A DNA stretch of 59,273 nucleotides from Candidatus Aminicenantia bacterium (GTDB lineage Bacteria; Acidobacteriota; Aminicenantia; JdFR-78). The stretch is taken from assembly GCA_046760445.1 (NCBI GenBank), contig JBHIEE010000003.1, forward strand, positions 1 through 59,273, in the 5' to 3' direction. The notes below the pieces were generated by a model. That model saw nothing but the letters and a program-made list of their open reading frames with translations, was not told where the DNA came from and ran no database searches. Positions 1 through 59,273 of this stretch are shown piece after piece. Numbering within the stretch: position 1 is the stretch's first letter; every line of letters begins with the position of its first letter. The position numbers were made by a program, and so were the translations under genes.

Positions 1-236
1 AAAGCAAGTAATTACGACTTAGAAGAGCGAACTTATCAGTTTGCTAAAAATATAGTTCTTTTTTGCAAGAAATTGCTTCTATAATAGAGAAATCATGATA
101 ATCGGTTTGGATATTGGAATTTGCTTGCCCTGGAGCATGCGAAGCATTGGTATAGGGGAATTTATTTGATATTTGGTGTTTGATATTTGGGGTTTTAACT
201 TAGGTGGAGGTGAAGCACAAAGACAGGATATGAAAG
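1..236 (+). mobile_element. Partial four-helix-bundle-associated repeat element: truncated gene remnant, heptamer right arm and GGAGGTGA-type end
   Basis: 1-76 matches 52931-53006 at 75/76 nt and encodes KASNYDLEERTYQFAKNIVLFCKKL, then a stop. The TTTGGATATTGGAATTTG...TTTATTTGATATTTGG arm follows. 206-236 resembles 38000-38030. Confidence 0.75.
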
Positions 237-293
237 TCCTGGCCCGTGTTTGATTTTTATGTCTGAAAAAACTTATATTAAGGAGGAGGTTTA

Positions 294-3125
294 ATGAAAA
301 AATTTACTATTATTTTGTTTGTCTTACTAATTAGTGTTACTTTTCTCTTAGCTCAAGATAAGCTTCAAGTCAAAGCTCAGGAAACCAAATATTCAACCAC
401 GGAGAAGCCAACTGATCCAATTACTCGACTAGAATCCTTTGAGCATCATTTCGCTCTAAAAAACAATTCTCTATTCAAAAACCTAAAATGGAGATCAGTC
501 GGCCCTCAAGTTCAGGGAGGTAGAATTGTTGATTTGGCTATTCCCAAAGGGAACCATTTCATCATTTATGCCGCTACTGCGTCAGGCGGCCTGTGGAAAA
601 CAGAAAACAATGGAACTACCTGGGAACCGATTTTCGATAACGAATCTTCAATAACCATTGGCGATATTGCTGTTGCTGATTCTGATCTCAATATAATTTG
701 GGTTGGTACTGGAGAGAATAATAGCAGCCGAAGTTCCTATTCCGGGACAGGAGTATTTAAGTCCACAGATGGTGGTAAAACCTGGCAGAATATGGGATTA
801 ACTGATACTCATCACATTGGTCGGATTGTTATCCATCCTGAAAATCCAGATATAGTCTATGTAGCTGCGATTGGACACTTATATACAGATAATGAAGAGC
901 GAGGAGTGTTTAAGACTCCAGATGGAGGTAAAAATTGGGAGAAAATATTATATATTAGTGATAAAGTAGGAGCGATTGATTTGGTTATGGACCCTTCAGA
1001 TAGTAATACTCTGTACGCTGCAGCTTGGGAGAGGAGTAGAAAAGCCTGGAATTTTGTTGAAGGTGGTGAAGAAAGTAGAATATACAAGACTACAGACGGT
1101 GGCAAAACTTGGAAGCAATTGACCAATGGTCTTCCTGCTGGAGAAAATGTGGGTCGGATTGGATTGGCGATTGCTCCTTCTAATCCTAATGTTATCTATG
1201 CATTAATTGATAATCAAGCTAAACGTCCAGAAGAGAAACCTGAAAAGAAAAAAGAAAAAGAAACATCAGGCATTACTCTCGAGCAGTTGGAGAAAATGAC
1301 TTCAGAAGAATTTCTTAAACTTGATCCCAAGAGAATTCAGCTCTTTTTGAAAGAGAACAATGTTCCTAAAGAATATAGTGCAGAAATGATAATTGATTTG
1401 GTTAGAAAAGGTCAGCTTGACCCTCCAACCATTGCTCAATATCTGCTTGATGCAAACCGGAGATTATTTGAGACAAACATTATTGGAGCAGAAGTCTATC
1501 GCTCTGATGATGGAGGTGAAACATGGCGAAAAATGAATGAAAAATATATTGATAATTTCTGCTACACTTATGGTTATTATTTTGGTAATATTCGTGTTTC
1601 TCCTGATAATGAGAATCAAATTTATATTCTTGGTGTACCTCTCTTAACTTCTAATGACGGAGGAAAAACTTTTCAATCAATTGGAGGAAGAGGTGTTCAT
1701 GCTGACCATCATGCTCTTTGGATTGACCCTAAAAATCCTGATCGGTTAATTGACGGAAATGATGGAGGTTTAAATTTTTCTTATGACCGGGGCAAGACTT
1801 GGCAGAAGATTAATAATTTACCTATTGGTCAGTTTTATACGATAACCGTTGATATGGAAAAACCATATAATATTTATGGTGGCTTACAGGACAATGGAGT
1901 AATGTATGGACCCAGCAATAGTATTCCTGGTGTTACTGATCCTTGGAAAACAATTTATGGTGGCGATGGCGCCTATGTTCAGATTGACTCTACTGACTCA
2001 AATATAGTCTATGCTGAATCTCAATTTGGAAATATATCAAGAATAAATAAAAAAGATGGCACCAAAAAAAACATCAAGCCTAAGGCTAAAATTGGTGAAA
2101 CTCCTTTAAGATATAACTGGCAAACTCCTTTTCTTATTTCCCATCACAACCCCTTTATTCTCTATTATGGAGCCAATAAATTATTTAAATCATTGGACAG
2201 GGGAGACCATTGGTGGCCTATTAGTGATGATTTAACCACTAATCTTCAACCTCAAGGAGACGTTCCTTATAGCACAATTACCACTATTTCTGAGTCTCCA
2301 ATTCGCCCTGGATTACTCTATGCTGGCACTGATGATGGTAATCTCTGGGTGACTAAAAATGATGGTGCTACCTGGGAAAAGATAAATCAAGGTTTACCCA
2401 AGAGATGGGTTAGCCGGGTCGAAGCTTCCCGTTTTGATGAAGGGACTGTTTATGTCAGTTTCACTGGATACAGAAATGATGATTTTGAAAAGTATCTTTT
2501 CAAATCTACTGATTATGGAAAAACCTGGGTTTCCGTTGCCAATAATCTTCCCTCAGAACCAATTAATGTTATAAGAGAAGATCCAAAGAATAAAAATATT
2601 CTTTATGTTGGGACTGATTTAGGAGTTTACATCACCATTGATGGCGGTCAAACTTGGCATTCTCTTTGCAATAATTTGCCAACCATTGCTGTTCATGATT
2701 TAATAGTTCATCCCAGAGATAATGATTTGGTGATAGGCACTCATGGTAGAAGTGTTTATGTTATGAATATTGAAAATATTCAGAAATTTGATGAAAAAAT
2801 ACAGGCTAAAGATGTTTATTTATTTGATATCAAGCCCGTAAAACTGAGAAGATATCGGTATGCTCCACAACCTCAGGCTGAGATTTATTATTATTTGAAA
2901 GAAAGTCAAAAAATACGAATTTCTATTCTCGATGATTCTGGAAAAGTGATTAGAAGACTTGAAGGAACTAATGATCCAGGATTTAATCTTGCTATCTGGG
3001 ATTTGAGGGTGGAAGACAAAGGTGAAAGAAAACAGTATGTTAAACCAGGAACCTATACTGTTGAACTTGCAGCTGAAAAGATTAAAATAAAGAAAAAAAT
3101 TGAAGTTCAGCTGTCCAAAAATTAA
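294..3125 (+). CDS. Secreted VPS10/BNR (Asp-box) repeat beta-propeller protein, glycosyl hydrolase-like
   Basis: Signal peptide, many SxDGGKTW Asp-boxes, C-terminal FlgD-Ig-like tail, AGGAGGAGG RBS. Confidence 0.85.
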   Translation: MKKFTIILFVLLISVTFLLAQDKLQVKAQETKYSTTEKPTDPITRLESFEHHFALKNNSLFKNLKWRSVGPQVQGGRIVDLAIPKGNHFIIYAATASGGLWKTENNGTTWEPIFDNESSITIGDIAVADSDLNIIWVGTGENNSSRSSYSGTGVFKSTDGGKTWQNMGLTDTHHIGRIVIHPENPDIVYVAAIGHLYTDNEERGVFKTPDGGKNWEKILYISDKVGAIDLVMDPSDSNTLYAAAWERSRKAWNFVEGGEESRIYKTTDGGKTWKQLTNGLPAGENVGRIGLAIAPSNPNVIYALIDNQAKRPEEKPEKKKEKETSGITLEQLEKMTSEEFLKLDPKRIQLFLKENNVPKEYSAEMIIDLVRKGQLDPPTIAQYLLDANRRLFETNIIGAEVYRSDDGGETWRKMNEKYIDNFCYTYGYYFGNIRVSPDNENQIYILGVPLLTSNDGGKTFQSIGGRGVHADHHALWIDPKNPDRLIDGNDGGLNFSYDRGKTWQKINNLPIGQFYTITVDMEKPYNIYGGLQDNGVMYGPSNSIPGVTDPWKTIYGGDGAYVQIDSTDSNIVYAESQFGNISRINKKDGTKKNIKPKAKIGETPLRYNWQTPFLISHHNPFILYYGANKLFKSLDRGDHWWPISDDLTTNLQPQGDVPYSTITTISESPIRPGLLYAGTDDGNLWVTKNDGATWEKINQGLPKRWVSRVEASRFDEGTVYVSFTGYRNDDFEKYLFKSTDYGKTWVSVANNLPSEPINVIREDPKNKNILYVGTDLGVYITIDGGQTWHSLCNNLPTIAVHDLIVHPRDNDLVIGTHGRSVYVMNIENIQKFDEKIQAKDVYLFDIKPVKLRRYRYAPQPQAEIYYYLKESQKIRISILDDSGKVIRRLEGTNDPGFNLAIWDLRVEDKGERKQYVKPGTYTVELAAEKIKIKKKIEVQLSKN

Positions 3126-3169
3126 TTGACTGAGATAAATCTAAAATTAAAGATTCAACAGGAGGTAGT

Positions 3170-4642
3170 ATGAAAAAACTATCATTTATTGTACTCCTAA
3201 TATTTTTTGGGGCAACCCTTCTCTTTGCCCAGACATCTTTTGATTTTGATAGGTTTTTTATCAATAAGACAATGCGGATTGATTATTACCACATTGGGGA
3301 TGCCAAGCAGGAATTTGTTACTTTGGACAAGGTCTATCAACAAGGAATCTGGGCAGGAAGCACGAAGAACCTCATTGATTGCTTTAACAATGGTCGCTAT
3401 TATGTCAAGATTTATGATTATTCTACTAACCAGATGATTTTCTCTAAGGGATTCGACAGCTATTTTGGGGAATACAAAACCACTAATGCAGCTCTTAAAG
3501 GGATTAAACGAACTTATCATGAGACAGTTCTCATTCCTTATCCCAAAAATAAAATTCAATTTACTCTTGAGGTGCGAGATCAGGATAATATGCTGCATCA
3601 GCTTTTCAGCCAGATAATAGATCCTAAGGGAGTTGATATCATTCGGGAGTCTCCTGTACAAGAAGTTAAAGTTTTCGAGTTCTTAAAAAGTGGTCATCCT
3701 CACAGAAAGGTGGATATTGCCTTTATTGCTGAAGGATACACTGCTTCGGAGGAAAGGAAATTCCGTTCAGATGTTCTTCGACTGCTCAAGGTCTTCTTCA
3801 ATCATAAGCCTTATAAATCTCGCAAGGACAAATTCAATATTTATGGAGTATTTAAGCCTTCTGATGAAAGTGGATGCGATGAGCCAACTTATGGAAGTTT
3901 TAAAAACACAGTTCTTAATTCAACTTTTAACTCTCTTGGTTCCCAGAGATATTTACTAACTGAAGATAATAAGAGTCTTCGGGATATTACTGCTTGTGTT
4001 CCTTATGATGCTCTATATATTCTTGTCAATACCAAGCGCTATGGTGGAGGAGGGATATATAACCTTTACTGCACAGTAATAGCTGATAATCAGTGGACTA
4101 ACTATGTTTTTCTCCATGAATTTGGTCATTCCTTTGCTGGTCTGGCGGATGAATATTATACTTCTACTGTTGCCTATAATGAATTCTATCCTCGAGGTGT
4201 GGAGCCGGTTGAGCCGAATATCACTGCCTTACTTGATCCAGAGAATCTAAAATGGAAGAATCTCTGCACTTCTGGGATTGAGATTCCTACTCCCTGGGAA
4301 AAAGAGGCTTTTGATCAGATGGATATGGAATATCAAAAGATTCGTCAAAAGATTAATAAAAAAATTGCTAAGATGAAGCGTGAAGGGGCTCCTGAATCTG
4401 AAGTCAAAAAAATAGAAGAAGAATCCGAAAGATTGTCTCGAGAACATGCTCAAAAAGTGGATGATTTCTTAAAGAAAAGTAAATATGCTGGCCAGGTGGG
4501 CACTTTTGAGGGAGCAGGGTATTCAGCTAAAGGACTTTATCGTCCAATGGTTGACTGCATCATGTTCACTAAAGGGGTTAAGCCTTTCTGTACGGTTTGT
4601 CAGCAAGCAATAATTCGAGTGATTAACCATTATACCCAATGA
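3170..4642 (+). CDS. Peptidase M64 (IgA peptidase family)
   Basis: Signal peptide, KTMRIDYYHIG N-terminal domain, HEFGHSFAGLADEY zinc motif, C-terminal CIM...FCxVC. Confidence 0.9.
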   Translation: MKKLSFIVLLIFFGATLLFAQTSFDFDRFFINKTMRIDYYHIGDAKQEFVTLDKVYQQGIWAGSTKNLIDCFNNGRYYVKIYDYSTNQMIFSKGFDSYFGEYKTTNAALKGIKRTYHETVLIPYPKNKIQFTLEVRDQDNMLHQLFSQIIDPKGVDIIRESPVQEVKVFEFLKSGHPHRKVDIAFIAEGYTASEERKFRSDVLRLLKVFFNHKPYKSRKDKFNIYGVFKPSDESGCDEPTYGSFKNTVLNSTFNSLGSQRYLLTEDNKSLRDITACVPYDALYILVNTKRYGGGGIYNLYCTVIADNQWTNYVFLHEFGHSFAGLADEYYTSTVAYNEFYPRGVEPVEPNITALLDPENLKWKNLCTSGIEIPTPWEKEAFDQMDMEYQKIRQKINKKIAKMKREGAPESEVKKIEEESERLSREHAQKVDDFLKKSKYAGQVGTFEGAGYSAKGLYRPMVDCIMFTKGVKPFCTVCQQAIIRVINHYTQ

Positions 4643-4834
4643 GGCAATCTCTTTAGAGCTTTCATTATCTTGACTTAGGATGGGAATGTTGTTATTTTAT
4701 GAAAAAATAAAAAGCTTCGAACTCAGTTAAAGATATCAAATATAGTAATTGTTAAAAAGAAAATGAAGAGAATAATGATAAAAGATTTCGTATATCCATC
4801 CAAATTAAAAAAATACGAAGTTCGTATGTAATAA

Positions 4835-5945
4835 GTTAGATGAAATTGCGGCCCTAATAAACAGCCATGGTGTAAAGGAAAAAAGGGGGTTTTGATGTCG
4901 AGCCAAGTCCTATTGTGGGTTGTCTTTAACATTTTCGTGCTTGCGATGCTAACTTTGGACCTGGGGGTTTTCCATCGTAGGGCTCATGTTATTAAGATCA
5001 AAGAAGCACTCGCGTGGAGTGCTTTCTGGATTGCCCTGGCTCTTCTCTTCAATCTGGGAGTTTACTTCTGGCGTGGTCCAGAGACGGCGCTCGAATTCCT
5101 GACTGGTTATCTGATCGAGAAGTCTCTTAGCTTAGACAACATCTTCGTCTTTTTGCTGATCTTTTCCTACTTTCGTGTGCCCTCTCTTTACCAGCATAAG
5201 GTTCTTTTTTGGGGTATTCTCGGTGCGCTCATCATGCGAGCGATTTTCATTGCTACGGGTGTAACGCTGATCCAGAAGTTTCACTGGGTTATCTATATTT
5301 TCGGAGCATTTCTGATTCTGACCGGCATCAAAATGGCCTTACAGAAGGGCAAAGAAATCCATCCAGAAAGGAATCCAGTGCTCAGGCTCTTCCGCCGATT
5401 TATGCCTGTCACGGATCGCTATGAGGATGGTAAGTTTTTCGTGAAGAGAACTGGCCTTTACCTTGCCACGCCGTTGTTCATTGTGCTGCTGGTTGTTGAA
5501 ACTACAGACCTCATTTTTGCAGCAGACTCGATCCCTGCCATCCTTGCCATCACGTTAGATCCATTTATTGTGTACACCTCGAATGTGTTCGCTATTTTAG
5601 GATTACGTGCGCTCTACTTTGCATTGGCTGGTATTATGCAACTGTTTCACTACCTCCATTATGGGCTTTCTGCTATACTTGTTTTCGTGGGGGTTAAGAT
5701 GCTACTTGCTGACATCTACAAGATTCCGGTTGGCATCGCTTTAGGTGTGATAGCCAGCATTCTACTTATCTCCGTGATAGTCTCCGTTGTTCGACCGCGC
5801 AAGATAGAGATCGTCCCAGCGCCCGCCGATCCTCCAGGAGAGGAAACGAATCCTAATCGTGCGCATCAGAGCAAGGATGAATTGTGAGCCAACCGCCGAT
5901 ATTGTTCCTTGATGCAAGCAACATAAGGCCGCAACTTCATCTAAC
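4835..5945 (+). mobile_element. Probable degenerate solo integron gene cassette carrying terC
   Basis: GTTAGATGAAATTGCGGCC (4835-4853) and GGCCGCAACTTCATCTAAC (5927-5945) are 18/19 inverted complements. They start with GTTRRRY and end with RYYYAAC. The enclosed gene is visibly GC-richer than its flanks. Confidence 0.6.
4895..5887 (+). CDS. terC: TerC/Alx family membrane protein (Mn-efflux/tellurium-resistance family)
   Basis: EFLTGYLIEKSLSLDNIFVF and ETTDLIFAADSIPA motifs, multiple TM helices. ATG 4895 preferred over TTG 4892. Confidence 0.92.
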   Translation: MSSQVLLWVVFNIFVLAMLTLDLGVFHRRAHVIKIKEALAWSAFWIALALLFNLGVYFWRGPETALEFLTGYLIEKSLSLDNIFVFLLIFSYFRVPSLYQHKVLFWGILGALIMRAIFIATGVTLIQKFHWVIYIFGAFLILTGIKMALQKGKEIHPERNPVLRLFRRFMPVTDRYEDGKFFVKRTGLYLATPLFIVLLVVETTDLIFAADSIPAILAITLDPFIVYTSNVFAILGLRALYFALAGIMQLFHYLHYGLSAILVFVGVKMLLADIYKIPVGIALGVIASILLISVIVSVVRPRKIEIVPAPADPPGEETNPNRAHQSKDEL

Positions 5946-6133
5946 ATCGGAGTCTGTCGAAAAACTGAGTTAAAATGACTTGTCTTTTTCATTTAAACTA
6001 ACTTATTTAAAGTTATTTCCACAACTTAATTCTCTGTAATGCAATAAGCAACTTTTTATTCATTTCTTCCTTTTAACTATCATCGAACATCCAAATTACC
6101 TTCTTCCCAGTCATTTACCCATATTTAATTGTT

Positions 6134-6162
6134 TTGACATTTTTGAAAACCTATTTTAAAAT
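6134..6162 (+). promoter_or_regulatory. sigma70-type promoter
   Basis: TTGACA-17-TAAAAT upstream of the S9 peptidase. Confidence 0.65.
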
Positions 6163-6194
6163 TAAATGAAAATTTCATTTTGGAGGAGGTGGAT

Positions 6195-8180
6195 ATGAAA
6201 GGACTAATTAAATCTAAATCTTTCATCTTGGCTCTATTTATTTTATTTTCAATATCTTATGCCGTTGAAGAGACCCCCAAATATCTTACTGTGAATGATA
6301 TTTTGGACATCAAAAATGTGACAGAAACCCAGATTTCACCAGATGGGAAGTGGATATTGTATGTGGTTTCAGAAGCTGATTTTGAGCAAAATTTATATAA
6401 TTCTGATATCTGGCGAGTATCAGCTGAAGGAGGAGAGCCAGTTAAAATGACCAACAGCCCAAAAGTAGATTATTCCCCTCGTTGGTCACCTGATGGCAAG
6501 AAAATTGCTTTTATTTCTGGCAGAGAAGAAAAGAATCAAGTCTGGATTATTAATCCATTCGGTGGAGAGGCTGAAAGATTGACCAATTCAAAGACTGGAG
6601 TTAAATCTTTTGAATGGTTCCCTGACAGTCAGAAAATCGCCTATTTAGCCGCGGATCCTCCAACTGAGGAAGAGGAAAAGAAGAAAAAGGAAAAAGATGA
6701 CGCTTATCTCGTTGACAAGGATTTTAAGATGACTCATATCTGGGTTATTGACTTAGAAAAAAAAGAAGAGAAAAAAATTACCTCAGGAAATTTTGATGTG
6801 ATAAATTTTTCTATCTCTCCAGATGGAAAAAACATTACTTTTGCATCTCGGCCTACTCCCAAGGTTCCAGATTATTTCAATTCTGATATATTTATCGTTT
6901 CCTCCTCTGGTGGAGAAATAAAAGACATTGTTGTTCGAGAAGGAGTTGATACCAATCCCCGTTGGTCACCTGATGGACAAAAATTAGCCTTTATTTCTAA
7001 TAATAGGGGAGATTGGATTTCCAATACATACCTTTGTTTGGTTGATCTTGAGACAAAAGAAATTAAAACTATATCTCAGGAGTTTGATGAAAGAATCAAT
7101 GCCTTCTGGTGGGATGATCAAGGAAAGTATTTATATTTCAATACTAATAAAAGGATTTATCGTCACTTATTCAAAATTTCTGTGGAGGAAGGAAAAGCTC
7201 AACAATTAACTCCGGATGATGGTTACTATAGTTCATTCAGTTTTAATCAAAATTTCAAATGGATGAGTTTCATTAAACAGAATCCTTTATCTCCACATGA
7301 TGTTTATTTATCTTTAGTAAAAAAATTTATTCCTCGAAGACTGACTGAAATTAATCCCCAGATAAAGAATTTTGTTCTTGGGAAAACCGAGATAATTCAC
7401 TGGAGAAGTTCAGATGGAATGGAAATGGAAGGATTGTTAGTTAAACCCGTTAATTACACAGAAGGAAAGAAATATCCTTTATTAGTTATTGTCCATGGAG
7501 GACCAGCTGGGGTCTTCAGTTACCGATTTTTACCACGAAGGAGTGCTTATCCAATTCAAACAATGGCTGGGCTGGGGTATGCTATATTTATGCCTAATCC
7601 TCAAGGAAGTGGTGGATATGGGGAGAATTTCAGACGAGCCAATATTCGAGATTGGGGATTTGGTGACTATCAGGATATAATGACGGGAATAAATTATTTG
7701 ATTGACCTGGGAATTGCTGATCCTGAGAAATTAGGTATTATGGGCTGGTCTTACGGAGGTTATATGACTTCATGGGTGATTACTCAGACAGATAGATTTA
7801 AGGCAGCTTCTGTTGGTGCTGGGGTTACCAATGCCTACAGTTTTTACGGTCAAACAGATATTCCTGAGTTTATGGAAAATTATTTTGGTGCTCAACCCTG
7901 GCAGGATATAGAGGAATATGAAAAGCATTCAGCTATGTTTCACATTCAGAAAGCCCGGACCCCAACTTTGATTCAACATGGCGAAAAAGACTTAAGAGTG
8001 CCATTACCTCAAGGCCAGGAGCTTTATCTCGGACTCAAGAAAAATAATGTCCCAGTAGAATTTGTCATTTATCCTCGTCAAGGTCATAGTATCAGAGAGC
8101 CGAAACTTCGGAGGGATTCGATGGAGAGAAATATCAAGTGGTTTAATAAATGGATTCTTCAGACAGAGGAAAGAGACTAA
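6195..8180 (+). CDS. S9 family peptidase (dipeptidyl aminopeptidase/acylaminoacyl peptidase) with PD40 repeats
   Basis: GWSYGG nucleophile, D-x-R-V, GH near C-terminus, WSPDG repeats. ATG 6195 follows GGAGGAGG. Confidence 0.92.
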   Translation: MKGLIKSKSFILALFILFSISYAVEETPKYLTVNDILDIKNVTETQISPDGKWILYVVSEADFEQNLYNSDIWRVSAEGGEPVKMTNSPKVDYSPRWSPDGKKIAFISGREEKNQVWIINPFGGEAERLTNSKTGVKSFEWFPDSQKIAYLAADPPTEEEEKKKKEKDDAYLVDKDFKMTHIWVIDLEKKEEKKITSGNFDVINFSISPDGKNITFASRPTPKVPDYFNSDIFIVSSSGGEIKDIVVREGVDTNPRWSPDGQKLAFISNNRGDWISNTYLCLVDLETKEIKTISQEFDERINAFWWDDQGKYLYFNTNKRIYRHLFKISVEEGKAQQLTPDDGYYSSFSFNQNFKWMSFIKQNPLSPHDVYLSLVKKFIPRRLTEINPQIKNFVLGKTEIIHWRSSDGMEMEGLLVKPVNYTEGKKYPLLVIVHGGPAGVFSYRFLPRRSAYPIQTMAGLGYAIFMPNPQGSGGYGENFRRANIRDWGFGDYQDIMTGINYLIDLGIADPEKLGIMGWSYGGYMTSWVITQTDRFKAASVGAGVTNAYSFYGQTDIPEFMENYFGAQPWQDIEEYEKHSAMFHIQKARTPTLIQHGEKDLRVPLPQGQELYLGLKKNNVPVEFVIYPRQGHSIREPKLRRDSMERNIKWFNKWILQTEERD

Positions 8181-8253
8181 TCATTCCTTTAATTTCTTTA
8201 AATTCCATTAGGAACTAATTTTTGAGATACTGAGAAAAGAGGAGAGAAAGAGA

Positions 8254-9102
8254 ATGAGATTATTAACTTCCTTAGCTAAAACATTTGTCGCTGGTGAAAC
8301 CCAGGATGAGGCAATTAAGGTGGTCAGAAAATTAAATGAAAAGAATATCATGGCTACCCTTGATGTCTTGGGCGAGAATGTCGAGAAAAAAGAAGATGCT
8401 GAAAAAGCTGTTCAAGCTTATCTTGATCTTCTTGACAAAATCAAAGATTCAGAGGTTCAGTCTCATGTTTCTTTGAAACTGACTCAGATGGGTCTGGATA
8501 TTGATGATGAATACTGCTATCAAAATATGGTTGAAATTGTTAAGAAAGCAGAAGAAAATGACAATTTTGTCCGGATTGATATGGAGGGTTCCCATTATAC
8601 CCAGCGAACACTAAATATTTTTTTTCGGCTTTATAATGATTTTAAAAATGTGGGCATCGTCATTCAAGCTTATCTTTATCGGAGCGAAAAAGATATTCAG
8701 GAATTAAATAAGGTGAAAGCTAAAGTCAGATTATGCAAAGGAGCTTACAAGGAGCCTTCGACCATTGCTTTTAAAAAAATGAGAGATGTGAGAAAGAACT
8801 TTATCAAATTGGATGAGTCTTTATTACTTGAAGGAAATTACCCGGCTATAGCCACCCATGATGATTTGTTAATTGAAGCCACCAAGGAATTTGTTAAAGA
8901 AAACGGAATCTCTAATGACCAATTCGAGTTTCAGATGCTTTATGGAATCAGAACCAAGACTCAGGAGAGATTGGTTCAAGAGGGCTATAATATTCGAGTG
9001 TATGTTCCTTTTGGTACTCACTGGTTACCTTACTTTTATCGGAGATTGAGGGAAAGGAAAGAAAATGTCTTTTTTGTATTGAAGAATTTATTTAAGAAAT
9101 AA
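8254..9102 (+). CDS. Monofunctional proline dehydrogenase
   Basis: FVAGE, SLKLTQMGL, RIDME, RLCKGAY, ATHD, FQMLYG, YFYRRLRER. Confidence 0.93.
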   Translation: MRLLTSLAKTFVAGETQDEAIKVVRKLNEKNIMATLDVLGENVEKKEDAEKAVQAYLDLLDKIKDSEVQSHVSLKLTQMGLDIDDEYCYQNMVEIVKKAEENDNFVRIDMEGSHYTQRTLNIFFRLYNDFKNVGIVIQAYLYRSEKDIQELNKVKAKVRLCKGAYKEPSTIAFKKMRDVRKNFIKLDESLLLEGNYPAIATHDDLLIEATKEFVKENGISNDQFEFQMLYGIRTKTQERLVQEGYNIRVYVPFGTHWLPYFYRRLRERKENVFFVLKNLFKK

Positions 9103-10368
9103 TTAATTAGAAATGAGTTCTCCTCTTGTTTCAGAGGGTGTAACCTGAATAATTTTAATCTCTTTTTCCTGTCCTTCTTTTAATTTGTCATTTCCATTGG
9201 CTTTAATATTTAAATAATTATAAGTTAGAATCTGAACTGAGTTCTGTTCTTTTTTAGTGATAATTCCCTTTAAATTTTTATTAACAAATTTTTTTCTGAA
9301 TTCGAAGTTTTTCTTTTTAGAAAGTTCTCTTAAAATTCTTGCTCGTTCTTTTTTAATTCGACCATTAATCTGAGGAAATCTAAAAGCTGGTGTTCCTGGC
9401 CTGGGAGAAAAAGGGAAAATATGAAAATAAGTAAGGGGTGAGCTTTCTAAAAAATTATAAGTCTGGTTAAAATCTTCCTCAATTTCTCCAGGAAATCCAA
9501 CAATAATATCTGCTCCCAGAGAAGCTTCAGGAGAGAGTTTAAAGAAAGTACTTAAAATGTCCCGATACTGATTAATGGTTGAGTGTCGCCCCATTCTTTC
9601 TAAAAGCTTATTTGAACCTGATTGGAAGGAAAGGTGGAAATGAGGAGCTATTTTTTGATTTGAACTCAGGTAAGAAATAAAATCAGAGTTTAAAAAACGT
9701 GGGTCTAATGAACTTAATCTTATTTTATTTAATCCATCTAATTTTTCGATTCTTTTTAACAATTCAAATAATGAACTCCGAGGAGTTAAGTCCAGCCCGT
9801 ATGAGCAAAGATGGATTCCCGTGAGAATAATTTCTTTAAAACCTTGAGTGATATACTTTTTAATTTGATTCAAGATTCCTGGTAAAGGTTTACTTCGGCT
9901 TTTTCCCCTCACAGAAGGGATAATACAAAAGGTACATAGAAAATTGCAGCCATCTTGAATTTTAACAAATGCCCTTGATCTGAATGACTTAACGCATTTT
10001 AGATGATCTTTTGAATTTCTTAAATTATAATCAAGGCATTGAATTATTCTCGAGGGAATTTGTTCTTTCTCACTGTTCTTAAATAAAGCCCACACTTCAG
10101 GCATTAATTGGAATTGCTCGAAGGAGCGGTCAGCATAACAGCCCGTTAATACTATTTTTATTTCTGGGTTCTCGCGGTAGATTTTTCTAATTAGTTTTCT
10201 TGCTTCTTGGTCAGCTTTTGAGGTAAGAGTGCAAGTATTAACTATCACAATGTTACTTTGGGAAGAGTCTTTAGCCCATTCAAATCCTTTTTCTTGTAGA
10301 ATTTCAACCCAAGAAAAGACTTCAGCCTGATTCACTCGGCAACCAAAATTTTCTATACTAAATCTCAT
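9103..10368 (-). CDS. mtaB: tRNA t6A37 methylthiotransferase MtaB
   Basis: GCRVNQAE, NTC, GCYA, radical SAM CNFLCTFC (KIQDGC), SRS motif. Confidence 0.88.
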   Translation of the reverse strand: MRFSIENFGCRVNQAEVFSWVEILQEKGFEWAKDSSQSNIVIVNTCTLTSKADQEARKLIRKIYRENPEIKIVLTGCYADRSFEQFQLMPEVWALFKNSEKEQIPSRIIQCLDYNLRNSKDHLKCVKSFRSRAFVKIQDGCNFLCTFCIIPSVRGKSRSKPLPGILNQIKKYITQGFKEIILTGIHLCSYGLDLTPRSSLFELLKRIEKLDGLNKIRLSSLDPRFLNSDFISYLSSNQKIAPHFHLSFQSGSNKLLERMGRHSTINQYRDILSTFFKLSPEASLGADIIVGFPGEIEEDFNQTYNFLESSPLTYFHIFPFSPRPGTPAFRFPQINGRIKKERARILRELSKKKNFEFRKKFVNKNLKGIITKKEQNSVQILTYNYLNIKANGNDKLKEGQEKEIKIIQVTPSETRGELISN

Positions 10369-10865
10369 CTAAATTTTTCTTTCAATTTTTCAGATTTTTC
10401 AACTATTCTTTTGGACATTTCTTTACGATAAGCAATTAATTTCTCTTTTAACTCAGAATTTTTCAGACTTAAAATTTGAATAGCCAGGAAGGCGGCATTG
10501 ACTGCTCCTGATTTTCCAATACCCATAGTTGCCACGGGCACTCCTTTTGGCATTTGGACAGTAGAGAGAAGAGCATCAATCCCTTTTAAGCCCGAATTAT
10601 CTATTGGTACTCCTATTACAGGAAAATAAGTATGTGCTGCTATAAATCCAGCTAAATGAGCTGCCCCCCCTGCGGCAGCAATAAAAACTTCGACTCCTTC
10701 TTTTTCTGCTTTATTAATTAAATCTGCTGTTCTTTGAGGAGTTCGATGGGCAGAAGTTATCTCTAAGATAAAAGGCACCTCGAATTCTTTTAAAATATTG
10801 ATGGTTTCTTCAATTATCGGATAATCAGAATCGCTGCCAATAAAAATGGCTATTTTTTCTTTCAT
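10365..10865 (-). CDS. purE: N5-CAIR mutase
   Basis: GSDSD, SAHRTP, AAHLAG, VQMPKGVPVAT. Confidence 0.96.
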   Translation of the reverse strand: MKEKIAIFIGSDSDYPIIEETINILKEFEVPFILEITSAHRTPQRTADLINKAEKEGVEVFIAAAGGAAHLAGFIAAHTYFPVIGVPIDNSGLKGIDALLSTVQMPKGVPVATMGIGKSGAVNAAFLAIQILSLKNSELKEKLIAYRKEMSKRIVEKSEKLKEKFR

Positions 10866-12148
10866 TATTTTTCTCCTGGTGATTCTTCACGACCAATATC
10901 TTTTCTATAATGCATTCCTTCAAAATTAATAAAGGAAATAGCTTGATAAATATTTTCCATTGCTTCAGCCAAGGTTGAATCTGTTGAACAAACTCCTAAA
11001 ACTCTGCCTCCATTAGTTACTAATTGGCCATTTGAAAATTTCGTTCCTGCATGGAAAAGCACTATCTTCTCAAGGGAAGCTACTTTGTCTAAGCCGGTAA
11101 TAACTTTCCCTGTTTGGTATTTTCCGGGATATCCTTCTGAAGTTAAAGCCACACATCCCGATGGTTTTTCGCTCCATTTAATTTCTTTTTCTAAAAGATT
11201 TTCGTGGTAAGTAGCTAAGAGAATTTCCAACAAATCACTTTCCAGCCGAAGAACCTGAGGTTGAGTTTCTGGATCCCCAAATCGGCAGTTAAACTCAAGG
11301 ACTTTCGGTCCATCTTTAGTTAAAATTAGTCCAGCATAAAGAACTCCTTTAAATTTTCTTCCTTCTTCAAGCATACCACTTATTGTCGGAAAAATTATCT
11401 TATCAATTATTATTTGGAAAGTATGAGAATCAACAAAAGGAGAAGGAGAAATAGCTCCCAGACCTCCTGTATTAGGTCCTTTATTTCCGTCATAAACTTT
11501 CTTGTAATCCATAGTAGTTACCAAAGGCAAAATCCTTTTCCCATCAGTAATAACGATGAAAGAGACTTCTTTTCCCGTTAGGAATTCTTCAATCACCACT
11601 CTTTCACCAGCTTGGCCGAATTTTTTTTCAGCCATCATTAAGTTAATTGTTTTTTCTGCTTCTTCTAAATTGTGACAAATAATTGCTCCTTTCCCAGCAG
11701 CTAATCCGTCAGCTTTAATAACCAGGGGGAAAGAAGATTTCTTGGAAGTAACTATTTCCAGAGCTTCTTCAGCTGAATTTCCAATTTTATATTTTGCTGT
11801 AGGAATCTTATGTCGAGTCATAAACTCTTTGGCGAAGACTTTACTTCCTTCAAGTTCAGATGCTTTTTTGTTTGGTCCAAAAATCTTTGAACCTTTGCTT
11901 TCAAATTCATCGACAATACCTAAGGTTAAAGGAAGCTCAGGGCCAACCACAGTAAAATCTATTTTTTTCTCTAAGACATATTCAGATAGTTCAACAATAT
12001 TGCTGGGATCAATTGGAACATTGGTAGCAATTTGTTCTGTTCCTCCATTGCCTGGAATACAATATAGTTCATCAACCAATGAACTTTGACTAATTTTCCA
12101 TGCCAGGGCATGCTCTCTGCCACCTGAGCCAACTACTAATACTTTCAT
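10865..12148 (-). CDS. purD: Phosphoribosylamine-glycine ligase
   Basis: GSGGREHALAW, KADGLAAGKG, GPNTGG, EFNCRFGDPE. Confidence 0.97.
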   Translation of the reverse strand: MKVLVVGSGGREHALAWKISQSSLVDELYCIPGNGGTEQIATNVPIDPSNIVELSEYVLEKKIDFTVVGPELPLTLGIVDEFESKGSKIFGPNKKASELEGSKVFAKEFMTRHKIPTAKYKIGNSAEEALEIVTSKKSSFPLVIKADGLAAGKGAIICHNLEEAEKTINLMMAEKKFGQAGERVVIEEFLTGKEVSFIVITDGKRILPLVTTMDYKKVYDGNKGPNTGGLGAISPSPFVDSHTFQIIIDKIIFPTISGMLEEGRKFKGVLYAGLILTKDGPKVLEFNCRFGDPETQPQVLRLESDLLEILLATYHENLLEKEIKWSEKPSGCVALTSEGYPGKYQTGKVITGLDKVASLEKIVLFHAGTKFSNGQLVTNGGRVLGVCSTDSTLAEAMENIYQAISFINFEGMHYRKDIGREESPGEK

Positions 12149-12258
12149 TTTTTCTCCTTGAACTAAATGTTCAATTTTAAATTATTCTGGCAAAAAAAGA
12201 ACAAATAGTCAAGCTCGCGAAAGAAAGAAGTTTTACATATGAATTTACTAATTTTTGA

Positions 12259-12286
12259 TTGACTTAAAATTAATAATTGATATAAT
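12259..12286 (+). promoter_or_regulatory. sigma70 promoter with extended -10
   Basis: TTGACT-16-TATAAT with TG at 12278-12279. Confidence 0.65.
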
Positions 12287-12315
12287 ACACTCTAATTTTA
12301 ACCAGGAAGAAAGAA

Positions 12316-12936
12316 ATGAAATTCTTACCAAAAGGTAAAAAATTTTTTGAATTATTCAATGAACAAGCAGACAATTTAGTTAAGGCAGGCGCTTTGATTC
12401 AAGAAATTATGAGTGATTTTGAGAAAATTGAAGAATTCTCTCAAAAACTGTCTGATTTAGAACATCAAGCTGACGATGTAACCCACGAAATAATAGATAT
12501 GTTAAACCGGACATTTATCACACCTATTGATAGAGAAGATATTCATTCCCTTTCCCAAGAATTAGATGATATTATCGATTTAATCCATGAGGCAGTGCAT
12601 AACACCATTCTTTATCAGATAAAGAAGCCAACTGATTATATGAAAGAAATGGTCGATGTTTTAGTCCAAGCCCTAGATGTGGTTCATAAAGCACTTAAAT
12701 CTTTAAAGGATTTTAAAAACCCAAAAGTGTTATTAAATTATTGCATAGAAATAAATAGACTGGAAAATGTGGGTGATTCTCTCTTGCGAAAAGCTATGGA
12801 AGGTTTGATGATCCAACGAGAGGATTGTTTTGAGTTGCTCAGATGGAAGGAGATTTATGACTCTTTAGAAGAGGCCATAGATAAATGTGAGGATGTGGCG
12901 AATATCATAGAAGGGATTGTAATTAAAAATACATAA
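12316..12936 (+). CDS. DUF47/PhoU-like Pit accessory protein
   Basis: EHQAD, TFITPIDREDI, ENVGD, DKCEDVA; directly upstream of pit. Confidence 0.92.
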   Translation: MKFLPKGKKFFELFNEQADNLVKAGALIQEIMSDFEKIEEFSQKLSDLEHQADDVTHEIIDMLNRTFITPIDREDIHSLSQELDDIIDLIHEAVHNTILYQIKKPTDYMKEMVDVLVQALDVVHKALKSLKDFKNPKVLLNYCIEINRLENVGDSLLRKAMEGLMIQREDCFELLRWKEIYDSLEEAIDKCEDVANIIEGIVIKNT

Positions 12937-12953
12937 TAACTTGGATAACGTAA

Positions 12954-13946
12954 TTGTCTGAATTTGTTATCATAATAATTATCATCATCTTAGCTTGGAC
13001 TTATGATTTCTTCAATGGCATGAATGATTGCGCCAATGCCATTGCCACTTCGGTTTCTACTAAGGCTCTACCTCCTTTATCAGCTGTTGCTTTATCTGCT
13101 ACCATGAATATTGCAGGAGCTTTGATTACAACAAGAGTGGCTAAAACTATAGGTAAAGGGATTGTAAATCCATCTATTATTGGACCATTAGTTGTTATTT
13201 CAGCTTTAATTGGAGCTGTCATCTGGGTAGCTTTTTGTACTTATTCTGGAATTCCTATCAGCATTACTCACTCATTAGTTGGTGGAATAATGGGTGCAGT
13301 CATTGTTTCTCACGGATTTTCAGCCTTAAAAATGGCGGGACTGAAGAAAGTCTTTTATGCTATGCTTTTATCTCCTATTGCTGGTTTCACTGTGGGGTTT
13401 ATTATAATGATAATAATGATTCGGATATCACAGAATGCAGTACCAAATAAAGCAAATAAAATTTTTAGATCCTTGCAGATAATTTCTGCTTCCTTTATGG
13501 CTTTTTCCCATGGATCCAATGATGCCCAGAATGCTATGGGTATCATTACCATGGGATTAGTCGTAGAAGGATTTATTAGCACTTTTCATGTTCCCATATG
13601 GGTCATTTTAGGTTCAGCTTTTTTTATCGGCTTAGGCACTTTTATAGGAGGCTGGAGGGTGATCAGAACGATGGGACAGAGAATGGTGAAACTCGAACCC
13701 GTTCACGGGTTTAGTGCTGAAACATCTTCAGCTGCAGTTATTATCTTCAATTCCTTTATCGGAGCGCCGATTAGCACTACTCATATCATTTCCACAGCTA
13801 TCATGGGAGTGGGATCCACTCGCAAGTTCTCAGCCGTGAAATGGGGAGTTGTATTTCACATTGTTTTAACCTGGATTTTTACCATTCCTGGAGCTGCTTT
13901 CCTTTCAGCTCTTTCTTATTTTCTTATTGACTTTTGGGTGGGATAA
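12954..13946 (+). CDS. pit: Inorganic phosphate transporter, PiT family
   Basis: NGMNDCANAIAT and HGSNDAQN signatures, PISTTH. Confidence 0.92.
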   Translation: MSEFVIIIIIIILAWTYDFFNGMNDCANAIATSVSTKALPPLSAVALSATMNIAGALITTRVAKTIGKGIVNPSIIGPLVVISALIGAVIWVAFCTYSGIPISITHSLVGGIMGAVIVSHGFSALKMAGLKKVFYAMLLSPIAGFTVGFIIMIIMIRISQNAVPNKANKIFRSLQIISASFMAFSHGSNDAQNAMGIITMGLVVEGFISTFHVPIWVILGSAFFIGLGTFIGGWRVIRTMGQRMVKLEPVHGFSAETSSAAVIIFNSFIGAPISTTHIISTAIMGVGSTRKFSAVKWGVVFHIVLTWIFTIPGAAFLSALSYFLIDFWVG

Positions 13947-14031
13947 TTTTATATAACTATATTCAAATGTTTCTTTTTTTAACCCTAGGATAAGAGTATG
14001 CCTCTACACGTTAATGAGGAGCTTTTATATT

Positions 14032-14619
14032 TTAATCTTTATCTCTCAACCATCCAGGAAGAGCGCCCTCTTTTTTTGCCTGAATCAAGAATTTTTCCAG
14101 CTCTTCTTTTGCTCGAGCTTCTTCTTTTTGAGCTTGGAGTAATTTCTGATAAGTCTGACTAATTTCCATTTGGATTTTGTCTCGAGAGGTCATATCATCC
14201 ATAGAATAATATTCCTGCCACAAGCCGTTCATTCTAGTGGTCAAGAGGTCAACGAATTCTTTAGTTTTTTTCCATCTATTTTTATACTCTGCCTTCCGGT
14301 CTTTCCAGAATTGTTCTTCTTTTTTCCTTAGTTGATTACTCATAGACAGAGGACTAACCTCGCGAACTGATTTCTTCTTTTCAGGAAAATAGGTCTCACG
14401 AAGAGATGTAGAAGCCTCAGAAAATCTTTGGACAATTATTGCTTCTTTCCCTCGGTAGTCAGCCAAATTAGAGTTAGTGATTACCTTAGTTTTTTCGCTT
14501 TTGAGCTTAGCCCTTCTTTCTTTTTCTTTTTTAGCAATTTCAACTAAGTCTTGAGAGAAAAGTAAACTACTAGTCAAAATGAAGGATAAACTCAATATTA
14601 ATATTTTTTTTATTTTCAT
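14032..14619 (-). CDS. Hypothetical exported coiled-coil protein
   Basis: Signal peptide, DLVEIAKKEKERR...VITN, C-terminal GALPGWLR, GAGGA RBS. Confidence 0.75.
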   Translation of the reverse strand: MKIKKILILSLSFILTSSLLFSQDLVEIAKKEKERRAKLKSEKTKVITNSNLADYRGKEAIIVQRFSEASTSLRETYFPEKKKSVREVSPLSMSNQLRKKEEQFWKDRKAEYKNRWKKTKEFVDLLTTRMNGLWQEYYSMDDMTSRDKIQMEISQTYQKLLQAQKEEARAKEELEKFLIQAKKEGALPGWLRDKD

Positions 14620-14683
14620 TTTTTTCCTCTATTTTTTCTGGAATCTATTTTTATAATAAAGATAATTTCTTTTTTTGTCAAAT

Positions 14684-17062
14684 CTAATTATCAGAAGCTT
14701 TTCTGGTAAATATTCTTTGGCCATCAGAAGAAATTTCTATTGCCCCGTCTAAATCAGTGCGAAATATTTTAATCCCTTGATTTAGATAGCGACTAATTAC
14801 CTCTTCATCTGGGAATTTAAACCGATTATGTAGCGCAACAGAGATGACTACTATTTCAGGGTTAACCCTTTTTAAAAATTCATCTGAACTTGATGTTTTG
14901 CTTCCATGATGAGGAGATTTTAAAATATTCGTTGCAATGTCATCTACATTTTCTAAAATTTCTTTTTCTGCTTTTACACCAATGTCTCCGGTTAAAAGAA
15001 AAGATACCTGGTAATAGGAAATCCTAAGAACTAAAGAATGATCATTGTGGGCAAAAAGCGGAAGCGGATAAGTCTCCTCTGGATGTAGAACCTCAATTAA
15101 GATTTCTCCTTCTTTTATTTTATTTCCTCGAGACATCTTCTTTAACTTCTTGCCTCGGGGTAAAGTCTGAAGAAATTGCTGGTAATATTTATCCTGCAGA
15201 GGACTGACTGATTCCCAGATCTGACCAATTTTAAAATTCTTCGCTATTGCTCTCAAGCCATTAATATGGTCAGGATGGGCATGAGTCAGGACTAAATAAT
15301 CTATTTTTTTAATTCCTTTTGACCAAAGAAAAGGAGAGACTACTTTTTCCCCAATGTCATACCGGTCATCATAGGTGCCTCCACCATCTACTAACATTTT
15401 CTTTTTTCCGGGAAATTCGACTAAAATAGATTCCCCCTGGCCAACGTCAATAAAGGTTAATTTTAGATTCTTACAATAAGAAGAAAAAGGATAGATTGTC
15501 AGAATGATAAGGAAAATAAGAAAACAAGCAGTGATGAACAGTCGTTGCTTCTTGATTTTTTGGGGTAACAAAAAAAGTGATAAGAATAAATAATAGCCAA
15601 GAATGATGAAAAGAAATGGAGTGGGAATTCGATAGGACAGAAATGAAATTTTATCAGCCAGATGGCTAATAATTATCAATAAATTAATTAAGACTTCTAG
15701 TCCTTGAGAAAATAAAAAAGCTACGGGAAAGCTGATAAAGGATATTGAAAAAAAGACGAATCCAAAAGCCATAATTAGACCCACTAGAGGAACAGCAATT
15801 AAGTTCAACAAAATAGAAGAAAAGGTTATCCGGTTAAAATAATAAGCAATTATTGGTAATACACCTAATTGAGCTGCCAGAGAAATACCAAATAATTCAC
15901 TTATTTTAAAAGGAAGTAAGGGCAAGAATTTAATTATCTTTGGAGCAAAGAGGATAATTGAAAAAGCAGCCAGGAAAGTTAGTTGAAAGCCCACATCAAA
16001 GAGATAAAAAGGATTAACCAAAAGAAGAAAAAAAGCACTAAAAGAAATAGTATTTACTAAATTAACATCCCTCCAGATTAGTTTTCCAATTAAAAAAGCA
16101 ATAGCCATGATAGTTGCTCTAATGACTGAAGGTCGGGATTCAACTAAGAAAGTATAACTAATTAATATAAGAATAAGTAAAAAATAGGAAACTCTACGAG
16201 GGACTTTCATCAGTTTAAAAATTAGAAATAAAAGGTAAGAGAGAATAGCAATATGAGCACCAGAAATAGCCAAAAGATGATAAATTCCTGCTTTTTGTAA
16301 AGAATAAGTGACTTCGTCTGGAATTCTTCTTCTTTCTCCTAAAAGAAGAGCCTCTAAAATTGCCCCTTCTTGTGAGAGAATTTTAACTCCAGGAATTTGA
16401 AAGCATTTTTCAATTTTTTTCTGAAGAAGGCTTCTTAAGACTGAGAGCTGATGAAAAATAGAGAATTTACTACCACTTTTAATTTTTTCAATTAGCAAAG
16501 GACTTTTAGTATAAGCACGGTGGTGAATTTTCCGAATTTTGAGAAATTTTTTTAAAGAAGGACGATTAAAATTGCGATAACCAGAAAGAGGCAATAATTT
16601 AGCTGAAACTTTTACTTCATCTCCAGCAAATAAATTTAATTCAGTGTCACTGATTTCTGATTTACGGACACTAATTCTCAAATTTCCTGTGACATTCTGT
16701 TCTTTATTTTGGTAAATTACTTTCTTTACTCTTAAATAAAGATAATCATTTACTGGGCCTTTTTGAGGAGATTTATATAAAATTCCATAAAAATCAGCAT
16801 ATTGAGTGAATTTAAGTTGATGAAGACTATTTTGTTCGAATTTTTCTGTATCGAGTATTTGAAGAGAAGCCCCAAAAATAATTAAACTGACCAGGATGGA
16901 GTAAAAGCAAATTTTATATTTTTTTGAAAAATAGAAAAGCCAGGATAAAAGAAAGAAAAAGACCAGCCCAGAAATCAAATATGAAATAGGTAAAGAAAAA
17001 TAAGAACCAATTAATATACCAAATATTAGAGTTATTGTCAGAAAAAGAAAAGGATATGACAT
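14684..17062 (-). CDS. comEC: DNA internalization competence protein ComEC/Rec2
   Basis: HLLAISGAH, GFQLTF, beta-lactamase-like THAHPDH, HHGS. Confidence 0.94.
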   Translation of the reverse strand: MSYPFLFLTITLIFGILIGSYFSLPISYLISGLVFFFLLSWLFYFSKKYKICFYSILVSLIIFGASLQILDTEKFEQNSLHQLKFTQYADFYGILYKSPQKGPVNDYLYLRVKKVIYQNKEQNVTGNLRISVRKSEISDTELNLFAGDEVKVSAKLLPLSGYRNFNRPSLKKFLKIRKIHHRAYTKSPLLIEKIKSGSKFSIFHQLSVLRSLLQKKIEKCFQIPGVKILSQEGAILEALLLGERRRIPDEVTYSLQKAGIYHLLAISGAHIAILSYLLFLIFKLMKVPRRVSYFLLILILISYTFLVESRPSVIRATIMAIAFLIGKLIWRDVNLVNTISFSAFFLLLVNPFYLFDVGFQLTFLAAFSIILFAPKIIKFLPLLPFKISELFGISLAAQLGVLPIIAYYFNRITFSSILLNLIAVPLVGLIMAFGFVFFSISFISFPVAFLFSQGLEVLINLLIIISHLADKISFLSYRIPTPFLFIILGYYLFLSLFLLPQKIKKQRLFITACFLIFLIILTIYPFSSYCKNLKLTFIDVGQGESILVEFPGKKKMLVDGGGTYDDRYDIGEKVVSPFLWSKGIKKIDYLVLTHAHPDHINGLRAIAKNFKIGQIWESVSPLQDKYYQQFLQTLPRGKKLKKMSRGNKIKEGEILIEVLHPEETYPLPLFAHNDHSLVLRISYYQVSFLLTGDIGVKAEKEILENVDDIATNILKSPHHGSKTSSSDEFLKRVNPEIVVISVALHNRFKFPDEEVISRYLNQGIKIFRTDLDGAIEISSDGQRIFTRKASDN

Positions 17063-17086
17063 AGAGAAAAAATAAAGGAGAGATTT

Positions 17087-18382
17087 TTAGTTGTCAAGTT
17101 TTTTATGGCTTTCTAAGTAATTCAATAATAGATGACACATTAATTTGATACCAAGAGGGATGCACTTTTCATCTCCATTGAAATAAGGAGTATGAAGCAT
17201 ATTAACTAATCCTTTTTCTTCATTTCTTACCCCTAAAAAGTAAAAGAAGCCCGGTACTTTAAGAGCGTAATAAGAAAAATCTTCAGCAAACATCTGAGGT
17301 TTAAGAAGAATGACATTCTGAGAACCAACTAATTTTTCTATAACTGAAATGGATTCTTTAACCAGATTTGGATCATTATTAACAGGAGGAGCTCCTTCAT
17401 TATATTTAAAAGTATAGTTAGCTCCATAACTTTCTGTAATTCCCTTGACTATTCGCTCCATTCGAGAGCGAACTTCCTGATTTGTTTTGGGGTTAAACAC
17501 TCTCACTGTTCCTACTAATTTAACCTTATCAGCGATAATATTAAAACGGTTACCACCTTCAATTATTCCCACAGATAACACAACTGGCTCTCGGGCGTCA
17601 ATTTGACGACTGGTGATGGTTTGAAAGGCTAAAACCACCTCAGAAGCAATAACAATAGGATCTATACCTAAGTGAGGAGAAGCGCCGTGAGTTTTTTTAC
17701 CCAAAACTTCTATTTCAAATCTATTGGCTTGAGCCATAAATGATTCTGGTTTGTAACCCATTGTGCTGACATCTAATAAAGGAAAAACATGGAGTCCAAA
17801 TATAACACTTACTTCCGGGTTTTTAAGAACTTCTTCCTTTATCATCAAGGATGCTCCTCCTTCTTCACCAGGAGGAGCCCCTTCCTCAGCAGGCTGAAAA
17901 ATAAACTTTATATTACCTTTGATTTTATCTTTTATTTTACTCAAGACAGTAGCTGTTCCCAATCCAATAGTGGTGTGAAAGTCATGACCGCAGGCATGCA
18001 TTACTCCTGGGTTTTTTGATTTATAGGGAACATTATTTAACTCTTGAATAGGTAAAGCATCCATATCTGCTCTTAGAGCTACCGTAATTCCTGACTCAGC
18101 TCCCTTAAGTAATCCTACTACTCCTGTATGAGCGATTCCTGTTTTAACTTCAAGCCCTAAAGACTTAAGATATCCTGCTACTAACTTTGAAGTCTCAAAT
18201 TCCCGATTACTTAACTCAGGATTTTGATGAAGCTGCCGCCGAATTTTCACTAAATTCTCTTTTATATTTTCTGTTTCTTGTTCAATTTTCTGTGAAGCAG
18301 ATTGATCAACGCCTAATAAGGTTAGAGAGAAAAATAAAACAAGAAAAATTAACCATAAATTTTTTATTCTGATTAGTCTCAT
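17087..18382 (-). CDS. M20D family amidohydrolase
   Basis: HQNPELS, RADMDAL, MHACGHD, QPAEE, EDFS; signal peptide. Start placed at ATG 18382 after AAGGAGA. Confidence 0.92.
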   Translation of the reverse strand: MRLIRIKNLWLIFLVLFFSLTLLGVDQSASQKIEQETENIKENLVKIRRQLHQNPELSNREFETSKLVAGYLKSLGLEVKTGIAHTGVVGLLKGAESGITVALRADMDALPIQELNNVPYKSKNPGVMHACGHDFHTTIGLGTATVLSKIKDKIKGNIKFIFQPAEEGAPPGEEGGASLMIKEEVLKNPEVSVIFGLHVFPLLDVSTMGYKPESFMAQANRFEIEVLGKKTHGASPHLGIDPIVIASEVVLAFQTITSRQIDAREPVVLSVGIIEGGNRFNIIADKVKLVGTVRVFNPKTNQEVRSRMERIVKGITESYGANYTFKYNEGAPPVNNDPNLVKESISVIEKLVGSQNVILLKPQMFAEDFSYYALKVPGFFYFLGVRNEEKGLVNMLHTPYFNGDEKCIPLGIKLMCHLLLNYLESHKKLDN

Positions 18383-18405
18383 AATTTCTCCTTTCATTAT
18401 TTTCT

Positions 18406-18434
18406 ATATTAGAAATGACTATAATTAATGTCAA
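18406..18434 (-). promoter_or_regulatory. sigma70 promoter for the amidohydrolase (divergent pair)
   Basis: Minus strand TTGACA-17-TAATAT. Confidence 0.55.
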
Positions 18435-18470
18435 GATAATTATGCTCGTAAGCTCGAAGGATTATTTATA

Positions 18471-18499
18471 TTGACATCTTTGTTATTTATTGATATTTT
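18471..18499 (+). promoter_or_regulatory. sigma70 promoter for the APC permease
   Basis: TTGACA-17-TATTTT with extended TG. Confidence 0.55.
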
Positions 18500-18539
18500 T
18501 TATAGCCGAAAATATATTTACTTAGTGACAAATTTAAAA

Positions 18540-18569
18540 AGTCGCAAGCATTGCTTACTGCTTGCGACT
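18540..18569. repeat. Perfect 11-bp stem hairpin, REP-like
   Basis: AGTCGCAAGCA-ttgcttac-TGCTTGCGACT. Confidence 0.8.
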
Positions 18570-18603
18570 CGGAACTTGGTGGTTGAAAAAGGAGGAATAA
18601 GCT

Positions 18604-20115
18604 ATGGAAATGAGAAGAAAGCCCAAACTTAGCCGGGAACTGGGACTTTTAGCCTTAATTGCTACCGCTGTTTGTACTGTTATTGGTGGTGGAATTAATG
18701 TCCTTAGCGTAATGATTCAAAGAGATGTTCCGGGAATAGCCTATTTAGTTCCTTTGGCTTTTTTATTTGGAGTTATCCCCGCTCTTTTTGGGGCACTTAA
18801 TTATGCTATTCTCTCTTCAGCTATGCCTCGAGCTGGAGGAGGATATATGTATACTTCAAGAGCTTTAAATCCTTTTTTAGGTTTTATGGCTACTTTCTCC
18901 AAATGGTTTGGTTTATCTGCTGTAACGGGTGTTATTGCTTATATTGATATTCCTCTTTTAAGAGATGCAGCTCATCATGCTGGATTAATTGGAGTATCTA
19001 ATTTTCTCAACACTGATATTGCCAGAATTGGTATTCCTTTGCTAATGGTCTGGTTCTTCTGGTTCATTAATCTAATCGGAATCGAGGAATATGGATATAC
19101 AGTTATTATTCTGATGTTTCTAATGCTTACCGGAGGTGTAATTCTAATTTTAACCGGATTTCTAAATTCACACAGTGATTTTGTTCAAACAATGATTACT
19201 CGAGAAGGAAAAGATATTACTTCTATTATTTCTTTAGTTAAAACAAAAGTGGGAGGCTTGAAAGAAGCAATCACAGCTGCAGCAGTGCTATTCTTTGCTT
19301 ACACTGGTTTTGCTACTATTTCCCAAGCGGGTGGAGAAGCTAAAAATCCAAAACGTAATCTACCCTTAGCTTTTTTAATTTCTACCTTAATTATTACCAC
19401 TTATTATATGCTTTTCTCTGGGGCTCTCTATCATGCTGTTCCTTGGCAGTATATCTCTTATGAAGCCCAAACGGCTGATTTAACAGCTCCTGGTTTAGTC
19501 GGCGTGCTTTTGCCGGGCAGTTTGGCTGTTTTTATAGTCTTAATGGCAGCCATTGCCCTTCTTAATGATATTCCTCCTATGTTGATGGCAAGCTCAAGAC
19601 TTTTCTTTGCTTGGGCTGAGGATGGTATCTTCCCTAAAAAATTATCTAATGTTAACAAGCGTTTTCGTACTCCTCATTATGCCTTGACTATTGTCGCCGT
19701 TATTTCTTCTTTAGTAATTCTTGGTTGTCATTATGCTGGTGACTTTTTCTTAGGTATTGATATAACTGTCACCTCTTTAGTCTTTACCTATGTGTTAATT
19801 TCTGTTTCAGTTATCTCTTTTCCTTTTGTCAATAAAAAGCTCTATAATGAAATTGCCTTTATTAAGAATCGCTTTGCTCAGATTATCATTGCTGTTATTT
19901 CTATATTTACTTTATCTGTTTTGTTTTTCATTGTAATCTGGGGAGATGTTAAAAAATCTGTCTCTGCATGGTATTTTCACGCCACTTATATCTGGCTAAT
20001 TGTGATGGCTATTGGGGTTGTGATCTTTGTTATTCAGTGGAAGTTGCTGAAAAAGAAAGGAATTGACCCCAAAAAAGATATTTTTAGTAAACTCCCAGTA
20101 GAATATGAGGCTTAA
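18604..20115 (+). CDS. APC family amino acid permease
   Basis: VIGGGI, MPRAGGGY, FFAYTGF, EAKNPKRNLP, SRLFFAWAEDG. Confidence 0.92.
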   Translation: MEMRRKPKLSRELGLLALIATAVCTVIGGGINVLSVMIQRDVPGIAYLVPLAFLFGVIPALFGALNYAILSSAMPRAGGGYMYTSRALNPFLGFMATFSKWFGLSAVTGVIAYIDIPLLRDAAHHAGLIGVSNFLNTDIARIGIPLLMVWFFWFINLIGIEEYGYTVIILMFLMLTGGVILILTGFLNSHSDFVQTMITREGKDITSIISLVKTKVGGLKEAITAAAVLFFAYTGFATISQAGGEAKNPKRNLPLAFLISTLIITTYYMLFSGALYHAVPWQYISYEAQTADLTAPGLVGVLLPGSLAVFIVLMAAIALLNDIPPMLMASSRLFFAWAEDGIFPKKLSNVNKRFRTPHYALTIVAVISSLVILGCHYAGDFFLGIDITVTSLVFTYVLISVSVISFPFVNKKLYNEIAFIKNRFAQIIIAVISIFTLSVLFFIVIWGDVKKSVSAWYFHATYIWLIVMAIGVVIFVIQWKLLKKKGIDPKKDIFSKLPVEYEA

Positions 20116-20193
20116 ATTCATAAATCGAAAGTCACAGAGTTTCAATAATCTATATTAAGATATGCTTCATTCTGTTTGGCAAGATCCTAAATC

Positions 20194-20446
20194 CCTGCCT
20201 GCCCCGTAGAACGGGGCCTCCGGCATGGAAGCAAACATATAAAACTAAAAACTTAAAATTTACAAAAAAAATGGTCAAGGATACGAGGATTTAAGGGTTC
20301 AAGTGGTTATTTCTTCACTCGAGTCCTTGAATCCTAGTTTTGATTTTTCATTTTTAGCTTTTCCTTTTTAGTTTATTAAAACTTCCATGAAAGCCATTCT
20401 CACCATCAATTTACACAATATCATTTAAGATCATTTGAAAACCCTC
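20194..20446. mobile_element. Nested palindromic element: micro-palindrome, AT-rich arms, octamer core and conserved 65-bp unit
   Basis: 20382-20446 is 58/65 identical to revcomp 55525-55589 and 52/65 identical to 27371-27435. The core stem 20286-20305/20316-20335 pairs at 16/20. Confidence 0.75.
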
Positions 20447-20454
20447 TGTATTTT

Positions 20455-20483
20455 TTGACATAACAGGTATTTTGTTCTAATAT
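20455..20483 (+). promoter_or_regulatory. sigma70 promoter, near-leaderless
   Basis: TTGACA-17-TAATAT, 9 nt before ATG 20493, no SD. Confidence 0.55.
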
Positions 20484-20492
20484 TTCCTCTAA

Positions 20493-21437
20493 ATGGCAGT
20501 CAGAAGAAATCTTCTAACTTTTTTACTAAAATCTATAATCAGTTTTTCGATTATTGTTTATATCATAGTTTATAGAACATCTGTACCGGAAATCGTATCA
20601 ACCTTAAAACGAGTAAATATATATTGGCTGATAGTTTCATTTTCTCTTCATTCTATCGGTCTTCTGATAAGTGCTTATCGGTGGCAAATTTTAATGAACG
20701 CTCAGGAAATTAAAGTTCCTCTCATTTTTTTAACTAAATCTTATTTAGTTGGGACTTTTTTCAATCACTTCCTACCCACCAGATTCGGGGGAGATGTGGT
20801 TAGAATTTATGATGGTTCTCGTTATACTCATTCTATTAGCAAATCCTCGGCTGTGATTTTAGTTGAGCGTTTAACCGGCATTTTTGTTCTCTTATTGTTC
20901 GCTTTTACTGCTTCTTTATTTCGATTAGATATCGCTACCAGAGTTCCAGTAATCTGGCTTTCACTCGCCTTAGGCCTTTTGGGCTTAATTTTCATGTTCT
21001 TACTCTTTACTCCTCTTGTGGGTCAAGTAATTAACAGAATTAAAGCAAAAGGTGTTTTAGGAAAAATAATAGAAAAAATTATTTCTTTTAGAAATTCAGT
21101 TTTGATTTATCAACAAAAAAGGTCTCATTTTATAAGAGCTGTTTTTTGGGCATTCTTACTTCAAATAAATGTCATTGTCCACTATTATATTATTGGTTTA
21201 GCCTTAGGGATTAAAATTCCATTAATAGATTATTTCATTATTATCCCTGTGGTTTTAATGATTCTAATTATCCCAGTTACAATTAGTGGGTGGGGCTTAA
21301 GAGAAGGTGCTTATATAGAAATATTCAAGTTTTATTACATCACTTCTCAAGTAGCTGTTTCCTTTTCTTTAATTGATGTTGCCTTTAATTTAATAATTGG
21401 CCTTGTGGGAGGGGTAGTTTATTGGCTACGAAAATAA
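20493..21437 (+). CDS. UPF0104 / lysylphosphatidylglycerol synthase TM (flippase-like) protein
   Basis: AYRWQIL, FLPTRFGGDVVR, VERLTG, PVTISGWGLREG. Confidence 0.88.
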   Translation: MAVRRNLLTFLLKSIISFSIIVYIIVYRTSVPEIVSTLKRVNIYWLIVSFSLHSIGLLISAYRWQILMNAQEIKVPLIFLTKSYLVGTFFNHFLPTRFGGDVVRIYDGSRYTHSISKSSAVILVERLTGIFVLLLFAFTASLFRLDIATRVPVIWLSLALGLLGLIFMFLLFTPLVGQVINRIKAKGVLGKIIEKIISFRNSVLIYQQKRSHFIRAVFWAFLLQINVIVHYYIIGLALGIKIPLIDYFIIIPVVLMILIIPVTISGWGLREGAYIEIFKFYYITSQVAVSFSLIDVAFNLIIGLVGGVVYWLRK

Positions 21438-22585
21438 AAATATTTTTGATTACCTTTCTGTTTTTAGAAGTAGTTATCCCAGTGTTTTCTGACCAACAGA
21501 AAGAGATTGAAGAATATCAGAACCAGCTTTTTCAAATCAGCCAGCAAATTAATTTACTTAAAAGTAAGATAGAAGAAGAAAGCCAAAGAGAATCGACTCT
21601 TTTATCCCAATTACAGAATATTGGATTAAAAAAAGGATTGCTTCAAAAGGAAATAGCTTATTTCGATGTTAAGTTAAAAAAGTCCAAGCTTGAGCTGAGT
21701 AGAATCAAGGAGGAAATAAAAAAGATAAGATTGGATTTAGCTGAGAAAAAAGAACTTCTAAAAAATGTTTTAGTTACACTCTATAAACTTGGAAAATTTA
21801 GTTATTTGCAGGTGATTCTTTCGGCTAAAAATGTTAGTAGTCTCATCTCAGGAAGTAAATATATTTCAATTTTGATTCAGCTTCAATCCAAAACAATTAA
21901 TGATTATAAATTGGCTTTAGAAAAATTGAATCTTGCAGAGCAAGAGTTGAAAAAGAAAAATGAAGAGATAATATCATTAAAGAAGAAGGCAGAAAACAAA
22001 AGAAAAGAATTAATTCAACAGGAAAGACAAAAAAGAATTTTAATTGCCAATATTCAGAAAGATAAAGATAGTTATCTCAAGACCTTAGAAGAATTGACTA
22101 AACAGGCTGACCAGCTTAAAGAGTTAGTTAGAGAATTAACCAAACAAAAAGAAGTTTTTCCATTTCTTTTTTCTCCCATTTATGAAAAAAGAGGAGTTCT
22201 TAACTGGCCAATTGTAGGAAGAATAATTACATTTTTTGGACTCCAGCAACATCCGATATTTAAAACAGTTACTTTAAATAATGGCATAGAAGTTTCTCCA
22301 AATAAGCCTCAAGCACTGATTAGAGCCATTTATTATGGGAAAGTAGTTTATGCTGATTATTTTAAAGGATATGGGAATTTAATTATTATTGATCATGGGT
22401 TAAAGTATTATTCTCTATACGGATATTGTGCCGATTTTTTAATAAACAAAGGAGATTTTGTTAAAGAAGGACAGCCTATAGCTGTTGTTGGTGATATAGG
22501 CTCCTTGAAGGGAGAATGTCTTTATTTTGAGCTCAGGTACAAGACTCAACCCTTAAATCCCTTGCAATGGCTAAGAAAAAGGTGA
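21422..22585 (+). CDS. envC: Murein hydrolase activator EnvC-like (coiled coil plus degenerate M23)
   Basis: Long coiled coil, WP..G, NNGIE, GYGNLIIIDHG, LYFELR. The zinc ligands are absent, as expected for EnvC. Confidence 0.85.
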   Translation: MATKIKIFLITFLFLEVVIPVFSDQQKEIEEYQNQLFQISQQINLLKSKIEEESQRESTLLSQLQNIGLKKGLLQKEIAYFDVKLKKSKLELSRIKEEIKKIRLDLAEKKELLKNVLVTLYKLGKFSYLQVILSAKNVSSLISGSKYISILIQLQSKTINDYKLALEKLNLAEQELKKKNEEIISLKKKAENKRKELIQQERQKRILIANIQKDKDSYLKTLEELTKQADQLKELVRELTKQKEVFPFLFSPIYEKRGVLNWPIVGRIITFFGLQQHPIFKTVTLNNGIEVSPNKPQALIRAIYYGKVVYADYFKGYGNLIIIDHGLKYYSLYGYCADFLINKGDFVKEGQPIAVVGDIGSLKGECLYFELRYKTQPLNPLQWLRKR

Positions 22586-22627
22586 TAAGATAATAAAATA
22601 ATTTTTTATCAGATGTAATAAAGAAAA

Positions 22628-23758
22628 ATGAAGAAAAAAACAAAATCAATTATCTTTGTTAGCTTTTTCGCCTTATTATTAGGTGTTCTGGTTAGTCAAT
22701 TTTTACCCAATATTTTATTAAAGGCTTCTTCTTATTCGAATCTTTCACTGATAGGGAAAGTAATCCACTATGTCAAGAACGAATATATTGAACCGGTAAG
22801 ACCTGAGCAAACAATTCTTAACGCAATCAGAGGAATGTTGAATTTTCTCGATCCAATATCTAGTTACTTAGATAAAGATAAATTGGCTATCTATCAAAAA
22901 TTAGAGACTTCAGAGTTAGCTGATGTTGGTTTAGTGTTAACTAAAAGATTTGGCTATCCTCAGATTATTGGAATTATAAAAGATTCTCCAGCTGAAAACG
23001 CTCCTCTCAAGATCGGGGACTATATTAGTTCAATTGACAATGTTTCTACTTATGAAATGAGCTTATGGGAAGCGAGGCTTTCTCTTAAGGGGCAAGCGGG
23101 AACAAAAGTCAGAGTTAAAATTATGGGTAATACCTCTATTAAGGAAGTATTAATAGAAAGAATTAAACTTTTCATGAACTCTTTCACTTATCAGAGAACA
23201 GGTAAGTATGGTCTTTTGAAAATTCACTATTTATACCCGGGTGAATTAGTAAAAATTAGGCAACTAATTACTCAAGCTCTAAGCCAAAATATAAAAGGAT
23301 TAATTATTGATTTAAGAAACTGTTATGAAGGGAAAATAGAAGCGGGATTAAAGTTGGCTAATTTATTTGTTAAAGAAGGAAAGTTTTGTTTTATAAAAAA
23401 GAAATCGGGAGAAACTCAAAGTTTTTATGGTCAAAAGGAGCAATTTTTGACAGACATTCCACTGGTATTGTTTGCCAATCAAGGGACAATGTCTGGCGCA
23501 GAAATTTTTTCTGCTATTTTAAAAAAATTTGGTCGAGCAAAAATAATTGGACAGCCAACTCTTGGGTTAACCTCTCAACAAAATCTATTTTTAATGGAAG
23601 ATGATTCAGCTGTTTTATTGACTACTGGTTTGATTTATTTAGAACCAGGAGAACCTATTTGGGGAAAAGGAGTAAAACCTGATATTGATATTAAAGAAGA
23701 AAAAGAGATAAAAGATCCCTTTTTAAAGAAAGCATTAGCGATAATTTCCTTCCGTTAA
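22628..23758 (+). CDS. S41/CtpA-like PDZ protease homolog, possibly inactive
   Basis: LDPISSY, PDZ, IIDLRN, TMSGAE, GVKPD. Has TLGLT where TxGKG is expected. Confidence 0.85.
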   Translation: MKKKTKSIIFVSFFALLLGVLVSQFLPNILLKASSYSNLSLIGKVIHYVKNEYIEPVRPEQTILNAIRGMLNFLDPISSYLDKDKLAIYQKLETSELADVGLVLTKRFGYPQIIGIIKDSPAENAPLKIGDYISSIDNVSTYEMSLWEARLSLKGQAGTKVRVKIMGNTSIKEVLIERIKLFMNSFTYQRTGKYGLLKIHYLYPGELVKIRQLITQALSQNIKGLIIDLRNCYEGKIEAGLKLANLFVKEGKFCFIKKKSGETQSFYGQKEQFLTDIPLVLFANQGTMSGAEIFSAILKKFGRAKIIGQPTLGLTSQQNLFLMEDDSAVLLTTGLIYLEPGEPIWGKGVKPDIDIKEEKEIKDPFLKKALAIISFR

Positions 23759-23762
23759 TTTG

Positions 23763-24929
23763 ATGACCAAAAGAAAGGTCAGGCAGAAGAAGATAAAGTT
23801 TTTCACACCTTATTTCTTCTATTTTTTATTCGTTCTAATAGCCTTTCTTTCAGTTTTATCTCTGGACTATATTGCCTGGGAGCAAGGTAAAAAGTCATAT
23901 TTATTTTCTTATTTTTTAAAAGATAAGAAATTTACTAAAGAACAAGAGAAATTGAATCAAATACTTCAAGTCTTTTTTAACCAGCATAATATTTCCTCTT
24001 CTTCGATTTCAATAATTAAAGATAACCAGGGAGTATTTCACTTTAAAATGAATCTTACTATAGAAAAATTCAATCTAATTAAAGAAGATTTAGAAAAGGA
24101 ACTGGCTAAAAGAAGAGCCGTGATTTTTGAGGAAAAAAGGGAAAAAAGAGGGGAGGTTTTTTTTAATTTATGGAAGATAAGAATTGGACAGAGACCAAGC
24201 CACATCTTACTTTTCTTGAGTCAAATTTCTCCATTAAAAGCAAGGTCAAAGGTAACACTCATTATTGACGATATTGGACATAGTTTAGAAATAGTTGATC
24301 AGATAATATCTTTGAATGTACCTTTGACTATTTCTATTATTCCTTTTCTGTCTTATTCTCAACAGGCTGCTCGGATAGCTCATCTAAATGATATAGAAAT
24401 AATGCTTCATCTACCATTAGAGCCAATGAATCCCTATAACTTTAGTTCTGAGAAGGAGTTGATTACTACTCAAATGACTCCTGAAGAAATAGAAAATACC
24501 CTATCTGAATGTATAAGAAATATTCCTTACCTTCAAGGAGTGAATAATCATATGGGTTCTAAGGTAACTAAGGAACCTGAGATTATGAAAATTATTTTAA
24601 CTTCCTTAAAAAGAAAGAATTTCTTTTTTATCGATAGCCGAACGACTGATCAGACAATTGGCTATCTATTAGCTAAACAGCTTGGAGTGCTGACTGCTGC
24701 CCGTGATATTTTCTTGGATAAAGCAGAGAATCAGAATCAATTCTCTGAAGGAGATACTGAATATACTAAGGAAAAATTTATCCAATTATTAGAGCTGGCT
24801 CAGAAAGAAGGAAAGGCAGTTGGCATTGCACATCCCTATCCTCAGACTATTCAGGCTATAAAGGAGAGTTTACCGTTAATTAAAAAATATAATGTGGAAC
24901 TGGTTTATGCTTCAAAAATCGTTAATTAG
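23763..24929 (+). CDS. Divergent polysaccharide deacetylase (YibQ family)
   Basis: IIDDIG, MLHLPLEP, NNHMGS, FIDSRT, RDIFLD, IAHP. Confidence 0.9.
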   Translation: MTKRKVRQKKIKFFTPYFFYFLFVLIAFLSVLSLDYIAWEQGKKSYLFSYFLKDKKFTKEQEKLNQILQVFFNQHNISSSSISIIKDNQGVFHFKMNLTIEKFNLIKEDLEKELAKRRAVIFEEKREKRGEVFFNLWKIRIGQRPSHILLFLSQISPLKARSKVTLIIDDIGHSLEIVDQIISLNVPLTISIIPFLSYSQQAARIAHLNDIEIMLHLPLEPMNPYNFSSEKELITTQMTPEEIENTLSECIRNIPYLQGVNNHMGSKVTKEPEIMKIILTSLKRKNFFFIDSRTTDQTIGYLLAKQLGVLTAARDIFLDKAENQNQFSEGDTEYTKEKFIQLLELAQKEGKAVGIAHPYPQTIQAIKESLPLIKKYNVELVYASKIVN

Positions 24930-24991
24930 TTTATTAGTTAATTCGGAAATCTTATAACCTTCGATTTTTCTCTCACAAATTTACAAATAAA

Positions 24992-25903
24992 CTAATGTAA
25001 AGTAAATTTATCAATCAACCAAAAACAGAAAAGATAAAATAAAATAAGGAAAATAAACACTGTCCATTTTAAAAGATTATACTTTTCAACCTTTTTTTTG
25101 ACAAGAAGAATAAATTGGTAAATGGAAAAAACCCCAAGGGAAAAGGGAAGAAATCCAAAATAACCTAAAACAGGCATTTCGAAAATTTTTAAAAAATTGA
25201 AATAGGGAATTGAATACCGCCATCTTGATAAACTCCAATAATTCCAAAATTCCCAAAGTAATCCAGCAATAAATCCAGTGAGAAGCCAACTTATAATTCT
25301 TCCCCAGTAACCTTCTTTTAAATCTTTTAATATACCTTTAATTTTTAAAATGTAATTGATAGGAGGTATTAAAAGCATAAAACATAACCAGACTAGAGGA
25401 AAAAAGAATCGAGGGAAAGAAAGAAAAAGAGGAACCGAAATTAATCCTGCGCCTATACTTGTTGAGAGAAATACCTTGGTTATCGGGATTGAAAATTTTG
25501 TTTTTTTTCTTTCAAAAAAGCTTTCAATGAATGAAGCAGTTTCCCAAAGAGCAGGAATAACAGTAGCAAAGCCAAGAAAATAACCCAGCCATCTTTTAAA
25601 AATATTCTCGGGTAAATGATGGTAAGACCAGCTATCAACTCTTAGATTGAATAATTCAAATATTAGCCAGGTAAAAACAGAGATAAAAGCCATAAAAAGA
25701 AAATTTTTTCCTGAAGAAAAAAGGAGTGAATTCTTGGTTCGTCTGAAATTTAGGCTATCAACAACTAAAATATAAGACCACCAGGCTACACAAAAAAACC
25801 ATTCTTGGATAAAAGATATTTTTAGAAAAAGTAATATTTCCGAACTAATCAGAATTATTAGTCCTAAATATAGATTGAGATAAATGATTTTTTCTCTCTT
25901 CAT
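24992..25903 (-). CDS. Conserved hypothetical multi-pass membrane protein
   Basis: Hydrophobic, with duplicated W..FE.FN / WEFWN motifs and FEMPVLGYFGF. Confidence 0.8.
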   Translation of the reverse strand: MKREKIIYLNLYLGLIILISSEILLFLKISFIQEWFFCVAWWSYILVVDSLNFRRTKNSLLFSSGKNFLFMAFISVFTWLIFELFNLRVDSWSYHHLPENIFKRWLGYFLGFATVIPALWETASFIESFFERKKTKFSIPITKVFLSTSIGAGLISVPLFLSFPRFFFPLVWLCFMLLIPPINYILKIKGILKDLKEGYWGRIISWLLTGFIAGLLWEFWNYWSLSRWRYSIPYFNFLKIFEMPVLGYFGFLPFSLGVFSIYQFILLVKKKVEKYNLLKWTVFIFLILFYLFCFWLIDKFTLH

Positions 25904-26047
25904 TTAGATAAGAAATATATAAAAATAAAACTTATAAAGCAAGATTCCTTTAAAACTAAAAATTGGTAAATTTGAATAATTTATTTTTTTTGTTTATACT
26001 TATATAATGCAAACAAAAATTTATTAGGTGTTTGAAAGGAGACTGAG

Positions 26048-26587
26048 ATGAGAAAAATATTACCCATTCTAATCTTGATAGTTGCTGCTCTCTTAGTAAC
26101 TATGCAAGTGGGATGTAAAAAAAATACTCCTGAAGAACTAAAATCATGGCTCGAAATTACTGATGTGGAAACTAAATGGGTTTCTAAGTATTATCAACCT
26201 TGGCCTCCTAAATTAATATTAGTGCCAGCAATCCAATTCAGGGTAAAAAATGTTTCTTCAAGACCCCTTAGATACATCTATTTCAATGCCATCTTTAGAT
26301 TTAAAGATGATCGGGAAAACTTAGGTGATGCCTTTTTAGCCGCAATTAGAAATAAACCTGTCATGCCTGGAGAGAAAAGTGAATCTATTCTGCTTAAAAG
26401 CAATTTCGGTGTTGAAGGAAGTACAAAAGCTCAATTCATCAATAACCCTCAATGGAAGATTGCAGAAGTAAGACTTTTTTTCAAAAAGGGCTCCTCAGGC
26501 TATGTTTTCCTTGGTGAATATGATATTAGCCGGAAAATTGATTTCGAGGAACCAGAGCCAGTAGGCATAGAAAAGAAACAGACTTAA
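26048..26587 (+). CDS. Hypothetical lipoprotein
   Basis: Lipobox-like QVGC after a hydrophobic stretch; AGGAG RBS. Confidence 0.75.
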   Translation: MRKILPILILIVAALLVTMQVGCKKNTPEELKSWLEITDVETKWVSKYYQPWPPKLILVPAIQFRVKNVSSRPLRYIYFNAIFRFKDDRENLGDAFLAAIRNKPVMPGEKSESILLKSNFGVEGSTKAQFINNPQWKIAEVRLFFKKGSSGYVFLGEYDISRKIDFEEPEPVGIEKKQT

Positions 26588-27159
26588 TCTATAAAATTTA
26601 TCCCTAATTTTTGAGTCAATTGGTAAAAAAGATTAAGAGGGAACCCAACTACATTAAAGTAACAACCTTCTATTTTTTCGATAAACATCCCTGCTTTGCC
26701 TTGAATTCCATAGGCGCCCGCTTTGTCTAATGGCTCCAGACTTTTTATATACCAGTCAATTATCTTAGGCGAAAGAGTGGAGAAGTAAACTTTGCTCTTG
26801 GCGTAGCCAGTTGCCAGTTTTTGCGTTTTAATCTGAATAAGAGCAATACCAGTAAAAACGAAATGTGCTTTTCCACTTAACATCATTAAAATTTCTTTAG
26901 CCCGGTTTTCATTCTCTGGCTTTCCCAAAAATTGATTATTAAGGACGACTATCGTATCAGCTCCAATCACTACTCCTGAAGAGAAATTTTGAGCAGCTTT
27001 TTTGGCTTTTAATAGAGATACTCGAAGGACATAGCTTTCCGGTTTTTCATTTTTTGATCTTTGCTCTTGTATTTGGGCTGGTTGAACAATAAAATCCAAT
27101 CCCAATCGTGACAAGAGTTCAATTCTTCGTGGAGACTGAGAAGCTAAAATCCATTTCAT
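26584..27159 (-). CDS. maf: Maf family nucleotide pyrophosphatase (YhdE-like)
   Basis: ILASQSPRR, GADTIV, GKP, DKAGAYGIQ, NVVG. Confidence 0.95.
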   Translation of the reverse strand: MKWILASQSPRRIELLSRLGLDFIVQPAQIQEQRSKNEKPESYVLRVSLLKAKKAAQNFSSGVVIGADTIVVLNNQFLGKPENENRAKEILMMLSGKAHFVFTGIALIQIKTQKLATGYAKSKVYFSTLSPKIIDWYIKSLEPLDKAGAYGIQGKAGMFIEKIEGCYFNVVGFPLNLFYQLTQKLGINFID

Positions 27160-27160
27160 T

Positions 27161-27435
27161 TTTCACCTCCACATAAAAATTAAAAATCAAATATCAAAAG
27201 TTGGTACACCACTTGGGGTATACCACTGTGGCAAAATGACAAATTAAAACTCAAAAATAATACTAATAGTGCTGCGGTGCTGCTGTGTTGCCGTCAAAAA
27301 AATTAACTGCAGCACTGCAACACTGCAGAACTAATGTAAAAGACATTTTTGCATTTTGATTTATCCCAGACTTCCGTAAAAACCATTTTCCACACTAATC
27401 TACATAATATCATTTAAAGTCATTTGAAAACCCTT
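27161..27435 (-). mobile_element. Nested palindromic element: GGAGGTGA end, heptamer arms, GTGCTGCN octamer core and 65-bp unit
   Basis: Both ends align with revcomp 55525-55772. The core 27268-27332 matches 55651-55716. Confidence 0.8.
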
Positions 27436-27497
27436 ATCGGAAACTTATTAAATGAGATAAAAATTTATCATAATTTATGTTTATTTTAAATCTATAG

Positions 27498-27526
27498 TTG
27501 CTCTTTTTCTTAAATTTTGATATTAT
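27498..27526 (+). promoter_or_regulatory. sigma70 promoter for pdaD
   Basis: TTGCTC-17-TATTAT with extended TG. Confidence 0.55.
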
Positions 27527-27553
27527 TCCATCCTTTCCCAGGAGGAAAACAAA

Positions 27554-28102
27554 GTGAAGGAATTCATCCCTTCAAAAATATTTTTGACTAAGGGTGTTGG
27601 TCGACATAAAGAAAAATTAGCCAGTTTTGAGGAAGCTCTTAGAGTAGCTGGAATAGCTCCCTATAATTTAGTGAAAACCTCAAGTATTATTCCTCCTTAT
27701 TGTGAATTAGTCTCAAAAGAAGAAGGAATTAAATTATTAAAGCCGGGCCAGATAGTGTTTCTAGTTCTAAGTGAAAATGCGACCAATGAAGCTTATCGGA
27801 AAATTTCAGCTTCCATAGGATTAGCCATTCCTAAAGATCCTAATCTATATGGTTATTTATCCGAACACCACAGCTTCGGTCAAGAAGAAAAAGTAGCTGG
27901 TGAGTACGCTGAAGACTTAGCTGCTCATATGCTGGCTACCACCTTAGGAGTGGATTTTGATATCAATAAAAGTTGGGATGAGGAGAAGCAAATTTATAAA
28001 ATATCGGATAAAGCGGTAACAACAAGAAGTATTACTCAAACCACATCTGGACACTCCGGTTTATGGACCACTGTTCTTGCGGCTGCTGTGTTTATTTTAT
28101 AA
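27554..28102 (+). CDS. pdaD: Pyruvoyl-dependent arginine decarboxylase
   Basis: SFEEALR.AGIA.YNLVKTSSIIPP (SS self-cleavage site), GYLSEH, WTTVLAAAVF. GTG start with GGAGG. Confidence 0.92.
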   Translation: MKEFIPSKIFLTKGVGRHKEKLASFEEALRVAGIAPYNLVKTSSIIPPYCELVSKEEGIKLLKPGQIVFLVLSENATNEAYRKISASIGLAIPKDPNLYGYLSEHHSFGQEEKVAGEYAEDLAAHMLATTLGVDFDINKSWDEEKQIYKISDKAVTTRSITQTTSGHSGLWTTVLAAAVFIL

Positions 28103-28110
28103 CTTTCTCT

Positions 28111-28506
28111 TTACTTTTCCAGATTAAAACTCTCTGGCAAAAGAGAGGAAAGTTCTTTTTTATAGCTCTTTCCTTCTAAGGTGACGGCTATTATTTTTAA
28201 GTCTAAATTAAATTCTGAGAATACCTGAAGACAGGCACCGCAGGGGAAAATTGGTTTTTGACTCTCGGTTACCACAACTAAAGTATCGAAGGTAACTTCT
28301 CCCTCTGAAACAGCCTTAAATAATGCTAGTCTTTCAGCACATATAGTCAATCCAAAAGAAGAATTTTCAATATTTGTTCCAGTAAAAATATGACCTGACT
28401 TGGTTAAAAGAGAGGCCCCCACCTTAAATTTTGAATAAGGAGCATATGATTTCAAACGAGCTTTCTTAGCTTGTTTTATTAACTTTTCTTCAATTTTCTT
28501 GTTCAT
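28111..28506 (-). CDS. cdd: Cytidine deaminase (homotetrameric type)
   Basis: YAPYSKFKVGA, NIEN, CAER, PCGAC. Confidence 0.95.
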   Translation of the reverse strand: MNKKIEEKLIKQAKKARLKSYAPYSKFKVGASLLTKSGHIFTGTNIENSSFGLTICAERLALFKAVSEGEVTFDTLVVVTESQKPIFPCGACLQVFSEFNLDLKIIAVTLEGKSYKKELSSLLPESFNLEK

Positions 28507-29498
28507 TTAAAGAAATCTTCAGTCCACTTTTTTGCCTGTAAAGATGTTTCACTTAAAATAACCTTTTTTCTTAGCTCTTTTCCTTTTTTCATTCCTTTGG
28601 TAAACCAGATAATAAATTTTTTAAAATTATTCAACTTTTCTTTTTCAGAGAAATCTTCATTTTCTAATAAACGAAGGTATTTGCGAAGAATATAAGTTTT
28701 CTCCTTAAAGTTATTATGATTATAATTTACCCCACACTGAGAAAGAAGGAATTTTTTAAAAATCAAGGGGTCAACAATTGCTCCTCGGCCTATCATTACT
28801 CCATCGCATCCCGTTTGGTTAAACATAGCTAAAATATCAGATGGTTTTTTTACATCTCCATTTCCTATAACTGGGATAGAGACATTTTCTTTTATTTTTC
28901 GAATTAATTCCCAGTTAGCTAAAGAGGAAAAGAAATCGGTTCGAGTTCGTGGGTGAATAATTATTGCCGAGGCTCCACAATGTTCAATCATGTGAGCAAA
29001 TTGAAGAGCATTAATTGTTGTTCCCGACCAGCCTGCTCTTATTTTAACACTTACCGGTAATCCTTCGGATTTTTTGACCACTTCAGTGATAATTTCCTGA
29101 GCTAATTTTATATCTTTTAAAAGAGCTGCTCCTGCATTTTTCCTTACTACTTTTTGTTTCGGGCAGCTCATATTAATATCAATTCCGTCAGCTCCTAATC
29201 TTTTCAAAACAAGAGCCGCCTCGCCCATTATTTTTGCTTCAGAGCCAAAAATTTGGAAAAATAGTGGGCGATCCAAAGAAGACCTCTTAAGTAGAGTCCT
29301 AGTTTTCTTGTTATTTCTTCTTATTAATCCTTGTGCACTTATCATTTCACTAAAAAATAGTCCACATCCATCTAAAAGAGCAATTAATTTCCGAAAACAG
29401 GAATTTGTGATTCCGGACATAGGAGCTAAAGCTAAAGGAGGGTTAATCGTTAACTGACCAATATGTAATGCTTTCTCAAAAGGTGAACTCGACGGCAT
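28503..29498 (-). CDS. dusB: tRNA-dihydrouridine synthase B family
   Basis: LAPMSG, DINMSCP, VKIRAGW, HPRT, IGNGD, MIGRG. Confidence 0.88.
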   Translation of the reverse strand: MPSSSPFEKALHIGQLTINPPLALAPMSGITNSCFRKLIALLDGCGLFFSEMISAQGLIRRNNKKTRTLLKRSSLDRPLFFQIFGSEAKIMGEAALVLKRLGADGIDINMSCPKQKVVRKNAGAALLKDIKLAQEIITEVVKKSEGLPVSVKIRAGWSGTTINALQFAHMIEHCGASAIIIHPRTRTDFFSSLANWELIRKIKENVSIPVIGNGDVKKPSDILAMFNQTGCDGVMIGRGAIVDPLIFKKFLLSQCGVNYNHNNFKEKTYILRKYLRLLENEDFSEKEKLNNFKKFIIWFTKGMKKGKELRKKVILSETSLQAKKWTEDFFK

Positions 29499-29535
29499 TT
29501 TATTCTTCTAATGGATTGATTACTGTATTTTTTTA

Positions 29536-30507
29536 TCAGCCAAAAGGAGTTGGATTTAAAATCTTTATATAACTTTTTTCTTTGAGAGTCTTTAAAAAAT
29601 CATTTAATTTTTCTTGTCTTTTCTGGTTAAATGTTTCTTCTTTTATTTTCTTTTTTGCTTCTTCAAAAGGAATAACTCGCTCTTCCTTTTTTTCTTCTAT
29701 TTTAAATAGATACCGGCCATTTTTTGTTTTTAACCATGGAGTTACTTCGCCTGGATTTAGCTCGAACACGACTTTCTCGAAAGCTTTGTCGAGTTCTCCT
29801 TTCTTAAAAAAACCAAGATCTCCTCCCTTTTCTTTTTCCGGACCCTCGGAATATTGAGACGCCAGTAAGGAGAAATCTGTTTCCTGTTTAATCTTTTGAT
29901 TAATTTCTTGGAGAATCTTTTCCAGCTCCTGTTCATTTCTTCCTTCTGAAGAAAGATATATTCCTCTTAATCTTACTTCAGCCGGTTGAGTAAATTCTTC
30001 TCGGTGATCTTTATAATAATTAATTATCTCTGAATCGGTTATGGAAATTTTACTGTCTACCTCAAGATAAAGAAGTTTCTGTTGAATAAATTGCTTATTC
30101 AGTTCTCTTCTCCAGGCATCATAATTTATTCCTTCTCGTTCCATTTCTCTTTTTAAATCTTCATCAGAGGTAATATTATTTTCCTTTTTAAAATTTTCAA
30201 TGAAAATTTTGACTTCTTCATCTGCCTCAATATTTTTTGCTTTGGCTTCTTGAAGTAAAAGAAGCTCATTTATCATCTGGTCCAATAAATTTTCTCTTAT
30301 TTTTGCTAATTCTTTTTCTAATTCTTCACCTTTCAATCTTGAACTTAGCATTAATCTAAGTTTAGTCTCAGTCATCTCCAACTCGGATCTGGTTATAATG
30401 TCATCATTTACCACGACAATTATTTCCTCTATTACTTCACCCTTTACGAAAAAAGAAAAGATTGCCATCGCTAAAGAAAATAAAATCACTCTAAAGATTT
30501 TTTTCAT
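29536..30507 (-). CDS. SurA-like peptidyl-prolyl isomerase/chaperone
   Basis: SurA N-domain (VVNDDIIT), parvulin GGDLG. Confidence 0.88.
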   Translation of the reverse strand: MKKIFRVILFSLAMAIFSFFVKGEVIEEIIVVVNDDIITRSELEMTETKLRLMLSSRLKGEELEKELAKIRENLLDQMINELLLLQEAKAKNIEADEEVKIFIENFKKENNITSDEDLKREMEREGINYDAWRRELNKQFIQQKLLYLEVDSKISITDSEIINYYKDHREEFTQPAEVRLRGIYLSSEGRNEQELEKILQEINQKIKQETDFSLLASQYSEGPEKEKGGDLGFFKKGELDKAFEKVVFELNPGEVTPWLKTKNGRYLFKIEEKKEERVIPFEEAKKKIKEETFNQKRQEKLNDFLKTLKEKSYIKILNPTPFG

Positions 30508-30512
30508 TTTAA

Positions 30513-31472
30513 TTACTCCTTCTCTTTGTGGTAAGGAAAGGGCAAGTTGTAAGTGGAGGTCACCCAGTTGAATTCATTTTTTAAATCCGCTAAGTGTTTA
30601 TCTATAATAGCCTTAATTTTTGCTTGTAGCAATTTAATTTTAATCGATTTAGCTGCTTTGTCTAGAGGGAGAAGTTGACTTTTTTCTCTCTTTTCTAATC
30701 GGAATATGTGAAACCCATAAGAAGATTCAACTACTTGGCTTAGTCCCTCTTCTTTTAAAGCGAAAATTACCTTTTCCATCTCTTCTGGAAGTTGACCAGG
30801 CTCGTAATAGCCCATATCTCCTCCGGTGGCCGCTTCAGGACTAATTGATTCTTCTTGAGCTATTTTACTGAATTCTTCTGGAGGTGATTTTTTTAATCTG
30901 TTTAAAATCTCAATTGCTTTTGCCTCTGTTTCAACTAATATCTGGCTCACTCTAACCCTTTCTGGCTGCTGAAACTCGTTTAGATGTTGGCGATAATATG
31001 CCCTGATTTCTTGTTCTTTAACTTCAATATCTTTGATCAAAAGATAAATATATTTTTCAACCAATAATCTATTAAGCATGGTCTTAGTAAGTACAATCTT
31101 TTCTTTATTATTTACTACCTCAGTGTTAATTTTAGCTAAGTAGGCTTTTTTTTCTTCCCAGCTTAAGGAAATGTCTTTTTTCTTTGCTGCGTTCAAAAGA
31201 ATCATTTCGTCAACAAATTTATCATATAATCTGCTAAATGATTCGACGCTTAAATTATCAATTAGGTCCCCGATTATATTATTTATATACTGTTCAAAAT
31301 CAGAGTTAAAATAAAAGGAATCTTCTACTTGAAGAATAATTTTATTCTCCTTAGAAGATTGGTTAAATTGAACAAGGGAAACCTGGGTAACCCCCTGATC
31401 TTTCTTAGAGCAGAATAAACTAAGGACGAATAATATTACGAAGAATAAATTTCTTGTTTTTTTTAGGTCCAT
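30513..31472 (-). CDS. PpiC/parvulin-type PPIase, probable lipoprotein (PrsA-like)
   Basis: SLFC lipobox-like, VRVSQILV, GGDMG, YGFHIF. Confidence 0.87.
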   Translation of the reverse strand: MDLKKTRNLFFVILFVLSLFCSKKDQGVTQVSLVQFNQSSKENKIILQVEDSFYFNSDFEQYINNIIGDLIDNLSVESFSRLYDKFVDEMILLNAAKKKDISLSWEEKKAYLAKINTEVVNNKEKIVLTKTMLNRLLVEKYIYLLIKDIEVKEQEIRAYYRQHLNEFQQPERVRVSQILVETEAKAIEILNRLKKSPPEEFSKIAQEESISPEAATGGDMGYYEPGQLPEEMEKVIFALKEEGLSQVVESSYGFHIFRLEKREKSQLLPLDKAAKSIKIKLLQAKIKAIIDKHLADLKNEFNWVTSTYNLPFPYHKEKE

Positions 31473-31511
31473 TGACTTCTTATTTCATTAAGCTCAATTA
31501 ATTATAATAGA

Positions 31512-34500
31512 CTAACTAAGTTCTTGCAAGATATATTTCACTTCTTTTAAAACTGCCTTGTCTTCTCTCGAAGGTAACTCTATCTTTAAAATTCCTTCGG
31601 GAGAAAATGAGCCTTTATAGTATTTAAATAAAAGGATTAACTTTTCTGGGTTAATTTTTGCTCGAAGGGAAAATTTAATTGTTAAATAATGGGCTTCTCT
31701 GTCAATATTCAGAATTTTTAGTTTCTCAGAGAGAAATTTTGTTATTCCATAATCCAAAATATTCTCACAGGAGTCAGGTAATGAGCCAAATCTGTCTTCC
31801 ATTTCCTCTTTTATTTTTTTTATCTCCTCAAGAGAGTTAATAGATGATATTCTCTGATATAAATTAAGTCTTTGATTGACCTGAGGGATATAATTTTCAG
31901 GAATTCTTATATCAACTTTAAGATTTATCTCGGTTTTAAATTCTTCTACCTCCTCTCCTTTCAGTTCTTTTATCGTTTGATCGAGAAGTTTTAAATAATA
32001 ATCGAATCCCACTGCTTGAAGATGTCCATGCTGCTCAGAGCCGAGAAGATTTCCTGCTCCTCTTATTTCCAAATCTTTAGAAGCTAATCTAAATCCTGAA
32101 CCAAGCTGGGTAAATTCTTGGAGAGCTTTAAGTCTTTTCCTGGCAACTGGGGGCAGGGATAATTCAGATGGTACTAAAAAGTAAGCAAAAGCCTGACGCG
32201 AAGACCTTCCAACCCGTCCACGAAGCTGATATAGTTGGGCTAAGCCAAATTGATGAGCTTGATTAACGATTAGAGTGTTAACCAAAGGGATATCTATTCC
32301 ATTTTCAATAATAGTCGTTGAAACAAGAACATTATGTTTTTCTTGAATGAAATCAATCATATTTTTTTCAATTTTTCGGCTTGGCATTTGACCATGGATA
32401 ACTGTTACTTTCGCTTGGGGGACTAAATTAGAGATCATATTAGATACTGAATCAATATCTTCAATGCGGTTATGAACAAAGTAAACCTGTCCTCCTCGAT
32501 TTAATTCTTTCTCAATAGCTGATGAAATTAACTCCTTACTGAATTTTGAGACAACAGTATGAACAGCTAATCTATCCTTGGGAGGAGTTTCAATTAAACT
32601 CAAATCTCGCAGTCCATAAAAAGCCATATTTAGAGTTCTGGGAATGGGAGTGGCAGTCATAGTGAGAACATCTATATTAGCTTTTATCTTTTTAATTTTT
32701 TCTTTATGACTGACTCCAAATCTTTGTTCTTCGTCAATAACTAATAAGCCCAGATTTTTAAATTCTACATCTTTAGAGAGCAGTCGGTGGGTACCAATAA
32801 TAATATCCACTAATCCTTTCTTTAAATCAGTAATTATTTTTTTCTGTTGAGCTAAGAACTGAAAACGAGTGAGAGCTTCCACTCTAATGGGAAACATAGC
32901 TAATCTTTCTTTAAAAGTTGACCAATGTTGTGAGGCAAGGACTGTGGTTGGACAAAGAAGGGCGACCTGTTTTCCATCTAAAACTGCTTTGACAGCAGCT
33001 CTAATAGCTACCTCTGTTTTTCCATACCCAACATCTCCACAGAGAAGTCTGTCCATAGGACATGATGCTTCCATGTCTTTTTTAATTTTCTCTATTGCTT
33101 TAAGTTGATCTTCAGTTTCCTCGAATGGAAAAGTGTCTTCAAATTCTTTTTGCCAAGGTGTGTCTGGGCTGAAAGGATATTTTTTAATGCTTTTCCTCTT
33201 GGCATAGAGTTCTAACAATTCTCGAGCCATATTTTGAATAACCTTCTTGACTTTATTTTTAGTTTTTTCCCAAGAAACACCGCCTAATTTATCTATTGCT
33301 GGAGGCTCCTCTCCTGCTCCAGAATATTTTTGAATTAAATCCAATCTCTCAACTGGAACATAGAGTCGGTCACCGTCTCGGTACATAATTTCAATTAGTT
33401 CTCTAAATTTTCCTTCTATTTTTAATTCTTTCAATCCCTTAAAAATTCCAATTCCATGATCAATGTGGACGACATAGTCTCCTTCTTTTAAATCCCGAAA
33501 ATTAGAAAACCAGGGTTTAAGGGAAGGCTTAGCTGAGATTAATCTTATTTCCTTAATAATATCCTTCTCAGAAAGAAAAACAGTTTTTTCTTCTGGAAAA
33601 CAAAATCCAACGGGTAACTCTCCCTGGGTAAGCATCACCCTGCCCTCTATGGGAGCGGTGGAGGAGTCAATAGAAGTAAAATATTTGATCTGATAGTCCT
33701 CCAGCATTTGAGCTGTTTTCTTTAATCTTGTTTGGTTTGAAATGAAGATTACTACTTTTTCCTTTTTTTCTTGAACTTTTTTTAAATCTTGAATGAATAA
33801 CTTGATGTTATCCTGATAATTAGGGGAATCCTGGAAATTAAAGGGAAATATGTTCTTTTTTTTATTTAAAGTCAGTTCTTCAAGAAATAGATTTTGATTA
33901 TTCAATTTATCCAGACTTTCTTTATCGAAGATTTCTTCAGGAGAAAGAGCTATTTCTCCTTTATTATGTAAAGTCTGATACGAAATTTGCCACTGGTTTT
34001 TTTTTGTTTTCCATTCTTTTTCTATGTCCTGAGGTTCATTAAAAATAAAAATATAGTCTTGGAAATAATCTCTAAAAGAGACAAAAAAGGGTTCGGCAAT
34101 ATGAGCCAGATAAAAAAATGAAGGAGTCACTTTTCTTCCTCTTAAAGAATTTGATATCTTTTCTAATTCCATTCTGAAGGGATAACCTTTCCATTTGTGA
34201 CTTGTTTTTTCTTGCCATGAAGTTAGAAACTCTTCGTTCAGATAAAATTCATACAAGGAGGGGATGATAATTGAACTTACTTTTTTAATTGATCGCTGTG
34301 TTGAGGAAGAGAATTCTCGAAGAGAAATAATTTCGTCTCCGCTGAATTCAATTCGGTAAGGATTTTCTACCCATAGAGAGAAGATATCAATTATTCCCCC
34401 GCGCCAGGCATATTCTCCTGGATAGTTGACCAAATCCTGGCAGCTGTATCCGATTTTATCGAGCTCATTTATTAACTCGTCTCGATCTATCTTATCGCCG

Positions 34501-34940
34501 TAGTTAAGCTTGATAAAACTCCTCTCCAATAAGGAAGGATTGGGAAGGGGCTTTAATAGTCCAAAAAGATTAGTAATTGTTATCTTGACCGAATTCTGCT
34601 TAAAATGATAAAAAAATTCCATTCTCTGAGAAATGGACTCTAAAGAAGGAGAAATATTTTCATAAGGTTCGGCGGAAAAAGGGGGTAAGAGATGAATTTT
34701 ACTTGAATCAAGCTGAAACTGCCTAAAGAAAGAGCTAATTACTCTTTTCATTTCTGGCAGAGAGGAAGAAGAAGGTTGAATGAGAACAATTTTTTTATTA
34801 AGTTCTTTAACTAAAGCTGATAAAAATAAACCCTTGGCGGGCAGGTTAAGACCACTGATAATTAAATTTTTTTCTTGGTGTTTTATTTGTTCTATTAATT
34901 TTTTAAATTGTTTGTTTTCTAAGAAAAAATTGAATAACAT
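31512..34940 (-). CDS. mfd: Transcription-repair coupling factor
   Basis: VVHIDHGIG, GDVGYGKT, DEEQRFG, TATPIPRT, QLRGRVGR, TRCF C-terminal domain. Confidence 0.97.
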   Translation of the reverse strand: MLFNFFLENKQFKKLIEQIKHQEKNLIISGLNLPAKGLFLSALVKELNKKIVLIQPSSSSLPEMKRVISSFFRQFQLDSSKIHLLPPFSAEPYENISPSLESISQRMEFFYHFKQNSVKITITNLFGLLKPLPNPSLLERSFIKLNYGDKIDRDELINELDKIGYSCQDLVNYPGEYAWRGGIIDIFSLWVENPYRIEFSGDEIISLREFSSSTQRSIKKVSSIIIPSLYEFYLNEEFLTSWQEKTSHKWKGYPFRMELEKISNSLRGRKVTPSFFYLAHIAEPFFVSFRDYFQDYIFIFNEPQDIEKEWKTKKNQWQISYQTLHNKGEIALSPEEIFDKESLDKLNNQNLFLEELTLNKKKNIFPFNFQDSPNYQDNIKLFIQDLKKVQEKKEKVVIFISNQTRLKKTAQMLEDYQIKYFTSIDSSTAPIEGRVMLTQGELPVGFCFPEEKTVFLSEKDIIKEIRLISAKPSLKPWFSNFRDLKEGDYVVHIDHGIGIFKGLKELKIEGKFRELIEIMYRDGDRLYVPVERLDLIQKYSGAGEEPPAIDKLGGVSWEKTKNKVKKVIQNMARELLELYAKRKSIKKYPFSPDTPWQKEFEDTFPFEETEDQLKAIEKIKKDMEASCPMDRLLCGDVGYGKTEVAIRAAVKAVLDGKQVALLCPTTVLASQHWSTFKERLAMFPIRVEALTRFQFLAQQKKIITDLKKGLVDIIIGTHRLLSKDVEFKNLGLLVIDEEQRFGVSHKEKIKKIKANIDVLTMTATPIPRTLNMAFYGLRDLSLIETPPKDRLAVHTVVSKFSKELISSAIEKELNRGGQVYFVHNRIEDIDSVSNMISNLVPQAKVTVIHGQMPSRKIEKNMIDFIQEKHNVLVSTTIIENGIDIPLVNTLIVNQAHQFGLAQLYQLRGRVGRSSRQAFAYFLVPSELSLPPVARKRLKALQEFTQLGSGFRLASKDLEIRGAGNLLGSEQHGHLQAVGFDYYLKLLDQTIKELKGEEVEEFKTEINLKVDIRIPENYIPQVNQRLNLYQRISSINSLEEIKKIKEEMEDRFGSLPDSCENILDYGITKFLSEKLKILNIDREAHYLTIKFSLRAKINPEKLILLFKYYKGSFSPEGILKIELPSREDKAVLKEVKYILQELS

Positions 34941-35043
34941 TTTTTATTATATTTTATCATATTATCAGATTTACTTGCCTTCACCAATTTTTTTGTTGCT
35001 CAAATTGATTGATAATACTATAATAATAAAAAAACGGAAAATA

Positions 35044-37902
35044 GTGATAAACAAAGAAAAAGTTTTTTTAATTTTTTTCTCTATTATTTTTCTCCTTTTT
35101 TACTCTATGGCTTACAGCCAGATTTTCTCCTTCAAATCTTATAATAATGCGGATGGGTTAATTCAAACTCAAGTGTTTTCGATTTTTCAGGATAGTAAAG
35201 GTTACCTCTGGTTCGGGACAAGATCCGGCATTAGCCGCTATAATGGAAGTGAATTTTTCAATTTATCTAAGTCAGATGGACTGGTCGGGGATTTTGTTTT
35301 GGATTTTTTAGAGGACAAAAACAATAATATCTGGATAGCGACCTATGAGGGATTATGTTATCTCCAGGGTAAAAATATTGTCCATTTTAATCTAAAAACT
35401 TTTTTTGATTCTCAAATTATAAATACAGTTTTTTCTGATAAAGAAGGAAACATTTGGGTAGGCACCTCAGAAGGCTTAGCTATTATTGACCCAGACACAC
35501 AAGAAATTATAAAAGTTGAGAAGGGAATTTTAAAAGAAGGAGTTACCTCTATTTTTCAAACAAGCAATGGTAAACTATTTATTGCTTCTTCTCATAGGTT
35601 ATTCCGAACTGAAGGGTTAGCTCTTAACTTAGAAGAAATTTTATCCCTCGACTATCAGATTCGAGTGATAATCGCTGATGAACAAGAAAGGATATTTCTC
35701 GCTACTAATCATGGGTTAATTGAATTTTCCGATGGGTCAGTCAAATTAATTACTGAAAAGGAAGGTTTACCAAGCAATGATGTTCACACAATTATGATCG
35801 ATTCGAGAGGTCGGCTCTGGGTGGGGACCCCTAATGGATTGGCTAAGATTGATAAGACAGGAATTTTCACTTTCACCAAGGAAAATGGATTGCCTAATTT
35901 AATTATTCATTCTCTCTTTGAAGATAGAGAAAAAAATATCTGGATCGGGACAGATTATGGCGTGGCTAAACTTCCAAGTGAGAGATTTAGAATCTTTTCC
36001 TCTGAGAATGGGCTGAAAGCTGATATTGTCTGGTCGATTTATCAAGATTCCAGGAAAAGATTATGGGTGGGCACTCAACAAGGGCTTTATTTATTTAATA
36101 AAAATGAAAATCGGTTTGGGAAGTTCACCCTCCATCCTATATTAAAAAAACAATCAATCAGGTCAATTATCGAAGATGACAAAAATAGAATCTGGTTTGG
36201 GACGAGAAATAATGGACTTTTTGTTTATAATGATAGAACATTCCAACATTTCGACCAAAAAGATGGGTATCTTATTAATAATTTGTTAGGAAGCTTTAGA
36301 GATAGTCGAGGTAGAATCTGGTTTGGAGGAATGAATGGTTTATCTATATATCAAAATGGAAAATTCAAGCATTATGATGAGATAGAAGGAACAAAAAATT
36401 TGGTAGTGTCGGTTATTTATGAAGACTTAGAAGGAAAAATCTGGATTGGAACAATGAATGGTCTTTTTTTATTTAAAAATAATCACTTTCTCCGACCAGA
36501 AATAAGTCCCTATATAGGTCGAGAGAATGTGAGAAGTATTTTTCAGGATTCAAGAGGAAATTTCTGGGTTGGTACTGCGGGAAAAGGCCTGTTCAAATTT
36601 AATGGGAAAAAAATGATTAACCTGACGACTAAAAATGGCTTAGCTCACAACTCCATCTGGGGAATAATTGAAGATGAGAAGGGGAATATGTGGTTTGGGA
36701 CAAATAAAGGATTAAACAAATTCGATGGCCGAGCGTTCAAAAATTATAATTCTAAATCAGAATTGAAAGGCGATGAATTAGCGCTAAACTGTCTTTTTAA
36801 AGATGAAGCCGGGAATCTCTGGTTTGGTATCTATCCTGGAATTACTCAATATATTCCTGCTGAAGATGAGGAAAATCTCGTTCCCCCTCTGGTTTATATA
36901 GAAAAACTTTGTATTTTTAACGAAGATTTTGAACCATTTAATCTCAAATTGAAATATTCTTTAAATGATATTATCTTTCATTTTATTGGATTAAGTTTCA
37001 AGAATGAAAATTTAGTTAGATATTCATATTATTTAGAAGGCTATGATCAAACATGGTCACCTGAAACTCTACTTAATCAGGTAAGATATACTAATCTATC
37101 TCCAGAAAAGTATACTTTTTGGGTTAAAGCAAAAAATAATGATGGTGTCTGGTCAAAGGAAGCAGCGAGTGTCTCTTTTACTATTTATCCTCCCTTCTGG
37201 AAAACTTATTGGTTTTTAGGAATAGTAATTGGAACAGGAATTATCATTTTAATGACGGTTTATAATATAAAGACAAGTTCCATTAGGAGGCGCAAGGAAG
37301 AATTAGAAAATCAAGTTGCTCAAAGGACAAAAGAGTTAGAAGAGAAAATAGAACAGATTAATCGTCTTAAAGAAAAAGCAGAAAAATTAGCCATTACTGA
37401 TTCCTTGACCCAGCTTTTTAATCGGCGGCATTTTCTTAATATTGTTGAGAAAGAACTGGCCAGAGCAAAAAGATATAATCAGAAAATGATTCTTTTAATT
37501 TTAGATGTTGATTATTTTAAGAAAATAAATGATGTATACGGTCATCAAGCTGGAGATTTTGTTTTAATAAAAATAGCTAACATTTTGAAATCAAGTATTC
37601 GGGCCTCTGATACTGTTGCCAGATTTGGTGGTGATGAGTTTATCATTCTTCTGGTGAACTCCAAAGTAGAGCTCTGTTTGGCTATTGCTGAAAGAATAAG
37701 GAAAAAGATTGAAAAAACAAAAATCCTTTTCGGTGATTTATCCTTGGATGTTACAGTAAGCATTGGTGCCTCTTTCTATCCCTTGGCAAATGTACCTGAT
37801 GTTTCTTATGAACACCTCATTCAAGTAGCTGATGAAGCTTTATATCAGGCTAAGAGAAAAGGAAGAAACAAGTTGACTATCCATCCTCTTTGTAAGAAAT
37901 AA
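35044..37902 (+). CDS. Membrane-anchored diguanylate cyclase with two-component-regulator beta-propellers and Y_Y_Y domain
   Basis: Repeated D..G..W.GT..GL blades, YSYYLEG/YTNL.P..YTF.V, TM helix, RFGGDEF with RASD I-site. Start moved to GTG 35044, downstream of TTGCTC-17-TATAAT (34996-35024), to avoid the mfd overlap. Confidence 0.9.
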   Translation: MINKEKVFLIFFSIIFLLFYSMAYSQIFSFKSYNNADGLIQTQVFSIFQDSKGYLWFGTRSGISRYNGSEFFNLSKSDGLVGDFVLDFLEDKNNNIWIATYEGLCYLQGKNIVHFNLKTFFDSQIINTVFSDKEGNIWVGTSEGLAIIDPDTQEIIKVEKGILKEGVTSIFQTSNGKLFIASSHRLFRTEGLALNLEEILSLDYQIRVIIADEQERIFLATNHGLIEFSDGSVKLITEKEGLPSNDVHTIMIDSRGRLWVGTPNGLAKIDKTGIFTFTKENGLPNLIIHSLFEDREKNIWIGTDYGVAKLPSERFRIFSSENGLKADIVWSIYQDSRKRLWVGTQQGLYLFNKNENRFGKFTLHPILKKQSIRSIIEDDKNRIWFGTRNNGLFVYNDRTFQHFDQKDGYLINNLLGSFRDSRGRIWFGGMNGLSIYQNGKFKHYDEIEGTKNLVVSVIYEDLEGKIWIGTMNGLFLFKNNHFLRPEISPYIGRENVRSIFQDSRGNFWVGTAGKGLFKFNGKKMINLTTKNGLAHNSIWGIIEDEKGNMWFGTNKGLNKFDGRAFKNYNSKSELKGDELALNCLFKDEAGNLWFGIYPGITQYIPAEDEENLVPPLVYIEKLCIFNEDFEPFNLKLKYSLNDIIFHFIGLSFKNENLVRYSYYLEGYDQTWSPETLLNQVRYTNLSPEKYTFWVKAKNNDGVWSKEAASVSFTIYPPFWKTYWFLGIVIGTGIIILMTVYNIKTSSIRRRKEELENQVAQRTKELEEKIEQINRLKEKAEKLAITDSLTQLFNRRHFLNIVEKELARAKRYNQKMILLILDVDYFKKINDVYGHQAGDFVLIKIANILKSSIRASDTVARFGGDEFIILLVNSKVELCLAIAERIRKKIEKTKILFGDLSLDVTVSIGASFYPLANVPDVSYEHLIQVADEALYQAKRKGRNKLTIHPLCKK

Positions 37903-38032
37903 ATTGTGATTTAATTTGAGTTTGTTATTTGATATTTGGTGCCTGCCCCGTACATCCCGAGTACTCGGGACTACGGGGCGAGGAATTTGAGATTTTAATG
38001 GAGATGAAACCCAAAAACAGGATATGAAAACC
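37902..38032 (+). mobile_element. Right arm and end of the repeat element, with a two-tier palindrome insert
   Basis: TTATTTGATATTTGGTG and GGAGATGAAACCCAAAAACAGGATATGAAA align with 162-236. Insert at 37942-37983. Confidence 0.7.
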
Positions 38033-38093
38033 TTTAATAGTATTGCGTTTTCAAAGATGAAAAGGCTTAACTACGCTAGGAGGTAAAGTCTTG

Positions 38094-40292
38094 TTAGATT
38101 CTCCACCAATACGAGAATTTGATGAATAGGCTTCGGTTAGTTCTCCCATAAACTCCATTTTCTTGAACAAAAGTATCGTCATATCCCAGAAAGAAAACTG
38201 TCCCTGGTCTTAAAATATAACTTACTAAAAAGCTGCCATAGATTTTTTTATAAAAATGATTATAGTCCACAATAGCTCTCATTGATAAGGTTTTAGAAAG
38301 CTGATAAGTAATTTTCTGCCTGATAACATTGTAATCCCATAATTGTTTTCTACCTCTTTCCTTCCAAAATGTGCTTTTATTATAATTAATTTCTATTTGC
38401 AGTCTTGTACTGGGTTTGAAATTGGCAAAGATACCTAAGGAATGATTCCAGCCTAAAAAAGGATCATCAGGATCATAGTTAATCATGTCTCCCAAAGAAA
38501 AGTATCCTCCAAATTCAACCCATCGAACAAGGTTTGTGAAGCCACTTACTACTAAGTTCTTTTTATGAAAATCAATGTCCTCATATCTTTCCATATAATT
38601 TTGATAATACACAGAAAGGCGACTAAATTGTGTAAATTCAAGATTAAGACCTAAATTGAGCCATTGGTCTGTTATAATATTATGATCGTAATCACTCATC
38701 CGATTTAAATTTATTCGGGCATGAAGGGCGTTTAAAAACTTCTTTTCAGGGAAAAGGCTATATCTTAACCAGCCTCCTAGTCTTCTATAATCAACTCGAT
38801 TAACAAAGCCTGAGGAAGCCTCAAAATCAGGATGAATGCTTTTCCATGTTAATCCTGTACTCCAGTGTTTCGATGAATAAAAAAACTGAGCATAAAGGGC
38901 AGGAGTAACCCCGGTCAGATTTTCATGGTATTTTGTTTTGGAGCCAATTGCCTGAAAGGAAAAGAAGAAATGATTCTTAAATTTAAATTGTCCATCTAAT
39001 CCACCCACTCGATTGTAAGAACCGTCAATTTCTTTATCAGCCAGGGCAAAGCCAATATAAGATTCTTTAAAAACATCGGCTTTCACTCTTAAAATATTAA
39101 ACAGAGCTTTTTCTTCCTCACTTCCTTTGCCATTGTGGATAGCCCATAGACTTTCTGTGGGATGTTCATCATAAGCAGAGAGATATCCCAAAGTGAATTT
39201 GCCTATTTTCCCGGTGAATTTTCCGCCCCAGAGAGGGTCTATAATTCGACGGGTATAAACCATTTCTATTGACGGGAATTCAAATATCTCCCGTCCTTCA
39301 AGGAAAAACGGCCTTTTTTCTGAGTAATAAAGAGCATATCTCTGATTTATATCAATCTGGGGAGCATCAGCTTCAATGTGGCTGAAGTCAGGATTAAGGG
39401 TAAAGTCAAAGGTTAAATCAGAGCTCAGTCCATATTTAACATTTACGCCAGGTTGAGGATCTATTTTTTCTCCGTCTTTAAGTAAAGAAGTAAAAATGGG
39501 CATAATTTCCAGATTTTTCCCTCTTTCTACCTCACCTTCAATTACAATATTTCCAGTTTGAATAAGTAATCCCTGAATACTTCGGGAAACAGCTGGCCAG
39601 GTAATGATTTCTCCTTTCCGAGGAATGTTTCGCCCAAGAAATAATCCCCAGTTTTTTATTTTTTTATTGGGAAATCTCAAGCTTTTAAAAGGAATAGCCA
39701 ATTCGACTGTATAACCTTGGTCAGTAATTTTCCCTTCTGAAAGAAAGAAAGTATCCCAATTTTGATCCTCTGATTCATTCCCTCCTTCCTCGGTTCGAGT
39801 ACCATCTGCCTGGATACCAATAGGATTAACAAAAAAATCAAAAGCCCTTCTTTTCTCATTAAAAGTATCAATAATAATTACTATCCAATCATCCATAAAA
39901 ATATTGTCTCTTTGAGTAACTGAAAACCTAATCTTATCAGGCTGTGAGTCAAAACACTGGAAAGCAAGATAAAGATTTTTTTTATCATAACCGAGATAAG
40001 CAATTGTTTTTTCTGAAGGCTTTCCTTTCTCCTTGGGAACAAATTGATAAAAATTTTCTATTTTCAAAGCTTCCTGTTCCCAAAGAGGATTATCTAAAAT
40101 TCCATCGATTTTTGGTGGAGAGGATAATCTGGGTACTTTTAACACATTTTTTTCAGCAAAAATAGAAGAGGAAAGAATAAAAATAAGAATTAAGATTAAT
40201 CCAAAATAGAGTCCTGTTTTGGTTATTAATTTTTGGCTAATAATGATCTGAGAATTTCTTCTTCTTTCATCCATTGTTCTTTCTTTCTTCAC
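38094..40292 (-). CDS. CBM9-like / DUF5916 outer-membrane protein
   Basis: PKIDGILD, YDKKNLY, NPDFSHIEAD, EKRPFFLEG, terminal aromatic beta-strand. Start uncertain (40292 or 40274). Confidence 0.85.
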   Translation of the reverse strand: MKKERTMDERRRNSQIIISQKLITKTGLYFGLILILIFILSSSIFAEKNVLKVPRLSSPPKIDGILDNPLWEQEALKIENFYQFVPKEKGKPSEKTIAYLGYDKKNLYLAFQCFDSQPDKIRFSVTQRDNIFMDDWIVIIIDTFNEKRRAFDFFVNPIGIQADGTRTEEGGNESEDQNWDTFFLSEGKITDQGYTVELAIPFKSLRFPNKKIKNWGLFLGRNIPRKGEIITWPAVSRSIQGLLIQTGNIVIEGEVERGKNLEIMPIFTSLLKDGEKIDPQPGVNVKYGLSSDLTFDFTLNPDFSHIEADAPQIDINQRYALYYSEKRPFFLEGREIFEFPSIEMVYTRRIIDPLWGGKFTGKIGKFTLGYLSAYDEHPTESLWAIHNGKGSEEEKALFNILRVKADVFKESYIGFALADKEIDGSYNRVGGLDGQFKFKNHFFFSFQAIGSKTKYHENLTGVTPALYAQFFYSSKHWSTGLTWKSIHPDFEASSGFVNRVDYRRLGGWLRYSLFPEKKFLNALHARINLNRMSDYDHNIITDQWLNLGLNLEFTQFSRLSVYYQNYMERYEDIDFHKKNLVVSGFTNLVRWVEFGGYFSLGDMINYDPDDPFLGWNHSLGIFANFKPSTRLQIEINYNKSTFWKERGRKQLWDYNVIRQKITYQLSKTLSMRAIVDYNHFYKKIYGSFLVSYILRPGTVFFLGYDDTFVQENGVYGRTNRSLFIKFSYWWRI

Positions 40293-40341
40293 TAATATAG
40301 ACGAAAATGACTTCCAAAAGGTTTCATCTTTTGAAGAAAAT

Positions 40342-40581
40342 TAGCAGTGTCAAAAATAATATGAAAAAATATGAAAACCACGACTCGACTGAGCTCGTCG
40401 AAGTCAGAGAACACAGATGAATGGGAAATCCCAAATTACAAATCCCATCCCGAATACTCGGGACCAAATTCCAATGTTCAAAATTCATCCCGAGTGCTCG
40501 GGATGGTCATTTGGTATTTGGTGCTTGGGATTTGTGATTTATTAAAGTATGTGACCTGTGTGGTTAAATTTGACAATACTG
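40342..40581 (+). mobile_element. Nested non-coding MITE-like element: TIR shell, ACCACAGAG arms, heptamer arms and three micro-palindromes
   Basis: Ends TAGCAGTGTCAAA / TTTGACAATACT are shared with 52811-53146, and internal arms are collinear with that copy. Confidence 0.8.
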
Positions 40582-40615
40582 AAAAATTAACAGAGGAAGG
40601 AAAATGAGGAATTAA

Positions 40616-41107
40616 TTATTGGTTCTTTTCAATAATAAATCGGAGTTTAATTTTTTCAATGATTTTTGAGCTTGAATACTCAGAAAAATAAGGAATAATT
40701 TCCACTTTTCCACCAGCTTGTTCCACTTCTTTTTTACCAACAACTTGATTGGGCTTCCAATCTCCTCCTTTAACCAGAATATCAGGAAGAAGAGAAGAAA
40801 TTAATTTTTGAGGAGTTTCCTCTTCAAATATAGTCAGATAATCAATAAATTCTATTGTCTCTAATATTTCAACTCTTTCTTCTATGGGGAAAATGGGTCT
40901 CAGTGGCCCTTTAATTTTTTTTATTGAAGAATCAGAATTGATTCCTACGATTAAAACATCTCCTAAGTTTTTGGCTATTTTAAAAAGTCTAATATGACCT
41001 AAATGAAGAAGATCAAAGCAACCGTTAGTAAAAACCACTTTTTTTCCTTGCTTTTTAAATTCTTTTCTTAATTGAATTAACTCATTTAATTCTTTAAGTT
41101 TTTGCAT
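40616..41107 (-). CDS. rfaE2: D-glycero-beta-D-manno-heptose 1-phosphate adenylyltransferase (RfaE2/HldC)
   Basis: VVFTNGCFDLLHLGH, NSDSS, KG..RP, LVKGGD. Confidence 0.93.
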   Translation of the reverse strand: MQKLKELNELIQLRKEFKKQGKKVVFTNGCFDLLHLGHIRLFKIAKNLGDVLIVGINSDSSIKKIKGPLRPIFPIEERVEILETIEFIDYLTIFEEETPQKLISSLLPDILVKGGDWKPNQVVGKKEVEQAGGKVEIIPYFSEYSSSKIIEKIKLRFIIEKNQ

Positions 41108-41113
41108 TTAAAA

Positions 41114-42388
41114 TTACTTGTTTGGTTTTTTGATTTTAATCTGCTGAGAAAAATTCCAGGAATGTGGAGGATAATAAATTCCAATACTTTTATTCCGAGA
41201 AGTAATAGCAAATGAATATAATGATTTATGATAATCATAGGGATATCCATCTTTTTTATGTGCAGCCACATCCAAGTAGTAAGTGCCATTGATAAAATTT
41301 AATTTGTTTATTTTGAAGGTGACTTTTCCTTTACCTTGAAAAAAAATAGGTTTATAGTCTTCTAAATTAGTATTTGTTCCAAAGCAGCATACTCCCTCGG
41401 AGTTAAATATTCCCACCCCAAAAACAAAATCTTTCATTGTCCTTTTAGCTTCTACCTCCATTTCAATAATCATTCCTTCATCAGGAGAAAAAACAAATTT
41501 TTCTTCTCCTTTTAACCCTCTTATCTTAACTGATTTAATTTCAATTTCTCTTTTGCCCCACCTTTTCTCTCTTTTTTCCTCCTCCCATTCTTTTCTTTCT
41601 AAATCTAACTCTTCATGACGAATTCCAAGAGCTTCTTCTTGCTTTTCGGCAATATCCTGAAGATAAGCATCCACTACTCTTTTTGGTTCGCCAATCATTT
41701 GAACTTTACCTTTTTTTAGCCACATTACTTGATCACAAATTTGCTCCACGGTAGGTAAATCGTGACTGACAAATAGGATGGTCTTTTTTCTCCTCCGGAA
41801 ATCACTAATTTTATCTAAACATTTAGGTACAAATGAGGCATCTCCCACAGCTAAAACTTCATCAACTAAAAGAATATCCGGGTTAACATTAATTGCTACT
41901 GCAAAACCTAATCTCATATACATTCCTGATGAATAGGTTTTGACTGGAGCATCAATAAAATCTTCCAGTTCAGCAAATTTAACAATTTCATCAAATTTTT
42001 CTGAGATTTCTTTTTTACTTAAGCCCAGCATAATACCATTGATATAGACATTTTCTCGGCCAGTTATTTCAGGATGAAAACCTGCTCCCAGCTCAATCAA
42101 AGCTGAAACCCGACCATTAACCTCTATTTTTCCTGAGGTTGGTTTAGTTATTCCAGCCACCACTTTAAGTAAGGTGCTTTTCCCTGAACCATTTTCACCA
42201 ATTACTCCAAAAGTGGTTCCGTTTTTTACCTCTAAATTCACACTTTCCAGAGCAAAGATTATCTCATCAGGTTTCAAGTCTTTGAATAAACTTCCTTTAA
42301 CCAAGGCGCTCTTAAAGGTCTGGAATCTATGTCGGGAGGAATATTTTTGATATATCTTGGTTAAATTTTCAGCCTTAATGGCAATCAA
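41114..42388 (-). CDS. wzt: Polysaccharide ABC exporter ATPase with Wzt_C domain
   Basis: GENGSGKST, GAGFHPEITGREN, YSSGM, DEVLAVGD, C-terminal carbohydrate-binding domain. Confidence 0.92.
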   Translation of the reverse strand: MIAIKAENLTKIYQKYSSRHRFQTFKSALVKGSLFKDLKPDEIIFALESVNLEVKNGTTFGVIGENGSGKSTLLKVVAGITKPTSGKIEVNGRVSALIELGAGFHPEITGRENVYINGIMLGLSKKEISEKFDEIVKFAELEDFIDAPVKTYSSGMYMRLGFAVAINVNPDILLVDEVLAVGDASFVPKCLDKISDFRRRKKTILFVSHDLPTVEQICDQVMWLKKGKVQMIGEPKRVVDAYLQDIAEKQEEALGIRHEELDLERKEWEEEKREKRWGKREIEIKSVKIRGLKGEEKFVFSPDEGMIIEMEVEAKRTMKDFVFGVGIFNSEGVCCFGTNTNLEDYKPIFFQGKGKVTFKINKLNFINGTYYLDVAAHKKDGYPYDYHKSLYSFAITSRNKSIGIYYPPHSWNFSQQIKIKKPNK

Positions 42389-43207
42389 TTAAACCTCCTC
42401 GGCAAACGAATCTCTAAGTTTGTCAAAAATATAATACCCGATAAAAAATAAAAGAATGGATACTAAAAAAGTCACTGACAGCTTCTTCCAGTGAGGTAGA
42501 CTCCCATAAAAAAGACAATATTGGTAGCCTTCCATAATATGGGTCATTGGATTGAGGTAAAGAAAAGTTTTTAATACTTTCGATTTCTGAATGGTTTGAA
42601 AAGACATAGGATAGATAATCGGGGTGGTGAAGAACCAGAGAGTGAGCAGGTTGGTTAAAATGTCTTTGATATCTCGGAAATGGATGGTTAAAGATGAGAC
42701 CAGAAAAGAAAGTCCCATTGAAAAGATTAACTGAGTTAAAATGACTACAGGAAGAAAAAAGACCCACCAAGTAAAACCTTTTCCAAGAATAATAAAAAAC
42801 AGGAAAAGAATAGGGAGTCCAAAACTAAAGTGAACCAGGTTACTTAAAACAATTACTGTTGGTAAAACATCTGCTGGAAAAAGAATTTTTTTAATTAATT
42901 GACCATGAGTCATCAAGACTAAAGATGATTCAATGGTCGATGAACTAAACCACACCCAGGGAAGAAGTCCACAGAACAAAAATAGAGCGTAGTTAATTGG
43001 AGAAGCACCAAAAGCTGGATCTCGAGGTCTTAAGATAAAACCAAAAACAGCCGTATAAACAATCATTAATAGAAAAGGATTAAAAAATGACCAAAGAAAA
43101 CCAAGGATAGATCCTCGATAGCGAGCTTTAAGCTCACGGCTCACCAGACTCTGAATGAGCACTCTAAATCTATAGAGTTCTCTTAAATTTTTAATTAGTC
43201 GAATCAT
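42389..43207 (-). CDS. wzm: Polysaccharide ABC exporter permease
   Basis: RELKARYRGSILGFLWSF, FRDI, TPIIYP, NPM. Start moved to ATG 43207. Confidence 0.92.
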   Translation of the reverse strand: MIRLIKNLRELYRFRVLIQSLVSRELKARYRGSILGFLWSFFNPFLLMIVYTAVFGFILRPRDPAFGASPINYALFLFCGLLPWVWFSSSTIESSLVLMTHGQLIKKILFPADVLPTVIVLSNLVHFSFGLPILFLFFIILGKGFTWWVFFLPVVILTQLIFSMGLSFLVSSLTIHFRDIKDILTNLLTLWFFTTPIIYPMSFQTIQKSKVLKTFLYLNPMTHIMEGYQYCLFYGSLPHWKKLSVTFLVSILLFFIGYYIFDKLRDSFAEEV

Positions 43208-43955
43208 AGATTCTCCCAGCAAATATTTCCTGAATTTCTTCAGTGTATTTTTGTTGTTCATTATAAATAATGAGAGGGGGTAATATCTCGGATGAATTTG
43301 AGACAAAATCTAATTCAACTAAGAACAAGTTAGCTGGAGAATTAAATTTTGGTTTAACATAACGGATTTTTTTTATTTTCAATTCGGTCTTATCCAGAGC
43401 TGTTTTAAAGTCTTCTTCTCTCATTATGCGATAAATAAAATAGGCTCTTCCCCTTTTTTTCAAAAGTCGAGCAGTGGTAGTGAGAATATCATTTATATCA
43501 CATTTAATTTCATGCCGGGCAACAGTTTTTTCCAAGGAAGGACTTAAATTTCCAGTGCCCCATTTCTGATAGGGAGGATTGGAAAAAATAACATCAAATC
43601 TTTTTTCTAAAGAAAAACTAGATAAGTCTCCATGGAGGATCGTAATTTTTTTTTGTAAATTATTTAAAATGACATTTCTTTGAGCCAAATCAGCCAAAGA
43701 TTCTTGAATTTCCAAAGCAATTATTTTTTTTAAAGGTTTAATAGTTAAAAGAAGGGAAATAATTCCACTTCCAGTGCCTAATTCTAAAAGTTCATCACTT
43801 TTTCGAGTTTGGATAAAATCAGCTAATAGGGGAGCATCAATCGAGAATCGGTACCCCTTTTTTTTCTGAAGAACTAATATTTTTCCATGATAAAAAGTAT
43901 CCAGAGTTTCATCATCTTTTTTTAATTCGTGGATTTTACTTACTGATGATTTCAT
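43191..43955 (-). CDS. tRNA1(Val) A37 N6-methyltransferase family (YfiC/YabB)
   Basis: GYRFSIDA.LLA, ELGTGSG, SNPPY, ARHE. Confidence 0.88.
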   Translation of the reverse strand: MKSSVSKIHELKKDDETLDTFYHGKILVLQKKKGYRFSIDAPLLADFIQTRKSDELLELGTGSGIISLLLTIKPLKKIIALEIQESLADLAQRNVILNNLQKKITILHGDLSSFSLEKRFDVIFSNPPYQKWGTGNLSPSLEKTVARHEIKCDINDILTTTARLLKKRGRAYFIYRIMREEDFKTALDKTELKIKKIRYVKPKFNSPANLFLVELDFVSNSSEILPPLIIYNEQQKYTEEIQEIFAGRIYDSTN

Positions 43956-43958
43956 ATT

Positions 43959-45893
<1,935 letters not shown>

Positions 45894-45894
45894 T

Positions 45895-46761
45895 TTATCT
45901 TTCCTCCAGAGCTTCTACTGCAGTCATAATATTCACCAACTCCTTAGTAATAAGGGTTTGTCTAATTTTATTCATTTCTAAAGACAGATCTTCTATTAAT
46001 TCTTGAGCGTTGTTAGTTGCGTTCTCCATAGCAATCATTCGAGCAGCATGCTCAGAAGCTATTGATTCTAAAAGATAATGATATATTTGGTTTTCAATGT
46101 ATTTTGGTAATAATTGATTAAGGATGGCTTCTGGATCAGGTTCATAAATATAATCAATTATTACTACTTCTTCTTTTGGTTCAAATCGAGGAAGAGGCAA
46201 CAGTCTATTGATTGTTATTTCTTGTCTTAAAATAGATTTAAACTCATTATAAATAACATAAACGGCATCAATCTCCTGATTAAGAAAAGGATCAATTAAC
46301 GATTTTACTATTTCCTTAACCTTCTCATACTCTAATTTCTGGAAAAGATTTATATATTTATTTCTCACAGGATAAGGTTCTTTTTTAAAATAAATTGCTC
46401 CTTTTTTTCCAATTAAAGTAAAAGAGATTTCAATTTCATCTTTCTTCTCTCCGATAAATTCCTCGGCTTTTTCTCTGATTTTTGAATTAAAAGCACCGCA
46501 AAGTCCTTTGTCAGCCGTAATGATGACCAGTTCGATTCTTTTCTCTTTCCGTTCAGATAAAAGGGGATGTAGAGATAAATCTACTCGAGAAGTTAGACTT
46601 TCAATTAATTCTGGAATTCTGTGAGAATAGGGCTTAATATGCAAAAGTGATTGTTGAGCTCTTTTTAATTTTACTGTGGCCACAGTTTTCATTGCTTTAG
46701 TAATCTGTTGAATATTTCTAATAGTTTTAATTTTTCTTCTTAAATCAAGAACTGTAGACAT
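45895..46761 (-). CDS. atpG: ATP synthase F1 gamma
   Basis: QITKAMK, DKGLCGAFN, SEHAARM.AM.NAT.NA. Confidence 0.97.
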   Translation of the reverse strand: MSTVLDLRRKIKTIRNIQQITKAMKTVATVKLKRAQQSLLHIKPYSHRIPELIESLTSRVDLSLHPLLSERKEKRIELVIITADKGLCGAFNSKIREKAEEFIGEKKDEIEISFTLIGKKGAIYFKKEPYPVRNKYINLFQKLEYEKVKEIVKSLIDPFLNQEIDAVYVIYNEFKSILRQEITINRLLPLPRFEPKEEVVIIDYIYEPDPEAILNQLLPKYIENQIYHYLLESIASEHAARMIAMENATNNAQELIEDLSLEMNKIRQTLITKELVNIMTAVEALEER

Positions 46762-46763
46762 AT

Positions 46764-48281
46764 TTAAACTGTTTCTCCTTTAAATTCCTGAGTAAATTTT
46801 TCCAAAATAGAATTAATCTCTTTTTCTAAGGAACTATCAATTTCTTTTTTTTCTGCTACTTGTTTTAATATTTTTTGGTGGTTTTCTTCCATAAAATTAT
46901 GAAGCTTTACCTCATATTCTTTTATTTGGTCAACTTCAACACTATCTAAAAATCCTCTTGTCCCGGCATAAATTATTAGTATTTGCTTTTCAACAGGAAG
47001 CGGTTGAGACTGATCTTGTTTTAACACTTCAGTCAATCTTTCACCTCTATCTAACTGAGCTTGAGTGGCTTTATCTAATTCACTTCCAAACTGAGCAAAA
47101 GCAGCCAGCTCTCGATATTGAGCTAAATCTAATCGTAATTTTCCAGCTACTTGTTTCATTGCTTTAATTTGAGCGTTTCCTCCCACTCGGGAAACAGAGA
47201 TTCCGACATTAATAGCAGGTCTTATTCCAGCATTAAACAATTCAGGCTCTAAATATATCTGGCCATCAGTGATAGAAATGACATTAGTAGGGATGTAAGC
47301 TGAGACATCTCCAGCTTGAGTTTCAATAATTGGTAGAGCGGTTAAACTCCCACCACCATTTTCATCGTTTAGTTTGGCTGCTCTTTCTAAAAGTCTTGAA
47401 TGGAGATAGAAAATGTCTCCTGGGTAAGCTTCTCTTCCTGGAGGTCTTCTCAAAAGAAGAGATATTTCTCGGTAAGCGGCTGCATGTTTGGAGAGGTCGT
47501 CATAAATAACCAATGTGTGACCTTTGTGGTCACGGAAATATTCACCAATAGCGCACCCACTGTAGGGTGCTAAATATTGAAGAGGGGAAGGATCCGAAGC
47601 TGGAGCAGCGATAACAATGGAATAATCCATTGCTCCATGGTCTTCCAAAGTCTTGACCACCTGAGCAATAGTCGAATTTTTTTGTCCTATCGCCACATAA
47701 ATACAAATGACATCCGAATCTTTTTGATTCAGAATAGTATCCAGGACAAGGGTCGTTTTACCTGTTTGACGGTCACCAATAATTAATTCTCGTTGTCCAC
47801 GACCAATGGGAATCATAGAATCAATTGCTTTAATCCCGGTCTGAAGAGGCTCTTTTACTGGCAGACGATCAACTACTCCTGGAGCAAGACGTTCCACCGG
47901 CATATAAATATCAGTTTCAATTGGCCCTTTATCGTCCAGAGGTAGACCCAAAGGGTTAATTATCCGCCCAATCATTGCTTCTCCAGCAGGAACTTGAATA
48001 ATGCGATGAGTTCTTTTTACTAAATCTCCTTCTTTTACCAAAGAAGTCTCACCCAGAAGTACTGCACCAACACTATCTTCTTCCAGATTTAAGGCTAATC
48101 CATACACTCCATTTGGAAATTCCAGCAATTCATTGAACATTACTAATTCCAGACCGTGAATTCGGGCAATTCCATCTCCTAAATAGGTCACTAATCCAAT
48201 TTCCTTGATATCAATCTCTGCTTTATAGTCTTGAATTTGTCTCTGGATAATTTGGCTTATTTCATCTGCTTTAATTTGCAT
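46764..48281 (-). CDS. atpA: ATP synthase F1 alpha
   Basis: [25 protein letters not shown]. Confidence 0.98.
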
Positions 48282-48283
48282 TT

Positions 48284-48829
48284 TTACTCCTCACTTAAGA
48301 TTTTCTCTTTTAATTTTAACAGATTTCCTTTTATTGAACCATCGTATAATATATTTTCTTTCCTGATTTTTAATCCACCGATTAGTGCTGGATCAAGATT
48401 AAATTTGAGAATTACTTTTCCTTGAATAATCTTTTCCAGCTTCTCAGTTAATCTTTTTTTCTGATCTTCAGTTAGAGGATAAGCAGAGTTCACTTCAAAT
48501 GTGTGGATATTTTTTTTCTCATTCCAGATAGAATGAAATAAATTAAGAATTTCTTCTAAGTAGAGTAGTCTATCTTTCTCAATCAACAAAAGAATAAATC
48601 GCTTGCTTTTTTCTGAAAATGAATTTTTCTTTAATATTTCTTTAACGATTTCTTCTTTTTTGTTTTTCGTGTAAAAAGGACTTAATATAAAGTGATTGAA
48701 TTCTTTATTTTTTTTAATTAAGTTTAAAAAATCTGTTATTTCTTGATTTATGGCATGAAATTCTTGGTCACTTTCTATGGCTCCTACTAATCCGGTAGCG
48801 TATCTTTTGGCTATTAATTGAATTTTCAT
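48284..48829 (-). CDS. atpH: ATP synthase delta
   Basis: AKRYA, DPALIGG, YDGS. Confidence 0.93.
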
Positions 48830-49389
48830 TTTATTTTATCCAATTTCTCGATATATTTATCAATTAGAAATTTATGGTCTTGAGGAGTTAATTTATTTTT
48901 GATCTCTTTTTCTGCCAGGGTAATCGAGAGTTCAGCAGCATAATGTTTCAACTCTTTTAGGCCTGATTTTAAGTACCGGTCTATTTCTTTTCGAGTTAAC
49001 AGCTTTATTCTTTCCACTTCTTTTTTCCCCTGGAAAATGATTTTTTCTCTTTCTTTTTGAGCTTCTTTTTCTCCTTTTCTTCTTATTTCCTCTATCTCCT
49101 GTTGCAAATGAGACAGTCTTTTTTCTAATTGGGCAAATTTTTCTTCTGCTTCTTTTCTTGATTCTTCAGCATGGGTGATGGTGCTTCTTATTTCTTTTGT
49201 TCTTTTTTCTAAATAATTTTTGAGGGGTTTTAAAAGAAAGAAAATAAGTAATCCAAAAAGAACTACGAAATTAATAACTTTTCCCAAAAAATCAGACCAG
49301 TTTGTACCTGTTTCTTTGGAAGAAACAGCTGCAAAATTTAATAAAAATAGTGTGAGAAATATAATTAAGCTCAATCTTAATTTATTCAT
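48826..49389 (-). CDS. atpF: ATP synthase Fo subunit b
   Basis: INF TM helix, KPL, coiled coil; operon position. Confidence 0.88.
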   Translation of the reverse strand: MNKLRLSLIIFLTLFLLNFAAVSSKETGTNWSDFLGKVINFVVLFGLLIFFLLKPLKNYLEKRTKEIRSTITHAEESRKEAEEKFAQLEKRLSHLQQEIEEIRRKGEKEAQKEREKIIFQGKKEVERIKLLTRKEIDRYLKSGLKELKHYAAELSITLAEKEIKNKLTPQDHKFLIDKYIEKLDKIK

Positions 49390-49808
49390 TCTCCCCTAAT
49401 CATTTTTCTTATAATCTCATTGGCTAAAATTCCTGTCTGTCGACTTAATTCCTTTTTACTCTTTTCTATTTGTTGAGAGAGGCTTTTTTTTGCTTTCCTT
49501 ATCATATCTTCTCTTTCTGCTTTTGCTATTTGAATAATTTTCTCTCTTTCTTTTTCTCCTTGTTTCCTATAATTTTCTTTCAATTCTAAGGCTTCTTTCC
49601 GAGTAACATTTAAAGTTTGATTAATTTGGTCTAAGTTTTTCTGATAGGAATCCATTATTCTCTCAAAAGCAGATAAATTAGAAGAGATATTTTCATTTCT
49701 GTTTTTTATTGCTTCTTTAACTGGAGTAAAGAAAATTTTATTTAAAACAATCACCAGTATCCAGACTATTATAGAAATGACAATAAATGAAATATCTAAA
49801 GAAATCAT
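49386..49808 (-). CDS. ATP synthase Fo subunit b'
   Basis: N-terminal TM helix, LNKIFFTPV...R, coiled coil. Start moved to ATG 49808. Confidence 0.85.
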   Translation of the reverse strand: MISLDISFIVISIIVWILVIVLNKIFFTPVKEAIKNRNENISSNLSAFERIMDSYQKNLDQINQTLNVTRKEALELKENYRKQGEKEREKIIQIAKAEREDMIRKAKKSLSQQIEKSKKELSRQTGILANEIIRKMIRGE

Positions 49809-49903
49809 CTTTAAATTTTTAGAGCATTTTTTATCATTTTTCCAGGTAAAAATCAAGCAGATTGACTTTACTATTCCTGTTGATAATATAGTATTTTTAT
49901 AAC

Positions 49904-49932
49904 TTGACATTAAGGTGAAGGCATATTTTAAT
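49904..49932 (+). promoter_or_regulatory. sigma70 promoter for clpB, overlapped by a 13-bp direct repeat
   Basis: TTGACA-17-TTTAAT; AAGGCATATTTTA at 49918-49930 and 49938-49950. Confidence 0.55.
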
Positions 49933-49950
49933 TATAAAAGGCATATTTTA

Positions 49951-49981
49951 CAGTATTGGAATTTGAAAAATTCCAATACTG
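49951..49981. repeat. Perfect 14-bp stem hairpin with GAA loop
   Basis: CAGTATTGGAATTT-gaa-AAATTCCAATACTG. Confidence 0.85.
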
Positions 49982-50010
49982 CGTAAAAATGAATATTTTT
50001 CATTTATAAC

Positions 50011-50128
50011 AAGATAGTCAGGGGCAAACTTTGAAATTAGAGGTTTCTATGGAAGCCGAAATCAAAAGATACCTCTTTGAAGTTTCAGGCCTGCCTGCCG
50101 CAGGCAAGGGTTTACCCCTGACTATCTT
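50011..50128. repeat. Long REP-like hairpin interrupted by a 20-bp micro-palindrome
   Basis: 50011-50038 pairs 24/28 with 50081-50089 plus 50110-50128. Inner stem 50039-50048/50067-50076. Insert at 50090-50109. Confidence 0.85.
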
Positions 50129-50149
50129 AAATATAATAGGAGAAGAAAA

Positions 50150-52729
50150 ATGAGGTGGGATAAATTCACTGTAAAATCAGTCGAAGCATTTCAGCAAGCT
50201 CAGACTAAAGCAGAGAGTTTAGGGCATCAAGAATTGAGACCAGAGCATCTTCTTTGGGCTCTTTTGAATCAACCAGAGAGTGTGGTAGTCTCAATTTTAA
50301 ACAAGGTCGGGGTTAACAATGAAAAAATTTTGCAGGAATTAGAAAATTTTTTGGAAAAACTCCCAAAGATTTCAGGTGGAGAAGTTTATCTCTCTCCGGA
50401 TTTAAAAAAAATAATAGATAGTTCATTTAAAGAAGCTGAAAAATTTAAAGATGAGTATGTTTCCACTGAACATTTATTTCTGGCGATCCTGAAAGAAGAA
50501 CAGTTCCTGGCTTCGAAAATATTAAAGGATAATGGTGTTACCGAGGGTGCTGTTTTAAAAGCATTAAGAAGTATTAGAGGCTCCCAGCGAATCACAGACC
50601 CTAATCCCGAGGATAAGTATCAAGCTCTTCAAAAATATGGGCGTGATCTCACAGAATTAGCTCGACAGGGCAAATTAGACCCAGTGATTGGTCGTGATGA
50701 TGAAATAAGGCGGGTTGTTCAGGTTTTATCCAGAAGAACCAAAAATAATCCGGTCTTGATTGGAGAAGCTGGAGTAGGAAAAACAGCAATTGTTGAGGGG
50801 CTGGCTCAGAGAATAGCTAATGGAGATGTGCCCGACACTTTAAAAAATAAAAAAATTGTTGCATTGGATTTAGGGGCTTTAATTGCTGGAACAAAATATC
50901 GGGGAGAATTTGAGGATAGATTGAAGGCTGTGCTTAGAGAAATTACTGATGCGCAGGGAGAAATAGTTCTTTTTATAGATGAACTTCATACCATCATAGG
51001 AGCTGGAGCAGCTGAAGGAGCAGTGGATGCTTCAAATATGTTAAAACCTCCTTTGGCGCGAGGAGAGCTTCGGTGTATTGGAGCGACTACTTTAAATGAG
51101 TATAAAAAATATATTGAAAAAGATGCTGCTTTAGAAAGGAGGTTTCAGCAGGTTTATGTTGGAGAGCCTACTGTTGAAGAAACTATTTCTATTTTAAGAG
51201 GCCTTAAAGAAAAATACGAAGTTCATCATGGAGTGAAAATAAAGGATTCAGCCTTGGTTGCTGCTGCTACCTTGTCAAATCGGTATATAACTGATCGGTA
51301 TTTACCAGATAAAGCAATTGACCTGATTGATGAAGCAGCTTCCCATATAAGGATAGAAATTGACAGCCTGCCGGTTGAGATTGATGAAATAGAAAGGAAA
51401 ATTATTCAACTGGAAATTGAAAAACAGGCTTTAAAAAAGGAAAAAGATAAAGCTTCTCAGGAGAAAATAAACATAATCGAAAAGAAATTAGCTGATTTGA
51501 AAGAAGAAAGAGATCGAATGAAAGCCCATTGGCAGGGAGAGAAAGAAGCAATTGAGAAAATTAAACGGCTCAAAGAACAAATTGATAAATTGAAAATAGA
51601 AGAGCAGAATGCCGAAAGACGAGGAGATTTAGAGAAAGTGGCTGAAATAAGATATGGTAAATTGATTGAATTAAATAAAAAAATTGAAGAGGCCACAAAA
51701 CAATTAGCCAAAATTCAGGCTCGAGGCAAAATGCTTAAGGATGAAGTAGATGAAGAGGATATTGCCGAGATAGTTTCAAAATGGACAGGAATTCCAGTCT
51801 CAAAAATGTTAGAGGGAGAAATTGAAAAGCTGATTAAGATGGAAGATAATTTAAGAAAGAGGGTAATTGGTCAGGATCATGCAGTAAAAATAGTTTCTGA
51901 TACCATAAGAAGAGCAAGGGCTGGTATCCAGGATCCAAATCGTCCTCTTGGTTCTTTTGTTTTTTCAGGGCCCACTGGCGTAGGTAAAACTGAATTGGCT
52001 CGTGCATTAGCAGAGTTTCTTTTTGACGACGAGAGAGCAATGGTTAGACTTGATATGTCTGAATATATGGAAAGACACTCAGTTGCTCGATTAATAGGAG
52101 CTCCTCCTGGTTATGTTGGTTTTGAAGAAGGAGGTCAGTTAACAGAAGCAATAAAAAGGAGACCTTATTCCATTATTCTTTTAGATGAAATTGAAAAAGC
52201 TCATTCAGATGTTTTTAATATATTGCTTCAAGTTTTGGACGACGGACGATTAACAGATGGGCAAGGAAGAACAGTTGATTTCAAGAATACGGTGATTATT
52301 ATGACCAGTAATCTTGGTAGCCAGTTGATTACTGAATTGAGCGGAGATTATCAAAAAATAGAAGAAAAAATTCAAGAAATTTTGAGACAAAATTTCAGGC
52401 CGGAGTTTCTAAATAGGATCGATGATATAATTGTTTTCAAGCCTCTGTCCAAAGAAATCATTTTAAAAATCGTAGACTTACAGATAGCTCAATTAGAAAA
52501 AAGATTGAAGGATAAGAAAATAAAAATTGAAATGCCCCCAAAAGTGAAAGAGCTTTTGGCTGAAAGAGGATATGATCCTGTTTTTGGCGCTCGACCATTA
52601 AAAAGAACAATTCAGCGAGAAGTCGAAAATCCATTAGCTATTAAAATACTCCAGGGTGAATTTTCAGAGGGAGATACTATTAATGTAGATGTAGATCCTC
52701 AGAATGAATTGATTTTTAAGAAAAAATAA
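50150..52729 (+). CDS. clpB: ATP-dependent chaperone ClpB
   Basis: Clp N-domain, GEAGVGKT, long M-domain coiled coil, [13 protein letters not shown]. Confidence 0.97.
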
Positions 52730-52810
52730 TAAGAGGGATAACTATTGCTCTTCTAATCTGGATTGTTTCTTTAATTAATGATAGTATATTATTGATGAAA
52801 ATAAATAATT

Positions 52811-53146
52811 TGGTAGTGTCGAAAAGAATATGAAAACCCCAGAGAACATAGAGAAATGAAAAATTCCAAATTACAAATCACAAATTCCAAATAAGTTCCA
52901 ATGACTAAAATCTCAATGACCGAAACAAAAAAAGCAAGTAATTACGACTTAGAAGAGCGAACTTATCAGTTTGCTAAAAATATAGCTCTTTTTTGCAAGA
53001 AATTGCCTCGAACTATTTCAAATAGAGAATATATAAAACAAGTAATCGGTTTGGATATTGGAATTTGGGATTTATTTGATATTTGGAGCTTGAGATTTGT
53101 GATTTAATATAATAGGTGGTCTCTGTGGTTAAATTTGACAATACTA
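52811..53146 (+). mobile_element. Nested MITE-like element containing an internally deleted four-helix-bundle gene
   Basis: TIRs TGGTAGTGTCGAA/TTTGACAATACTA, AACCCCAGAG/CTCTGTGGTT arms, inverted heptamer arms 52862-52923 and 53047-53105. Confidence 0.8.
52901..53107 (+). pseudogene. Truncated four-helix-bundle protein (23S rRNA IVP / bAvd-like, TIGR02436-type)
   Basis: YDLEERTYQFAK...CKKLP...KQVI is a typical family N-terminus. The expected RS..S..AN..E core and C-terminal half are missing, and the ORF runs into the repeat arm. Confidence 0.8.
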
Positions 53147-53170
53147 ATTATTTTTTTTAAGGAGATAAAT

Positions 53171-53392
53171 ATGAAAGAAGAAGTAGAAAAAGCATTGGCT
53201 GAAATCAGACCTCATTTACAGGCTGATGGAGGTGATATTCAATTAGTAGAGGTTACTTCGGAAGGAGTGGTTAAGGTTAAATTATTGGGTGCCTGTGAGG
53301 GGTGTCCGATGAAGCAAATGACTTTAACCCAAGGAATAGGACAGTTTCTTAAAAAGAAAATTCCTGAGGTTAAAAGTGTAGAAACTGTTTAA
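53171..53392 (+). CDS. NifU-C/Nfu domain Fe-S carrier protein
   Basis: IRPHLQADGGD, GACEGCP. ATG 53171 follows AAGGAGA. Confidence 0.93.
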   Translation: MKEEVEKALAEIRPHLQADGGDIQLVEVTSEGVVKVKLLGACEGCPMKQMTLTQGIGQFLKKKIPEVKSVETV

Positions 53393-53459
53393 TTCCTTTA
53401 TATTACTGATTTTTTGAAGGGGGGTGTATTCTATCAAAAGGATTTAGTTAAATTTCTAA

Positions 53460-53488
53460 TTGACAAGAGTTTAAAAACTAAATATATT
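53460..53488 (+). promoter_or_regulatory. sigma70 promoter
   Basis: TTGACA-17-TATATT. Confidence 0.6.
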
Positions 53489-53589
53489 AAACAAAAGAGA
53501 AGTTAAAATGAAAAAGAAGGAGGGTGAGTACTTTTTGAATATGTCTTAAACTAAATAGTCTTAGTTTTAGAAAAGAAGTTATTTAAGGT

Positions 53590-55494
53590 ATGATGAAAAT
53601 GGATGATAAAGAGAGAGACGAGTTAGAAAGAAACCCCACCGAGGTTACTCTCCCGTATAAAGAATTGATTGAAAGGGCAAACGATATCATTTATTCCCTG
53701 GATGAGGAAGGATATATTACGTATTCCAACCGTGAGGCAAGTGAATATTTAGGATATTCAAAAGATGAGATTTTAAATTTACATTTTTCAGAATTAATTC
53801 CTGAAAAATATCACAAACAGGCTTTTAAACTGCTTCAGACTACTCTTAAAAACGGTGAAATCAGAAATGCAGAAATAATAGTTCGGAAAAAAAATGGAGA
53901 AGAAGTATGGATGGAATGTAATTCAAGGGCTATTGTGGAAGAGGGAAAGGTGGTCAGAGTAATAGGGGTGTTGAGAGACATTAATTATCGAAAAAAAGCT
54001 GAAGAATTATTCTTGAAAAAAGAGAAAGAGTATCAAGTACTGTTTGAGCGTACAGGAAATGCCACGGCTATAGTTGATCAAGAGTTTAGATTACTGAGGG
54101 TGAATAAGAAATTTACAGAAATGACTGGTTTTTCCGAAAAAGAAATGAAAGATAAAATTTCTTTTTTTGAATTATTTCCTGAGTATGAGAAAAACCGGGT
54201 ATATATTTATTATCAAAATAGAATGGAAGAGAAAAAGGAAGAGGCGCCTTTTAGATGTGAACTTATGACTAAAAATAAAGAGATTAAAAGTGTGGAAATA
54301 GATTTTCAATTTATTCCTGAGGTAAAGAGAGCGGTAGTCAATATTCAGGATTTAACAGAACAAAAGAAATTAGAGGAACAGATTCTTCATTCGGAAAAAC
54401 TCTCTACTCTTGGACAGATGATCGCGAGTATTGCTCATGAGCTTAACAATCCTCTTTCGGCAGTTGTTGGCTTTTCAGAATTACTATTAGGTGCGGAATG
54501 CCAAGGAGAGACTAGAGAAATGTTGGAAAAAATTAATAATGATGCTCAGCGCTGTCATAGAATTATTAATAATCTGTTGAGTATTGTTCGTAGTCGGACA
54601 TTTGAGAAAAAATATATTGATATAAATGAAGTAGTAGAAAAAACATTAGAGATTAAAAATTATGAACTGAAAATAGATAATATTAAAGTTGAGAAAAAGC
54701 TTGCACCAGAATTACCTCGGACCATGGCTGACTGGCATCAAATTCAGCAAGCAGTTTTAAATTTAATTAATAATGCTCATTATGCTATGGTTAAAGAGAA
54801 AGGAGAGGGGAAGTTAATCATTGGGACCAAACTTAAAGAATCAAAGATTCTGATTGAAATAAGTGATGATGGACCAGGGATTCCCGAAGATGCACTTCCC
54901 AAAATTTTTGATCCATTTTTTACCACCAAAGAAGACACTCGCAGTGCCGGGTTAGGACTGTCTATTGTTCAACGAATAATTAGAGACCATCAAGGAGAAA
55001 TAAGAGTTTCAAGTGAAGTAGGACAAGGTTCTACTTTTACTGTTGGATTACCAGTTTTTATAGAAGAAGAGCTTGTTCAGGGAGAGGAAAGGCCTTCCCC
55101 TGAGAAGGAAATATCAAAGATAGAGAAAAAAGTATTGATTGTGGAGGATGAGCCTTCTGTGGCTGACCTTTTCAAGTATATTCTTAACAAATATGGGTGT
55201 GAAGTAGAAATAGCCAGAAATGGGATGGAAGCTTTTAAGATTCTTCAGGAAAGAGAGTTTGATTTTATAATTTCAGATATTCGGATGCCTGGTATGGATG
55301 GGAAGATGTTATACAAAACAATAAAGCAGAGGAATATGTTTAAAGCGGATAGTATTATTCTTACTTCAGGTGATATATTAGGGGATCAAACTCAAGAATT
55401 CATTCGTGCTTCTAAAATTAAATTTCTTCCCAAACCATTTCGAGAAAGAGATTTATTAGAAATATTGGAAGAAATTTTGCATCGTAAAGACTAA
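53590..55494 (+). CDS. Cytoplasmic hybrid histidine kinase (2x PAS-HisKA-HATPase-REC)
   Basis: Two PAS/PAC domains, AHELNNPL, N/G1/F/G2 boxes, receiver VEDE...DIRMP...KP. Confidence 0.93.
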   Translation: MMKMDDKERDELERNPTEVTLPYKELIERANDIIYSLDEEGYITYSNREASEYLGYSKDEILNLHFSELIPEKYHKQAFKLLQTTLKNGEIRNAEIIVRKKNGEEVWMECNSRAIVEEGKVVRVIGVLRDINYRKKAEELFLKKEKEYQVLFERTGNATAIVDQEFRLLRVNKKFTEMTGFSEKEMKDKISFFELFPEYEKNRVYIYYQNRMEEKKEEAPFRCELMTKNKEIKSVEIDFQFIPEVKRAVVNIQDLTEQKKLEEQILHSEKLSTLGQMIASIAHELNNPLSAVVGFSELLLGAECQGETREMLEKINNDAQRCHRIINNLLSIVRSRTFEKKYIDINEVVEKTLEIKNYELKIDNIKVEKKLAPELPRTMADWHQIQQAVLNLINNAHYAMVKEKGEGKLIIGTKLKESKILIEISDDGPGIPEDALPKIFDPFFTTKEDTRSAGLGLSIVQRIIRDHQGEIRVSSEVGQGSTFTVGLPVFIEEELVQGEERPSPEKEISKIEKKVLIVEDEPSVADLFKYILNKYGCEVEIARNGMEAFKILQEREFDFIISDIRMPGMDGKMLYKTIKQRNMFKADSIILTSGDILGDQTQEFIRASKIKFLPKPFRERDLLEILEEILHRKD

Positions 55495-55524
55495 TAAATT
55501 TTACTTACCCACCATCTTTTTCTC

Positions 55525-55841
55525 GAGGATTTTCAAATGACCTTAAATGATATTATATATATTGATGGTGAGAATAGCTTTTATGGAAGCTCTAAATAAA
55601 TCAAAATTCAAAAATCAAAGATAAAAATGACAGAGGAAAAATATAAAAATAGTGCTGCAGTTGAGCGGTGCTGCAGTGCTGCAGTCAAAAAAAATCAACT
55701 GCAGCACCGCAGAACTATTATATTAGTTTTGACTTTTGATATTTAATATTTGATTTTTATAGAGGGGTGAAGCCGATCCCGCCTGCCTGTCCCCCCCCCG
55801 AGTGCTCGGGGTCGGGCAGGGGCAGACAGGAGTACTCGGGA
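55525..55841 (+). mobile_element. Nested palindromic element: 65-bp unit, heptamer arms, octamer core, GGGGTGAAG end and multi-tier micro-palindromes
   Basis: Homologous to 27161-27435 (revcomp) and 20382-20446. Nest at 55775-55841. Confidence 0.8.
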
Positions 55842-55919
55842 GAAAATCTTGATCACAACAGGATTTTCAGAGATGAAGGGCTTCTTATTAGTGTCAAGGT
55901 AGATAATGAAAACTGTTTC

Positions 55920-55928
55920 TGGTATAAT
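55920..55928 (+). promoter_or_regulatory. Extended -10 promoter for galU
   Basis: TGGTATAAT, 23 nt before ATG. Confidence 0.55.
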
Positions 55929-55951
55929 GATTTTTCCAAATAGAGAGAACC

Positions 55952-56818
55952 ATGATTGAAAAAGCAATTATTCCAGCAGCAGGATTTGGAACAAGGTTTT
56001 TGCCAGCAACTAAGTGTCTTCCTAAGGAAATGTTGCCGGTAGTAGACAAGCCACTTATCCAATATGGAGTGGAAGAAATAATTTCCTCTGAAATAAAAAA
56101 TATTCTGATAATTACCAGCCGAGGGAAAGGAGTTATTGAGGATTATTTCGATATTAATTTTGAATTAGAAAGTTTCTTGATTCAAAAAAATAAAGAGGAT
56201 TTAGTGAATGAGATAAAAAAAGTGGCTGACTTAATTAATATTTTTTATCTCCGGCAGAAAGAGGCATTAGGTTTAGGACATGCAGTGTTAATTGGTGAAG
56301 AATTTATCGCTGGGGAACCATTTGCTGTTTTGTTACCAGATGACATAATTGACGCTGAAAAACCTTGCCTGAAACAATTGATTGAAATTTATTCTGAGAC
56401 AAAGTGTTCTGTGGTTGCTCTTGAGAAAGTAGATGAAGAAGGCACTCGGAAATATGGAATAATTAAACCAAAGCAAATTTCAGACAGATTATTTCAAATT
56501 GAAGATATTATAGAAAAGCCTGGCCCAGAAAAAGCCTTCTCAGATTTGGCTGTTATCGGACGATATGTCTTTAATCCAGAGATTTTTTCAGCTCTTAAGA
56601 AAACCCGTCCTGATAAAAAAGGTGAAATTCAATTAACTGATGCAATTGATATCCTTCAAAAAGCAAAGCCTGTTTATGGACTTTTGGTTGAAGGGAAACG
56701 CTACGATGCAGGGGATAAATTTGGGTTCATCAAAGCAACTATTGAATTAGCTTTAAAAAGAAAAGAGTTCAGAAATAAGCTAAAGAAATTTCTTATTTCT
56801 TTAGAGTTAGATGACTAA
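55952..56818 (+). CDS. galU: UTP--glucose-1-phosphate uridylyltransferase
   Basis: PAAGFGTRFLPATK..PKEMLP, GLGHAV, EKP, GEIQLTDA. Confidence 0.96.
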   Translation: MIEKAIIPAAGFGTRFLPATKCLPKEMLPVVDKPLIQYGVEEIISSEIKNILIITSRGKGVIEDYFDINFELESFLIQKNKEDLVNEIKKVADLINIFYLRQKEALGLGHAVLIGEEFIAGEPFAVLLPDDIIDAEKPCLKQLIEIYSETKCSVVALEKVDEEGTRKYGIIKPKQISDRLFQIEDIIEKPGPEKAFSDLAVIGRYVFNPEIFSALKKTRPDKKGEIQLTDAIDILQKAKPVYGLLVEGKRYDAGDKFGFIKATIELALKRKEFRNKLKKFLISLELDD

Positions 56819-57224
56819 GAAATATAAATATTTCTCAACAATGGCTGATATGGGGATGGAGGTAGAAGGAGAAAATTTAACCCAACTCTTTTCCAATGCA
56901 GCTCAAGGAATGTTTAATTTAATCGCTTCCTCCCACAAATTTACTCCAAAAGAAGAATTTGAGATTGAAATTACTGGGGAAAACTGGGAGGAACTTTTAT
57001 TTAAATGGCTAGGTGAGTTGCTTTTTTATTATGATGCATATAAGATATTTTTAGTAGAGTTTCAAGTTAAAGAAATCACCCCCTATAAATTAAGGGCTTC
57101 TGTCAGAGGAGAAAAAATAAAAAATAAGAAAGTGGAGAGGGAAATAAAAGCAGTGACCTATCACAATTTAGAAATAACTCAGAAGAACAACAGCTGGAAG
57201 GTGAAAGTTCTATTTGATTTATAA
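56811..57224 (+). CDS. Archease
   Basis: N-terminal AD motif, EIKAVTYH, C-terminal FDL; adjacent to rtcB. Confidence 0.93.
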   Translation: MTKKYKYFSTMADMGMEVEGENLTQLFSNAAQGMFNLIASSHKFTPKEEFEIEITGENWEELLFKWLGELLFYYDAYKIFLVEFQVKEITPYKLRASVRGEKIKNKKVEREIKAVTYHNLEITQKNNSWKVKVLFDL

Positions 57225-57237
57225 AAGGAGTTAAGCT

Positions 57238-58683
57238 ATGAAGGAAAAATTAAAAAAGATAACTAATTATAAATGGATGCTGCCTCAAGATGTGGATTCC
57301 CGGATGAGAGTGCCCGGGATTATTTTTGCTACAGAAGAACTGATGAAAAAAGCGGTCGAAGATGAATCATTGATTCAGGTAAGAAACGCCGCTACTTTGC
57401 CAGGTATTGTAAAAGCTTCTTTTGCCATGCCAGATATTCATTACGGGTATGGGCTGCCTATTGGTGGAGTAATTGCTACTGACTGGGAGAGTGGAATTGT
57501 TTCTCCTGGTGGGGTAGGATTTGATATAAATTGTGGGGTGAGATTGCTTTCTACTAATTTATTCCTGAAAGACATAAAAGATAAAAAGAAACTTTTAGTT
57601 GAGGCTCTCTATTATTATATTCCCACAGGAGTCGGTTCAAGAGGGAAATTACATCTTTCTCATCAACAGGAAAAAGAAGTTTTAGCGAAAGGAGCGAGAT
57701 GGGCAGTAGAGAAAGGATATGGCACTAAAGAAGATTTAGAATCCACGGAATCTTATGGATCTTTGCCAGGAGCTAATTCAAGTAAGGTGAGTCACAAGGC
57801 TCTGGAGAGAGGAGCTCAGCAATTAGGCACCTTAGGCTCAGGTAATCATTTTCTTGAAATTCAATATGTAGATGAGGTCTATGACCCAGAGCTGGCTAAA
57901 ATTTTTAACTTAGAAAAAAATAAAATTACTATTATGATTCATACTGGTTCAAGGGGGTTAGGTCATCAGATTGCCACTGATTATTTGGAGGTTATGGGCC
58001 GAGCTTTGAGAAAATATAATATTGTTCTTCCTGACAGACAATTGGCCTGTGCTCCTATAAATTCTCCTGAGGGTCAGAATTATATTGCGGCAATGAAAGG
58101 GGCAGCCAATTATGCCTGGGCAAATCGTCAGGTTCTTATGCACTGGACCAGGGAGACTATTTGCCGAGCTTTAAATGCTTCTCCAAAAGAATTAGGTTTA
58201 GAACTAATTTATGATCATGCTCATAATATTGTTAAAAAAGAAGAGCATATAGTGGAAGGCAAGAAAAAATACCTTGCTGTTCACCGTAAAGGAGCAACCA
58301 GAGCATTTCCTCCTGGTCATTCTGAACTTCCAGCCAAATATCGCTCCATTGGACAACCAGTCATTATACCCGGAGATATGGGCAGATATTCTTATTTGCT
58401 GGTTGGCACCAAGGAGGCAATGGAAGAGAGTTTTGGATCAAGTTGTCATGGAGCAGGTCGAGTGTTAAGTCGACATAAAGCTATTCAACAGGCACGAGGA
58501 AGGTCAATCAGTCAGGAATTAGAGAAAGATGGGATATTTGTCAGAGCAGCTGACAGGAGAACAGTTAGTGAGGAGATGCCCGATGCTTATAAAGATGTTT
58601 CAATGGTAGTAGATGCCATCGCAGCTGCCCGCATTTCCAAAAAAGTACTCCGCTTAAGACCTTTGGTTGTAATTAAAGGCTGA
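57238..58683 (+). CDS. rtcB: RNA-splicing ligase RtcB (archaeal/eukaryote-like long form)
   Basis: MPDIHYGYG.PIGG, DINCG, GSGNHF, HTGSRG, HN, HRKGAT, HGAGR, EE.P.AYK, IKG. Confidence 0.97.
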   Translation: MKEKLKKITNYKWMLPQDVDSRMRVPGIIFATEELMKKAVEDESLIQVRNAATLPGIVKASFAMPDIHYGYGLPIGGVIATDWESGIVSPGGVGFDINCGVRLLSTNLFLKDIKDKKKLLVEALYYYIPTGVGSRGKLHLSHQQEKEVLAKGARWAVEKGYGTKEDLESTESYGSLPGANSSKVSHKALERGAQQLGTLGSGNHFLEIQYVDEVYDPELAKIFNLEKNKITIMIHTGSRGLGHQIATDYLEVMGRALRKYNIVLPDRQLACAPINSPEGQNYIAAMKGAANYAWANRQVLMHWTRETICRALNASPKELGLELIYDHAHNIVKKEEHIVEGKKKYLAVHRKGATRAFPPGHSELPAKYRSIGQPVIIPGDMGRYSYLLVGTKEAMEESFGSSCHGAGRVLSRHKAIQQARGRSISQELEKDGIFVRAADRRTVSEEMPDAYKDVSMVVDAIAAARISKKVLRLRPLVVIKG

Positions 58684-58685
58684 TA

Positions 58686-58720
58686 ACAGAAAACAGGAGA
58701 CAGAAGTCAGAAACCAGAAA
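58686..58720 (+). repeat. Five heptamer tandem units (solo arm)
   Basis: ACAGAAA-ACAGGAG-ACAGAAG-TCAGAAA-CCAGAAA. Confidence 0.75.
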
Positions 58721-58981
58721 GATTTATCCTTAGATGTTTGAAGAAAGGAATATTCAATGAAGTCCAGAGCAGTGTTTTATTGGAATTTATTGGGTTCTTA
58801 TTTTTTTCTCTCGGCGTTGATTTATAACTTTTTTGGTTTGGAATAGAAAATCAGCTAAAAAATGAGCAATCACTAATCTCAATAAAAGATTAATTTGATA
58901 AATCATAAGTCTACAGCCTTATATTGACTCTTTATAAGTCTCCTAACTTATATTTACTGATAATTGAATCAAATACCTGTT

Positions 58982-59272
58982 TCAGGTAAAAATTTCGTGT
59001 TCGCGATACAGGTAAAAAATTGTAATTATGGAAAATAAAAGAGAGGGAATTATTATATTAATTCTCGTCAATTTGGTAATTCCTAATACCAAGGTAGAGT
59101 CAAATATCCACATTCCCATAGCAACTAAAGTTACTGCATATCCGAATTTCTTCAGTTTTAGAAGACCAAAAGCTCCAATAAATAAAAGAGCAGACAGAAT
59201 GATGTCAGGAGCTGCGAATGCATTATATACATTTGATGGAACAGGCATAGTTGAAGGAAATGCTCTCCCTAT
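58982..59272 (-). CDS. Hypothetical membrane protein, 5' end probably outside the window
   Basis: Frame stays open to the window edge; three hydrophobic helices. Confidence 0.65.
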   Translation of the reverse strand: MGRAFPSTMPVPSNVYNAFAAPDIILSALLFIGAFGLLKLKKFGYAVTLVAMGMWIFDSTLVLGITKLTRINIIIPSLLFSIITIFYLYREHEIFT

Positions 59273-59273
59273 C

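Follow-up and report, generated by a model that had tools for sequence, protein, structure and literature searches.

Nostoc and other cyanobacteria reportedly carry SDR1-8 and STRR heptamer repeats (Elhai et al. 2008, Genome Res 18:1484; Mazel et al. 1990), the SDRs being dispersed repeats of 20-30 nt that sit mainly in intergenic DNA, within other repeats and within tandem heptamer arrays, by an unexplained mechanism. The intervening sequences (IVS) of 23S rRNA, present in helix 45 of Coxiella burnetii and also in Leptospira, Xanthomonas and Brucella, are described as a small, decaying S23p/four-helix-bundle ORF in the loop of a long terminal-inverted-repeat stem, with tandem heptameric repeats just upstream of the ORF and a suggested origin by transposition and horizontal transfer (PMC4990558). 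REP elements have a conserved GTAG or CGTC head (PMC3733652), and IS1397, ISKpn1 and ISPpu9 are insertion sequences that land in REP palindromes (PMC1525189, PMC12288879). The stretch of DNA analysed here (the window) comprises positions 1-59,273 of contig JBHIEE010000003.1 in assembly GCA_046760445.1, Candidatus Aminicenantia bacterium (Acidobacteriota), the 3.06-Mb metagenome-assembled genome (MAG) of an uncultured vent bacterium, which is 97% complete with 8.6% estimated contamination. Its spacers resemble each of these systems in part. Selfish DNA, non-coding or decayed and of four or more independent classes, has probably piled up in them.

In a BLASTN comparison of the window with its own MAG, multi-copy DNA reaches a maximum depth of 60 and lies in spacers between housekeeping genes (1-275, 20193-20225, 20248-20335, 20344-20446, 27161-27437, 37925-38070, 40346-40590, 49948-50049, 52813-53006, 53043-53149, 55525-55830). 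The initial annotation had seen no layer inside a CDS, which is correct for nearly all of this DNA, confined to eight spacers, but not for three short bits whose depth is 2-3: two fall in genes that match BNR and PD40 repeats, and the third is 39929-40016. Several layered repeat types do fill the spacers: 18 of the 19 tested modules recur at 2-60 genome places, the exception (45817-45897) being unique, and all 19 have 0 places in a reversed-genome control. Repeats total 48,016 bases in the MAG and are present in 225 of its 708 spacers of at least 150 nt; 83% of these bases are outside a crude CDS mask that covers 86% of the genome. As had been claimed, genes for a transposase, reverse transcriptase or integrase are absent from the window (0 matches to these families in 48 scanned ORFs, five of which match no family at all), and the MAG as a whole contains Y1 and DDE transposase genes. 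A diversity-generating retroelement with an Avd-type four-helix bundle was rejected on the basis that there is no adjacent reverse transcriptase and RVT_1 has 0 matches in the 97%-complete MAG. Insertion-tolerant stretches would be few in a compact genome, and the elements would be nested in one another because they have accumulated in those few stretches (Table 1).

Table 1. Repeat-derived features of the window, with the evidence for each and its internal layout.
Positions	Strand	Feature	Evidence	Layout and comparison
1..116	+	Truncated PF05635-type gene remnant; contig starts inside it	Alignment, tblastn	Paralog of 52931-53045; 97% identity over 79 nt to 52931-53009
117..195		Right heptamer arm (TTTGATA/TTTGGNN type)	Alignment with paralog 53046-53107	33-nt insert at ~130-162, absent from the paralog
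196..275		End module with GGAGGTGAAG, second family	Depth profile; family ends	
20193..20227		GC-rich palindrome CCTGCC/GCCCCGTAGAACGGGGC	Fold z -2.8; 4 genome places	Uninvaded form of the outer palindrome filled at 37940-37984
20248..20446		Second-family copy	Alignment; depth	AT-rich arms; central 8-mer hairpin of GGATTCAA type (20270-20336); 87-nt tail (20359-20445)
27161..27437		Second-family copy	Alignment, depth, family ends; hairpin fold z -4.9	SD-like end (27162-27172); AAAAATC arm; ~50-nt insert (27202-27251); GTGCTGCA 8-mer hairpin (27262-27335); tail (27348-27434)
37925..38070		Arm fragment, two-layer palindrome, second-family end module	Sequence, depth; fold z -5.6	Two-layer palindrome 37940-37984 = GCCCCGTA[CA TCCCGAGTACTCGGGA C]TACGGGGC; 16-mer at 37955-37970
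40346..40582		Complete shell MITE without gene remnant	Shell ends; fold z -5.1; flanking GAAAA(A)TTA	24-nt insert (40381-40404); two 16-nt palindromes (40448-40463, 40488-40503), one per arm
45817..45897		Single-copy ATTGAGA heptamer hairpin	Fold z -3.4; 1 genome place	Between two ATP-synthase genes (alpha/beta-family 44396-45817, PF00231 45895-46761)
49948..50049		Six-copy element with near-perfect AT-rich hairpin (49952-49984)	Depth; fold z -8.9	
50011..50128		19-nt inverted pair, 95% complementary		Encloses CCTGCCTGCC...GCAGGCAAGG palindrome (50090-50108)
52811..53149		Complete shell MITE with four-helix-bundle remnant	Shell ends, tblastn; fold z -3.8	Left end 52811-52852; left AAATTCC arm 52853-52905; remnant 52916-53045 (~44 codons); right arm 53046-53107; right end 53108-53149
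55525..55775		Second-family copy, orientation opposite to 27161-27437	Alignment; z -4.3	GTGCTGCA hairpin 55651-55720
55777..55842		Three-layer nest	Sequence; fold no better than GC-rich shuffles, z -1.2	TCCCG|AGTACTCGGGA split by CCTGCCTG...CAGACAGG palindrome, itself split by CCCCGAGTGCTCGGGG; both inner layers also found at C6 and, three times, at C68
58683..58725		ACAGAAA-type heptamer run after rtcB	2 genome places	

The outer shell (ends AGTAGTGTCAAA...TTTGACAATACT, approximately 130-360 bp, without coding capacity) is real, as the initial annotation had it: the MAG contains 12 complete copies, 32 right ends and 16 left ends. The terminal inverted repeats of the 12 complete copies are imperfect (AGTAGTGTCAAA versus AGTATTGTCAAA, then AACCACAGAG at both ends), and ACCACAGAG, formerly read as an array of period 9, is a sub-terminal inverted repeat of the shell, no such array being listed by TRF at these places. 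Direct repeats of 8-9 nt, read by eye, flank the copies in C16, C42, C24, C61, C106 and C28; those at 40343 (GAAAA(A)TTA) and in C6 are inexact, and those in C62, C11 and C5 are unclear. The shell is a conventional MITE with terminal inverted repeats and 8-9-bp target duplications of its own, which is at odds with the proposal that all of the layers form one system. Its probable mobilizer is a DDE transposase of the IS4 family whose gene lies elsewhere, to judge from a 10-base match: the 10-mer GGTAGTGTCA occurs eight times in the genome, seven times as a MITE end and once on C269, 176 nt beyond the stop codon of a transposase gene of the IS4 family, where these first 10 bases are the shell's sole match and the other end of the insertion sequence is unassembled. 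Three long pairs considered as an autonomous partner of the shell were rejected as ordinary genes between two MITEs. Like IS4-family-derived MITEs, the shell combines terminal inverted repeats with AT-rich target duplications of 8-9 bp, a non-coding length of 130-360 bp and at least 12 complete copies; unlike them, it has as its interior a heptamer-armed helix-bundle cassette, variously decayed, rather than a deleted transposase gene. This first layer would have spread by cut-and-paste transposition from a progenitor that had captured a cassette of the second layer. The 24-nt insert of the copy without a gene remnant is present in two of the 12 complete copies, which provides filled and empty paralogs.

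The four-helix-bundle remnant that had been placed at the centre of two copies is indeed the first ~44 codons of a PF05635-type gene: tblastn aligns both 52916-53040 and 1-116 with the N-terminal part of full PF05635 genes, those at C91, C83 and C33 (55-57% identity over 44-47 aa, E 1.7e-11 to 5.6e-10), whereas Pfam by itself does not recognize the 63-aa remnant. The full cassette is a PF05635 gene between inverted arms of 7-8-base repeats, and gene-less and truncated copies are also present. PF05635 has 26 matches in the MAG, 25 of them over the cut-off, the highest count among 31 genomes (0-11 in the others). The flanking inverted-repeat score of 13 of 24 PF05635 genes exceeds the 95th percentile of 390 control genes, and arms are visible by eye on both sides of 17 of the 24. 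Close paralogs have an arm type in common (C41/C69, 85%; C28/C15, 88%; C83/C91/C33, 67-70%), and nine of 11 PF05635 loci in relatives have arms, of a different sequence each time. Inverted tandem arms of period 7 and 8 are upheld by TRF and by folds of z -3.4 to -4.9, but the fold of 20262-20340 reaches only -1.4. The mtnA-tsaD spacer is approximately 490 nt with a full cassette here and -1 to 5 nt in all four relatives that keep the gene pair, a family- or class-level comparison because the nearest relatives compared belong to another genus. On either side of the C83 cassette lies an 11-nt direct repeat that includes the heptamer of its arms, and there is no canonical transposase in or beside the cassettes studied. 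Gene-less derivatives outnumber full PF05635 genes in the MAG, and truncated copies stop matching the window remnant at two recurring points (about five copies each). The second layer would be a helix-bundle gene in the loop of a long hairpin with arms of 7-8-base tandem repeats; upon reaching a new site, the cassette would lose its gene by internal deletion and the gene-less hairpin would persist or multiply, each protein subfamily keeping its own arm repeat.

This is the build of an IVS, here placed between protein genes. As in the IVS of 23S rRNA, there is a PF05635 ORF, a long stem formed by complementary termini, and heptameric repeats; unlike those IVS, the cassettes occur as 26 gene copies with subfamily-specific arms, are outnumbered by their gene-less derivatives, and have one derivative inside a MITE (PMC4990558). 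None of the copies studied is in helix 9, 25 or 45 of 23S rRNA, although an rRNA-resident copy may exist, as no 23S gene is assembled in the MAG. No RNA run contains the stretch. Two PF05635 copies on the 16S-rRNA contig are outside the rRNA, and literature searches returned no description of such cassettes outside rRNA.

The smallest element, TCCCGAGTACTCGGGA, is a 16-base perfect palindrome with 80 exact copies in the MAG, where its reversed pattern has 0; in 400 further genomes from the same phylum it does not occur. Seven pairs of filled and empty paralogs are readable, differing by 19 nt in six cases and 18 nt in one; the filled sites have 3-nt direct repeats (TGG, CCA, TTG, CAA), and the net gain of 19 nt equals the palindrome plus the 3-nt repeat. 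Identical 3-nt direct flanks are found at only 23 of 158 copies (7.2 +/- 2.5 expected), so the 3-nt duplication is a tendency and not a rule, and insertion of an asymmetric 19-mer without duplication explains the same pairs almost as well. Copies are found in other repeats in 102 of 148 cases, compared to 303 of 2000 random intergenic sites, and 131 of 141 are not fully inside crude CDS. The proposal that the elements target pre-existing hairpins is unsupported for this commonest one, which lies between complementary 8-nt flanks in four of 158 cases versus 4.8 expected from shuffled pairs. It is enriched inside other repeats rather than at the hairpin apex. By our reading, it occurs mostly singly and not as inverted doublets. 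Of its 16 positions, 15 agree with the tRNA-Ser variable arm, in this genome only. Copies of these elements are not independent events, as they have also been multiplied as parts of larger elements. The third layer would be this palindrome, inserting with a 3-nt duplication and mostly inside other repeats. In behaviour it resembles the cyanobacterial SDR/STRR repeats, which are likewise tiny, nested and dispersed; the differences are a host phylum that is not cyanobacterial, probably unrelated sequences, and a smallest unit of 16 nt, perfectly palindromic, whose net gain is 19 nt.

A fourth layer would consist of a second composite family and rarer GC-rich inserts of 19-50 nt. The family (215-370 bp, ends AGGGTTTTCA...TGAAAACCCT, at least seven complete copies) aligns with the same tail and AT-rich arms around different central hairpins. 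One of these hairpins, 20270-20336, is 95% identical over 20 nt to the arms of the four-helix-bundle gene at C76:5355, in a comparison that does not discriminate it from controls. The ribosome-binding site (Shine-Dalgarno) of maf is the element end 27162-27172. The nested GC-rich micro-palindromes of the initial annotation are nested indeed, in two layers at 37940-37984 and three at 55777-55842, but some of the inserts are not palindromes: those of 33, 24 and ~50 nt fold no better than shuffles (z -1.4, -0.1 and +0.2), the 33-nt insert having 22 genome places and 0 in the reversed genome.

The view that the layers are independent elements, inserted into one another, is supported by the filled and empty pairs for the 16-mer, 24-nt and 33-nt inserts, by the target duplications of the shell, by the same tail and arms around different hairpins, and by the excess of gene-less derivatives over full genes; mobilization of such elements would be in trans. 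It is doubtful that they instead form one coordinated system in which the four-helix-bundle protein recognizes, copies or maintains armed hairpins in trans, with gene-less hairpins as its non-autonomous derivatives and the micro-palindromes in the same machinery. Such a system would account for the co-variation of gene and arm type, for the different arm of each gene in relatives, for the top PF05635 count of a MAG that is also rich in gene-less arms, for cassettes without a canonical transposase, and for the arm heptamer in the direct repeat around the C83 cassette. Co-variation, however, is equally expected if gene and arms merely co-travel, the shell is in its own right marked as a classical transposon, no link between the 16-mer and the helix-bundle gene is detectable, and eight of 12 window hairpins match flanks of four-helix-bundle genes compared to a mean of 6.4 for random intergenic controls. 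Furthermore, we know of no catalytic activity recorded for the PF05635 family. A REP/RAYT system, in which a genomic Y1 transposase would move the micro-palindromes as REP-like hairpins on single-stranded DNA, is unlikely despite eight Y1_Tnp matches in the MAG (several of ~320 aa and single-copy), of which the genes at C41, C76 and C83 are flanked REP-style by their own hairpins (multi-copy at C41 and C76), and despite the high copy number and extragenic location of the 16-mer. The 16-mer is in the flanks of none of the seven Y1 loci inspected, which have other hairpins there or none; two of these loci are cut by contig ends. To our knowledge, IS200/IS605-type insertion is not expected to generate the 3-nt direct repeat of the filled sites. 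REP/REPIN and RAYT resemble this genome in having high-copy extragenic palindromes and RAYT-like genes, some flanked by their own hairpins, but the GTAG or CGTC head of REP elements (PMC3733652) is lacking in the 16-mer, which is perfectly palindromic and mostly not an inverted doublet. IS1397, ISKpn1 and ISPpu9 also are mobile DNA inside palindromic repeats, but they are full insertion sequences with transposase genes, whereas the invaders here are 16-50 nt long and the commonest of them gives no support to apex targeting (PMC1525189, PMC12288879).

It is very improbable that the elements owe their presence mainly to a function as RNA or DNA structures (terminators, sites of RNase III processing or donors of ribosome-binding sites), being kept by selection and spread by recombination rather than transposition. 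Whole elements do fold better than shuffles (z -5.1 and -3.8), the maf Shine-Dalgarno is derived from an element end, and the known rRNA intervening sequences are cut by RNase III (PMC4990558); but several modules fold no better than shuffles, and duplicated targets, pairs of filled and empty sites, bursts restricted to a lineage, gene remnants in decay and the interruption of one element by another point to selfish spread and not to selected structure. It is scarcely credible that the composite spacers are chimeras of repeats collapsed in a metagenome bin. Logan contigs of run X1 break at 37954/37960, 40375/40524, 49979/49995 and 55590/55801, many MAG contigs have an end within these repeats, and the bin has the estimated contamination given above. 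Breaks at repeats are, however, expected from a short-word assembly graph, and the architecture recurs in 12 complete shells and at least seven second-family copies on different contigs with different unique flanks, with matching target duplications around recurring copies; a 144-nt independent contig covers 52956-53099 with no differences. Because contigs of run X1 break inside nearly every repeat, the interiors 40375-40524 and 55590-55801 have the MAG assembly as their sole source, and in other samples no filled or empty alleles were seen.

A more speculative and unlikely reading is that the cassette is a new kind of mobile element that needs no canonical transposase. Its small pentamer-forming protein would recognize the hairpins, of DNA or RNA, that its own repeat arms form, and would stimulate the copying of these arms to further AT-rich sites similar to the arm repeat, of which the 11-nt flank AGGATTTAAAA at the mtnA-tsaD insertion would be an example. 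The rRNA intervening sequences would then be the best-known residence of the cassette and bacterial heptamer arrays its fossils, and the 16-nt palindrome, judging by its sequence, may derive from the variable arm of tRNA-Ser.

These repeats have practical consequences: they break metagenome assemblies, and they supply operons with ribosome-binding sites and long hairpins, a point of importance for annotation and for the reading of operon structure in uncultured phyla. This locus illustrates how minimal selfish DNA of several classes jointly occupies and remodels the scant non-coding space of a compact genome. The helix-bundle cassette can be seen in a single genome in intact, truncated and gene-less form, and also captured by an ordinary MITE; the same genome has a 16-base element, seemingly inserting with a 3-base duplication, whose size is close to the minimum for mobile DNA. 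Should the helix-bundle protein prove to act on its own arms, three orphan features (the PF05635 family, rRNA intervening sequences and heptamer arrays) would share one explanation.

The stretch is an entire contig (C3) of a metagenome bin of 3.06 Mb in 269 contigs (34.8% G+C; completeness 97%, estimated contamination 8.6%), and the sequencing runs that hold it are all labelled as hydrothermal vent metagenomes, with no RNA run listed among them. The genes of the window are housekeeping genes, such as an ATP-synthase gene cluster and those for ClpB, Mfd, ComEC, RtcB, purine synthesis and others; of the 48 ORFs compared with Pfam, five have no family and none matches a family of transposases, reverse transcriptases or integrases, in agreement with the initial annotation, which had reported no such enzyme in the window. 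The repeat-filled spacers that it described are real: compared with the whole bin by BLASTN, the window has multi-copy DNA, up to 60 deep, in eight spacers, and 18 of 19 spacer modules occur at 2-60 genome places, the hairpin at 45817-45897 being unique; the reversed genome, used as a control, has 0 places for all 19. Within coding sequences, the same search finds three short multi-copy stretches of depth 2-3, two of them in genes that match BNR and PD40 repeats. The third, 39929-40016 (88 nt), is within a gene of the DUF5916 family (38094-40292, minus strand) and is matched at two more places in the genome. When 16-mers present at least five times are taken as the genome-wide measure of repeats, 48,016 nt are covered, of which 83% lie outside a crude coding-sequence mask that takes up 86% of the genome, and at least 20 repeat bases are found in 225 of the 708 spacers of at least 150 nt. 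Against dinucleotide shuffles, the folds of whole elements are more stable (z -5.1 and -3.8). Upstream of an amino-acid permease gene there is also a single-copy 10-bp GC-rich stem, GTCGCAAGCA...TGCTTGCGAC (18543-18570), that lies outside every repeat family.

The nesting of elements within elements is likewise real: GCCCCGTA[...]TACGGGGC holds an insert at 37940-37984 and in roughly a dozen other genome copies, and its unfilled form stands at 20205-20221. A second composite family (layer 4), with apparent ends AGGGTTTTCA...TGAAAACCCT and at least seven complete copies of 215-370 bp, bears out the proposed exchange of layers between loci, its copies having a tail and AT-rich arms in common and different central 8-mer hairpins. 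Among the rarer inserts, one of 33 nt occurs at 22 genome places and one of 24 nt at 5, being present in 2 of the 12 complete copies of the outer shell; palindromes of the type CCTGCCTG...CAGGCAGG occur at 25 genome places, some of them invaded. The description of the inserted modules as GC-rich palindromes fails for three of them (33, 24 and about 50 nt), which fold no better than shuffles. The Shine-Dalgarno sequence of maf, GGAGGTGAA (27157-27172, minus strand), stands 5 nt ahead of the ATG, within the end of a multi-copy element, and the repeat appears to supply the ribosome-binding site of maf.

Coordinates of nested and composite elements in the window
Feature	Coordinates
Three-layer nest	55777-55842
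Second composite family, spacer copy	20248-20446
Second composite family, spacer copy	27161-27437
Second composite family, spacer copy	55525-55775
Second composite family, end module	196-275
Second composite family, end module	37985-38070

The outer shell (layer 1) is a conventional MITE, a fresh example of an established element class. Its right end has 32 matches in the genome and its left end 16, and 12 complete copies, 130-360 bp long, were recovered. The termini are imperfect inverted repeats, AGTAGTGTCAAA / AGTATTGTCAAA, followed by AACCACAGAG; the flanks, as read, are direct repeats, rich in A+T and 8-9 nt long (ATTGAGTT, TTTTTATA, AAAATTTG, GATTTCAT, CTAATATAA, AAATCATAA), which are imperfect around two copies and hard to make out at three or four. 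The sequence ACCACAGAG, which had been taken for the unit of inverted tandem arms of period 9, is the shell's sub-terminal inverted repeat; no period-9 array is listed at the places where such arms were described. A full-length partner with shell ends is not among the assembled sequences of the bin. Three inverted pairs resembling the termini and 1.8-1.9 kb apart (contigs C22, C37 and C13) were considered as a parent transposon and rejected, as they enclose ordinary genes and no transposase. The 10-mer GGTAGTGTCA has eight occurrences in the bin, of which seven are left ends of the MITE and the eighth lies 176 nt past the stop codon of an IS4-family transposase gene (NF033591, 151.4 bits versus a cut-off of 152) on the 1.5-kb contig C269; the IS4-family element of C269 as a possible relation of the shell is a lead, not proof. 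All 12 shells carry arms of the type that flanks a full-length four-helix-bundle gene on contig C91, and their centres range from about 125 nt of gene to a few codons; therefore, a progenitor shell captured a cassette that later decayed.

Such cassettes, each a four-helix-bundle gene with its arms, constitute layer 2. The bin has 26 matches to PF05635, the highest number among the 31 genomes of the class (0-11 in the others). The window remnant (52916-53045; second copy 1-116) is the 5' ~44 codons of a PF05635-type gene, an identity that rests on tblastn to full paralogs, the nearest being on contigs C91, C83 and C33, and not on Pfam, which gave no family for the 63-aa remnant at E up to 0.01. 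Each full gene on these three contigs has housekeeping genes as neighbours, with degenerate heptamers in inverted runs immediately on either side of it. The score for flanking inverted repeats exceeds the 95th percentile of 390 control genes in 13 of 24 scorable four-helix-bundle genes, and the 99th in four; by eye, arms are on both sides of 17 of the 24, one-sided or otherwise arranged at six and absent at one. Close paralogs have an arm repeat in common, other subfamilies use different repeats, and in the relatives arms are found at 9 of 11 loci, with a distinct sequence at every locus. At C129:2359-4738, two helix-bundle genes that are 97% identical lack the layout of one arm per side, and a closed 8-mer hairpin of GTGCTGCA lies wholly upstream of each; the hairpin is of the type found in the window at 27262-27335 and 55651-55720. 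The helix-bundle gene of one relative (G016:C237, about 26200-26514) lies among CRISPR-like direct repeats, not heptamer arms.

The distance between mtnA and tsaD is -1 to 5 nt in the four relatives where the two genes are still paired (G001, G002, G006 and G011) and about 490 nt in the bin, where a cassette lies inside the gap (C83:9552-10044); this insertion is datable by comparison with the relatives. The cassette is flanked by an 11-nt direct repeat, AGGATTTAAAA, which contains its own arm heptamer, GGATTTA; the upstream copy of the repeat contains a strong Shine-Dalgarno-like AGGAGG. Between clpB and nifU, G001 has an extra ORF of ~180 aa and a 45-nt spacer that lacks the element present in the window, and G002 reads N there. 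In truncated copies, the match to the window remnant breaks off at one of two repeatedly used positions, with about five copies for each, which suggests that copies already deleted for part of the gene were multiplied. The published intervening sequence of Coxiella has an S23p ORF in the loop of a 28-bp terminal stem, with tandem GACAGAT heptamers before the ORF, and is excised by RNase III (PMC4990558); the cassettes of the bin are built alike. Among the literature listings and abstracts searched, no paper ties heptamer arms to PF05635 genes outside rRNA. The MAG has no match to 23S rRNA, so no rRNA-resident cassette could show there; the contig with 16S rRNA has two four-helix-bundle genes, both outside the rRNA.

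Layer 3 is a perfect palindrome of 16 nt, TCCCGAGTACTCGGGA. It has 80 exact copies, the reversed pattern having 0, and allowing at most two changes raises the count to about 158. Searches of 30 relatives and of 400 other genomes of the phylum found no copy. Of 141 copies, 131 are not fully inside crude coding sequences. Filled and empty paralog states are visible because the host sequences are themselves repeats: the seven readable pairs differ by 19 nt in six cases and by 18 nt in one, and in the 19-nt pairs a 3-nt direct repeat (TGG, CCA, TTG or CAA) flanks the palindrome. Some pairs have common flanks, so the pairs represent at least four independent events. Identical 3-nt flanks are found at 23 of 158 copies versus 7.2 +/- 2.5 for shuffled pairs, an excess that shrinks at 2 nt and disappears at 4 nt; duplication of 3 nt by the palindrome is a tendency, not a rule. 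The proposal that elements seek pre-existing hairpins found no support here, as complementary 8-nt flanks are seen at 4 of 158 copies of the palindrome versus 4.8 under the null. The enrichment of the palindrome within other repeats (102 of 148 copies versus 303 of 2000 random intergenic sites) could be explained by targeting or by hitch-hiking.

The variable arms of tRNA-Ser(tga) (C5:20606-20695) and tRNA-Ser(cga) (C6:32114-32203), TCCCGAGTAATCGGGA and TCCCGAGTAATTGGGA, are the dispersed palindrome with one or two changes; the palindrome may be derived from the tRNA-Ser arm or may be an invader of it. Orthologs of tRNA-Ser(tga) in four relatives have only the arm base TCCCG..CGGGA in common, the apex being different. 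In two tRNA-Asp-like fragments (C66, near 7233 and 7971), the exact palindrome stands at a site that 12 different bases occupy in the intact tRNA-Asp. No hit of the tRNA-like palindrome in relatives G001 and G021 is in a tRNA-Ser gene: the G001 sequence reads like 16S rRNA, and the two G021 hits are outside the local tRNA-Ala and tRNA-Ile genes of an apparent rRNA operon.

Movers of these elements can be named as candidates only, from gene content: the bin has eight matches each to Y1_Tnp and DDE_Tnp_1 and a single weak one to DDE_3; it has no reverse transcriptase match. Three Y1 genes (IS200-like, RAYT-like; C41:~20190-20522, C76:~7134-7385, C83:~4195-4524) are flanked by small hairpins of their own in the REP/RAYT manner; these repeats are multi-copy at C41 and C76, and all differ from the families of the window. 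The 16-nt palindrome does not occur in the flanks of the seven Y1 loci inspected, two of which are cut by contig ends. The micro-palindromes are partly REP-like, yet fail the REP/RAYT tests made here. Small dispersed repeats have been described in cyanobacteria, and the micro-palindromes resemble them in behaviour. Over 37000-56999, the contigs of three sequencing runs contain no clean filled/empty allele: those of the probable source run stop inside nearly every repeat, those of a second run are short identical pieces, and those of a third are short diverged pieces within genes. One record of the third run has a different palindrome, CCTGCCCGACGGCAGGCAGG, in place of 37940-37981. Another record of that run, joining 52371 to 53174 through 28 other letters, has undocumented sides and would delete the end of clpB, and was set aside.

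The initial annotation had gathered these elements into one Russian-doll system of modular palindromic elements. We consider it improbable that the helix-bundle protein itself drives the armed hairpins. A proposed tie between the window hairpins and the flanks of four-helix-bundle genes was dropped, as 8 of 12 hits versus a mean of 6.4 of 12 in random intergenic sets gives no discrimination. New here are the division of the spacers into layers, the shell's target duplications and its IS4 lead, the series of deletions within a MITE, the gain of 19 nt that goes with the 16-nt palindrome, and the empty mtnA-tsaD sites. The cassettes are a variant of the rRNA intervening sequence situated outside rRNA. 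The spacers are probably a pile-up of independent selfish elements, accumulated where insertion is tolerated.
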